From Octopus bimaculoides (lineage: Eukaryota), in NCBI RefSeq assembly GCF_001194135.2, contig NC_069002.1, positions 8,195,924 to 8,259,923 of the forward strand: a DNA stretch of 64,000 nucleotides, read 5' to 3'. Position 1 is the stretch's first letter; every line of letters begins with the position of its first letter. Below the pieces are notes generated by a model that saw only the letters and a program-made list of their open reading frames with translations, was not told the origin of the DNA and did no database searches. Position numbers and translations under genes: made by a program. Below are positions 1 through 64,000 of this stretch, one piece after another.

Positions 1-703
1 TTATATATATATATAACATACTGTTCCATGATAGATAGGTAGATATATATAGTGGGCTTCTTTTCAGTTTCCGTCTACCAAATCCACTCGCACAGTTTTG
101 TTTGGTCCATGCTACAGTAAAAATGTGTACCCACACAATGAGATTGAACCCAAAACCATGTGGTCTGCTACCACAACAGCTCCTTTATAGGATCCAGTTA
201 GCTCAAGACATCATCAGGAGGAACCAAGTCTGGTATCGGCCCCTACACCTCTACCGTTTTGACGTGGCGGGGCCCCCACTTTCGGAGGTGTCTTCAGCTC
301 TGGTGTTGAGTGCATGTCTTTTTTCTTCTGTTCCCTGACCTCTTTGATGCAGCGTCAACGAGTATCAGCGAAGTAATTAATGTTGGTATTGCTAGTGTTA
401 AGCAAAACTAGAATATACCTCTGTATATGTAGGTATGTGTTTTCTCTGTATGTGTTAAGTTAAAATTATCCAGCAAACAATCTCTGTAATTGTGTTTGTC
501 CTAACTTGAAATACTGGTTTCTTACAAGTCTCAATTGATAATTCCTAATTCCTTACTTCGTGTGTCAGACTAAACAATCACATAGTCTTCCAGACTATTT
601 ACTTTCATAGTTTCCTTTCCATTTTGTTTTTTATTTTATATTTTACAATTTTTAAAATTTATTTTTAATTATTTATTCATTTATTTGTTTTCATTCTTTC
701 CAG

Positions 704-759
704 AAAACCGTTCTTCACAGTGCTTCAAACACCACGAGACAAGGCGATGGTTACGTAAG
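704..759 (+). CDS. MFSD11: MFSD11 copy A exon 2 ([19 protein letters not shown])
   Basis: ttccag acceptor, AG|gtagat donor; 56 nt, same as copy B exon 2; N-T-T sequon in loop 1. Confidence 0.88.
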
Positions 760-3700
760 GTAGATACATATTCCTTTGTCAATATCACTTGTAATCAATT
801 TGACCAATAAACAGAAAGAAATGTAGTGCATTGGACTAAATCTCATGAAGTATTTTGCCTTGGCTGTTCTAGGTTCAAATCCTCTCACTTGATTTTTTTA
901 TTTCTATTTTATTTTATTTTATTTTTTTTACTTGGTTGGTCTCAAGGCAGGCATCAATCACCTTTGACCTTTATTGGTCCTCTAAGATTAATAAGAGAAA
1001 TTAAATTGATGTTTGTTATTGTTTTGTGGTGGTTGTGATGTTTAAATTTGTGTAATGTTTTTTTTTTTTTTTTTTTNNNNNNNNNNTTTTTTTTTTTTTT
1101 TATTTCCTTCCTTTCATCTAGTCTCGGTGTTATCTACACAACGTTCGCCATCTGCAACTGGATCGCTCCTGTTATTATATTCTTGTGTGGCACCAAAATT
1201 TCTATGATAATGGGTGGTGTCACATATCTGTGAGTATAACTATGTAGTTATATCATCATCATAATCATCCATCGTAATCGTCATCATTGTCATTGTAACT
1301 GTCATCACAACCATCATCATTTTGTAACCACTGTCATCATCATTGTCATCATCATATCATCACTATTACTCATCAACATCACACCATCACCATATCATCA
1401 TCGTCAACTCCTCAATATCTCTTTATTCTGTTATTCACAACTACACATCACCACATGTTCATATCCTTTCCTTTACATCCTATATGTCGTACCTGTTTAC
1501 GGCCAAGTAAACTGGAACTTCAGAGTGAAGTGTACCATTTACAAACATGGCATAACAGCTTTGCCAATATTTGAACCTCTGATGCTTTAGTTTGTGGATT
1601 GCAGCAATGTGATAAACAGAACCAACACAGACCAGTGGGAGACCCCTTACTTGGCCACTCAGCCTGCTGACAAAAGTACCCAAAATTTCCTCTAATCACA
1701 GTTCAAAAAGGACATCTTGTACTAGGTTGGAAAGTAAGTCTTCTCACATTTCAAGATGGGGAATAAACGACTGTTTTGTTGGTATTAATTGATATATTTA
1801 ATTAAGATAATATTTCTCCTCATTATTGATAACATTATTGTATCTACAGTTCTATATGAGGAATTATGTACATTATTTACATTGTTTACATTTGACGGAT
1901 ATTTGTCCTCATCTTGTTTGTTGTTCAAACAACGTTTCAGCTGATATACCTTCCAGCCTTCATCAGGTGTCTTGGGGAAATTTCGAACCTGGGTTCTCAT
2001 TCCAAAGGTATTTTTCACTGCTGCTGCTACTGTTGCTGTTGTTCAGGTCACTACCTGGAATTGAACTCAGAATCTTGGGGTTAAGAATGCTGGCTACTAA
2101 CCCCAAGATTCCAAGTTCGATTCTGGGCAATGACCTGAATAATAATAATAATCATCATCATCATCATCGTTTAACATCCGCTTTCCATGCTAGCATGGGC
2201 TGGACGATTCCTGGAAGCTGCTACCTACAAGTCATTAGTGATACATTACAGTCCCCAACATACAGTATGACAGAATGGTCATAGTGCTGTACTACTAATG
2301 ATAGAGTCTACTCGATCAGGGAAAACCTAGAGCTAAAAACAATAGCTCACATGGTTCATTGTCTTTCAACATCAAAATTAGACAAATAAATCTCTTATCT
2401 TAATCTTTAATCAAAAGGAAGTGCCCGTGTCAATGACCTCAAGAGCTAATTCCATGTTTAAAGTTCAGTGGTGGTTCAAATACAAATTGTTGGAGATAAT
2501 AAATATAATTTTAAAAATCCACTATACACAATTGAGTCAGTATTTAATTAAAATAGTCATCTGTGTAATATACTTAATGTATACACACCATTGATAGGCC
2601 ATTACCTGCAGTATTTTTCCTGTGATAACATCTCTTATGGATGTGTTGTATTAAAAACACCATAAATATCCAAGAGAGAGAGAGAGATTCATCATAGCTG
2701 TAAGCTGAAAGAATGGTAGATGCATTGATTGGCTGAGAGTATGCACCAATGCAAAAACTCAAAAGGACTGAAATGCACTGGAAGCTCTCATTGGTCACAG
2801 CTTGAATGACTTTTCATCTGTCTCTGATATTTATTGTATTTTCAGTCCATAAGCAAGTCCATAAGAAATGTTATTTCAGGACAAAATAGTGCAGCAACTG
2901 GCCTATAAACAATGTATATACATTAAGTATGATATATAGATGGCTGTCTTGATTTTAAAAATGCCATTCATCAGTTACATTTTAGTTAAATGTTTTATTT
3001 TCCAGACTGTTTATCTTGTCTTTCCTGAAACCAATATATTGGACTCTCTATTTAGGATCTGTCTTGATAGGATTTGGAGCAGCAGGTAATTGTTTAATCC
3101 CATATTAACCATTCAGTATTGATCTGGAACATTGGCTACCAAAAGTTTCTATATTGTTACTTTATTCTTCTTCACCCTTTTGTTACCAGTTGAAATACAT
3201 TGCTTTTGTTTCAATTACTCATTAAAGTAATGATATAATGAAATAATTTTCTCCATGGGTGCATGCATGGCAAACTGGTTAAGAAACTTGCTTTGCAACC
3301 AGGTGGTTTCAGGTTCAGTTCGTCTGCATGACACCTAGAGAAAGTGTCTTCTGTTATAGCCCCGGACTGACCAAAGCCTTGTGATTGAATTCGGTAGATA
3401 GATGCTATGGCAACCTGTTGTATATATGTATGTGTGATTCTATGTACCAAATCCACTCACAAAGAATTATTTGGCCCAGAGTTATAGCAGAAATCACTTG
3501 CTGAAGGGGCCACGCAGTGAAACTGAACCTAAATTTACATGGCTGGGAAACAAGCTTCATAACCACTCAGCCACACCTGCACGTACATCATTTATTTATG
3601 TAATGTCTGTATAATTTACCATTTTTTCACATAGGTTTATCTAAAAAAAAAAAAAAATATAGAAATTAATAATAATTTCTTTTGAACTTCCACATTTCAG

Positions 3701-4670
3701 TCATTTGGACAGCACAAGGAGCATTTCTCACCAATAACTCTAACTCAGAGACAATGTCTAGGAACAGCGGAATATTTTGGGCTCTTTTACAGTGCAGGTA
3801 AGTTTGGCATGGATGGCTGCATACAGACGTGTTTGTGTGAGCGTGTATATATATCCAGGTTTAGGTGTAATAAGATATGTATTCATGTGCATACGTGTAT
3901 GGATGTGAAGATATTTCAGTATATGTATGTTGTGTGTATACAGATAAATGTGTAATGAGGTGTATATAGGTGCAGATGTAAATATATGGATTTTCGATTT
4001 TCTACCATTGAAACAAAGTGACCCTCCAAATTTTTTCCATCCATTTTGAGAAGCGTTCCTGCAGCTACCTGGTCAATCCAGAAACCATGTCAAATCAGGC
4101 TGAAGTTTAGTGCAGCCCCTCAGCTTTCCAGCCCTGGTCAAACCGTCCAACCCCTGCCAGCATGGATAATGAACATTAAGTGATGGTGATGATATATATA
4201 TANNNNNNNNNNNNNNNNNNNNNNNNNNNNNNNNNNNNNNNNNNNNNNNNNNNNNNNNNNNNNNNNNNNNNNNNNNNNNNNNNNNNNNNNNNNNNNNNNN
4301 NNNNNNNNNNNNNNNNNNNNNNNNNNNNNNNNNNNNNNNNNNNNNNNNNNNNNNNNNNNNNNNNNNNNNNNNNNNNNNNNNNNNNNNNNNNNNNNNNNNN
4401 NNNNNNNNNNNNNNNNNNNNNNNNNNNNNNNNNNNNNNNNNNNNNNNNNNNATGAAGTTATGTCCAAGCTGGAAATGGATCTTATGTTTGTGTCAGACAC
4501 CCGGAATTATGTAGCTTGCCCCCTTGGAAGAAATGCTTTTGTTCTATGCCTTATTTTTATTTGTTTTCCTTTTTTTTTTCTTTATTTGTTTGAATTTTTG
4601 CTTTTAGCCATTAATGTATGGTTAAGTAAGAACGGAACTTTGTCAAACTATGAGACTTAAGTAACACCAG

Positions 4671-4705
<35 letters not shown>

Positions 4706-7700
4706 TGAGAAAGAGAGAGAGAGAGAGATGGGAAGAAAGAAATATTTGGTAGCAATGCAACACTGTGCCATATCATTCTGTGACATTTTCTCCAATTCCT
4801 TTGATTAATTTTGACCCCAATTTTCTTCTTCTTTTCCCTATTTTTATATAGTTTATTATGGGGTAACATCTACACTTATTTCACCTTCCAAGGAAAAGAG
4901 GTCATCAGTTCCCAAATGCGATTACAGTTATTTGCTGGTCTCAGCGGCGCCTGTGGACTTGGTGTCCTTCTCTTATTTATTCTCAGATCAAAAGTTCCAC
5001 CTCCACCATTATCCAGTGTTGAACCTTCCAGTGATGAACCTTCCAGTGATAAGACTGAGAGCAGGTAAACATCTGTGAATATGATAAAATTGTTCAGAAT
5101 TTGATGTCAGTAATTAATTACAAATTATATTTGTCTTTTTGTATTTTTTGTAAAACTTGTCCAAAAGGAAACAAGAATTTCCGTTTAACCCTTTTTTTAA
5201 CTAGGCATATCTGGCCCAAATACCTGTTGTGTCTTATAAGAAACATCCACATAAAGGCAATAAGGAAACTACTTTTGAATTGTAAGGTCTCATAAATAAT
5301 CCTATAACAACAAACTATTTTTTTTTTTGGTTGTTAAGGAAATCACCAGGGTCATTTGTTGTTCTGATGGCCCAGAAAGAAGAAAGTACTTTATTGACAT
5401 TTCACATTACCATATAGCATATAGTGTAAACATGTTATGTAAATATGTAATGTAAACATGGAGGTGCAATGGCCCAGTGGTTAGGGCAACGGACTCGCGG
5501 TCATAGGATCGCGGTTTCGATTCCCAGACCGGGCATTGTGAGTGTTTATTGAGCGAAAACACCTAAAGCTCCAATTGGCTCCGGCAGGGGATGGTGGCGA
5601 ACCCTGCTGTACTCTTCCACCACAACTTTCTCTCACTCTTACTTTCTGTTTCTGTTGTGCCTGTAATTCAAAGGGTCAGCCTTGTCACACTGTGTCATGC
5701 TGAATATCCCCGAGAACTACGTTAAGGGTACACGTGTCTGTGGAGTGCTCAGCCACTTGCACGTTAATTTCATGAGCAGGCTGTTCCGTTGATCGGATCA
5801 ACTGGAACCCTCGACGTCGTAAGCGACGGAGTGCCAACAACAAGTGTAAACATGTATAAACCTTCAAACATCATGACACAATGACACAGTTGCTCTATTG
5901 ATTATTTTATTGACTATCCTATTAAAATTAAAACCTTTTCACTTTGTTATTTTTATATTTTCATTTCAGTCCTGAGAACATTGTGGGTGTCAAAAGTACA
6001 TTCTGTGAGTTCTTATTTTTCTCTTTCCTCTTTTTTCCTCTTCATTCTCTCTACTTTTACCTTTTCTCCTACTTACACTAATATATCCTCTCCTCCTGCT
6101 CTACATTTTGTGAAAACTTTGTTTAGTTTTTCTCACTAACTTTAATATTTATTTCTTTATTTCTGTCTGTCTGTCTCTCTGTCTCTCTCTCTCGTTCCTG
6201 CCTCCTATGAGTCCATCATCTGCCAAAATTAAATCAACTTTGTCAGTAGAACCCTTCTTTACTGATTCAAGTGTATTTTGTGTTCTGGCTGGAATATTTT
6301 AAATCTTAGAACTAAAATGTGTTCCAATAATGTGCTAGAGGTCTGTAGGCATACAGGTCACCGTTTCAAACCCACCAGGGGAATCCTGTTGTATATTGGA
6401 TCAGAACACCTAATTCTTCAGCATTTTTCTGTCTTATGTCCAACTACCAGGGACAGATACTCTTACTCCCTCCCTCCATCTATCCCTGTTTGTCAGTTTC
6501 TCCATTCCTCCTTATCTTTCTATCTCTCTCTCTCTCTTTGTCTGTCCACTTACTTTGGTTAGAATCCTAAGATAAACGTGATTTTTGTCTTGGACACTTT
6601 TACCAATCTGGCTCTTAATGTTTTACTGTTTCCATTGCAGTGAGGGCATTTCAATTGTTCAAGAATAAAGATATGCAACTGCTTCTCTTACCATTTGTGT
6701 ACACAGGTAAGTACATATTTTTGATTCGGTCATTCATTACCTTTCCCTCTCACTGTCTTTCTAATAAGTACCAGGGATCTTTTTTTAAAACGGGGGCCAC
6801 AGTTTTCATTAATGTTTTACGTAGTGTTTTTGGTACCGAAAGACTTTCAAACTTCGTATACTTATCTATTTTGTGTTATAGAACAGAAAAATATTTTTGT
6901 ATTCGAATTTATTTCATGTAAAAAAATTGTCTTATTTCGATAATTTCAACCAATCACTGACAAGTATTCAGTTGTTTATATTTACTCCTTTGGCTGATTA
7001 AGCGGTGTAAAGCGTATTTAATCTCCATAANNNNNNNNNNNNNNNNNNNNNNNNNNNNNNNNNNNNNNNNNNNNNNNNNNNNNNNNNNNNNNNNNNNNNN
7101 NNNNNNNNNNNNNNNNNNNNNNNNNNNNNNNNNNNNNNNNNNNNNNNNNNNNNNNNNNNNNNNNNNNNNNNNNNNNNNNNNNNNNNNNNNNNNNNNNNNN
7201 NNNNNNNNNNNNNNNNNACATATTTTTGATTCGGTCATTCATTACCTTTCCCTCTCACTGTCTTTCTAATAAATACTAACTCTTTATCTAACACATACAA
7301 TCACACACTCACTCACATAGACCCTCTTTCTCACTCTCTCTCCCTAACACATTTCCTCACTATTTGTTTTGTCTGTGCCACATTGACTTCTTCCTTTAAA
7401 AAGAAATCATGTTGGTGTTTATTTAAATTAAATTTCTGGTGACCTCACTAGTGTTGGTGCTACAAGAAAAGCTCCTTGTACATTCTGTCAAGTTAATTGC
7501 TGGTAGGAACACTGTATTTTTTCGTATTCCAACCATAACATGCTACCAAGTAGATTAAANNNNNNNNNNGTTTCGTTAAGAAAATACTGTGGCCCCCGTT
7601 TTAAAAAAGATCCCTACTAACTCTTTATCTAACACATACAATCACACACTCACTCACATAGTCTTTCTCTCCCTAACACATTTCCTCACTATTTGTTTTG

Positions 7701-10700
7701 TCTGTGCCACATTGACTTCTTCCTTTAAAAAGAAATCATGTTGGTGTTTATTTAAATTAAATTTCTGGTGACCTCACTAGTGTTGGTGCTACAAGAAAAG
7801 CTCCTTGTACATTCTGTCAAGTTAATTGCTGGTAGGAACACTGTATTTTTTCGTATTCCAACCATAACATGCTACCAAGTAGATTAAAGGTTTTATAAGT
7901 CAATGCTGTGTCCTACTTTTTAACAGCGCAATACAATCACTTATAACTCTGCAAGATTTTCTATAGAATTTAGAGCCAGCACTTAATAGCTTCTTGTAAT
8001 GCGAAATAACCTTTATTTAGATTTTATTTCAGAGAACTAAAATTCCTACTTCTTTATTTCCTTTTATTCTGTTTTTCCTAATCCAGGAATTGAACTGACG
8101 TTTTTCTCTGGTATCTACGGCACATGTCTTGCTAACAACAAACATTTTGGGGATAAGGCTAATGGATTGATTGGAATATCAGGAATGATTATTGGCATTG
8201 GTGAAATCCTTGGTATGTTGTATTTTATTACCTCTGCCTTAGCGAAGACGGAGGTATTGTTTTCAGTTGTCTTTGTTTGTTTGAGGACAAGATATCTCAA
8301 GAACCGCTGGATGAATTTGGATGAAACTTTCAGGGATGTTTGGCCTCGTGACTGGCATGTGGAGGTATGCAAAGGTAGTGTTGGTATAGATGGGAAAATG
8401 AATGGATGGAAGAAGAAATTCTTATGAAATCTATTACTGAAGTATTTTATTCTAGTTTCCATATTTCTTTGAAAGTTTATTTCTATATCTACATTCACAG
8501 GCGGTGGTATTTTTGGTATCTTCGGAAAATGGACTCAACGTTTCGGCAAAGACCCTTTCATATTGTTGGGATATGTGGTTCATGTAACAGCGTGTTACCT
8601 TGCTTTTATAAATTTACCACCTGACTCTGCACAAGTGGAATCAAATTCTTCTACATATTTATCATCAAGGTGAGAGCAATTTTCTGGAATTCTTTCAGAA
8701 AAAAACAAAAAACATGTTTTTTATTAATTGTGTCTAATAATCTTTTATTCTGTGAAATATGTCAGCATAGCTTTGTAGCTGGGAAGTATTTGTCTATGAG
8801 AGATTCTGTACAATGTTGTTAATGTTTTTATTATTAATTCATATTTTAAGATGGCAAGCTGCCAGAATCATTAGCATGCCGGGCACCAATTCTGCCCTTT
8901 GCTCTGTTCTGTTCTGAGTTCAAATTCTGACAAAGTCAACTTTGCCTTTCATCCTTGCAGGGTCAATAAATTAAGTGTAATCGACTAGTCCCCTCTCGCC
9001 AAATCAGATTGGAGCCTGGTGTTGCCATCTGGTTCACCAGTCCTCAATCAAATCGTTCGACCCATGCTAGAATGGAAAGTGGACATTAAACGATGATGAT
9101 GATGATGTGGGTGGATGTTGAGAAAATGGCCAGTGTGAAAAGACCAATTCTGAGAATACACCTGTAAAAATAAAAGGTCTTTTGCCCTATTGATCAGGTA
9201 CCCATGGTTTTTGTGGGTTTTTCCGCAAGTAACCTTTAAAGCTCTTGCCCCCATTGGGAGTTTTACTTGTTACCGTTTTATTGCTATTTAATGTTTACAT
9301 GAATGTGAAAATCCTTTGTCTCGTCTTGTGTTGTCTTTTATGTATAATTTATATTATCCCTTGTGGCCAATAAAGGAATACATTATTATTATTTAAGGAG
9401 GTGAGTTGGCAGAGGTGTTAGCACACCAGGCAAAATGCTTGGCAGCATTTTGTCCGTCTTCACATTCTGGGGTCAACTTTGCCTTTCATCCTTTTGGCAT
9501 CGATAATATAAACCCCAGTTGATCACTGGGGTCAAAGTAATTGACTTACTACCTTCCCATGAAATTGCTGGCCTTGTGCTAAAATTTGAAACCATGCTGC
9601 GATTGATTGTTTCAGTTGTAGAATCATAGTCTTCCCTAAACCATTTCCCAATCTCCACTGAAATTAATAAAACCTAATCAGCCATTTTCTATCATCTGGG
9701 GCATTGCCCCAGCCATTGACCAATTGTGCTGTATATCATGTTTCATCTCTAATATTGTTGCTGTCTCTCTCTTTCAGTATTGCTGTAGCGTTAGTCTGTA
9801 GCTTTTTACTTGGATTTGGTGATAGCATTTTTAATACACAGGTAAGAACATTCTTTCGATTGCATTTATAAAAGTAGAGAGCCTTTATTAGCATATTATT
9901 GTTGTTGTCTAGTCCAAGATAATCTCTTAAACAGTAGACCTTTGAGGCATTCTAGCCATGAACATTCTGTCTTTCTGTGTTGGCATAACATATGTGGAAA
10001 AAAAACAAAACCTTTTATTGAATTCTCTTAAGCAAAGTAAGACAATGAAAACAAAAGATTTAGTCGGTCATTTATTGATATTACGTGATATACACAAGCT
10101 GAAAGCACCTTTCATCATTTAACGTCTGCCTTCCATGCTGGCATGGGTTGGATGGTTTGACATGAGCCTGCAACAGGCTGGATGCCCTTCCAAATGCCAA
10201 CCGCTTCACAGGGTAGAGTGGATGCTTTTTACATGGCACCAGCAGGGTCAGCAAGCAGCTTGCAAGACAAGGAATTTTTTGAGAGGGGCGGGACCATTGG
10301 AGGAGGCGATCTTGTGTCAAATGATGAAAGATTTGAGTGTAACAGAAGAGACAGTCAGAAATATAGCCACCAGTATTAAAAACACTGTATATACAAGTAA
10401 TGCCATGGTACTAAGACAAATATTCCAGCCAACACCACCAAGAAACTCTTCCACAGCCTTACGGTTTCTCCCATTGAACGAGAAATATGTTAGAAATCTG
10501 CTAATAGCATCAACCAGTTTTTCTTTGTGGTAGGTTACTAACAACATCCTGCTGGATTATTTTGCTCATTGTCACTCACTGACTTTTTTTTCTGCGACGT
10601 TTGGCTGTTCTTTCTAGCACGCCAGATAACCACTTAGAGCTGGCTCTGTATTTCTACGCAGAGATCACCTTCGATTCTGCTATTATGGCTGCGGGAAGGT

Positions 10701-13700
10701 CACATCTATTTCTTTAACTCCAGCAAGATATATGATTTTTATTTCATCAAGTCGGAAGGTTCGAACTATGAAGTCAAATCCCGTAAAATTTATATTCGGA
10801 ACATAGAAAGAAACTAATTTCTTTAGTAACAGATTTAATCGAATGGAAAGTAAAAAAGAAAAAGAAAAGTAAAACATGCGTGTAAGGGAAATAACTCTTA
10901 CTCAGTTCAGGGGAGATAAATCTCAAATATACTTCAGTTTCTCGGAATAGTTACAGCGTCGAACGAATAACTTACAGCATTTGGTGACGATCCTTTACGC
11001 ACCGAGTTCAAATCTCTTCAAGGTTGATTTTGATTTTTATTCTTCTATGATCAGTAAAAAAATAAGACTAGTCAAGTCCTGCTATTCATATCGATTTTTC
11101 CTTTCCGAATGTTTCGCTTTGTTTGTACGACTAGGGATGCCATATCTCTCTCTCTGTCTCCTTTTTCCTCTCACCATCTCTCTTCCTCTACTCTGTTGCT
11201 CCTCTCTAATCTCATCATCTCTCTTTTTCTGTTCCTTTCCAGATATTCGCTATATTAGGAACTGTATTCCCAGAAGATGGAGCACCTGCTTTTGCATTGT
11301 ACAAATTCGCTCAGGTAATTCTTTCATTTCTGTTCCTGGATGGTCAATTGTGTATACACCCACCATATGTGTATACTGCCCAATGGCTATTTACTAACTG
11401 TCCATGAGTATACTAACCACTAAACTGCATCTTCATCCTTTGGCATTTAAACTAGTCTTATCCCGTCGAAATATTCTATTTGTTTTGTGTTAAAACTGAC
11501 CAGAGCCAACCTCTCACACTTACCCCACAATGTCACTCTAAAAGTATACAAACACACCAGTGAAATTTTTAACCTACAAAATATGCTGTTCTTGAGAAGA
11601 CCTCTTGAGCCAAGTGAAATCGTAGTCGTGGCTGATGCCAGTGCCACCTGACTGGTACCCATCCCAGTGGCATGTAAAAAGCACCATTCAAGAGTGGCTG
11701 ATGTCAGTGCTGCCTGACTGGCTCCTGTGCCAGTGGCACGTAAAACGCCCCATAAAATGTAATTAAATAAGTAATACATTTGACAAAGAAATCTGAATGC
11801 TAAAAGATTAATGATCTCTCTCTGTCTGTATACTAACTTGACTACATACTGACCAGTGACCGTGTATATACTGACCACTGTGTATATTCTGGCCAATGGT
11901 TGTGTGGTCATCATATATACTGGCTGTGTAAGCACAAGTGTTAGTCAATTACATCAACCTCCAGAGCTCAGCTGATTCTAATTTGATGTAATCGACTCTT
12001 GCCCACCTCCCCTCAAAAGTGCTCTTGTGGCAAAAATTTGAAATAATAATAATTATTATTATTATTAAGGCGGCAAGCTAGCAGAATCGTTAGCATGCTG
12101 AATGAAATGGTTAGCGGTATTTCTCCTGACACTGAGTTCAAATTCCCCTAAGGTTAACTTTACCTTTCATCCTCTCAGGATTGATAAAATAAGTACCAGT
12201 TGAAAACTGAGGTCAATGTAATTGACTCATCCTCACCTCCCCCAAGCTGCCCTTATGGCTAAAAATTGTAATTACTATTATCATTATTATTTTAATTGTT
12301 GTGGATGTCATTTACTCTTTCAGTCTTATTATTATTATTGTAATTGATGTCATTTACTCTTTCAGTCAATTGCAGCTGCCATCTCCTTCTTGTACAGTAT
12401 AGCACTTCCACTCCAATGGCAGTTATTCATCATAGTCATCTTAGGTACATTTGCTTCCCTCTCATTTTTCATATTGGAATGGAGTATATTTGGAAGGCTA
12501 CCACGTAAGTATTCCTCTTGTTCTTTCTCTTATTTCCGTTCTGAGGCACAACAAATTTTGTTTGATTTTATCAACACCTTGCCTCAGTACCGATAATGAA
12601 TTTTACCGGTTTCTTAATTTAAGAATGGGGATATAAGAAACTATTCTAAAACAAAGGGTCACAATTTGACTCAACCTTTTCACAAACACATAGACGTATA
12701 AGCATGCATGAATTATGTCTTCTAGAAAGTTTCAGTCTATCAAATTCTTCTTTAAAGTCATTAGCTAACTATGTCATTATCATTTGAAGTTAATCAGCAT
12801 TTGTTGGCAGCCTTGGCAGGATATGATTGGTCCAAGAACAGCATTATGCTCTAGTGTCTGCTTTGGCATGATTCTTACAGCTGGGTACCCTTCCAAATTC
12901 TAACTAATCTTCATCATGTACCAAATGCGTTTTTCAAGCCACCAGTGCTTTGTGAGGTTGCCGTGCATCTCACAAGACTGTGAACTCCAAGGGTGGTGGG
13001 TTAAGGTATGAGAGAAGTGGGTAATGCAGAGCTGGTTCCTGCTGTAAGAGGAAGAACATGGTTACTCACATTTAGAGGAGAGAATGAAAATGAATCAGTA
13101 GTTTTTGGAAAGGAGATGATGTATAATATGTATCATCATTTAATGTTGGCATGGGTTGGACAGTGTGACCAGGGCTGGCAAACCGGAGAGCTGCACCAGG
13201 CTCCAGTCTGATTTGACATGGTTTCTATGGCTGTATGCCCTTCCTAATGCCAACCACTTTACGCAGTGTGCTGGGTGCTTTTACATGGCACCACATGGGA
13301 GCTGCACAGGTGCTTTACATGACCGGAAGGATCAGTCTTAACACTCTTGTACTCCACAGTATATATGAATAAATGACTGACCAATTGATTAATAATAATA
13401 ATAATAACAATAATAGTAAAAGAAATGAAATTGAACCCCAGTGTACATGTTTATTGTTGGCATAATGACCCTTCTAAAATACAAGAAAATCAAATATGAC
13501 TTTGAAGTCATTGTCTTTATTATAACATAGAAGCAAACATTAATATGTGTGTTTGTGTCTTTTGGTTTTGGAATTGCGCAATAGTTGTAAATAAGTGTCC
13601 CTGTTATACAAGCAGTGTCATTCAATTCCAAATGTCTATGAACACATGTCAGGTTATGGAGAAATATAACTTTGCTTGGAAACAGGTGAAGGTTAATGGA

Positions 13701-16061
13701 AGGAAAGGCATCCAGCTGTAGAAAATCAGTATCAGGGAGTTTTGTCTGACTCATGCAAATCAGGGAAAAGAGGATGTTAAAACAAAGAAGGTGAGGAAAA
13801 GGAAATGTGTTTGCTGGTGTAGCTGTTTTAGTATGTGTATATGTATGTGTTTATGTATATATATATATAGAGAGGTGTGTGTGTGTGTCTGTATACATGT
13901 GTAAATATATGTATGTATGTGTTTGTGCAAATATATATGTGTGTGTGTGTGTGTGTGTGTAAAAAAAAAGTATATATATATATCTTTAAAGTTAATTAAA
14001 TTGTCGTTAACAATATTCAATATTTCTGTTTCTTCTTTCAGGTGTATGTATATATAAGTAGTGAGGCTTACATAATTATTTCTCAATGGTTTTTGCTGTC
14101 TCAAATTTTGATGCTTTATTAATACTATTTATCATTATTATTAATAAGGTAGATAGCTGGCAGAATCATTAGCATGCCGGATGAAGCGCTTTGTGGCATT
14201 TCGTCTGTCTTTGCATTCTGACTTCAAATTTACCTTTCATCCTTTTGGGGTTAAGCTAAGTACCAGCTGAATACTGGGGGATCGATGTAATCAACTTGTT
14301 CCCTCCCTCCAAATTCTAGGCCTTATGCCTATAGTAGAAAGGATTATTATTAATATCACTAATAGGCGTAGGAGTGGCTGTGTAGTAAGTAGGTTGCTTA
14401 CCAACCATATGGTTCCAGATTTCAGTCCCACTGCGTGTCAACTTGGGCAAGTGTCTTCTACTATATCCTCGAGCCAACCAAAGACTTGTGAGTGGATCTG
14501 GTTGACGGAAACTGAAAGAAGCCCATCGTATATATATATGTGTGTGTGTGTGTGTGGGCAAAAGAGACTGATAGAATAAGTACTAGGCTTATAATAATAA
14601 TAATAATAATAATATTATTTATAATCCTTTCTACTAAAGGCACAAGACCTGAAATTTTGGGGGAAGGGACTAGTCGATTACATCGACCCTAGTGTTTTAC
14701 TGATACTTAATTTATCGACCCCCAAAATTATGAAAGGCAACGTCAACATTGGCAAAATTTGAACTCATAACGTAGAGACGAATGAAATACTGCTAAGCAG
14801 TTTCTCCAGTTTGCTAATTACTCTGCCTGCTCACCGCCTAATGATAATGATAACTATTGTTTCAAATTTTGGCTCAGGGTCCACAAATGTAAAGGAAGGG
14901 CAACATTTGAAAATAGAACAAAGCTGGAAAAAATGCCAGCTCTCTCCCTTTACTACTACTACTACTAATAATAATAATAAGAAGAAGAAGAATAATAATA
15001 AGAAAAAGAATAAGAAGAAGAAGAATAAGAAGAATAATAACCATAATAACAATAATAACCATAATAATAATAATAACAATAGCCATAATAACAACCATGG
15101 CATGCACTGCTCTCTCACTCAATAATAATTATTATTATAACCATAATAATAATAACAATAATAATAATAATAATAATCATTAACAAATGATAACTGGTTT
15201 TAAACAATAGGCATATAACTTGAAAATTGTTCCTTGTGTACCAAAATTCACACAATTGACATCTCATAGTTAATGTGTCTACATACTAGAAGGTCTGCAT
15301 GTAATTCTCTTTGTACAGTTTTTACTGATTCTAACCATACAAGGGCAACTGCTGGGATTTTAAGTTGGAATTTTTTTTTTTTTTTTCATACAAATACTTT
15401 AATTTTTCAAAATTTCAGCTGCATTTATATATATATATTTTTTTTTTTGCTTTCTGAATTTTTGGCACTATTTTATATTTTGAGGAATTTCAATATGTGG
15501 ATTACATAAACAGCAGCAGCAACAACATCATTATGATCAGTGGCTAGAAATTCTCAAAACGATGATTATTGAATATAAAAAGGAAAATAATTAAAATATT
15601 AGGGGAAAAAAAAAAATTCACAAAATCCACAAAAAATATCAAAATTTTTTTTTAAATAATAATGAAATATTGTATCAAGACATTAATTTTACCCCTGCCC
15701 CTTTTCTAGTATTTTTGTTGTTTGTGTTGTTGTGTTAGTTCTTTTTCTTTTTTGTATTTTATTTTACTTTTACATTGTTTTAAAAAATATCTGTTGGGAT
15801 TCTTTTTTTTTTTTTTGCTTAATTTCTACTGCATTCGATATTATCAATTAATTAAATTTTTATTTTTTGTTTGTTTGTTTTAATTTCTTACATTTAATAA
15901 TTATTTCTACATTTTCATGTAAAGTAAAAAATACCATTGCTACTACCACATCCACCACCACTACCACTACCACCACCACCACCACCACCACTACCACCAC
16001 TACCACCTCCTCCTCCTCTTCCATCGACCCAGAATATATCCCACTAAGACAAATCGTTTGA
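704..16061 (+). CDS. MFSD11: MFSD11/UNC93-like MFS transporter, copy A (spliced; exon 1 outside window)
   Basis: Hand-spliced join 704-759,1122-1229,3006-3085,3701-3797,4852-5064,5970-6004,6641-6706,8087-8212,8501-8669,9778-9841,11243-11314,12366-12504,15925-16061 gives one open frame with GT-AG introns. Motifs recalled from human MFSD11 are present: [78 protein letters not shown]. The last exon is less certain. Confidence 0.9.
1122..1229 (+). CDS. MFSD11: MFSD11 copy A exon 3 ([36 protein letters not shown])
   Basis: catctag acceptor, gtgagt donor, 108 nt, TM2-3. Confidence 0.92.
1790..2090 (-). mobile_element. tRNA-headed SINE with a body containing a CTGATGA...GAAAC motif
   Basis: B-box-like GAGTTCAATTCC head, short trinucleotide tract, then aaaaatacctt(t)ggaatgagaacccag; a second partial copy lies at ~30965-31130. 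Confidence 0.6.
3006..3085 (+). CDS. MFSD11: MFSD11 copy A exon 4 ([26 protein letters not shown])
   Basis: ttccag acceptor, gtaatt donor, 80 nt. Confidence 0.92.
3701..3797 (+). CDS. MFSD11: MFSD11 copy A exon 5 ([33 protein letters not shown])
   Basis: tttcag acceptor, gtaagt donor, 97 nt; UNC93-family WTAQG and RNSGIFW motifs. Confidence 0.95.
4852..5064 (+). CDS. MFSD11: MFSD11 copy A exon 6
   Basis: atatag acceptor, gtaaac donor, 213 nt; [19 protein letters not shown]...; has a 15-nt tandem duplication (5015-5044) absent from copy B. Confidence 0.93.
5461..5844 (+). mobile_element. tRNA-derived SINE family 1, full length with 10-bp TSD
   Basis: A box TGGCCCAGTGG, B box GGTTTCGATTCCC, CAA tail, TSD tgtaaacatg (5451-5460, 5845-5854); further copies at 16465, 46800 and ~34320; not seen in the homologous intron of copy B. 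Confidence 0.9.
5970..6004 (+). CDS. MFSD11: MFSD11 copy A exon 7, 35-nt mini-exon (PENIVGVKSTF)
   Basis: tttcag / gtgagt boundaries; needed to keep the frame; homologue at 31350-31384. Confidence 0.88.
6641..6706 (+). CDS. MFSD11: MFSD11 copy A exon 8 (LRAFQLFKNKDMQLLLLPFVYTG)
   Basis: ttgcag / gtaagt, 66 nt. Confidence 0.92.
6772..7615. mobile_element. Non-autonomous DNA transposon with ~30-bp TIRs (AGGGATCTTTTTTAAAACGGGGGCCACAGT)
   Basis: Left TIR 6772-6803, right TIR 7586-7615, inserted at a TA-containing site; the empty site (ctaataaatactaactc) is seen in copy B intron 8; interior interrupted by N gaps. Confidence 0.75.
8087..8212 (+). CDS. MFSD11: MFSD11 copy A exon 9 ([42 protein letters not shown])
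   Basis: atccag / gtatgt, 126 nt; strongly conserved MFSD11 motif. Confidence 0.95.
8227..8357 (+). mobile_element. Truncated Helentron-associated (HINE/DINE-1-like) element
   Basis: 5' hairpin, GTTT microsatellite and core nearly identical to 63344-63480; the family assignment is inference from structure. Confidence 0.55.
8501..8669 (+). CDS. MFSD11: MFSD11 copy A exon 10
   Basis: tcacag / gtgaga, 169 nt; GGGIFGIFGKWTQRFGKDPFILLGYVVHVTACYLAFINLPPDS. Confidence 0.93.
9778..9841 (+). CDS. MFSD11: MFSD11 copy A exon 11 ([21 protein letters not shown])
   Basis: tttcag / gtaaga, 64 nt. Confidence 0.94.
11243..11314 (+). CDS. MFSD11: MFSD11 copy A exon 12 (IFAILGTVFPEDGAPAFALYKFAQ)
   Basis: ttccag / gtaatt, 72 nt. 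Confidence 0.93.
12068..12275 (+). mobile_element. tRNA-derived CORE-like SINE family 2 (representative copy)
   Basis: GGCGGCAAGCTAGCAGAATCGTTAGC head, GAGTTCAAAT B box, cctttcatcc..gataaaataagtacc CORE-like domain. More than 20 copies in the window, e.g. ~8847, 9396, 14148, 14630(-), 23160(-), 27168, 28470(-), 52010(-), 52295, 53020, 57470. Confidence 0.85.
12366..12504 (+). CDS. MFSD11: MFSD11 copy A exon 13 ([20 protein letters not shown]...FFILEWSIFGRLP)
   Basis: tttcag acceptor, C|gtaagt donor, 139 nt; copy B has a donor at the same position. Confidence 0.9.
14366..14535 (+). mobile_element. tRNA-derived SINE family 3 (representative copy)
   Basis: GGCGTAGGAGTGGCTGTGTAGTAAG head ... 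cttgggcaagtgtcttc ... actgaaagaagcccatcgtatat; other copies at ~3254, 32676, 37071, 55732, 49060. Confidence 0.85.
15925..16061 (+). CDS. MFSD11: Probable copy A terminal exon 14 (KNT, poly-Thr, SSSSIDPEYIPLRQIV*)
   Basis: Long T-rich tract then taaag acceptor; phase matches the phase-1 donor of exon 13; ends in a YxxL motif like the C-terminal YRSI I recall for human MFSD11. The acceptor is weak (AAG) and there is no transcript evidence. Confidence 0.5.
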
Positions 16062-16317
16062 AGTACAACAGCCATGTTATTCACCCATTGAGGGTAAGAC
16101 CTCCTGACATCAAAATATAGCCTAAGGTTTTGGGTAGACACTTCATCAAGCTGCTTTGTGAGCTTGCCGCATACTTCTTTTTCCCCGTCTTTCTACCTCT
16201 CTTCTCTGTTTCTTTTATATTTCTCCTTCCTTCCTTTTCTGCATCTTCATCAGTTTTTCATTCTTCTTCCTAGAAGCTTCCATTTTTGTCTTGACATAAT
16301 GTTATGGACACATTTAA

Positions 16318-16977
16318 CCCTTTAGCATTCAGATTTCTCTGTCAAGTATAATTCTAATTTATTCACATTGCTTTGAATAAATCATCCATTATCTTGTAGC
16401 CTTGAGGTTTCAGTAATTGGAGGGTTTAATTTTTTTTGGAATAATATTGCAGGGTAGGTCTGAGTAGAGGCGCAATGGCCCAGTGGTTAGGGCAGCGGAC
16501 TCGCGGTCATAGGATCGCGGTTTCGATTCCCAGACCGGGCATTGTGAGTGTTTATTGAGCGAAAACACCTAANNNNNNNNNNGGCATTGTGAGTGTTTAT
16601 TGAGCGAAAACACCTAAAAGCTCCACGAGGCTCCGGCAGGGGATGGTGGTGAACCCTGCTGTACTCTTTCACAACTTTCTCTCACTCTTACTTCTTGATT
16701 CTGTTGTGCCTCTAATTCAAAGGGTCAACCTTGTCACACACTGTATCACGCTGAATATCCCTGAGAACTACGTTAAGGGTACACGTGTCTGTGGAGTGCT
16801 CAGCCACTTGCACGTTAATTTCACGAGCATGCTGTTCCGTTGATCGGATCAACTGGAACCCTCGACGTCGTAACTGACGGAGTGCCAACAGAGGTCTGAG
16901 AAGCCAGATCTGATTAATTTTAACAAAAATCAAGCACAATATTTAGGCTAGATATGGCTGGTTAAAATGCTAAAGGG
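16318..16977. mobile_element. piggyBac-type MITE with nested SINE
   Basis: TTAA on both flanks (16314-16317, 16978-16981) and 12-bp TIR CCCTTTAGCATT. Confidence 0.75.
16465..16891 (+). mobile_element. SINE family 1 copy nested in the MITE
   Basis: Near-identical to 5461-5844; TSD aggtctgag at 16456-16464 and 16892-16900; small gap and duplication inside. Confidence 0.88.
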
Positions 16978-17599
16978 TTAAAACAATTTTGGTTGCTTCC
17001 ATTTAACATGAAGGAAACATGGTGCCTATTTAACAGATTTATATAACACACTAATCACTGTTCACTAAATGCTTGCTGAGTGCTGTGTATTTGGATAGAA
17101 TAGAAATTACAGGTTTTAACTACTCACATAACACAAGCAACTGTTAAGACTTTATTTCACTGCCTTTTAATAATAATGTTGATGATGTGGTTAATTTCAA
17201 AATGTAATTTGAAAATTCAGTCTTATGTGAATTGCTGTTCTTCCCTCTCTATTTTAAAGCCTTCTTATTGTTGTTACTGTTGTTGTGTAAGGTCTCACTG
17301 GAATTGATCCAGTGAATTTATCACTTTTGCTAAGAACAACAACATGGACATGTTAAATGGCTATAATCATGATTAATATGTCGTCAATAAAATAAGTACC
17401 AGTTAAGCATTGGGGTCGATGCAATCAACTTACCCACTCCTACGAACTTGCTGGCCTTGTGCCAAAATTTGAAAGCATTATTATTGGGTGAGAGAGCAGC
17501 GCATTGCATCAAAGTGATGCTGAAGTACAAATGTGCAAAGCCCAATATACCCATCATGACAGCCCGTCTGATAAGGGTACATTGCAATTACATGTGTGC

Positions 17600-17990
17600 A
17601 ACATGGTGATCTCAAATTGAGATTTGGGTTACAGCAAGTAACCTTAGATGCCAAGAACCCTCCTAAGTATCCTAGCTGTCCCTAATAATACAGTTTTCTG
17701 GAGGTGTACTAAACTGGGTTTTATGCCTTCTTCCTCTATCCACCTTTTCAGATCTTTAGGGATAGTTTCCAATGCACCTGTATATACTGGGATACACTTT
17801 ACCTGCACTTTCCCTAGTCTCTGTAATTCAATGACTAGGTCCTGGTACTTTGCTATTTTTTCTATAATTCTCATATTAATGTTTTCATCATTTGAGACTA
17901 TAAAGTCAATTATCTGGCACTTTCTATTCTCTTTATCTACTTCTACCAAATCAGGCCTTCTAGCTTCTATTAATATCTCAGTCCGAATTA
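17600..17990 (-). mobile_element. 3' fragment of an R4/Dong-like non-LTR retrotransposon (restriction-like endonuclease domain)
   Basis: RPDLVEVDKENRKCQIIDF...KIAKYQDL...LQKTVLLGTARILRRVLGI* is a typical PD-(D/E)xK C-terminus of RLE LINEs; the 5' truncation abuts (TAA)n-like repeats. Confidence 0.8.
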
Positions 17991-18926
17991 TTATTGTTAT
18001 TATTATTACCATTATTATTTCTTTTCTTTTTTTTATTTTACAGTATTATGAAATGTTGAAACAAGATGATGAAAATGAAGCTGGTGGTAACGGTGACCAT
18101 GGTAATGATAATGATGACATTGGTGATGTTGAAGATGACGATGATGACGACGACGACAAAGTTTTTGATGCAGACCAAGAACAAGACCAACTGATTAATG
18201 AACACAAAAATTAATGAAATGTTTAACTAATGAAACAATATTATGAAAATTTGGTGGTGAAGTTGTTTTTATATGATTTCAATATATGTAAAGCATGATC
18301 ACTCTTCAATTAAAATCATTAATTATCTACAGTAAAGGCATGAACACCAGACATTCACTCTGCCTGTACTTTATAAATACGTGACTTTTAAGACAAGACA
18401 AAACATAAACTCATTCAAAATGACTGAGAACGAGAACAAAAAAAAACATTAAATAAAAGAAAGACTGGAAAGAAAATATTGTGTTTTGGAATTATTATAA
18501 AACCTTGGTCCTACAACTATTTCTTGATGCCTGTGTGTGATATGCTTCTGTGTATGTATGTATGTATGTTTCTAAATAATCTTCAATTTTTTCTTTTGTT
18601 TTGGTTATTAGACTGTGGCCATGCTGGGGCACCACCTTGAAGAATTTTTAGTCGAATGAATTAACACCAGTGTTTATTATTTTTTGTCTTCTTATTTTCC
18701 CCCCCTAAGTTTAAGCTTAGCACTCGTTCTATTGGTTTCTTTTGCTGAACTGTTAAATTATGGGGACATAAACACATAAACACATCAACACTGGTTGTCA
18801 AGTGATGGGGGGGAATAGCCACAAAGACACACACATGTATGTATGTATGTATGTGTGTGTGTGTGTATGTATATATATATATATATAGTTCAGTACATTA
18901 AAATAACCATTTTAGGTAAAATTATA

Positions 18927-19202
18927 CAAATATTCTATAATTATAAACATAATTATAATCAAGGCTCAGCTAATTGCTTCGCCACGCACCGAATTTAGAA
19001 ATAGGAGTTAAAATGCCTTTTCTGCTACAATAGAGATCTCTCAGACAGTAACACTCTTTTTCATTTAGTGCAGCATTTGCCTACGTAAAAGAAGTATGTT
19101 ACTGTCTGGGAGAGCTTTTAACTCCTATTTCTAAATTCGGTGTGTGGCGAAGCAATTAGCTGATCCCCGATTATAATTAGGTTTATAATTATAGAATATT
19201 TG
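18927..19202. mobile_element. MITE with 87-bp terminal inverted repeats
   Basis: 18927-19013 is the near-perfect reverse complement of 19116-19202; an inner inverted pair (cagacagtaaca / tgttactgtctg) is also present. Confidence 0.85.
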
Positions 19203-19919
19203 TTTGTGTGTGTGTGTATACATATGTATATAAAGATGGGTGGCTCTTTTCAGTTTCTGTCTGCCAATTCCATTCAGAAAACATTGGTCAGCACTGAGCT
19301 ATTACAGAAGACACTTGCCCAAGGTGCTGCACAGTGGGACTGAACCCAAGACCACATGATTGGAAAGCAAGCTTCTTCTTATCCACCCAACCAACCAGAG
19401 TAATATCCATAAAATTTCATGCGAATATTTCCTTTTACATACAGCAGATGGCTGTACCAATCAGACTATGCTAAGAGCTCAATAAAGACATTTCTCTATA
19501 TAACTTCATTGATTGTCCATAAAATTCGTTCATTAAGCCGGACAGCAATTTGTAAATAGTAACAAGGTTTCTCTGCTGTCAGTCTTATGGAACAGATCAA
19601 ACTGCCCAAACTGTGCAAGCATGGAAGGTGAATATAGCATGATGTTGATGAGGATGATGATGAAGAATATATAAATAGCACAGATAGATTGGCAGAATTT
19701 CTTTACCTCACCGATGGCAAGAAGAAATATCAGAAACATATGATGTGATTGGGTTAAATCGACATTTATTGTATGATTAATATTTCTATTCCCAAATGTA
19801 TTTGCATGTTTATTCTTACATCTGTTTTAAATCACATCTCACTACTACAGTTCTAATGTTGTGTATCAAGTGATTTGTTGTTACTACAAAAGGCAAATAT
19901 ACTACTGAAGAATATACTC

Positions 19920-20108
19920 TTTTACTTGTTTCAGTCATTTGACTGCGGCCATGCTGGAGCACCGCATTTAGTCGAGCAAATCGACCCCGGGACTTAGTCT
20001 TTTAAGCCTAGTACTTATTCTATCGGTCTCTTTTGCCGAATCGCTAGGTGACAGGGACATAAACACGCCAGCATTGGTTGTCAAGCAATGTTAGGGGAAC
20101 AAAAACAG

Positions 20109-20143
<35 letters not shown>

Positions 20144-20165
20144 CGACGGACTTCTTTCAGTTTCC
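19920..20165 (-). mobile_element. SINE family 4 (representative copy)
   Basis: ccgctaagttacggggacgtaaacac-type core; other copies at ~18610, 20290, 21860, 34800, 56705. Confidence 0.75.
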
Positions 20166-20936
20166 GTCTACCAAACCCACTCACCTTGGGCAAATGTCTT
20201 CTACTATAGCCTCAAGCCGACCAAAGCCTTGTGAGTGGATTTGGTAGATGGAAACTGAAAGAAGCTCGTCGTATATATATATGTATGTGTGTATATGTTT
20301 GTGTGTCTGTATTTGTCCCCCCAACATTGCTTGACAACCAATGCTGGTGTGTTTACGTCCCCATAACTTAGAGGNNNNNNNNNNNNNNNNNNNNNNNNNN
20401 NNNNNNNNNNNNNNNNNNNNNNNNNNNNNNNNNNNNNNNNNNNNNNNNNNNNNNNNNNNNNNNNNNNNNNNNNNNNNNNNNNNNNNNNNNNNNNNNNNNN
20501 NNNNNNNNNNNNNNNNNNNNNNNNNNNNNNNNNNNNNNNNNNNNNNNNNNNNNNNNNNNNNNNNNNNNNNNNNNNNNNNNNNNNNNNNNNNNNNNNNNNN
20601 NNNNNNNNNNNNNNNNNNNNNNNNNNNNCATTCTTACCTTCCTGCCACACTGCTCATGTTAAAAGAAGTGACAACACATTAATCATGTTATAGCCACTTA
20701 ACTTGTTCTTCATGTTGTTGTTCTAAGCAAAAAAGTTAACGCTGAATTCCAGGAATAACTCTCACACTTCCAAATAATGGTTTTATTTTTATCACTGTCA
20801 TACTTTTAGCACATTTCAAAACTGAAAGTGGTTCGGTGTAGAGCCATTTTCAATACAATCTGTCCTCACCCCTCTTTCTGTATGTGTACACATATGTGTG
20901 TATATACATGCACACCTATATATATATACACACCTG

Positions 20937-20975
<39 letters not shown>

Positions 20976-21309
20976 CTGAATATACATATTTATATACACA
21001 CATACACGTGCACACGTATACATATACACCTGCATATACATATATATATATATATATGCACACATATACATAAACACCTGCATATACATATATACACACA
21101 CAAGCACACCTATATACACTCACAAATAAATATACATACATACACACCTGCATATACATACAGACATATAAGGGTCATAAGTTAAGTTAAATCCTAATTT
21201 ATATCTAACAATGATTTCAGTGCCAAATCACGTTTGACTTTGATAATGAAGAGACTAATGTATTTATCTAAACTCGTGTAACATTCATACACACAAAGAT
21301 ACACTCTCA

Positions 21310-21367
<58 letters not shown>

Positions 21368-21809
21368 NNNNNNNNNNNNNNNNNNNNNNNNNNNNNNNNN
21401 NNNNNNNNNNNNNNNNNNNNNNNNNNNNNNNNNNNNNNNNNNNNNNNNNNNNNNNNNNNNNNNNNNNNNNNNNNNNNNNNNNNNNNNNNNNNNNNNNNNN
21501 NNNNNNNNNNNNNNNNNNNNNNNNNNNNNNNNNNNNNNNNNNNNNNNNNNNNNNNNNNNNNNNNNNNNNNNNNNNNNNNNNNNNNNNNNNNNNNNNNNNN
21601 NNNNNNNNNNNNNNNNNNNNNNNNNNNNNNNNNNNNNNNNNNNNNNNNNNNNNNNNNNNNNNNNNNNNNNNNNNNNNNNNNNNNNNNNNNNNNNNNNNNN
21701 NNNNNNNNNNNNNNNNNNNNNNNNNNNNNNNNNNNNNNNNNNNNNNNNNNNNNNNNNNNNNNNNNNNNNNNNNNNNNNNNNNNNNNNNNNNNNNNNNNNN
21801 NNNNNNNNN

Positions 21810-21862
<53 letters not shown>

Positions 21863-23700
21863 TTGTGTTTGTCCCCCACCATCGCTTGACAACTGATGTT
21901 GGTTTGTTTACGTCCCCGTAGCTTAGCAGTTTGGCAAAAAGAGACCAATAGAATGAGTACTAGGCTTACAAAGAATAATTCCTGGGGTAGATTTGTTGAA
22001 ATAAAGGCAGTGGTCCAGCATGGCCACAGTCAGCTGACAATCAAGTAAATGAAAACAAAAATGTGAATGTGTGTGTGTATTTTTGTTTTGCTTATTCCTT
22101 TACAGTAATAGAATAAATATCAGGTTTAAAAAATAAGTACTGGGGCCGATTCATTCGACTAAAAATTCAAGGCGGTGCCCCAGTGTGACCGAAACAGATA
22201 AAAGATAGAAATATATGCATAAATAATCACACTTACCTGATTGTAAATATTTCAGTGTAGGTAAAATGAAAAAAACAAAAAAGGAAATACTACTAAAATA
22301 GAATATTAAAATAGATGTATTAAGTTGAAAGACCAAATTTGGTGAATCTGAGTTTGACATCTTCAATTGTCAAAGGAAACCTGAACAATGAAATAAGAAA
22401 AAATTTAAAGTCAAATTCACTGAATCAAAACAAGAAGGGATCATTTGATTGGTTACATGCATAAAGTTAATTCTGATTGGCTGAGTGAGTGAAGTTAATT
22501 CTGATTGGCTGAGTGAGTGAAGTTAATTCTGAATACAAAAACACATTTGATTTTCTTGTATTTTAGAAGGGACATTATGCCGACTGTAAGCACATGCACT
22601 GAGGTTCAATTTTTTTTCTCTTACTATTATTAATTGGTTAATCATTTAACTAATTAGCTAATAAAATTTTTTGATTAATCATTCAGTTACTCTATCAATC
22701 ATACACATCACATATCCCTACCAGCGCAGTTCAGTCTACTGCACACTCACTCACTAAACTAGTTTTACATTCCTTTAACTTTCTCAATCTATTTGCATTT
22801 TTTTTATAATAGGTACATGAAGAAAGAATTTCTTTACTGCTAATATTATTGATACCACGAAATGAGACATAAATTTTCATGCCATTTGGTGGATCATTCA
22901 GTTTCTATTTTGTGTTTATAATTTACAACAAATAATTTCAATATCTTCATTTGAAATATTTAATTGTTTAGTTATATGGTATTTCTCTGTATTGCATGGT
23001 TGGCATTGACTTACAGGATTTATATAAGCCATACTGGTCGATCAATACATTGATATTGAAATGGCTATGTGGATAAGCCTGTGATATACCATGCTTCCTC
23101 ATTCTGAATGTGGATTATGATAGAGGAAATCTATTTTAAAACTGCCTTCACTCATTTCAGATTCAAATTTTGGCACACGGCCATCAATTTTAGGGAAGGG
23201 GGCTAAGTTGATTATACTGACCCCAGTGTTGAACTGGTACTTATTTTATCGACCCTCAAAAGAATGAAATGCAAAGTCGACCATGGCAGCATTTGAACTC
23301 AGAACATAAGGACGGACAAAATATTGCTAAGCATCTTGTCTGGTGTGCTAATGATTCTGCCAGCTCACTGTTTCCTTAGTTTTTACCTTTGCTTGGTACA
23401 TGATAAAAAGTAGTTGGCCTTAGGAAGGCATTCACCTGTAGAAACAATGCCAAAACTGACAAGGTAGCATGATGCTGTCCTTGAACCAATCATATTCTGT
23501 CAAAGAAGCCAACGCATACCAGTAGGAAACATGAATATTAAATGGTAATGATATGGGTCCTTAATGACTTTTATGAATTTAATAGACTGAAACTTGTAGA
23601 AGCTAACATGCATGATTACATTCATGCATGCTCTTCCACATGTTTTTGCCGAAAGGGTTAGTCAAATTATGATTCTTTAGCTTAAAATTGTTTCTTATAC

Positions 23701-24094
23701 TGAGGTCCGACTCTGGTTCTGTTGCCTACCAATTCTGCCTCGGTTTGTGTGGATGGATGGAGTGAGGAAAGCTTTGGTGGTTAGAGGTGTTGGAGTGAGA
23801 GAGGCAAGAGAGTTTATAAATGATAGGAAAGCTTGGAGAGGGTTTGTGGACGGATGAGTGAATTTGATGTTGCTCAAAGGGGTATGGAACTAGTATGATG
23901 CAGCGGGGATAAACCAGCACATGCTCTTGGGCCCTGCTGCTGATTTTGGGGGTTGCATTCTATGCCTTGACCTGAGCATAGAACAGGGCTTGCCTCTTTG
24001 AGCTGGGAAATGAATGGAATGCTTGGTGTGTGTCTTGTTGTGGCTACCCACTCTTAAAAAAAATATAGGGAATAGGCCTGGGTGTGTATATATA
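23701..24094 (+). mobile_element. 5'-truncated RTE-clade LINE 3' end with near-TSD
   Basis: PRFVWMDGVRKALVVRGVGVREAREFINDRKAWRGFVDG* (23738-23857) matches RTE ORF C-termini; flanked by ttcttatac / ttcttacac; absent from the homologous copy A intron 13. Confidence 0.75.
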
Positions 24095-24288
24095 TTCTTA
24101 CACCTCAATTCACAAAATAAGAACCAGGCAGAAATCATTATTGGTGTGGAGGAATTAGTATTGTCAGTATGGAGAAATAAAATTGTTCTGCCTCAGAGCA
24201 GAAATAAAAGTAAGGTGAAAAAAAAAAAAAAAAAAAACAGAAACAGAACACAAAGAAAGTACTCACATAGAAGCATTCCAAATATACT

Positions 24289-24405
24289 TTATTTCAGTGA
24301 GAAAAATAAGATGGCAGAACATGTACTTAAAATGACTATGATGAGTAACTGCCATTGGAGTGGAAGTGCTATACTGTACAAGAAGGAGATGGCAGCTGCA
24401 AAGCA
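24289..24405 (-). CDS. MFSD11: MFSD11 copy B exon 13 coding part, ending in TAA
   Basis: [38 protein letters not shown]; the exon continues to a retained gtgagt donor at 24266. Confidence 0.88.
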   Translation of the reverse strand, partial: CFAAAISFLYSIALPLQWQLLIIVILSTCSAILFFSLK

Positions 24406-27400
24406 CTGAAAGAGTAAACAATTAAAATAATAATTAATTAATAACGAAAGAAGCAGTATTAGATATTTTGCAAGCAGTTTGCAGATGCAAGTTTTACAGG
24501 TGATTCTCCTGGAATAAAAATGAAATAAAAATTACCTGAAAAAACTTGCACAGGGAAAAAGCAGCGACTGCATCTTCTATGAACATGGTTCCTACAATAG
24601 CTAATACCTGGAAATGAAGTGAGAAAGAGAGATGGTGAGAGTAGAGAGGAGAAAGGGAGATGGTGAGAATACAGAGAGAAGTGAAGGGGGTTGCAGAGAG
24701 AAAGAGAGGTGGTAAGAGTAGAGAGGGTTGACAGAGAGATGATGAGAGTACAAATGAGTGAGAGAGAGGAGAGAGGAAAAGAGATGGTAAGAGTAGAGAA
24801 GAGCAAGGGAGTAGAGAGTAAGAAAGGTAGTGAGAGGAGTGGGAAGTGAGGGAGTAGAGAGGAAGAGAGATAGTGAGAGTAGAGAAGAGCAAGGGAGTCG
24901 AGAAGAACAATGGGGTAGAAGGTAGAGTTGGGGTGAAGACATTAGAGGGAGAAGGAAAAGAGAAGAGGAAACTCATTTCGAAAGCCAATAGAATTACTGG
25001 TTAAAAATGGGAGGATAGATGCATGGGTTCAATCCCATGCATAGCATTTTTGGCAAGTGTATTTTTTTTTTATATTCCAGACAGATTCAGCACTTGGGAT
25101 TAAATCTGAACACTGTATACAAAAGTTTCATTATGTTATATCATTATATCAGATTAAAACACCAAGTAGACAATTTCAGATGGCTACAGAATCGTAGATA
25201 TGCCATATTAATACATCGTTTCTTTGAAATAATATATTTTACTTTTTTAATGATGTAGGGGAAGAGGAAGACATCTTAATTGTTGAGGAAGTACTTACAT
25301 ATATAAATGTAATGAACAATAGTATTAACTATTGTGTTTCGTGTCAATGCCGTCTCTAGGTAAATTGAGGTTGGAAAGATTGTTCAAACAAAAAATAAAC
25401 AAAAATAAAAATGATTTCTTACAAAAGTATAAACAAGGAGAAAATTTTAGGAAGGCACAGTCGATGTTATGAATCCTCGGACCTGTATAGTACTTTTTTT
25501 TACCGAGCATGGAAGAATAAAAGTGAAGGTCAACCTCGGAGGGATTTGAACTCAGACGTAAAGGATCGAACCAACTACTTGTAAGGTTTTTATTCTGCCA
25601 AACCAAGATATATTCGATATTTGCATTATCCCCCCTGAACTGTGTAAGAGTTATTTCCCTGAGAAGTATTTGCTTTTTTTTTTTATATTGAAGCTGGAAC
25701 AGAAGAAATGAGTTCTGATATTTTGCTATGGCAGTATTCTGGTAAAAACGTCCCTTTCAGAAATTTCAGGGGAACTCCCATCACCACTACAAGTCACATC
25801 ACGTATGAGGGATTGTATAAGTTTATTGTTCGTGCTACGAAATTCTGACATTTTCTCAATTTCCTGTGATTCAGGCAGCCTTGTGGTCCCAGCAGACAAA
25901 ATCGAAAAGGAGCTGTCCCAGAGATCATTGAAGAAAATTCACTTGAACAGCCACTCTGACTCACAGGGATTGTACTTTCACACAGCCATCCCTGCCCCGA
26001 TAGTGGTGAGCAGGGATGTGACCTGGGGACTGAGAACTCCAAATAAATCATGTGAGACAGTCTGTTCAAAACTCCATTTGAGCCTACCGTTAGCTATAAA
26101 AATCTACCTCCTTCTAGTCTCAGAGTCAGTTGGTTCCAGACCTTCTAAGGTCTAACCATTGACCACATTACAGGGACCTCCATCTTTGTCGCAACCATCA
26201 TGTCTCTCACCAACATCGTCAACAACATCTACAGAACACCAACACACAGCAGAGGTTCTAATGTATCGCTGTTCATGAGTTCTTCACCAGGGTTAACAGC
26301 TAATGTACAACCCACGCAGATGCATGTAGATATATGTATAAATGTACATCAACCATTTCCATTTATCATTCAGTTGTGTATATACATGAGGCTGGCATTA
26401 AAGACATTTAAAGTTATCACCTTGTTCCATGTATTTCCTTGTATCGTGTTCCAGTCAAATGAGTAGAGTCACATTAGATGGAATACACCTCACCATCTAT
26501 AAAACCATACACTATTGGAAATGATCAATGTAGTCTAAGGTACATAACGTGTCTAAATGAAAGACAGGATTTTCATGTCTGGAATGCCTCAATGGTCTGC
26601 TGTATAAGGGATTATCTTGGACTAGACAACAGCAACAATATGTTAATAAAGGCTTTCTACTTTTATAAATACAACCGAAAGAATGTTCTTACCTGTGTAT
26701 TAAAGATACTATCAGTAAATCCAAGTAAAAAGCTACAGACTAACGCTACAGCAATACTGAAAGAGAGAGACAGCAACAATAAGAACAACAATATTAGAGA
26801 TGATAAATAACAACAATATTAGAGATGAAACATGATATACAGCACAATTAGTCAATGGCTGGAGCAATGCCCCAGATGACAGAAAATGGCTAATTAGGTT
26901 TTGTTAATGTCAGTGGAGATTGGGAAATGGTTTAGGGAAGACTACGATTCTACAAGTGAAATAATTACAGCATGGAAGACACATACTGGTTTCAACTATT
27001 GACACAAGGCCAGCAATTTCGTGGCAGGTTGTAGGGGAATTATATCGATTCGGTCAAATGGTACCTGTTTTATCAACACCCAAAAAGATGAAAGGCAAAG
27101 TCGACCTCAGTAACAACAACAACAATAATAATAATAATAATAATTATTATTATTATTATTATTATTAAGGTAGCACACTGGCAGAAACGTTAGTACACTG
27201 AATGAAAGGGTTAGCTGAATTTTGCCCACCACTAAGTTCTGAGTTCAAATTCTTCCAAGGTTGACTTTGCCTTTCATCCTTTTGGGGTTGATAAACTAAG
27301 TACCAGTGAAACACTGGGGTTGATATAATTGACTTGTCCACTTCCTTAAAATTTCAGGCCTTGTTATTGTTATTATTACTCAGGATTATTATTATTATTA

Positions 27401-27410
27401 TTATTATTAA

Positions 27411-27446
<36 letters not shown>

Positions 27447-28170
27447 CGTCATCATTATCATTTCACATTTTGGCTCAAAGCCAACAAATTTAGGAGAGGA
27501 GGAACATCTGAAGTCAGAACATAAAGATGGAAGCATTTCTTCCAAGTTGCATTGATTCTTATTTTAAAGGCAAAGTTAACCACAGACATGCCGCCAAACA
27601 TTTGGTCAGGCCTGCTAAAGATTCTAGCAGTTCACTGCCTTAAAATATGAATCAGTAATAAAAACATTTAACAGTCTATGAGAGATTCTACAGAATCTCT
27701 CATAGACTAATAATTCCTTTCTAACAAAGCTATTTCAAAGAATAGAAGATTGTTAGTGACAATTAATAAAAAAAACATGAGAAAATAAGAAAAATTTCCA
27801 GAAAATTTTTCTCTCACCTTGATGGTATATATGTGGGAGAATTTGATTCCCCTTGTGCAGAGTCAAATGGTAAGTTGAGAAAAGCAAGGTAACAAGCTGT
27901 TATATGACTCAAATATCCCATAAATATGAAAGGGGCTTTGTCATAATGTTGAGTCAATTTTCCCAAAATAGCCAAAGTGCTGCCACCTGTGTATGTAAAT
28001 ATATATATATTTTTTTTTAGAAAATATGGAAATTAGAATAAAAGACTTCGGTAATGGATTCCATAAGAATTTCTTCTTCCATCCATTCATTTTCCCAAAT
28101 ATACCAACACTACCTTTGCATACTTTCACAAAACATATAAACAACATCATACACAGATGACCTAACTCTT

Positions 28171-28210
<40 letters not shown>

Positions 28211-28347
28211 CTTTCCCACCATTCATCAGGCATGGCTGCACAATACCTCCTAGGCTTGACTAGAGATGTTATCATGTACATGTTTTATTTTGATATAAAA
28301 AGATGGACTGCAGCAAATATTCTGCTCAATACTAAGGCAGAGGTAAC

Positions 28348-28381
<34 letters not shown>

Positions 28382-28683
28382 GTAATAATAATAATAATAA
28401 TAATAGATAATATTAGGACTGCTATGACTCCTCTGGAAGGAATATGTCAGTAAAGTCCTAATATTATCTATAAAAAAAAAAATGAAGGGAGGGGAACATT
28501 CGATCACATCGACCCCAGTACTCAACCGGTACTTAATTTATCGACGCTCAAAGGAGGAAAGGCTAAGTTGACCTCAGCGGAATTTGAACTCAGAATGTTG
28601 TGGCATTGAAATCCTGCTAAGAATTTTGCCTGGCATGCTAACGATTCTGCCAGTTTGCCACCTTAATAATAATAATAATAATG

Positions 28684-28719
<36 letters not shown>

Positions 28720-29932
28720 GTAATGATGATGATGATGATGGAACATACCAAGAATTTCACCAACACCAATAAACATTCCTGACAATCCAATCAATGCCTT
28801 AGCCTCTTGCCCAAAGTGTTTGTTGTTAGCAAGGCATGTGCCGTATACACCAGAGAAAAATGTTATTTCAATTCCTGGAATTAAGAAATGACAAAATAAA
28901 AGGAAATAAAGAGGTAGGAATTTTAGTTCTCTGAAATGGAACATAGACAAAGGTTATTTCACAATCATAAGAAGCAATTTGAAATAGAAAACAACAATAG
29001 ATTCATTGTGAGGACTTCAATTTAAACAGATTCTCTATAGCGTTCAGAGCCAGCATTGAAAGTTATGATGTTTCCCATATGAATATGTTTATGTAAACAA
29101 TGCGATCGAAGATAGAAAAGTACCTATTTTACACATTTTTCTATCTTCAGTGGCATTGTTTACATAGATGTATTTGTATACAAAATGTGATAACTTTCAG
29201 TGGTGGCTCTAAATTCTATAGAAAATCTGTTGAGTTATAAGTGATTGTATTGCACTGTTAAAAGGTAGGACACAGCATTGACTTATAAAATCTTTAATCT
29301 ACTTGGTAGCATGTTATGGTTGGAATACGAAAAAATACAGTGTTCCTACCAGCAATTAACTTGACAGAATGTACAAGGAGCTTTTCTTGTAGCACCAACA
29401 CNNNNNNNNNNNNNNNNNNNNNNNNNNNNNNNNNNNNNNNNNNNNNNNNNNNNNNNNNNNNNNNNNNNNCAATGTGGCACAGACAAAACAAATAGTGAGG
29501 AAATGTGTTAGGGAGAGAGAGTGAGAAAGAGGGTCTATGTGAGTGAGTGTGTGATTGTATGTGTTAGATAAAGAGTTAGTATTTATTAGAAAGACAGTGA
29601 GAGGGAAAGGTAATGAATGACCGAATCAAAAATATGCACTTACCTACGTACAAAAATGGTATGAAAAGCAGTTGCATATTTCTGTTCTTCAATAACTGAA
29701 ATGCCCTCACTGCAATAGAAACAGTAAAACATTAAGAGCCAGAATGGTAAAAGTGTCTCAAACAAAATCACATTTTACCTAGGGTTTTTCAAAGGAGAAA
29801 AGGAGAGGGAGAGGGGGAGGAGAAGTGGGGAGAGAGAGAAAAACAGGAAGGGACAAAGACACACACACACACACACACACACACACATCTTGGTGATCAT
29901 GTTTGTGAGAAGCCTTGCATGTGCCCGGATGC

Positions 29933-29963
<31 letters not shown>

Positions 29964-30902
29964 CGTGTTTGGTGGAGAAAATAAAATTTAAAAAGTTTTA
30001 CAAATTTTTCACAAAAGCCATTTAAATATTTCAAAAGAATAGTAATGCTTTAGCTTGGTATTTCTAGTGAATTAGTGAATTATTGTCAAATTTAAGTGTA
30101 AATAATTTACGCTTTAAGTGAACCATTATTGTCTAATAAGTGTTGATATATTGAAGATAGAAGACAATTGGAATCTTTTTGTTATATCTTTTTAATTTAT
30201 AGTTAGTTTATAGATTTGATTGTGAAATATATTTTACTATTAAACATGGATATATTGACTGAAAATTGCTTTTTCTTTTCTGTTTTGTTTGCAGAACTAA
30301 TCTAATTTCTCAACACAATTAGAAAAATATACAAAGAACCTGAACAGAAAAGAAGAGAGGATAAAAGTTCATTATATACCTAAGCGAGACAAACTTAAGT
30401 AATAGGAAACTATTTGTCTCTAAAATGTTTGGAATTTTCAGTACCCATCAATTGTTTGGTACTCCAACTTAAATTTCTAAGAGAATGAATTAAGCTCTGA
30501 TTTTGTTGTTGTTGTTGTTGTTGTCGTTGCTTGGATACAGATGAGATTTCAACTATATCTTTTAAGATGAAAAAAGCAGCTTTTGTAATTCTGCTGAATA
30601 TTCTCCTCCTCTGCTGAACACATTATCCCATTATCTCTTTGTCTGTCTATCTGTCTATACCTGTTTGCCTGCCTGCCTGCCTTCTCCCCCACCCCTTACC
30701 GATGCAAAGGCCTATGAAATGTGTGTCTGTATAGATCCTGCCATTTGGATAACCAAATGGGAGCTGACCTTATTTTAGTCTAATGCATGTGCTCCTTGCA
30801 GCAGCTCCCTTGCAGTGATAAAAACTTACTCCTTTTCTCTTTCCATCAAGTGTTCTACTTGTATACTACACTGCATCAAGCAAACTATAACACTCTTCTC
30901 AT

Positions 30903-30941
<39 letters not shown>

Positions 30942-31814
30942 TGGATGCCCTTCCTAATGCCAACCACCCTCGGAGTTCTGGGTTCTCATTCCTTAGGTAT
31001 TTTTTGATGTTATCATTATTATTATTATTATTATTATTATCATTATTATTCAGGTCACAGCCTGGAATTGAACTCGAAATCTTTGGGTTAGTAAGTAGTC
31101 CGTGCTCTTAACCACTATGCCATATGCCTGTGGGTATATGGCATAGTGGCTAATATAGCAATATAGAACTGAAATGTTGAAGTAAGTGAGAGGAACTAAA
31201 CTAAGATACCACAAAATATAGAGAAGGGGGAGGGAATATATTAATGGGAGGAGGAAAAAGAGGAGGAGAAAGAGAAAAGGCAAGGGTACAGAGAATGCAG
31301 AGAAGGGATGGAGTTAGAAGAAAAGAAAGGTGGAGGTAGAAGAACTCACAGAATGTACTTTTGACATCTGCAATGTTCACAGGACTGAAATGAAAATATA
31401 AAAATAACAAAGTTAAAAGGTTTTAATTTTAATAGGATAGTCAATAAATGAATCAGGAGAGCAACTGTGTCATTGCCTTGTGATATTTAGTCATGTGACT
31501 TTACTTTCTAAGTTCAAATTTCATTGAATTGGTTTCATTTTAGACGTTATTCTCAAATCAATACTATATTTTCTAGCACACAAGCTGAATTTGCAGACCA
31601 GCATTTACACACACCCAGCAAAAGTTAAGTTGACTTATACAATAATTCCTTGAGTATTGCAGGTGTTATGTTCTAAAACCTCCCGTGTTAGGTGAAAATC
31701 CATGGAGTAGGAACAGACAGACAGACCGACATACAAATAAAGACAGGAAGATAAATAGATAGGTAGATAGATAGTTAGGTAGAAAGACAGACAGATAAAC
31801 AAATATAAACAGGC

Positions 31815-31857
<43 letters not shown>

Positions 31858-32830
31858 CAGTTAGATAGATAGATAGATAAATAGATAGATAGATAGATGG
31901 ATAGATAGATAGATAGATAAAACGTCAAGTGTAATTTGTGATTATTTTATAAAGTAATATTTCGAGCAGTTTTATCTTTAACATAGTTGCTTACCTGTGG
32001 ACAAGCTCCTTTGTGAAATGTTCAACACTGGATAATGGTGGTGGTCGAACCTTTGATCTGAGAAGAAACAAGAGAAGGACACCAAACCCACAGGCACCAC
32101 TGAGTCCAGCAAATAACTGGATTCGCAATTGGTCACTGATGACTTCCTTTCCTTGGAAGGTGAAATAAGAGTACAAGTTACCCAATAATAAACTGTAGAA
32201 GAACAGGGAAGAGAAGAAAATTGAGATCAAAATTAATCAAAGGAATTGGAGAAAACGCTACAGACTGACATGGCACTGACATGGTGACTTATTTCATATC
32301 TCTTGATATCTGTACACACACACATACTAAAATACATTTACATCTGTACACAAATACACATATCACGTTACACCAAATATGTACACATAACACAATCACA
32401 CACACAAACACACACATACGTCTGTACACAGCCATCCATGCCCCTCTGGTATTACACACACACTTGCCTGCACTGAAAGAGAGCCCAAAATATTCCACTA
32501 TTCCTAGGCATTGCCTTCGAGTCAAAACTTTTGGCAAGGAATGCCGATAGCGCCGCCCAAATAACTGAAATATTGAAAAGAAATAATCAGTTGTTAGTTT
32601 CTTGTTTTCAGATAAACATAAAGAAAAAAAAAAGAGCAAATTATTCAGAGGTTATTTAATGAAATGATGTTGGTGCATGTGTGACTGTGAGGTTAAGAAG
32701 CTTGCTTCCTGACCATGTGGTCTTGAGTTCAGTCCTACTGCGTGACACCTTGGGCAAATGACTTCTACAATAACCTTAGGCCTTGTGAGTGGATTCGGTA
32801 GACATAAATCATGTGGAAGTGTATAGTGTA

Positions 32831-32918
<88 letters not shown>

Positions 32919-35228
32919 CACACACACACACACATAGAAACCATACCAAATCAGCCTGGAATCTGGTGCAATTTCCCAGCTTGCCAGCTCGGGTCAAACT
33001 GTGTGCAACACATACCAGCATGGACAACAGACGTTAAATGATGACGATGACGATGACTACGACGGCGACGACGACGACGATGATGATGATGATGATGATG
33101 ATGATGAAATTTATTAAAATTCTTCATTATTTTTAACAATTAAATGCGTCAAAGAGGAAATAAAAATGTAACAATATAGAAACTTTTGGTTGTCAATATT
33201 CCAAATCAACATTGAATGGTTAATATAGGATTAAATAATTACCCGCTGCTCCAAATCCTACAAGGAATGATCCTAAGTAGAGAGTCCAATATACTGGTTT
33301 CAGGAAGGACATGATAAACAGTCTGGAAAATAAAACATTTAACTAAAATGTAATCGATGAATGAAACTTATAAAATTAAAATAGCCACTGTGGGGCACCT
33401 TGGGCAAGTGTCTTCTTCTATAATCTCAGGATGACCAAGGCCTTGTGAGTGGATTTGGTTGACTGAAATTGAAAGAAGCATGCCATATATATATGCTTGC
33501 AGTCATGTATGCTTGTCAAGAGCAGGGCTCATTAGTCACCAACGGAGCCGCAAATGCAAAATCTAAGTTAGTCCTAGAGCGCACAATGTTCCTGAAGGTA
33601 AGCAACGGTCTTCCTCGGTCACGAGTGGACGGCCATCATACACACATACACACATGTATGTATGTGTGTGTGTGTGTGTGTGTGTGTTTTTCAGTCTGAG
33701 ATATTATCACAGGACAAACACTGCAGTTAATGGCCTATCAATGATGTATATACGTTAAGTATAATACAAAGATGGCTATTTTAATTAAATACTGAGTCAA
33801 TTGTGTATACTGAACCTTTTAAAATTGTATTTCTTATGATGATGATAATTACGACGGATGATTACGACGGATGATTATGACGATGAAATGAATACATAGT
33901 TATACTCACAGATATGTGACACCAGCCATTATCATTGAGATCTTGGTGCCACACAAGAATATAACAACAGGAGCGATCCAGTTGCAGAGACCGAAGGTTG
34001 CGTAGATAATACCAAGACTAGACAAAAGGAAGAATCAAAAACAAGCATTACACAATAACATTTGACAACAACAGCGACCCCTATTTTCCTTCCATAAAAT
34101 ATCCTACATGTCACCTCGAGTTGCAAGCTGTATGGAGATCTCTCACTATTGTTGATGACACGGAAAACAAAAAGAAACACGTCGTACTCATTATTTAGTG
34201 GTTGGCATCAGGAAGGGCATCCGACCATAGAAACCACGCCAAAGGAGACACTGGAGCATGTTGCAGCTCTCAGACCTCCCTCTGGAATCCTGTCAAATCC
34301 GATGATGAATAAGCAGCATTTACCGCTACTGGTACTCCGTCCGTTACGACGATGAGTGTTCCAGTGGATTCGACCAACGGAACAACCCGCTCATGGAATT
34401 AACGTAAAAGTGGCTGAGTACTCCGTAATTATTCTTGTTAATCTTGGAGGGCCAAAATAGTTGGTCCCCCACTTCCTCTAGACTACCCGAGTAAAAATAA
34501 AATAAAATAAAATTTAAAAAAATAGAAAAGAATCAAGTATAGTTCGACTGTGTGAGGATTTGAACCTACAACAGCGAAGACAAAAATATTTCACGGCACT
34601 TAGTCCAACGCACTACATTTCTTTCTGTTTAATGGCCAAATTGATTACAAGTGATATTAACAAAGAAATTTGTGTCTACCTTACGAAACCATCGCCTTGC
34701 CTCGTGGTGTTTGAAGCACTGTGAAGAACAGTTATCTGGAGGGAATGAAAACAAATAAATAAATAATCAAAAATGAAATTTAAAAACAGTAAAACTTTTT
34801 TATTCTATTGGTGTCTTTTGCCGAACCGCTAAGTTACGGGGACATAAAGGCACCACACCGGTTGGCAAGCAGTGACGGGAGACAAACACACACTTAACGG
34901 TTCGGCGAAAGGAACCGATGGAATAAGTACTAGACATAGCAAAGTATAAAACAAATTATGTGGTAGCGTTGATTCATTCGACTTAAAGATTCTTCGAGGC
35001 GGTGCCCGAGATGGCCGAGAAAAGTAAAAGATAGAAGATAAAAAAGATTAAAATAAATGGAAAAAATTGTTCAATATATAAATAAATAAGGGTCAAATTT
35101 TGTTTTACCTGAACCATGGACGTGGTATGGAATGCTGTGTAGATAAACATGAAGGATAATCCCAAAATTATAACATTATACATGTTTGCGTTACAGAAGC
35201 ATTGAGGCGGCATGTTACCTGGACACAT
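24289..35228 (-). CDS. MFSD11: MFSD11/UNC93-like MFS transporter, copy B (divergent paralog, 435 aa)
   Basis: Complement join 35228-35109,34735-34680,34017-33910,33322-33243,32564-32468,32192-31995,31384-31350,29709-29644,28874-28749,27986-27818,26756-26693,24607-24536,24405-24289 = 1308 nt, open to a TAA. No frameshifts. The start codon choice (35228 vs 35213 or 35264) is uncertain. Confidence 0.88.
24536..24607 (-). CDS. MFSD11: MFSD11 copy B exon 12
   Basis: 72 nt; [24 protein letters not shown]. Confidence 0.9.
26693..26756 (-). CDS. MFSD11: MFSD11 copy B exon 11
   Basis: 64 nt; [21 protein letters not shown]. Confidence 0.93.
27818..27986 (-). CDS. MFSD11: MFSD11 copy B exon 10
   Basis: 169 nt; [43 protein letters not shown]. 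Confidence 0.9.
28749..28874 (-). CDS. MFSD11: MFSD11 copy B exon 9
   Basis: 126 nt; [42 protein letters not shown]. Confidence 0.94.
29025..29231. repeat. Foldback (MITE-like) element in copy B intron 8
   Basis: Nested inverted arms: aacagattctctatag../..ctatagaaaatctgtt, atgtaaacaatgc / gcattgtttacat, gaagatagaaaa / ttttctatcttc. Confidence 0.7.
29644..29709 (-). CDS. MFSD11: MFSD11 copy B exon 8
   Basis: 66 nt; [23 protein letters not shown]. Confidence 0.92.
31350..31384 (-). CDS. MFSD11: MFSD11 copy B exon 7 (35 nt)
   Basis: [11 protein letters not shown]; tttcag / gtgagt. Confidence 0.88.
31750..31921. repeat. (GATA)n/(GACA)n microsatellite
   Basis: Direct inspection; representative of many simple repeats. 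Confidence 0.95.
31995..32192 (-). CDS. MFSD11: MFSD11 copy B exon 6
   Basis: 198 nt; [37 protein letters not shown]... Confidence 0.92.
32468..32564 (-). CDS. MFSD11: MFSD11 copy B exon 5 (GC donor)
   Basis: 97 nt; [33 protein letters not shown]; donor AG|gcaagt. Confidence 0.88.
33243..33322 (-). CDS. MFSD11: MFSD11 copy B exon 4
   Basis: 80 nt; [26 protein letters not shown]. Confidence 0.92.
33910..34017 (-). CDS. MFSD11: MFSD11 copy B exon 3
   Basis: 108 nt; [36 protein letters not shown]. Confidence 0.92.
34680..34735 (-). CDS. MFSD11: MFSD11 copy B exon 2
   Basis: 56 nt; [19 protein letters not shown]; canonical sites. Confidence 0.9.
35109..35228 (-). CDS. MFSD11: MFSD11 copy B exon 1 ([40 protein letters not shown])
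   Basis: Matches the MFSD11 TM1 pattern (NxIILGxxFMFxxTAF); CAG|gtaaaa donor. Confidence 0.88.
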
Positions 35229-35821
35229 CCTCTTTGTTTGTAGTTGTTGTATTATATGCCACAATTACAATCTGTGTTCAGTGAGGATGATTTAATTATA
35301 CGATTTTGCAAACATACTAACTGATTAATTGATTAATTAGTTAATTAATTCACGATAACGCATGTTTAATTTTTCCAAATAATTCGTTCTTCCTTACCTA
35401 TTTTCTTCTATTTGTCTATCAGTTCCGTTTGTCAAGATATTTATTATTGATAACTGCTCTTTTACTTATCACTAACATATCAATTTGCACGTAAGTAGGT
35501 CATAATTATGCAAAGTCATTTGCATACTGGAGACATAGCTGCGTTTCTACTGGAGACATAGCTCCGTCTCTATGTTCAGAGATCAAATCCCGCCAAAGTC
35601 GACTTTGCCTTTTATCTTGTGGAGGTCGATAAAAGGCAAAGTCGACACAAAGTATCCGTCAAAAGCATTGGGGTCAATATAACCCTACAAATTTTCTGGC
35701 CCCTGTGTCTCTAGTAGAAAGGATTATTATCATTATTCTTGTTGTAGTTATTTTTGTTGTACTTCTTGCTGTTGTTGTTCTTGCTGTTGTTGTTGTTGTT
35801 GTTGTTGTTCTTCTTCTTCTT

Positions 35822-35893
<72 letters not shown>

Positions 35894-36000
35894 TAGTTTT
35901 ATTTTTATAACGTGCCTTCACTTCACTACCGAGCGCAGCTCTGTGTGCCTTAGGTATGTGCTGTGGTTTGCTGTGATGCTCTTATGGTTACTGTATTGAA

Positions 36001-36048
<48 letters not shown>

Positions 36049-36125
36049 CATCAAGGTAGTGAGCCGGCAGAACCACTAGCTCGCTGGGCGAAATGCTTAG
36101 CGGTATTTCGCCCGTCGCTAAATCT

Positions 36126-36365
36126 CTGGATAATGCCAACAGCGTGGAGAGGGCCTTTGAGGAGCTGTGTAATTGTTAATAGACCTACAATTTTAGATGC
36201 GCGATTGTTGGTGAGGTGACATTCCGATGCCCGGTCGAGTTGGAGGGATCCGTTGGGAACACGAAAGCCGCGGGCGCGAGCCCTGGTGAAGCCGACCGTA
36301 GGTGCAATAATCTTATGGACAGGCAATTACTGACCTTTGTGCACGGGCAATGGGTCAGTCAGAGA
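36126..36365 (+). mobile_element. Degenerate APE-endonuclease-like LINE fragment
   Basis: One frame reads ...FEELCNC**TYNFRCAIVGEVTF...DRQLLTFVHGQWVS, resembling the 'IVGDFN ... LxQxVxxPT' pattern; GC-rich; directly follows a SINE head. Confidence 0.35.
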
Positions 36366-37222
36366 CCTATGTGTGTGTATGTATGTGTGTGAGTGTGTGT
36401 GTGTATGAGTGAGAAATACAAGTTGGGAGTTAGTGTGTCGTGTTCGTTGTTTGCGTCATATCTGTTGCAAAATTTTATTGACGCTATGAGTACAATTATG
36501 TTAAATATTTGATTGCGAATGTGGCGATGACGCTGCGGCGAATTCCATTCTGTATTCTTTATCATCGCCATTATAATCAAAAGTTGTCATCGTTATCTTC
36601 TTGTCATCGTTGTTATCATTGTTGCTTTTCTTGGTGGTGATGTAACTTGCCACGACGTTCATTCGCATGACATGTGTCGCCAAGTAAACTTGCATACCAC
36701 AGCAACTTGGTGCATATGTACGGAATCATATGATGTTTCCAATTAGATGGCTCATTACGTTATCTGTCAGTGGTCGTGGTGGTGATGGGGTGAGAGAAGA
36801 GGGGGGGGTGGAAACAAGAAGAAAGAAAGAGAGCGAAGGGAAGAGAAAAAGAGAGGGAGAGAGGGGAAGAGGTAAAGATGATGAACGAATAAATAAAGAG
36901 CGAGTGTGTTTATATTTTGAACGAGAAGTGATTGTAAGTAAAAGAGAAACAAAAATATGTTTATTACGAGAGAGAGAAAGAGATAGAGTGATGAGTAATG
37001 TGAGAGAGACAGAAGAGAAGGAAGAAAGGCAGATAGAAAAGTGGTACTGTCCTTATGTAAATCGCATATAGGCGCAGGAGTGGCTTTGTGGTAAGAAGCT
37101 TTCTTCCAAACCACATGGTTCCAAGCACCATCGGTAAGTGTCTTCTACTATAGCCTCTGACCGACCAAAGCCTTGTGAGTGGATTTAGTAGACGGAAACT
37201 GAAAAAGAAGACCGTTGAGTAA

Positions 37223-37258
<36 letters not shown>

Positions 37259-38142
37259 TGTTGTATTTGGGGATGGTCAGCTTAGCCAACAAAAACACAC
37301 GCACTATATTTTTGGTATTAATTTGCTTCAGCTTTATTTTACATTAATCGTATTTCGGCCAGAGTTCTTTCGTCACACTTCTGTAACCTCATCAGTGGTC
37401 CTTTGCTTTCTTCTTTCTTATTTGTGTGTCCCTCCTTACTAACGATCAGCCATTTTGACAAAATGGCTGATCGTTAGTAAAGTATGTTATTCAAAATATA
37501 ACTCTCTTAGATTAACACACGTATTGTAGCGGTCCTTCAGTTTTTCTAAGCCCTGTAAAAGAAATCAGAAGGCTGGAACTCAACCAAGCCTTTTGTGATA
37601 TCCTTAAAGTCAGGAACTCTTTAGCACACCTTGTGTATGTATATATATATACATATATATANNNNNNNNNNNNNNNNNNNNNNNNNNNNNNNNNNNNNNN
37701 NNNNNNNNNNNNNNNNNNNNNNNNNNNNNNNNNNNNNNNNNNNNNNNNNNNNNNNNNNNNNNNNNNNNNNNNNNNNNNNNNNNNNNNNNNNNNNNNNNNN
37801 NNNNNNNNNNNNNNNNNNNNNNNNNNNNNNNNNNNNNNNNNNNNNNNNNNNNNNNNNNNNNNNNNNNNNNNNNNNNNNNNNNNNNNNNNNNNNNNNNNNN
37901 NNNNNNNNNNNNNNNNNNNNNNNNNNNNNNNNNNNNNNNNNNNNNNNNNNNNNNNNNNNNNNNNNNNNNNNNNNNNNNNNNNNNNNNNNNNNNNNNNNNN
38001 NNNNNNNNNNNNNNNNNNNNNNNNNNNNNNNNNNNNNNNNNNNNNNNNNNNNNNNNNNNNNNNNNNNNNNNNNNNNNNNNNNNNNNNNNNNNNNNNNNNN
38101 NNNNNNNNNNNNNNNNNNNNNNNNNNNNNNNNNNNNNNNNNN

Positions 38143-38207
<65 letters not shown>

Positions 38208-39386
38208 CACATACATAAATACATGCATACATACGAGAGGATGCCGAAAATTTCCTGGCTTTGTGTAAAAGAAAATCCAGGAAGATCAATTAATTATGAT
38301 TTTAATCAGCATATTATTCTCTCAGACTCACACCCTTATTGCAGCGGCCCTTCAGTTTTTCTAAGCCCTGTAAAAAGAACTCAGAATGTTGGGCCCCCAA
38401 CCAGGCCCTTTGCAATACTCTTAAAGCCAGAAACTTTTCAGCAACCTCCTTGTATACATAATGATTGTAATTGCGAACGATTGGTAATGTTCTGTACTAC
38501 CTTTAAAGCTAACCATATGATTCCCTGTCTGTGTGTTTGTGTGGTGATCTTAGTAAGTAATGCGCTATGGACTAGATGGAGAGAAATGGAGAGTCAGCTG
38601 GACAATTCGTATAAGATAGTCGCTAGTAGCAGTTCTAGCAGACTTCTCTTCTGTATTTGTATGTGTCTATATATGTGTATAGGTGTATGCTGCACTTTAC
38701 ATAGGCGAGGTGCTTTGTGTGCGCGTGTACGTTTCGATATTTGCATGTAGGATTAATTAGAAGGCTATGTCAATGTACCCGAATCGTATATAAGGAAATT
38801 AAAAAAGAATCTGTAAGCACTTGCACACACATACATACGTATGCATAGAAGTAAGTCTGTATGCATGTATGCACATGTGCATCTGCATATGTACGTGCAT
38901 ATATATATATATATATATATGTACGCATGATATATATGCATACACACACACACACACACACGTATATGTGTATATACTTTATGATAAAAGATGCGAAAAC
39001 ATTACAAAAATATATCACGCATATTTTTGTGATGTTTTTGCAGTTTTAATAATAAAACATATCACTCTACCTCTGGTATTCGAGTACTATTTTTCCCACC
39101 TTGTTTCACATTTATGAGCTTACTTTGGTATATATATATATATATNNNNNNNNNNNNNNNNNNNNNNNNNNNNNNNNNNNNNNNNNNNNNNNNNNNNNNN
39201 NNNNNNNNNNNNNNNNNNNNNNNNNNNNNNNNNNNNNNNNNNNNNNNNNNNNNNNNNNNNNNNNNNNNNNNNNNNNNNNNNNNNNNNNNNNNNNNNNNNN
39301 NNNNNNNNNNNNNNNNNNNNNNNNNNNNNNNNNNNNNNNNNNNNNNNNNNNNNNNNNNNNNNNNNNNNNNNNNNNNNNNNNNNNNN

Positions 39387-39449
<63 letters not shown>

Positions 39450-39730
39450 ATATGTAAGTCTCTATGCATGTGTGCGTGCGTGTATGTATGTATGTATGTA
39501 TGTAAGTATCTATGTATGTATGTATGGTTATGAGCATTAATGATCAGAGCAATCACTTGTTGGGGTCTGACTTGGATTTGACATATTCTATCTTATCAAT
39601 CTACAGTCACTTTGCTTGGAGTCTTATAAATCTGTCAATAATGGAAAGGCAATTAACAACTCCAAGTTTCTGTCTATCTATCTATTAAAACACGCGCACA
39701 TGAAAGCATATAAATATAGAAAACGTTTTC

Positions 39731-39793
<63 letters not shown>

Positions 39794-40730
39794 ATATATA
39801 TATATATATATATATAATTGTAAGAAGAATTCCATATTAAGTCAAAATATATATAATTGTTAATTAATCTGATTAATCTTAAGAAAAAAGCAGAATGTGA
39901 CTTACTCAAAATTTTGCAGATTTACTTTACTACATACCGAAACAATTTATTCCAATTTCCCACCAACTTTAAAAAAAAAAAAGTTCTATGCATTTATTAC
40001 TGATTGTGTGCATATAAATCCCTTTCCCGAAAACGAACTCAACCCGCTTGTATTCAGTGACATGTTACAATGTTCTGATACTACACATCGCATTCCTTAA
40101 AGATACGCTATTCTAAATGTAAATCAAAACGAAATGGAAATAGGAAGTCTCTTTAATTATTCCAGAAATATATCAACATAGACTGATATGTGTAATTCTG
40201 TGATGCAAGTTTTTGATGTAAGTCCGTGATGATATAAATCTGTAATTATTGGTCGACATTAAAAGAACATATTTGGTGACTAACATGTTATAATAATATT
40301 CTGGATGTCTGCGCAGTGGTTAGCACTAACGTTTACCAAAATGTTACTACATTCGTTCTTTCGCTTTCAGAGAAAATTACTCATACCTTATGATTTTATC
40401 AAAACTGAAAATTCTCAGAATATTTTCTTCTTGGACATCTGAAGAATGGAAAATGTGTTTCTTGATCAACGTTATTGATGCTTATCCACAGCAGGCACAC
40501 GCTGAAATATATTAGAAAATAAATGTATTCTAAAGAAAGGCAAAACTACGAACCAAGCAATGATGTATGCAAATGAGGTATGAAAATGTGTTTCTGACGG
40601 TGGTTAAAACATTCTTTAGATAGAGCAAAGTAAAATGTTGCTCGTGTGAGTTCAATTTCGAGTTCAACCGTTAAATGTAAATTATTTCACGTTCTCCCGA
40701 GGTTTCTAAATTCTTCTTTTGGCGACAACA

Positions 40731-40808
<78 letters not shown>

Positions 40809-41658
40809 TTATACAGAAGCAAAAATACAAAATTCTATTGCCTTCTGTAATTTATTGCAGAATTTCAGTAAAAAAAACCCCAATCAAAGTGCTTTTTGAA
40901 CTCTTTTATACCAACATATCTAATGAGTTAAATATTTATACGTTTCAATTTTCAATATATTGTGACGGTTTCCTGGGGAGGGTTGTTGGTAAATCAGTTA
41001 AAATCTCATGTCATCGTTAAAGTTATATGTTACATAGTTTCGATTTTATTTTCAATTTGAACATTCTAATAGGTGGGCGTGGGCATGTACTTCCTTGTAA
41101 TAAAACCAAGTGTAGACAAGATTATTTGTTTGATTTCAATGTTGTTCTTGTCCGTATTTCCATTTCTAATAACTTGTCCTTTTTTATGTTAAATACTGTT
41201 TTTATAAACGTATACTTTAAGTACAGATATTTTGAGTACTGTTTATTTATACTTAAACCTTGGTAATGTTTATAATTATATGACATTTATTTTTCAAAAT
41301 ATTTTTATTCTGACCTTTGTAAACATGGTTTATATCAAAACTTGAAACGAGGTTTTGAAATGGTCTAATGTTTATATTTACATTAAATGTTTCATGGCAG
41401 AAGGAAAACAAACAAACAAATTTTTGTTGTTATGGTTCTAAATGTTTGGTAATAATTAAGAGAAATGTGGAAATTTATTTTATGTACAGTCTGTGTTAGT
41501 GGTCGTTGGTGAAGTGATGAAGATTTTGAATCGAGCGATGATGATGACGATGAGGACTTAGGTACAAGGCTAACAATTCTGAGGTGGGTTCAGTGAATAC
41601 AATAGATCCCAGTCCTTGGCTGTTATTTATGTTATTGACACCAAGGGATGAAAGCCAA

Positions 41659-41698
<40 letters not shown>

Positions 41699-42602
41699 GT
41701 CTATCTATTGTGAGTCTAGATTGCGTAACCTCTAGGTGTATTCATTATACAGCACTCAAAGCAAACTCCTGGCTATCTATACTATCTCCAAATTGAAGTA
41801 TCGGTCTTAAGACTGGTACTTAAACGGAAGAAAGTTCATTAGTGTGGCAAATATAGCTTCTACAAATAAAGCAAGAGGCAGTTTACGTAAGAGAAACATA
41901 ACATGGTTTAATCCCTCCTTTGAATTTCATGTCGCGACAAACACACCAAGTGTGTGTCTTTAGAGCACTGGATAGGTATCTTTTCCCTGCTCATAGATAC
42001 ATAGCATCCTTATTAAGCAAACTATCAAATTAGCATACACCACTATACCAAACGTTTTGAAGAATCTAGCTGCGATAAATAAGATAATGTAAAATAATAT
42101 CAGCTGGGACCCACTAAACCTTTAAAAAAGTACAATAGTCGATGTAATCGATTTCCCCATACCCTTGTGCCAAAATTTGAAACTAATATTACTTTCGTTT
42201 TTTTTTTTCTTGCTTTGTTTTCTATTGTATATTTTCTGTCTAAATATTAGAGGATGTCGGTATGACTATACAATACACAATGCATTATAAAGATGGAGAT
42301 ATTAGAGTCTGATGTTACATATTGAGCTCTAAGTAATTAGTTATAAGTTGTATTATGATGTGTGTGTGTGTGTATGTGTGTGAATTAATAGATAATTATG
42401 TATGTGAATCTGTGTGAGTATATATATAGGTATATATTTGCACACACACACTCACACACATATATATATTTATATTCATATATATGTATATATATATACA
42501 CGTGCATATATATTTTAAATTATATATATATGTATATCTAATATATATATATATATATATATACATATATGTATATATATGTATATAGATGTATATATAT
42601 GC

Positions 42603-42640
<38 letters not shown>

Positions 42641-43399
42641 NNNNNNNNNNNNNNNNNNNNNNNNNNNNNNNNNNNNNNNNNNNNNNNNNNNNNNNNNNNN
42701 NNNNNNNNNNNNNNNNNNNNNNNNNNNNNNNNNNNNNNNNNNNNNNNNNNNNNNNNNNNNNNNNNNNNNNNATATTTTAAATTATATATATATGTATATC
42801 TAATATATATATATATATATATATACATATATGTTCACATACGCGGATACGCACACATATAGATAGACAGGTAGATAGATTTGTATATTTTCAATTTATC
42901 CAAGTTTGTATACAGTTAGATTAAATTTTATTAAAAAATATCTACAAATTCAATTTAACTAACAAATAACTGATACACGTGTTCAAAACAAGTTCGTGAT
43001 GTTATCATATAAAGCTTGTTATATTTGTTTCATCTGTTATAATTATATTTTCGCTCCCATTTTTCACAAATAAAAATTTATAATAATAATGAGTTATTGA
43101 CGAAAAGTATATTTTACAGACTGTGCTGAAAACTCAGTTCACGAAACTTAGTAATTTTATGGGTATCATTGTGCTGCTATTCGTCTAATAATATTGTTAT
43201 CTAGTACATATGGTGCGGCGGTGTCGTGATAAAGATGGTACTTTTGGTGACTTGGCCACTGCTTCTCACTTGGTAGGAAGGACGGGCTTCAGTTAGTTTC
43301 TAAATCTCTCGTATGTTGGCCTTAAGAGGTTCTCACTCATCTACTAAATCTCACTTGTGCTGGCTCCAAGTTCTTTCGTCACCCCTGGTGCATCATCTC

Positions 43400-43806
43400 A
43401 GCTGCCGGGCTATCCCATATAAAGTGATTGCGTTTACATTGCATAAATAGGTAGATGGAGTAGCAGAAGTAATGGCCAACGATTAGGGCGGAAGAATCAG
43501 AAGACTGATGACTAGATATCCCTGACAGGCGACCGTTCCACACTATACTTCGTGGGCCTCGGCTGTCAGTCAACAAATGCAGTTCCTCCTACAATCTCTT
43601 TCCTGAATAACGAATGATTGGGCTTCAGGTTAGCACTCTGTCCTCGAAAAGGCTCCAGTTTTGAAAACAGTTCAAAATGCAAAATCATCGTAGCAGCCGA
43701 GACAAAAATGATGTAGGAAAGATGGCTGCTGACCGACGACGCTGGAGTACTTTGACTGTCAAATGCAACGCCCAACGTTGGAGCACCCCAGTCTGTGTAA
43801 GTGAGC
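43400..43806 (+). mobile_element. Degenerate RTE-like LINE 3' relic
   Basis: Fragments GRIRRLMTRYP*QA and DVGKMAADRRRWSTLTVKC resemble RTE 'GHxxR...RxPKQ' and 'AxDRxxWR' motifs; multiple stops. Confidence 0.4.
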
Positions 43807-44112
43807 GTGTGCATGCTTTGATCTTTGTGTGAGGACACAATCATGTTCAGATCACTTATATTTAGAGAATATGTTTCAGTACTGTATACCAGACCTGAAT
43901 ATAGGTCACAGTTAAGGTCAAATAAAGGAGATAATAAGGGAAATCTAATTGCTAAAAGTACCAAACGGATCTGCCTCGAATCGCATCATAACCTTTAAAA
44001 AAATAAATGGAAAATGATACATTGGCCAATATATTATAAAAAAAATAAACCTTGATGTCTTTCATCATAGGTGAGCTGAATCAGGGTTGACCTAGGGTTA
44101 AATCACGACAAC

Positions 44113-44172
<60 letters not shown>

Positions 44173-44479
44173 TCAAAGAGAGAAGCCAAAGGCTAGCAGA
44201 AGTCGACTTTGCCTTTTATTCCTTCGGGGGTCGATAAAATAAATACCAGTTGAAAAGTGGAGGGAGGGGGGCGATCTAATTGACTTACCACCTGCACAAA
44301 ATTTGCTAGCCTTAGGTCAAAATTTGAAATCAATATCAAAGAGGAGCCATATTAATAATGTTGTCTACTTTCTTTAACTGAAATACGCTGGAGAGTACAG
44401 AGACCTATACGCATCTATTTTGATGTATTGTTTTATTTCAGAGACGTTATTGTAATATATCCATGTGATCTGTACCGTT

Positions 44480-45130
44480 TTATTTTAGAACTATTAATGT
44501 ATCTATGCGGACTATACCATTCTGTGTATTGAAATACAAATGGCGATGTGTACTATACTATTTTATTTCATAGACAGTTATCCATGTGAGCACATTCTAT
44601 CGTATCGATATGCATATATCTCGATTGATTGCATCACTGTATTGGATAAACACGTATATTTATGTGGCTTGGACCATTCTATTGTATAGACAAATACGTA
44701 GCTATGTGGACTCTACCATTCTGTTGTGTAGGCAAACATGCATATTTATATGGCTTGGAATTTTCTGTTGTATAGACAGATACGTAGCTAGGTGGATTCT
44801 ACCATTCTGCTGTATGGAGAGATACGTAGCTATGTGGACTCTACCATTCTGTTGTATAGATAAATACTGGGTTATGTGGACTACAATTGTGTTGTATAGG
44901 CAGATACGTAGCTATGTGGACTCTACCATTCTCTTGTATAGGCAAACACATATATTTATGTGGCTTGAACCGTTCTGTTGTTTAAACAGATTCGTAGCTA
45001 TATGGGATCTACTGTGTTACTGTATAGATAAATACGTAGCTATGTGGACTCTACCATTCTGTTGTATAGACAAATATGTAGCAACGTGGCATGTACCATT
45101 TTATTGTGGAGGCATACATGTACGTATCTA
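44480..45130. repeat. 42/44-bp minisatellite array
   Basis: Consensus TACGTAGCTATGTGGACTCTACCATTCTGTTGTATAGACAAA; unit starts at 44651, 44695, 44737, 44781, 44823, 44865, 44905, 44947, 44991, 45033, 45075. Confidence 0.9.
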
Positions 45131-46368
45131 AGTGTAATGTACCACTGTATTTTGCTGAGGTAGCATGGTTTGCTACACCATGAGAATAAAACATCTTACA
45201 TGACTTTATACAGCGCATTTATTATGTGTGTGTGTGTGTGTTCGTATGTGTATCCATGCAATTATTGCCCACATTTATTTCAGATTTCTCCAATAATTTG
45301 CAAAATAAATTAACACCAGTTAGAGGTAAAACCAACAACAGTTAATTGATGCTACCAATATTGACTGTATTTCACACCAAGCAGGAATTTAGACTCCACT
45401 TTTATCTATCTGGACAGACACATCTAATCCGATCATCAACACCTTAACATATTCATATAGATTTATTACTAATCGCCTGTTTTATTTTATAGCATCAGTG
45501 CGGTACTTCTTCCAGCTCTTTACGTTACTAATTCATATTCTTCCGAAGTCGACTTTGCTTTTCGTCCTTTCGGGATCGATAAAATAAATACAAGTTGAGT
45601 ACTGGAATTGATGTAATCGATCTGCCTCCTCCCGTTAAAAATTGCTGTTATTTTTTTTTTTTGTTTATCCAAAATTTGAAATAGCTCTTATCACCAATAT
45701 TTCATTACGTGTAAGTTGGCGAGCTGGTAGAATTGTTACCGGACAAAACGTTTAGCAGCATTTCTTCCGTCCTTACCATCTGAGTTGAGTACTGGGGCTA
45801 CAAAGTAAGTTTATAACTGTATATAGTTGGTTTGAAGAATGTTAAATGTGTTTAAACTCGATAATTTTCTATTCTAATCAAAAATTCCTGGAGGAATTCT
45901 TGACCCATTTCCTTATATATATATTTCAATGGAGAGTGTTTATGAAAAATAAATAGGTGAACATTTTTTTGATTGAAATATTTTGGTAGCAAATAATGAA
46001 CTGAAATAGAAAAAATCACATATTTTCTCTGAATTCAATGAATGAACTTTAGATGACCAAGTTAAAGTGCTACAAATATAATTCTTGCGTTTTCTTGCTT
46101 TCTATCTCCATATATTTCATGATTTTATTGGAAAAAAAAATTAAATTATTGACCAGATTCAATCTTTGAACGCTGTTAAAAACAAACGAAAGAAAACGAA
46201 ACAAAAAACGAAAAAAGGAAACGTGGCCAAACACACACACACACATACACACACACACACACACACGCACGCACACAAGCACACACATGCACACACATTC
46301 ACATATATATACACATTATATACATATACAAACACATACACGCTCAAACATACACATTCACAGACATT

Positions 46369-46422
<54 letters not shown>

Positions 46423-46799
46423 AACGCACGCACACACACATATGCACTCACACACAAACACGCACACACACACGCACGCACACCCACACACCCACGCACA
46501 CACACACACATATACGCGGTTATTACCAATTCAGATAATGCTTGGTGGCAGTAATAATTGTTGCAGCATTTATGTACTAGCAGCGATAGTAGGGTAGTCA
46601 GTTCGTGGAAGTGGTTGAAAAGAGGAGAATCAGATTCGTAAAATTAGTTCAAGGAAAGCAAGAGTTCAAAGACTGGAGGAATCTTCAGGCAGCAGTTGCT
46701 GTTGTGGTCCTTGCTGCTGCTGCGGCTGCTGTTGTTTTCTGGCGGTCGTTGCTGCTGTTGTTATTGTAATAGTTGCTGTTACTGTAGTAGTAGTAGTAG

Positions 46800-47220
46800 T
46801 GGCGCAATAGCCCAGTGGTTCGGGCAGCGGCCTCGCGGTCATAGGATCGCGGTTTCGATTCCCAGACCGGGCGTTGTGAGTGTTTATTGAGCGAAAACAC
46901 CTAAAAAAGCTCCACCAGGCTCCNNNNNNNNNNNNNNNNNNNNNNNNNNNNNNNNNNNNNNNNNNNNNNNNNNNNNNNNNNNNNNNNNNNNNNNNNNNNN
47001 NNNNNNNNNNNNNNNNNNNNNNNNNNNNNNNNNNNNNNNNNNNNNNNNNNNNNNNNNNNNNNNNNNNNNNNNNNNNNNNNNNNNNNNNNNNNNNNNNNNN
47101 NNNNNNNNNNNNNNNNNNNNNNNNNNNNNNNNNNNNNNNNNNNNNNNNNNNNNNNNNNNNNNNNNNNNNNNNNNNNNNNACTGGAACCCTCGACGTCGTA
47201 AGCGACGGAGTACCAGCAAC
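46800..47220 (+). mobile_element. SINE family 1 copy, gap in middle
   Basis: Head and 3' end match 5461-5844. Confidence 0.85.
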
Positions 47221-48920
47221 TGCAGTAGTAATGGTTATTGCTATAACCGTTGCTGTTTTTGTTATTGTTGCTGGGGACGTTGTAGCTATTGTTGTAGTTG
47301 TAACTAAATGCTGTGATCAATGCTGCTGTTACTGCTGCTGTTGTTGTTATTGTAGTTGTTACTGTTGTTACTGCTGCGGTCGTTGCTTCTGTTGTTCTAC
47401 AATTGTAAGTTGTCATTATTGCTGTTGTTTCGGCAGAGAAATAATAACTCACAATTCCCCCCCCCCCAACCACCATCACATGTTGTTGATGGGGTTATTC
47501 ATCAATCATAAAAGATGCTGTGATTAAATAGAACATTTGTATCAATTTGTTTTGTTGCTACTCTTGTTGTTGTTGCTGAACCCAGATAACAAAATATGAA
47601 GAAGAAAAAAAAAACATGTAAAAAAAAACAAAAAAACAAAACGAGAATGGTAAAAATCATAGAGCAGAAACCATATAAGGCGTGTTTTATCTCGCTGGAT
47701 GGACCAGCGGACACTGGAATGCTCTAAGGATTTCTTATCAGCAGAATATGCAAGAGAAAGCTTAACCGCTGAGCGCTGGGATAACTTAATAAACTGATGT
47801 AAGAGAATACGATGATCCATTTTCGAAAAATTTCGTGGATTGAAACAGGATTCGAGAGTAAGACATGTCTTTGTGGTGGTAAATGGAACGGTAGAGAATA
47901 GATAACAGAACATTATAGAATTATTAGAATATTAGATTTTCCGGAGCAGCACGTAGAATGGTTGACGAAAAATTTTGAGTCACTGAGGCTTGTAGAAGTG
48001 AGAAGCTCTTGTTTGTAACTTTTGCAAGCAAACGTTTCGCTGATCCGTGTTGATATCTGCCAACCGACTATAAATAATGATGTGCAAGATAAACAATGAG
48101 ACTTAAAACGCTCAAAGAATTGTTTAAATTTCATAAGTGTTTGATGGGAACTTTAAATTAGTCTGAGAAAAACGCCCAGGTTTTTGGAGATATAACCAAA
48201 TGTATTAAGTCTCGTTCATTTTCGTCCGACGTTTGAAATAATTTTGTTTAATCGTATTAGGAGTAAAAACACGTATTTGTAAGACTTACTTCACTTAAGT
48301 ATTAACTATTACGTCTGGTTTCTTGTTCCGGAAGTTTACTCACGAAACACAATATTCGAGATTCTAGATTCACTAAATTAATGGATAGAAGTTCGTTTCA
48401 CAGACGTCGTTCTGAAAGAGAAAAGAAATTTCGAAAACAAAAAAAACAAACCCAATGAAAATTCTGATTCACTCACTCACTCGCTCACTCACACACTACA
48501 CAAAGTTCGTCCGGAAATAATGGTTTGTCAGATGTGGACCATTATTTCACACTGAGATGTCGTTTTATATTTTATTACGCCCAGCTATGTCGTTTGTCTT
48601 TATAAGACAAACATCTAACGATACACACATAAAAACATCCATTGTACAAATATCTGCGCATTTATACACGTAAACGTTTACATTAAATTTATTAAGAGTT
48701 GCGGTGTAATTAATATATGTCAACTACACATTTCGAAAGCAAAATAACAAATTGTGCTTCTATTGAAGAGGAAACATTGATGATGTATTCTCCCCTTGAT
48801 ACTCTTCTAATTAAACTTTATCACTTAACTCCGTGGAGACCGAATATGCTCTGAGTTGACAAAAGTCGATTGCAATGTAAAAATTAGCGTGTAATAGTGT
48901 GGATATTCTGAGTAGCAATA

Positions 48921-48968
<48 letters not shown>

Positions 48969-49382
48969 TACACACACACACACACACACATACACACGCA
49001 CACGCACGTACGCAGCAAGCACGCGCACACATGCAATCTCATACAAGAGCAGGCATGTCTGTGTAGTTCAGAAGCTCTTTGTAACCCTGTAGTTTCGGGT
49101 TCAATTTCCCTGCGCGACGCCTTGGTCAGGTGGTCAAGTGACCTCCACTATATCAACGGCTCACTCAATGGCTTGTAAGTGAATTTGGTCGATGGAAACT
49201 GTGTAGACGCCCATCATTCATATATACAGACGTTACTATACCCGTGCCTTTTGGTTGGACATTGCGAAAAGTCCACCTTAATAATTTATATATGGCTCAG
49301 TGGTTAGAGCATCAAGCTTACGATCATGAGGTTGTGAGTTCTCTCTCCCTCTCTCTCTCTATCTCTCTCTCTCTATATATGT

Positions 49383-49422
<40 letters not shown>

Positions 49423-49719
49423 ACGTGCATTTGTGTGCGCTCACGTAAGTGTGGTTGTCCATATATATTTGTGAATGTATGTACCTATTTGTGTGTGTGC
49501 GCATTTGTGTGAATGCATGTGTGTATTTTGCGTGCGCCGGTGAGCGTCTCTAAGTACTTGTGAACATATCTTTGTGCGTGCGTGCGTAGGCATATTTGTG
49601 CACGCACATATGCATATTTTGTGTATCTGTGTACATGTATTTGTGCATGTGCATGCACTCGTGTGTGCCCTTGTGCGTGTGTGTGAAACTGTCGTTACTC
49701 TGAATTTATCGATCGTTCA

Positions 49720-50500
49720 TATAACAGAAAATATTAATGGCTGTTTGATTTATACAAGAATTCACTACACGATGAGTTACTCTTTATTCTTCGATGGTCA
49801 CAACGGGCCAGTGCTTTGCTTATCATAACCTTGTATATATTTGGTTAGGTTATACCCGTTAACTTTATATTCTCAATGTTCCTTCGGCAAATAACTCTTC
49901 AAACTGGTTTTCAGGTTAGAGTTACATAACGTATTTTTAGAATCAAGAGAGGACTTGTATTATCTCTGTCACTGAAAAGTAAAATTCATACTCATAACAC
50001 AGATGAACAAGGTCCGCAATAAAAACAACGTAAATGCTAGTAACAGCTGACAAGGCAATAGAAACTTCGAAATTTACAGCCTCAACCTAAGTTTTTCAGA
50101 AACATTTCGCCATTGTTATAGCGTAAATGCAACTACAGAATTGCACTAATCGGTCCAATCAATGACAAATGTCTCTCGAATGCTTTTGTGTATATAGCTA
50201 CCGTGACAAAACCAAATTGTACAATATTGGTATACAGAGGGTTAACAGAAAGTAACTTAAAAACATCGGTGTACACAGAATGTACATTCCTACATAGCCA
50301 AAGACAAAATCAGCTCAGCATTAATATTCTGAAACATTTGAAAGCTCTAAAGCTGTGGAATCAATATTTTGATAAAATAGAGTATTTCCGAAAACGTTAT
50401 GTTGTACGTAATTGGGATACACAAATGTAACCTTTGCGTAGCAGAAAAATATCATATTTTGATAATATTACGGAACACATTAAACAAAAAAGACGTCTCA
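49720..50500 (+). mobile_element. Penelope-like element relic (GIY-YIG endonuclease region)
   Basis: KCN....PINDKCLSNAFVYIATV...YRGLTESNLK...then frameshifted KCNLCVAEKYHIL, matching the CNC..CP..CL..VY.A..Y.G.TE..K / C.LC..EK..I pattern of PLE ORFs. Confidence 0.7.
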
Positions 50501-51138
50501 TTCACTATATTCCCTCTTTAAAACATGCCGTATGAAAGAGATTTATAATGTAACCAGCCTAAATGGTATAATACTATGTGAAGTAATCTTCCTCCGAATT
50601 TATAAATCTCTTGTATAACTACCACTTCAAAGCAACCATTACCAGCAGGGTTATCTTTAGGAATACGGAGAAGGTTAGAGTTACCTTCTAGTAACTATCT
50701 AAACACACACAAAGTTACAATATCTCCAGATGATTTGACATGCCGTGAACAATGAAAAATATTTCAAGGGCCATCTACAAGTGCCTTCTTGTTCAATCCC
50801 GTCCATCATAGTTTTCTATTGTTGCCTAGGAATGTCTCACGAGAAACGCTGAGTAGCTTTGAATTCCTAAGTTAAATATAAACTACAACATATATTATTT
50901 ATACGTTCCCGGTTCGGTGTTCGGGGCGATTACAGCCCCTATCAGAGTTTATGTTGTGTGCTTTATAAAAGCGTTGGAGAATTTAGCTCTTATTTCTAGC
51001 AATGTAGCTGTCTTGACACCCTTAGTCACGCTTAGCTGAGGACTATAATTCTCCTTATATATATATATATATATTAGAGTTTAGTATAAGAATGAAAGAA
51101 TAGGATATATTTATACACACACATACACACACGCACAG

Positions 51139-51140
<2 letters not shown>

Positions 51141-51190
<50 letters not shown>

Positions 51191-51240
51191 GTAGTAGTAG
51201 TAGTAGTAGTAGTAATAGTAGCGGGTCGTGGTAGTAATAA

Positions 51241-51306
<66 letters not shown>

Positions 51307-51345
51307 TGGTATTGGTGGTGGTGGTGGTGGTGGTGGTGGTGGTAA
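51141..51345. repeat. Compound (TAT)n-(TAG)n-(TGG)n microsatellite
   Basis: Direct inspection. Confidence 0.95.
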
Positions 51346-53749
51346 GCTTGATTAACCAGGTTTTGCTGAATTGTGAAAAATTGTGAAACATCTACTAACG
51401 AGACATGGATATATCGTTAGTTCTGTGTAACGATGTGTGAAGAACGTGAGTGTATGTGTACGTGTGTATGTGTGTATGTGTGTGTGTATGTGTATGTTTA
51501 TGCATTCGTGTGTGTATATATGTAAGTATTTGTTTGCGTATGAGTGTATATGTGTATCTATATGTCTGTGCGAGAACATGTGTGCTTTAATGTTTGTATG
51601 TATGAGTACATAGGCAGGTTGAATGGCAAAAAGAAAATATATCACTGAAAATATATTATCTTCGGTTGTTCTCCCTGAATCTTACCAATATCTATTCCTC
51701 AGATGCTCAGGTAGGCTTTGGGACTGACAAAATCTACAGAGACATCTAAACGACGACAGCAGTGAACAGTTGTGGTCATTGTTTGTGAGACACTTCTTTC
51801 TGTAGCTTGGTTTTTTGAAGGAAATTTAACCTTGGTCAAGTGCTATCAACTTATTCTATTGTGAAGATTATCTCCATTGCCTTTCTTTGGATGAAAAGGA
51901 TAGGCACTCTTCGTCTGCTGTGTCGAAAATGATTATGTTGAATGAGATTGAAAATGCTGAAGAAAAACACCTTTCTCTTTGGTCAAGCCCTCATCAACTT
52001 TAATGCCGCTAAGCATTTTTTCCGCCATGCCAACAGTTCTGCCAGCTCACCAACTTAAAGAAAACATTAATATTATTATTCGTTTCAAATTTTGGCATAA
52101 GGCCCCTAATTGCGGTGAGGGGGTAAGTGCTCAACGGGTACTTATTTTATCGACCCCCGAAAGGATAAAGGGAAAGTCGACCGAGACGAAATAATTTGAG
52201 CTCAGAACGTAAAGACGGACGAAATGCTGCTAAGCATTTTGTCCGGCGTGCCAACAGTTCTGCCAGAAAGCATTAATATTGCTATTAGTTTTAAGCTGGC
52301 GAGTAGGCAGAATTGTTAGCAGACCAGACAAAATGCTTTACGGCATTTCGTCCGGTTTTACGATCTAATGGCACCGTGGTCGAATTTACCGTTTATCATT
52401 TCAAATGCCGACTAATTCGATTTCGCCTTTCATCCTGTCGCAGTTGATAAAATAAGCACCAGTTTAAGTCTGGGTCGATGTAATCAACTTGCCCTTCCCC
52501 TCAAAATTACTGGCCCTGTGTTTTATTTAGAAAGAGTCTCACTTCTTTTCTCAAGATCATTATCCTCATCATCAATACCCTCATCATCATCATCATCATC
52601 ATCATCACCGCCATCATCATTATAATTTATTTTTTCACTGTTATTTCTATTTTCTCTCAGTCAAAGTTTATCGAAAAATTTACTTTCATCTTCATTTGTC
52701 TTCCATATTCTCACACTCTAATTCATTCTCTACACCTGCTGCATAAAAATTGCTTTACTTTCAGACTAAGAAAAAAAAGAACTTTAATATTCATGGTATA
52801 AATATAATACGAAATCAAAAAGAACAAAACAACAGCCCCACAACAGAACCAGTGAGAAATGGAATACGAAATTATTAAATTGTTTTACACATCATAGTAT
52901 TCGACTGGACGAAACACATTCGGCTGTCTGTAATGCATAAGGTGTTGTATTAGTTCAAAGCAGCTGTAACACATTTGGTGTTCTTTTAATATGTAACTGG
53001 GTAATTAGGCGGTGAGATGGCAGAGTCGTTAGCATGCTTAGTGGACATTTTGTTCGCTTTTTACGATCTGAGTTCAAATCCCATTGAGGTCGACTTTACC
53101 TTTTATCATTTCCGTGGTCAATAAAATTATTACTAGTTTAGCACTGGAGTCGATGTAATCGACTTTCGCCCCTCCCTTAAAATGGCTGGCCTTGTGCCAA
53201 AATTTGAAACCTTTAAGGCAGCGAGCTGGCAGAATCTTTAGCACTCCAGGAAAAATATTTAGCAGTTTTCCCGCCCGTTCTGAGTTCAACTGCTGCCACG
53301 ATCGACCTTGCCATTCGTCCTCTCGGCATCGATAAAATAAGTACCCGTTGAGCACTGGTAAAAGAAGTGTTAGGTAAGCTTACCTTCTCGAGTCATACTG
53401 ACTCATAAAGGTCGTATATATATATATANNNNNNNNNNNNNNNNNNNNNNNNNNNNNNNNNNNNNNNNNNNNNNNNNNNNNNNNNNNNNNNNNNNNNNNN
53501 NNNNNNNNNNNNNNNNNNNNNNNNNNNNNNNNNNNNNNNNNNNNNNNNNNNNNNNNNNNNNNNNNNNNNNNNNNNNNNNNNNNNNNNNNNNNNNNNNNNN
53601 NNNNNNNNNNNNNNNNNNNNNNNNNNNNNNNNNNNNNNNNNNNNNNNNNNNNNNNNNNNNNNNNNNNNNNNNNNNNNNNNNNNNNNNNNNNNNNNNNNNN
53701 NNNNNNNNNNNNNNNNNNNNNNNNNNNNGTATGTATGTATGTATGTATG

Positions 53750-53780
<31 letters not shown>

Positions 53781-54813
53781 GTATGTATTGACTGTAGGAC
53801 ACACCAGCAGTTTCGATTATATCCACGTCAGATAGTTGAAAAGGAATATCGACTACAGCGAAACTTTTTATCACAATACAAACATAAGGGCCAAATCTCG
53901 CATTTGGTTAGGTTTTATGGAAGAATCCGCAAGTTTGGTAACAAGAAAAAAAAAAGAGAAGAAAATAATAATAAATTGTGAAGTCGGAGAGAATGATTTA
54001 AAAAAAAAAGGATCTGACTATAGAAAGTTGTTCAAGAATTGACGTTGATGAGACTTTATGCGTGGAATAAAAGAAATGAGGAGATTAGTTGTCATCAGGG
54101 AATGCCTATAAAGTGAAGAATGGTAAGTAAGGAATTACTGTAAAAATTGCTACCGTGTTGGAACATGTAAAGAATACAGGAATAATTCTGAAAGAACGAT
54201 GTATTGCACTTGAATAATTCAAAAGAAGAAACCTTTGAGAGAACAAAACAGCTACATACACAAAAAAAGACAATCGATACAATACACATACGAGTTCACA
54301 CGTACGCATGCGCAAGTGCGAACTTTTGTGCTTTGCGTGTGCACATACGCGTGTGGATGGTGTGTATGTGTGTGTATGTGTATGTCTATATATATATATT
54401 TATATATATATGTATGTATATGTATATATATATGTGTATATATANNNNNNNNNNNNNNNNNNNNNNNNNNNNNNNNNNNNNNNNNNNNNNNNNNNNNNNN
54501 NNNNNNNNNNNNNNNNNNNNNNNNNNNNNNNNNNNNNNNNNNNNNNNNNNNNNNNNNNNNNNNNNNNNNNNNNNNNNNNNNNNNNNNNNNNNNNNNNNNN
54601 NNNNNNNNNNNNNNNNNNNNNNNNNNNNNNNNNNATATATATATATATATACACACACACACATGGTTGTATGCGAACATTCAAATGGACACATAAATAC
54701 GTTTGTATGTGTGTGTGTATATATATATGTGTGTTTGTGTATGTGTGTGTATGTGTGTACACACACACATATATGCATACCCCTCTACACACACATACGC
54801 ACACACATACACA

Positions 54814-54885
<72 letters not shown>

Positions 54886-55339
54886 CTGAAAGATAGAAAG
54901 AAAGTAAGGAGATGGGGAGAAAGTGGGAGACAGTGGGACATTGAGAGAGACAGAGAGGATAAGGAGAGAGAGGGGTGAAAGAGAGAGAGTGAGAGAAAGA
55001 GGGTGACCCAGAGTGTGAGGCCATGAGAAAAGGTGAGAAAGATGGCGAGAGAGAAAGATGGCTGGAGAGAGAGGGAGAAAACGAGAGAGGGAGAGAGATT
55101 ATAGTGAGATACACGTTTGGTGAGACACAGAGAGAAAGAAAGAAAGAAAGAGAAAGAAAGAAAGGTGAGAAAGCTTGTGTGTCTCAAGAAAAAAAAAGAT
55201 GGAAGAAAAGGAGAAAAAAATGCATGGACAGATTATTTTAGTGAGATGGATGACTGAATAGATGTAGTTAAATTGTGGAATTGAATAGGAAAATTGGACT
55301 TTAAAAGATTACTTTTACAGTCTGAAATAACATTATTTG

Positions 55340-55500
55340 GAGACGGTATGACATGATGTGTGGGAACTGAACTGATTTGGTAAGTGAATGAATTCAGTAG
55401 ATTTCTGCAGAACGAATACAGAAGACATGATAATATAGCCTGGATTCTGCACTAGGAACTGTACGAAGTGAAAACAATTTACCAATGGCAGAAAAATGTC
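55340..55500 (+). mobile_element. Degenerate R4/Dong-like LINE fragment (zinc-knuckle region)
   Basis: MCG..LVSE..QNEYRRHDNIAWILH*EL resembles the RLE LINE motif CxxC..H..C..EYKRRHDNVAxxxHWEL. Confidence 0.55.
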
Positions 55501-55912
55501 CTGATCAGTTTTGTAAAATAGTCTACTCTGCAAGAGAGACACACTCGTTGAATTGAAAGAACATCGGGAAAGATGTATCGCTGCCCTTATTTACGTTCCT
55601 TTAATTTACATCTGAGTTCAAATCCTTCCTGGAATTTTGAAAATACTCTTTAAGTCCATCATTTTTCTTTTATATTGAACATGTACATCAGGTTATAACT
55701 GTTGAATTAAACTGAATATAACTCATAAATAAGGCGCAGGTGTGGGTGTGGGGTAAGAAGTCCCCCTCCCATCAGCCACATGGTTCTGGGTTCAGTCTTA
55801 TTGCTTACGTGCCACCTTGGGCAAGTGTTTTCTACTATTGCCTTGGGCCGATTAAAGCCTTGTGAGTGGATTTGGTAGACAGAAACTGAAAGAAATCAGT
55901 CGTATATATTTA

Positions 55913-55948
<36 letters not shown>

Positions 55949-58900
55949 GAAGTGTTACATAATTCCAGCATATCAGGATTTCAAAAAGAATGCAAAGGGG
56001 CCGTCGTAGATCCTGTCTTTTATAGTTTAGCAACTATTCCCCATAGCTTATTTATCCTTCATGCACGAAAAGAACATTCTGCAAATGAAGCATAATTTTC
56101 CTACGACCTGTTTATTGAGGGTCTCAATGCACCTTTATCATCGCACCGTTTAGAACATATAATTACTTTCGTGACGGCACGAAAATTTATATAGCAACTA
56201 GATATCACAAAGGATACCCAAGTAAATGCTGCAAAATTTATAACCATCAGAAGCTAACCGAAAACGCGCAATGGTGTGTCGATTTGACAACGTTGTGGAA
56301 CATATATATATATATATGTATATATAGTGTCTAGTGAGGGTCATTATGCCAATATTATTAACACAGGCACTGGTTCAATTCCACTCTGTTATTATTAGTC
56401 AATAGGTTAACTATCCAACTAACTAATCAGTAAGTCATTTGATTACTAAATACCCAACGTACTAAACAGTGAAACATTTGATTTGGTTTTGTCTGTCAAA
56501 GCTCTTTCGTTAATATTTGCAAACTTTTCAATGACTACCGATTAGTTAGTTGGGTATTTAACTAGTTGACTAAGGAGTGGAATTGAACCTGTGCGTGTGT
56601 TAACAATATTGGCAAACTGACTCTCCCTAGACAACGAAATTTGCTTCAACACGCAAATTCACATACAGTATCTTGTAAAGCAGATAGAAAAACGTAATGT
56701 GTGTTTCTTTGTGTTTGTCTTTGTCTCCCCCCATCATCACTTGACAACCGGAATTGGTGTGTTTACGTTCCCGTAACTTAGCGGTTCGAAAAAAGAGTCC
56801 GATAGAATAATTACTAAGCTTAAGAAATAAGTTATGGGGTAGATTTGTTCGACTAAAAACCTTTCGAGGCAATTCTCCAGCATGGCCGTAGGCAAATGCC
56901 TGAAACAAGTAAAAGAATAAAATAAAATAATATACAAATGATGCGGTTCTGACGGCAGCGTCGGAGAGAATAGGATTTGAGTGTCTTGAGACAATCCCAA
57001 TAATCCTATTTCCACACAATGCAAAACATCGCGAGAAACTGAAGAATTTTTCCAAATGGTTTCACAACAACTTTTTTTTTTCTCTCCCGCTTCAAACCGG
57101 AATCTATAAATATTTTGTACATTTCCAATTCTTGTCTCTTGAAGTGATATCAAGAGCACCATATAAAACCATTGAAAAATTTGGAGGTAAATTCGCTCAA
57201 ATGTCTTTTACCAGTTGTTCTACAGCATTGGCAGGCTGATACACCGTTGCGCTTTTTCGATTAGCTTATGTCATTTATTTCTTTTTATTATCGATAAATT
57301 TCGATACTTATATTTCATTTGGTCCAGAGAGACCAAAGTGGACAATAGTATTCAACGTGAGACCGACTAAACGTAGAGAAGAAAAGAATTATGTTTTTAG
57401 AACCCCGAGAATGGAAAGTTCAAAGAATCTAAGAGCACGCTCTGCAAAGAATATAGGCTCCATTACAAAATGCTTAGCGGCATTTCATCTGTCTTGAGTT
57501 CAAATTCCCTCGAGGTCGACCTTACCTTTTATCCCTTCGGGGTCGATAAAAGTACCAGTTGAGCACTGGAGTCGATCTAATCGACGTATCTCTCCCCCAA
57601 AATTGCTGGCCCTGTGCAAAAACTTGAAAGTAATATAAGTTCGATGTTGATATGTGCACTTTAGCTAAGACCGTTGACTACATTTTATTCCCAAGTCTAT
57701 GATATTATTTGACTCTGCGACTTCTCCCGCAAGAACTGATTAAGGTTGTTTAAGTATATCTTCATTTCTAAGGTAAATAACCTCGGATTTTCCCTCGTTC
57801 AGGGTGAACTCTATTGTCACCCATATTCTCCTCTGCTAACTTTCTATGTTTAAGAACCACCTGCAATGATTTCCGTTTTAATACGATGACATTTGCAACA
57901 GAATTTATGGAAATAATAAAGTACATCCCGAATGACTCATGCTTCTCATGAGTTAATACCATCGATCGCATGTTGAATTCTGCGTTTTAGCTTTCCACAG
58001 ACTCCAATGTTGGACAGTCTCTTTCAGTCGCATACATATGTTTTGTGTGATATCTATTTTTGGTAGGAACAAAGCAGAAACAGAGAGTCAAAAAGTCCGG
58101 CAGACACATACAGAAAGAACCAGACACGCATACAATTATACACAAGCAATCAATATTTGTTCTATTAACGGAAATTTTGTAATAGATAGTAACAAGTTAT
58201 TTTGTTATTAAAAAGATTTTGTCATTAATGACAGTTATCAAGTGCTATGTTTATCACAATTTACAACTATATAGAGAATCAATCACAAGTATTTCAGTTC
58301 CGGACATAGAAACATCATTTCCGGGATTACATTTTTAACATCTCAACATTTTAATCGTTCATTTACTCCCATGATANNNNNNNNNNNNNNNNNNNNNNNN
58401 NNNNNNNNNNNNNNNNNNNNNNNNNNNNNNNNNNNNNNNNNNNNNNNNNNNNNNNNNNNNNNNNNNNNNNNNNNNNNNNNNNNNNNNNNNNNNNNNNNNN
58501 NNNNNNNNNNNNNNNNNNNNNNNNNNNNNNNNNNNNNNNNNNNNNNNNNNNNNNNNNNNNNNNNNNNNNNNNNNNNNNNNNNNNNNNNNNNNNNNNNNNN
58601 NNNNNNNNNNNNNNNNNNNNNNNNNNNNNNNNNNNNNNNNNNNNNNNNNNNNNNNNNNNNNNNNNNNNNNNNNNNNNNNNNNNNNNNNNNNNNNNNNNNN
58701 NNNNNNNNNNNNNNNNNNNNNNNNNNNNNNNNNNNNNNNNNNNNNNNNNNNNNNNNNNNNNNNNNNNNNNNNNNNNNNNNNNNNNNNNNNNNNNNNNNNN
58801 NNNNNNNNNNNNNNNNNNNNNNNNNNNNNNNNNNNNNNNNNNNNNNNNNNNNNNNNNNNNNNNNNAATAATATGTATGTATGTATGTAGGTATCTATCTA

Positions 58901-59629
58901 TTTGTCTGTCTATCTCTCTCTTTCTCTCTCTCTCTCTCTATATATATGTGTGTGTATAGACACAAATATGTGTATACATACACGCACATTTATGTATCTA
59001 TGTATGTATTTATGTATGTATTTATCAATCTCTCTCTCCACACACACACACACGCGCACACAAGTGTGTTTGTATGTATGCACATGTTATNNNNNNNNNN
59101 CAAGTGTGTTTGTATGTATGCACATGTTATATTCCCTCGAGGGCGCTGAATGACAAGTTAGAGCCAATCAAAACATTTTGCTGAACTTATTTACGTTCCT
59201 TTATATTCCAAGTCCAAATTTTTGCTAACATCGACTTTGCTTTTTAGCCATCTAAGTATCAATTAAAAAATCAATCAATCAAGCAATCAATCAGTCAATC
59301 AATAATTCAATTCATCGATATATAACACTTCTTCATTCTAGAACATCACTAAATAACATTTCTTTTGTAAACTGTTCAATGGAATTTGTTTACATCAACT
59401 TTTTAATCGATTCCTCAAAAACTTATTTTCGTCTTTACACAAAACAAACAGTAATAACAATAATATTAACAAGAACAACATCAAGAACAACAACAGCAAC
59501 AAAAACAAAAACATCAACAGCAACAACTAGTACAAGAACAAGTATAGCAACAACAACTGCTACAACGACGACGATGACGACGACGCTGATGATGATGATG
59601 ATGGTGATGATAATAATAACAATAATAGT

Positions 59630-59846
59630 CCTTTCTACTATACGCACAAAGCCTGTAATTTGGTGGGAGGGGAGTAGTAGTCGATTGTATCGACCCTATT
59701 GTTTCACTGGTATTCAATTTATCGACCCCCGAAAGGATGAAAGGCAAAGTCGATCTCGGCAGAATTTGAACTCGGAGCGTAGCGACAGACGAAATACCGC
59801 TAAGCATTTCGCCCGGCGTGCTAACGATTCTGCCAGCTCGCCACCT
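59630..59846 (-). mobile_element. SINE family 2, well-preserved full copy
   Basis: Reverse complement of the family-2 consensus with few substitutions. Confidence 0.88.
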
Positions 59847-61596
59847 TAATCAGACATGATGATAATGATGATGATGATGATGATGATGATTATGTTGATT
59901 TCGTTTATTTGCTACAAGGGCGAAGGACGAGAGGCGCAACACAAAGACAGACATAAAGTGGAAGGATTTACATACAATGAAATGATGAAGAAAAGGAAAG
60001 TTCACTATACACAGTATACACTGAAAAAGCAAGGGAAAAGGAAGATGTGGGGTCAGTCTGTTGCCAACATCCTCTGAGTGGCGGATCAAGTAAGCTGTAG
60101 ATCCTAATGCGTAGACACGGTCTTCGGTTAGGACTCCCAAAGGAGTCGATAAAATAAGTACTAGTTGACTACTGGGGTCGATGTAATCGACTTTACTGTT
60201 CCCCCCAAATTGCTGGCTTTGTGCCAGAATTTGAAACCAAAATTAAAATTCTTCTTGTGTTTAAATGAGACAGCATATTCATGAGGAAGTTTTGGTAAAA
60301 GATGCAGATCTTTGGGTGAAATAAAACGTTACCTTCGTTTTGCAGCTCAGAAACGAGTAACACACACACACACACAAACACGCGATCATTATTATACACA
60401 CATCATCGTTACACATACACAAACACAGTGGCAGTTTTTCGACCTTTACGTTCTGAGTTCAAATTCCACTGTGGTTGACTTTATCTTTCAAGCTTTCATA
60501 GAGTGACAAAATAAATACCAGTCGTGCGCTGGGGTGGATATAATTGAATAGTCACCCCACTCCACAAAGTTTCAGGCCTTTCTACCTATAATAGAAAAAA
60601 ACCCTTAAATTTACAAGTTTTTCTGTCTTGGTTCTATCACGGAGTGACTGGAAAAAAAACAAAGAAGCTGAGAATGGGAAAGTCTTAAGAACTTTTGCAG
60701 TCTGCTGAAATGGTAAATGGTAGTAGTAGGAGTGGTGGGGCGGGAAGAGTAGAGGAGACTATAGTTGTATTGTTTGTCAGAGGGAGGATCTTCGCTTCGG
60801 TCAGTTGGTTCAGAAGAAGCATTTGAAACAAGAAAGGATGTTTCGGTATACGTGTCAGTGTGTGTGTTTGTGTGACTGTGTGCATTATATATTTATATAT
60901 ATGTGCGTTTGTGTGTATGTATGTTTATGTACTTGTTTGTATGAGTTTATTTTTTGTCTCTGTGTGTGTATGTGTGGGTGTGTGTGTGTGTGTATGTTTG
61001 TATGTGTGTTTATATATGTGAGTATATGTATATGTGTATGTGCGTGTTCGCTCGCTTGTGTGTGTGTGTATGTGTTTGCTCCCTTGTGCATGTGTGTGTG
61101 TGTCTGAGTGTGTGTATGTGTGTGCGCATATGTTTGTATGTGTATCTATATGTGTACGTATATGTGTATGTATATGTGTGTGTTCGCTCTCTTGTGTGTG
61201 TATGTTCGCTCGCTTGTGTATGAATATTGTGTGTATGAGTGTGTGCATATGTGTATCTGTGTGCGTTGAATATTTAGAGATGGTAAACTAAAGTTGAAAG
61301 ACACAGAAGTTAAATTTTAAGAAGAATTAGCCATAACAAGCGGGTGGCTTAAGCCATATTACGTGATGTTACTAAGTTCAAAGGAGAAGAGAGAGAGAGA
61401 GAGAGAAAAGAGAATATGTTGTGTTTCATGCTTAAGGAATTAAGAAGTTTTAATATATTTGTGTGAAGTCCATCGTTATATGCATAAATACTAACACATT
61501 CACGTATACACACAAACACGCACACATATATGTATACATACACGCACACATATAGATACACGAACACATATACGTGCATACAAATATACCACCGAT

Positions 61597-61662
<66 letters not shown>

Positions 61663-62836
61663 TTCACACGTGTGCACTCTGCCTCTTAAACTAAAAACAA
61701 CAGCAGATGGCAGCAGCGGCGGTCACCAGTCAGATTTCACACACACACACAAACACCGGTGTCTCTGTGGTAACTTGAGCTACTACAAATAGCCAAATCT
61801 CTCTTAAAACACAACCTTTCATCAAAAGAAAGACAGATTTGCTGTATTTCAGGAAGAAAAAAAAGTATGCGATGGGTCAGCTACATGAGAGGCAACTCTG
61901 GGTTAAGTAAAACACAGCCAAACATACTTCACATTAAAAGATTATCTGCTAAATAATACTAATAAAGTTGACGGTACATCTTCGAAGTTCCATTTCCTGG
62001 TAAAACTCCACATATTTTAAACATTTTCTCATTATGCTCTATGTAAGACAAAGATTGTTCAGGCAGAGTTGCTTAACTTAGCTAAAGAGCTCAAAATTGT
62101 GCGATCCGACCTAGTTTTCGAGGTTAATTTTGTTGTAAAAAACAGTTGTTGTGCAAAAAAACATACTTTATTCGGTAGCCGAAAAATTAATGAATCTTTT
62201 GATACCTCATGCGTCAAAATCAACAACTCAGTTTTCGAATCTATAAGGAACACGCCCCCCCCCACACACACACTCCACAAACTTTCTTTTATGTATATTA
62301 AGATGGACGCTCGTCCGCTAGAGATAGCAGCGGTTCATCTTCCTGCCAGAGATTTATNNNNNNNNNNNNNNNNNNNNNNNNNNNNNNNNNNNNNNNNNNN
62401 NNNNNNNNNNNNNNNNNNNNNNNNNNNNNNNNNNNNNNNNNNNNNNNNNNNNNNNNNNNNNNNNNNNNNNNNNNNNNNNNNNNNNNNNNNNNNNNNNNNN
62501 NNNNNNNNNNNNNNNNNNNNNNNNNNTATATATATATATATATATATATGTAGTATACATATATATATACATATATGTATGTATATGTAAATGTATGTAT
62601 ATATGAGTGCATATGCATATGTATATGTGTGTATATATATATATATAGATATATATATGTGTGTGTATGTGTGTGTGTGTGCTTGTGTGTCCGTCTGTAC
62701 ACGTATGAATATGGCAATGTAATGTAATATCTGTGTAACATTCAAAATGTAAAATAAAATTTGGAGGAAACTCACAAATTACATCAGGCACCCACACGTA
62801 AACAAATACACGTGACATGTATGCATACACAAGTAC

Positions 62837-62889
<53 letters not shown>

Positions 62890-63302
62890 TGTTACACATG
62901 CACAGATGTCGTATAGACATATATATACGTGGGCAGATAGGCACCTACAATCATATAATATTCATATTGAAAGACAAATGAAATTTATTGATATATTATT
63001 CCAAAAACAACAGCAGTTACTCAAGGCAGTTATAAATGTAGTAGTAGTAGTATTAGTAGTAGTAGCAGCTATGCCGTTGTTTAAGAAAATGTCTGTTTTA
63101 CCGCAGTAAATTTCTACATTACGTCGTAAAAATGGAATTATTTGAAAGAGTTGAAGCGCCTGGTTTTCTAATATTTTAGAGCATATGAAAGTATCAGATT
63201 AATAAAAAGCAACATGCAGTCGATAAATTAAATACCAGTGAAACACAAGAGTCATAGTATCGACTCGTCCTCTCCCCTAAAATTACTGCCCCTGTGGAAA
63301 AA

Positions 63303-63334
<32 letters not shown>

Positions 63335-63343
63335 GTTATTGTT

Positions 63344-63620
63344 ATTACTTCCGCCATAGCGAAGGCGGAAGTATTGTTTTCAGTCGTGTTTGTTTGTTTA
63401 TCCGTGGACAAGATATCTCAAGAACCGCTGGATAGATTCGGATGAAACTTTCAGGGATGTTTGGCCTCGTGACTGGCACCAACTGATTAGATTTTGGGAT
63501 CGATCCGGTACCAGACAAGGATTCTGGATTATTTTTCTGTTTCCTTTTTTTTTCTTCTTTATTCTTGAGAGCGGTCGAGTTAATTTTTAGTATTCTCGTT
63601 TGTGAGAGCAGTCGATAATA
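63344..63620 (+). mobile_element. Helentron-associated (HINE/DINE-1-like) non-autonomous element
   Basis: Inserted in an AT/TAT tract; 5' perfect hairpin ACTTCCGCC-atagcgaa-GGCGGAAGT, GTTT microsatellite, conserved core shared with 8227-8357. Confidence 0.6.
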
Positions 63621-64000
63621 TTTACAATAATGACTGCTTCTTCGTGTTGGAATTCATCCCCACATCTGAATAGGATCTAAAGGCTGAATTCAGACGGCAA
63701 TGAAAACTGGTTCTATTCCCGTAGCTGTGCATTGTTTAACACGTTTTCCATGTAAGTATGTACCTCATCTATTAACTACATTTCCCTGAATCCTACAATT
63801 TAAATTTTATTTAAATGAATAATTATTTCCTTATTCACTAGACACAAATACTATGTATTTTAAGAAGGAATATTTAAAAAAAAAAAACGAAATATTCAGT
63901 AATTTCGTAAGGGCATTTTTAGCCCAAGTAACTCAAACAGATTCGGATCGAGTTTAGAAATATTGGCCAAGCTCCGGTTTGTGGGAGAGACAGTAATAAT

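What the first reader, a model, noticed from the sequence alone, without database searches (positions are those of the whole stretch)
704..35228. Inverted, tail-to-tail duplicated pair of MFSD11/UNC93-like transporter genes
Seen: two spliced genes on opposite strands with matching exon sizes (56, 108, 80, 97, 213/198, 35, 66, 126, 169, 64, 72, 139) and alignable introns; homology extends at least to A ~12930 / B ~23390. Established: MFSD11 is a poorly characterised MFS transporter, single-copy in human. Inference: this is a lineage-specific local duplication, not allelic redundancy, because the copies differ by many amino acids and carry different TE insertions.
Basis: partly seen in the sequence, partly recalled or inferred. 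Interest (0 to 1): 0.75.

Follow-up and report, generated by a model that had tools for sequence, protein, structure and literature searches.

The report
Inverted MFSD11 gene duplicate in octopus
Two head-out, tail-to-tail copies of the orphan membrane transporter gene MFSD11 really do sit side by side in the Octopus bimaculoides genome; both are already annotated, and the second copy is an old, fast-evolving but still intact paralogue, which makes this an ordinary gene duplication.

Summary
The window is Octopus bimaculoides (GCA_001194135.2, CM046622.1). Copy A (+) has exons of 56,108,80,97,213,35,66,126,169,64,72,139 nt at 704-12504. Copy B (-) has the same series (198 for 213) at 34735-24267, plus exon 1 at 35228/35213-35109. 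No gap touches an exon.

Corrections:
- A's exon 1 lies 7.7 kb upstream of the window, and A has a 14th exon at 18044-18214.
- The inverted homology reaches A ~17386 / B ~20669, so the unique spacer is at most 3.2 kb.
- A 7218-7559 is a misplaced B contig.
- A-B adjacency rests on two scaffold gaps.

Both genes are already in RefSeq and UniProt as "UNC93-like protein MFSD11".

The duplication is not recent. dS(A,B)=0.29 against dS(A,O. sinensis)=0.18. A and O. sinensis share 6-9 derived residues where B keeps the ancestral state. So B arose after the Argonauta split but before the O. bimaculoides/O. sinensis split. No B-type protein is annotated in any other species.

B evolves fast (omega 0.59 vs 0.14-0.19) and deviates at 28 of 123 near-invariant positions. 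It still keeps an open frame, no exonic indels and all splice sites, so it has been under selection. Interest is low.

The parts
704..12504 (+). Copy A (canonical MFSD11), exons 2-13: 704-759, 1122-1229, 3006-3085, 3701-3797, 4852-5064, 5970-6004, 6641-6706, 8087-8212, 8501-8669, 9778-9841, 11243-11314, 12366-12504. Exon 1 lies 7.7 kb upstream of the window.
   Evidence: all boundaries AG/GT, ORF open for 408 codons; 100% identical to RefSeq 'UNC93-like protein MFSD11 isoform X1' of O. bimaculoides; exon 1 at L001 10001-10105.
18044..18214 (+). Copy A terminal exon 14, inside the unique spacer. In the RefSeq frame it encodes a 57-aa acidic tail with TAA at 18212-18214. Canonical GT-AG splicing from 12504 instead gives ...GRLPLL and a stop at 18049-18051.
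24267..35228 (-). Copy B (divergent paralogue), 13 exons: 35228/35213-35109, 34735-34680, 34017-33910, 33322-33243, 32564-32468 (GC donor), 32192-31995, 31384-31350, 29709-29644, 28874-28749, 27986-27818, 26756-26693, 24607-24536, 24405-24267. An in-frame TAA in exon 13 lies 11 codons before the donor.
   Evidence: Identical to RefSeq XP_014776807.1 (435 aa) and XP_052831766.1. Pfam UNC-93 288 bits.
1..17386 (+). Arm A of the inverted repeat. It starts upstream of the window, at about L001 8029. The innermost pairing seen is A 17325-17386.
20629..37269 (-). Arm B of the inverted repeat. It runs from the intron-13 remnant (20629-22648, colinear with O. sinensis L003 77407-60356) to about 2 kb upstream of B exon 1. 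The outer end is a SINE-like element at 37068-37269 that is also present at the same place in A and O. sinensis.
17387..20628 (.). Unique spacer / turn-around. It holds A exon 14 and 1.7 kb of downstream sequence colinear with O. sinensis (to 19916), then SINE-like copies at 19912-20374 and gap 20375-20628.
7218..7559 (+). Misplaced B-type contig inside A intron 8. It is an assembly artefact and really bridges B's gap 29402-29469.
   Evidence: Tandem Repeats Finder sees it as a false 329-nt 'tandem repeat' at 7274-7889.
32468..32564 (-). B exon 5, the densest loss of near-invariant family residues (WTAQGAFLTNNSNSETM becomes [17 protein letters not shown]). It maps to the C-terminal half of TM4 and the TM4-TM5 loop.

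Best explanation
This is an inverted (tail-to-tail) segmental duplication of the whole MFSD11 locus in the octopus lineage.

Extent. The duplicated segment ran from about 2 kb upstream of exon 1 to within a few hundred bases of the last exon. The fold-back point is about 2 kb beyond the gene. Copy A is the conserved orthologue of metazoan MFSD11, an orphan 12-helix MFS-type 'atypical solute carrier'.

Timing. Copy B arose after the Argonauta lineage split off but before O. bimaculoides separated from the O. sinensis/O. vulgaris lineage. By synonymous divergence the duplication is about 1.7-1.9 times as deep as that split.

Later changes in B. Its introns became compact (intron 1 is 373 nt, against 8.3 kb in A). 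It gained a stop about 14 residues short of A's canonical end. Its protein has evolved 3-4 times faster than A's.

Status of B. It has nevertheless been kept as a spliced, translatable gene by purifying selection. It is most likely a sub- or neo-functionalised transporter-like paralogue with a remodelled TM4 / loop 4-5 region, not a dead copy.

Shown: the structure, the homology, the relative age and the selection signatures. Inferred: expression, function, the mechanism of origin and true physical adjacency.
For: Structure:
- Colinear inverted arms and identical exon architecture.
- Both products pass Pfam UNC-93 and MFS_1.
- Every close database hit is named MFSD11.

Age:
- dS is 0.292 for A-B, 0.178 for A-O. 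sinensis and 0.313 for B-O. sinensis.
- Branch synonymous changes are A 16, O. sinensis 17, B 45.
- Over 1694 aligned intron sites, d(A,B)=0.204, d(A,Osin)=0.127, d(B,Osin)=0.240.
- Polarised residues: A and O. sinensis share a derived state while B is ancestral at 6 sites (9 under the relaxed rule). The A+B and B+O. sinensis groupings get 1-2 each. All three share a derived state against Argonauta plus outgroups at 12-26 sites.
- B is equidistant from O. sinensis A-type (710 bits) and O. bimaculoides A (707 bits).
- Exon 6 is 198 nt in B, O. sinensis and O. vulgaris, so A's 213 nt is derived.

Selection on B:
- Omega is 0.59. It is below 1 (P=0.003) and above that of A plus O. sinensis (Fisher P=2e-4).
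- B-lineage indels number 21 in 1796 intron sites but 0 in 989 exon sites. About 15 would be expected in the CDS (P about 3e-7).
- Neutral simulations keep 430 codons open in only 0.1-0.8% of runs.
- All 24 splice sites are usable, with one GT changed to GC.
- The AlphaFold2 model is a confident 12-helix MFS fold (pLDDT 89, pTM 0.87). Its closest solved fold is UNC93B1.

Divergence of B:
- It deviates at 28 of 123 columns that are at least 90% conserved in 106 orthologues. A, O. sinensis and Argonauta deviate at 9-10.
Against: - No expression data could be examined.
- B's omega is high and B carries a premature TAA. A history of 'functional for long, recently dead' would fit the same numbers.
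- No B-type protein is annotated in O. sinensis, O. vulgaris or Argonauta. A pre-speciation origin therefore requires loss or non-annotation in those species. The syntenic place in O. sinensis and O. vulgaris lies just beyond the fetched loci and could not be read.
- In introns the A and O. sinensis branches are unequal (67 vs 112 unique changes). So the clock is imperfect, or some A-B gene conversion has occurred.
- B and Argonauta are both long branches, so raw quartet counts (28:11:4) are exposed to long-branch attraction.
- A-B adjacency and orientation rest on scaffold joins across gaps 20375-20628 and 21368-21809. The assembler demonstrably misplaced one B contig into A.
Confidence: 0.65

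Rival explanations
1. Copy B is an unprocessed pseudogene: a duplicate that lost function and is decaying. Its RefSeq protein models would then be annotation artefacts.
For: - In-frame TAA in exon 13 and a GT-to-GC change at the exon-5 donor.
- Omega of 0.59, three to four times that of A.
- Nineteen more losses of near-invariant residues than A, including WTAQG to WAALS, GFGDS to GFTDS and EDGAPAF to EDAVAAF.
- No orthologue annotated elsewhere.
- Introns heavily deleted.
Against: - Omega is significantly below 1.
- There are no exonic indels, against about 15 expected.
- The frame is open for 430 codons, which neutral simulations reach in at most 0.8% of runs.
- All splice sites are retained.
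- The stop removes only about 14 C-terminal residues after TM12.

A very recent death cannot be excluded.
Confidence: 0.25
2. The duplication is young and private to O. bimaculoides. B only looks old because every class of its sites evolves about three times faster.
For: - No B-type gene is annotated in O. sinensis, O. vulgaris or Argonauta.
- No inverted copy is seen within 10 kb downstream of the Argonauta gene.
- One or two residues and 11 nucleotide sites group A with B.
- Some intron blocks (A 5866-6164, 7640-7986) are closer between A and B than between A and O. sinensis.
Against: - It requires a roughly threefold rate increase at synonymous and intron sites in a copy only a few kb away.
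- It requires 6-9 exact reversions to the ancestral residue in B.
- The A-B-similar blocks are better explained by local gene conversion or chimeric assembly next to the misplaced contig.
Confidence: 0.12
3. The tail-to-tail neighbourhood is a scaffolding artefact. B is a genuine paralogue, but it lies elsewhere or in another orientation.
For: - Two gaps (20375-20628, 21368-21809) separate the last A contig from the first long B contig.
- The assembler put a B contig into A's intron 8.
- The chromosome-scale record carries identical sequence and gaps, so it is not an independent check.
Against: - The small contig 20629-21367 and the start of contig 21810-29401 continue, in the right order and inverted orientation, the intron-13 sequence of the O. 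sinensis orthologue (L003 77407 back to 60356). This is what a true fold-back predicts.
- The paralogy itself is beyond doubt.
Confidence: 0.1

Closest known systems
MFSD11 (UNC93-like protein MFSD11; human O43934, fly CG18549), an 'atypical SLC' of MFS type
   Same: Copy A is the octopus orthologue. It is 45-57% identical over its full length to MFSD11 of molluscs, annelids, arthropods and vertebrates. It scores 342 bits on Pfam UNC-93. Its exon structure is shared with O. sinensis, O. vulgaris and Argonauta. Copy B is a member of the same family (288 bits). The literature describes MFSD11 as an orphan, neuronally expressed, nutrient-responsive putative transporter (PMC5627054, PMC8621210).
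   Different: MFSD11 appeared once per species in the database hits I examined. Here there is a second, divergent copy. B lacks 28 of 123 near-invariant residues, is truncated after TM12 and has compact introns.
UNC93B1 / UNC93A (other branches of the UNC-93 family; PDB 7C76, 7C77)
   Same: Same Pfam family and same 12-helix MFS fold. UNC93B1 is the closest solved structure both by sequence (E about 1e-7) and by fold (TM-score 0.74).
   Different: Sequence identity is only about 15%. Neither copy groups with UNC93A or UNC93B, because every close hit is MFSD11. The alternative of two ancient subfamilies is therefore rejected.
Inverted segmental duplications / palindromes with a short unique spacer (general genome-structure class)
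   Same: There are two arms in opposite orientation, each carrying a complete gene with its upstream region. The spacer is at most 3.2 kb. One tract is nearly identical between the arms, which could be arm-to-arm gene conversion.
   Different: The arms are old and diverged (about 80% identity, with many arm-specific deletions), unlike palindromes that are kept homogenised. The centre is not sequenced through.

Membership tests
UNC-93 family / MFSD11 orthogroup | Significant match to Pfam UNC-93 (PF05978) above the gathering score, over the full profile | tested here: met
   A scores 342 bits (profile 6-379 of 379) and B 288 bits (6-379 of 379). The cut-off is 22.9.
UNC-93 family / MFSD11 orthogroup | MFS fold with 12 transmembrane helices in two six-helix halves joined by a long cytoplasmic loop | tested here: met
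   MFS_1 (PF07690) scores 65.5 bits for A and 47.6 for B. The AlphaFold2 model of B has 12 long helices with a disordered loop at 196-226, pLDDT 89 and pTM 0.87. Top fold matches are UNC93B1 and MFS transporters.
UNC-93 family / MFSD11 orthogroup | Closest relatives are MFSD11, not UNC93A or UNC93B1 | tested here: met
   Almost every named protein among the 120 best hits for either copy is called MFSD11 or a synonym (a few are unnamed 'hypothetical' entries). UNC93B1 is matched only at E about 1e-7.
UNC-93 family / MFSD11 orthogroup | Retention of the family's near-invariant residues (123 columns at least 90% conserved in 106 orthologues) | tested here: inconclusive
   A keeps 114 of 123, the same as O. 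sinensis (114) and Argonauta (113). B keeps only 95 of 123, with 7 losses clustered in TM4 / loop 4-5. A is a full member. B is a divergent member whose activity may have changed.
UNC-93 family / MFSD11 orthogroup | Transport or channel-regulating activity | not testable with these tools
   No substrate is known even for mammalian MFSD11 (PMC5627054).
Inverted segmental duplication (local, tail-to-tail) | Two colinear arms in opposite orientation sharing non-coding as well as coding sequence | tested here: met
   Introns, the upstream region and the intron-13 remnant all align in inverted order.
Inverted segmental duplication (local, tail-to-tail) | Contiguous sequence through the centre, or an independent assembly, showing the arms are physically adjacent | tested here: inconclusive
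   Gaps 20375-20628 and 21368-21809 intervene. The chromosome-level record is the same sequence. Order and orientation of the inner contigs agree with O. sinensis intron 13.
Processed pseudogene / retrocopy | Absence of introns, with a poly(A) remnant | tested here: not met
   B has all 12 introns at the same positions and phases as A.
Haplotig / allelic redundancy | Near-identity of the two copies (allelic level of divergence) | tested here: not met
   dS is 0.29 and intron divergence 0.20, both larger than between O. bimaculoides and O. sinensis.

The most novel reading that the evidence does not exclude
Copy B is a neo-functionalised MFSD11 paralogue. It was retained by selection in the O. 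bimaculoides lineage but lost from O. sinensis and O. vulgaris. Its TM4 / loop 4-5 (the WTAQG..LTxNS motif) and TM9 entry were remodelled under positive selection, giving a transporter with new substrate or gating properties. It would be a natural experiment on which residues matter in an orphan solute carrier.
Probability: 0.2. Interest if true: 0.4.

Novelty: new member of a known kind. Interest (0 to 1): 0.2.

Why it matters
It matters only modestly. MFSD11 is an orphan transporter that appeared once per species in the database hits I examined. A second copy kept by selection, with a concentrated rewrite of otherwise near-invariant TM4 / loop 4-5 residues, points to positions worth mutating when someone looks for the substrate or gating mechanism. 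For genome curators there are three practical points. A B contig is misplaced in A's intron 8. The annotated exon 13/14 junction of copy A needs a non-canonical splice site. The locus is a case where paralogy confused the scaffolder. As evolutionary biology it is a routine duplicate-gene story, and both genes are already in the public annotation.

Tried and rejected
- An 80-aa two-exon query to the protein database returned only unrelated short fragments. I dropped it in favour of full-length queries.
- A human MFSD11 sequence written from memory was used only as a tblastn guide to find exons. All conclusions rest on Pfam and database hits instead.
- I first read the lack of minus-strand MFSD11 exons in the O. 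sinensis and O. vulgaris loci as absence of B. I withdrew this when the DNA map showed those loci end where window 19916 maps, short of B's position.
- I tried to step further along the O. sinensis chromosome through a neighbouring gene. No gene is called within 10 kb upstream of B, and the rest of the window shows only low-complexity ORFs. The second O. vulgaris entry is just an isoform.
- Argonauta is saturated at synonymous sites (pS about 0.76), so third-position quartets carry no rooting signal. I replaced them with doubly polarised amino-acid states.
- A Kyte-Doolittle hydropathy scan was too coarse for helix boundaries. I replaced it with the AlphaFold2 model.
- tRNA and Rfam scans of the window found nothing.
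- A three-way test of the near-identical A/B tract in intron 8 failed, because O. sinensis does not align there.
- Literature searches found no paper on MFSD11 duplication in cephalopods.
Full report
WHAT IS THERE

The window is Octopus bimaculoides. It is identical, gaps included, to GCA_001194135.2 CM046622.1, with window position 1 equal to L001 17711. A self-comparison shows a colinear inverted chain between A (641-12924, + strand) and B (34794-23393, - strand) in blocks of 68-90% identity.

I rebuilt both gene models from splice sites and reading frames. All have AG/GT boundaries, and together they give one open frame of 408 codons. Copy B has the same series, with 198 in place of 213, plus a first coding exon at 35213-35109.

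Both products match Pfam UNC-93 over the whole profile (342 and 288 bits) and also MFS_1. Copy A is 100% identical to the RefSeq protein 'UNC93-like protein MFSD11 isoform X1' of O. bimaculoides. Copy B is identical to XP_014776807.1 and XP_052831766.1 and to UniProt A0A0L8GZA5. Both genes are therefore already annotated.

GAPS

No gap touches an exon. The gap-free orthologous loci of O. sinensis (L003), O. vulgaris (L004) and Argonauta hians (L002) carry the same 13 exons one for one, so nothing is hidden in a gap.

- The flanks of gaps 1077-1086, 4203-4451 and 16573-16582 are colinear with O. sinensis. So are the flanks of gap 21368-21809.
- The two gaps at 7031-7217 and 7560-7569 enclose a 342-nt contig that is B-type sequence. 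It is 100% identical to both flanks of B's own gap at 29402-29469 and carries B's indel state. It is a misplaced contig. Tandem Repeats Finder reports it as a spurious 329-nt repeat.
- Just after it, A 7640-7986 is 96-100% identical to B and then drops to 85% at exon 9. This is either a gene-conversion tract or a chimeric contig. O. sinensis does not align there, so I could not decide.
- Gap 20375-20628 lies at the turn-around between the arms and cannot be tested.

CORRECTIONS TO THE ANATOMY

- A's exon 1 lies 7.7 kb upstream of the window (L001 10001-10105).
- A has a further exon at 18044-18214.
- The inverted homology does not stop at A ~12930 / B ~23390. B-side sequence 22648-20629 continues colinearly, in inverted orientation, with O. 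sinensis intron 13 (L003 60356 to 77407), and A 17325-17386 pairs with 20732-20669.
- The unique spacer is therefore at most about 3.2 kb (17387-20628). It holds A's exon 14, then 1.7 kb that is colinear with O. sinensis downstream sequence, then SINE-like copies and the gap.
- A B copy of exon 14 is not visible, but the place where it would lie coincides with that gap. Its absence is not established.
- On the outer side, homology runs to about 2 kb upstream of exon 1. It ends at a SINE-like element found at the same position in A, B and O. sinensis. Beyond that, A is unsequenced.
- B's introns are compact. Intron 1 is 373 nt, against 8.3 kb in A and 18.9 kb in O. sinensis.
- Physical adjacency of the arms rests on scaffold joins over two gaps. 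The order and orientation of the inner contigs are nonetheless what a true fold-back predicts.

AGE

Pairwise Nei-Gojobori estimates over exons 1-13:

| Pair | dS | dN |
|---|---|---|
| A-B | 0.292 | 0.138 |
| A-O. sinensis | 0.178 | 0.034 |
| B-O. sinensis | 0.313 | 0.138 |

- Codon-level branch counts give synonymous changes of 16 (A), 17 (O. sinensis) and 45 (B). Under a clock this puts the duplication about 1.7-1.9 times deeper than the species split.
- Over 1694 aligned intron sites, d(A,B)=0.204, d(A,Osin)=0.127 and d(B,Osin)=0.240.
- Argonauta is saturated at synonymous sites, and both B and Argonauta are long branches. I therefore polarised amino-acid states with two outgroups, requiring that the Argonauta state also be present in a decapodiform or another mollusc.
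- On that test, A and O. sinensis share a derived residue while B keeps the ancestral one at 6 sites (9 under the relaxed rule). Each alternative grouping gets 1-2. All three share derived states at 12-26 sites.
- With B as query, the best non-self hits are O. sinensis A-type (710 bits) and O. bimaculoides A (707 bits), that is, equidistant. Argonauta follows.
- Exon 6 is 198 nt in B, O. sinensis and O. vulgaris, so A's 213 nt is a derived 15-nt tandem insertion.

The best tree is (Argonauta,(B,(A,O. sinensis/vulgaris))). The duplication is octopod-specific but older than the O. bimaculoides / O. sinensis split.

Consequently B must have been lost, or left unannotated, in O. sinensis and O. 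vulgaris. No B-type protein exists for any other species in the database. The syntenic spot lies just beyond the loci I could fetch. Caveats: the A and O. sinensis intron branches are unequal (67 vs 112 unique changes), and some intron blocks are more similar between A and B than between A and O. sinensis. Both hint at some arm-to-arm conversion.

IS B ALIVE?

B's branch has 45 synonymous and 91 non-synonymous changes, giving omega 0.59. This is significantly below 1 (P=0.003) and significantly above A plus O. sinensis (omega 0.14-0.19; Fisher P=2e-4).

Evidence that B has been maintained:
- B-lineage indels number 21 in 1796 aligned intron sites but none in 989 exon sites. About 15 would be expected across the CDS (P about 3e-7).
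- Random substitution at the observed density leaves 430 codons open in only 0.1-0.8% of simulations.
- All 24 splice dinucleotides remain usable. One GT became GC.
- B's single stop (TGG to TAA, ...FFSLK*) lies after TM12.
- Canonical splicing of A gives ...GRLPLL*. This is also how the O. vulgaris annotation ends. On that reading, B is only about 14 residues shorter than A.
- An AlphaFold2 model of B is a confident 12-helix MFS fold (pLDDT 89, pTM 0.87). Its nearest solved folds are UNC93B1 and then generic MFS transporters.

Evidence of divergence:
- B deviates at 28 of 123 columns that are at least 90% conserved in 106 metazoan orthologues. A, O. sinensis and Argonauta deviate at 9-10.
- Seven of these losses cluster in the WTAQG..LTxNS stretch of exon 5, which is the C-terminal half of TM4 and the TM4-TM5 loop.
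- Exons 5 and 12 are the most diverged.
- One 30-codon window has 12 non-synonymous and no synonymous changes. This is a weak hint of positive selection.

The most likely reading is a maintained but functionally shifted paralogue. A recently dead pseudogene is the main rival.

COMPARISON WITH WHAT IS KNOWN, AND VERDICT

MFSD11 is a conserved orphan 'atypical SLC' studied in mouse and fly (PMC5627054, PMC8621210). I found no paper on a cephalopod duplication. Copy A is a plain orthologue. Copy B is a new, divergent member of the same family.

The haplotig and retrocopy alternatives are excluded.

This is a genuine but ordinary duplicate-gene locus that is already annotated. Its main added value is the dating, the evidence that B is under selection, the map of B's altered residues, and three curation notes: the misplaced contig, the non-canonical exon 13/14 junction in the RefSeq model, and the scaffold-only adjacency. 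Interest is about 0.2.

Noticed in passing
window 7218-7559 (and B gap 29402-29469): A small contig bounded by two gaps inside A's intron 8 is B-type sequence. It is 100% identical to both flanks of B's gap and bridges that gap, so the scaffolder put a B contig into A. It creates a false 329-nt 'tandem repeat' at 7274-7889.
   Followed up: yes
window 7640-7986 vs 29540-29196: A tract of about 350 nt in intron 8 is 96-100% identical between A and B and falls abruptly to about 85% at exon 9. Elsewhere the arms are 68-90% identical. This is either arm-to-arm gene conversion or a chimeric contig. O. sinensis does not align there, so it is undecided.
   Followed up: partly
window 12504/12505 and 18042-18051: The RefSeq junction ...GRLPR|YYEML..., which puts a 57-aa acidic tail in frame, needs a non-canonical AA...AG (or TA...CA) intron in both O. 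bimaculoides and O. sinensis. Canonical GT-AG splicing gives ...GRLPLL*, and that is how the O. vulgaris annotation ends. O. sinensis isoform X1 has extra sequence between exons 13 and 14 that puts the tail in frame.
   Followed up: partly
window 5030-5064 (A exon 6): A's exon 6 carries a 15-nt tandem duplication (PSSDE repeated: VEPSSDEPSSD). It is absent from B, O. sinensis, O. vulgaris and Argonauta, which explains the 213 vs 198 nt difference.
   Followed up: yes
window 5436-5843 and 16458-16890: Two copies of one multi-copy element (5532-5839 vs 16583-16890, 92.6% identical, direct orientation) lie in A's introns 6 and 13. The first is absent from the orthologous site in O. sinensis and from B, so it is a recent A-side insertion.
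   Followed up: partly
window 14360-14556, 19912-20374, 21810-22084, 37066-37269, 55725-55945, 56697-56934: A SINE-like element family occurs with dozens of copies in the 92-kb O. sinensis locus. Copies abut both the inner and the outer end of arm B. This could hint at repeat-mediated rearrangement, but the family is so dense that chance adjacency is likely. No tRNA or Rfam match was found.
   Followed up: partly
L003 / L004 vs window 409-19916: The orthologous MFSD11 locus is about three times larger in O. sinensis and O. vulgaris (CDS span about 72 kb) than in O. bimaculoides (about 26 kb). Several of the extra stretches match the multi-copy element families. O. sinensis and O. vulgaris differ by only 3 substitutions in 1314 coding nt (dS 0.007).
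   Followed up: partly
window 21304-21367, 38143-38195, 39387-39447, 42460-42640, 40728-40807: Several assembly gaps are flanked by (TG)n, (CA)n or (AT)n microsatellites, so these gaps probably reflect unresolvable simple repeats, not missing unique sequence.
   Followed up: no
window 44673-45107: A minisatellite with a 42-nt unit (about 10 copies, with higher-order periods of 128 and 210 nt) creates a spurious 181-aa ORF with repeated 'CCIDKYVAMWTLPF' motifs.
   Followed up: no
window 35500-64000: No gene is called within 10 kb upstream of B, and no convincing coding ORF is seen in the remaining 28 kb of the window. This part looks gene-poor and repeat-rich.
   Followed up: partly
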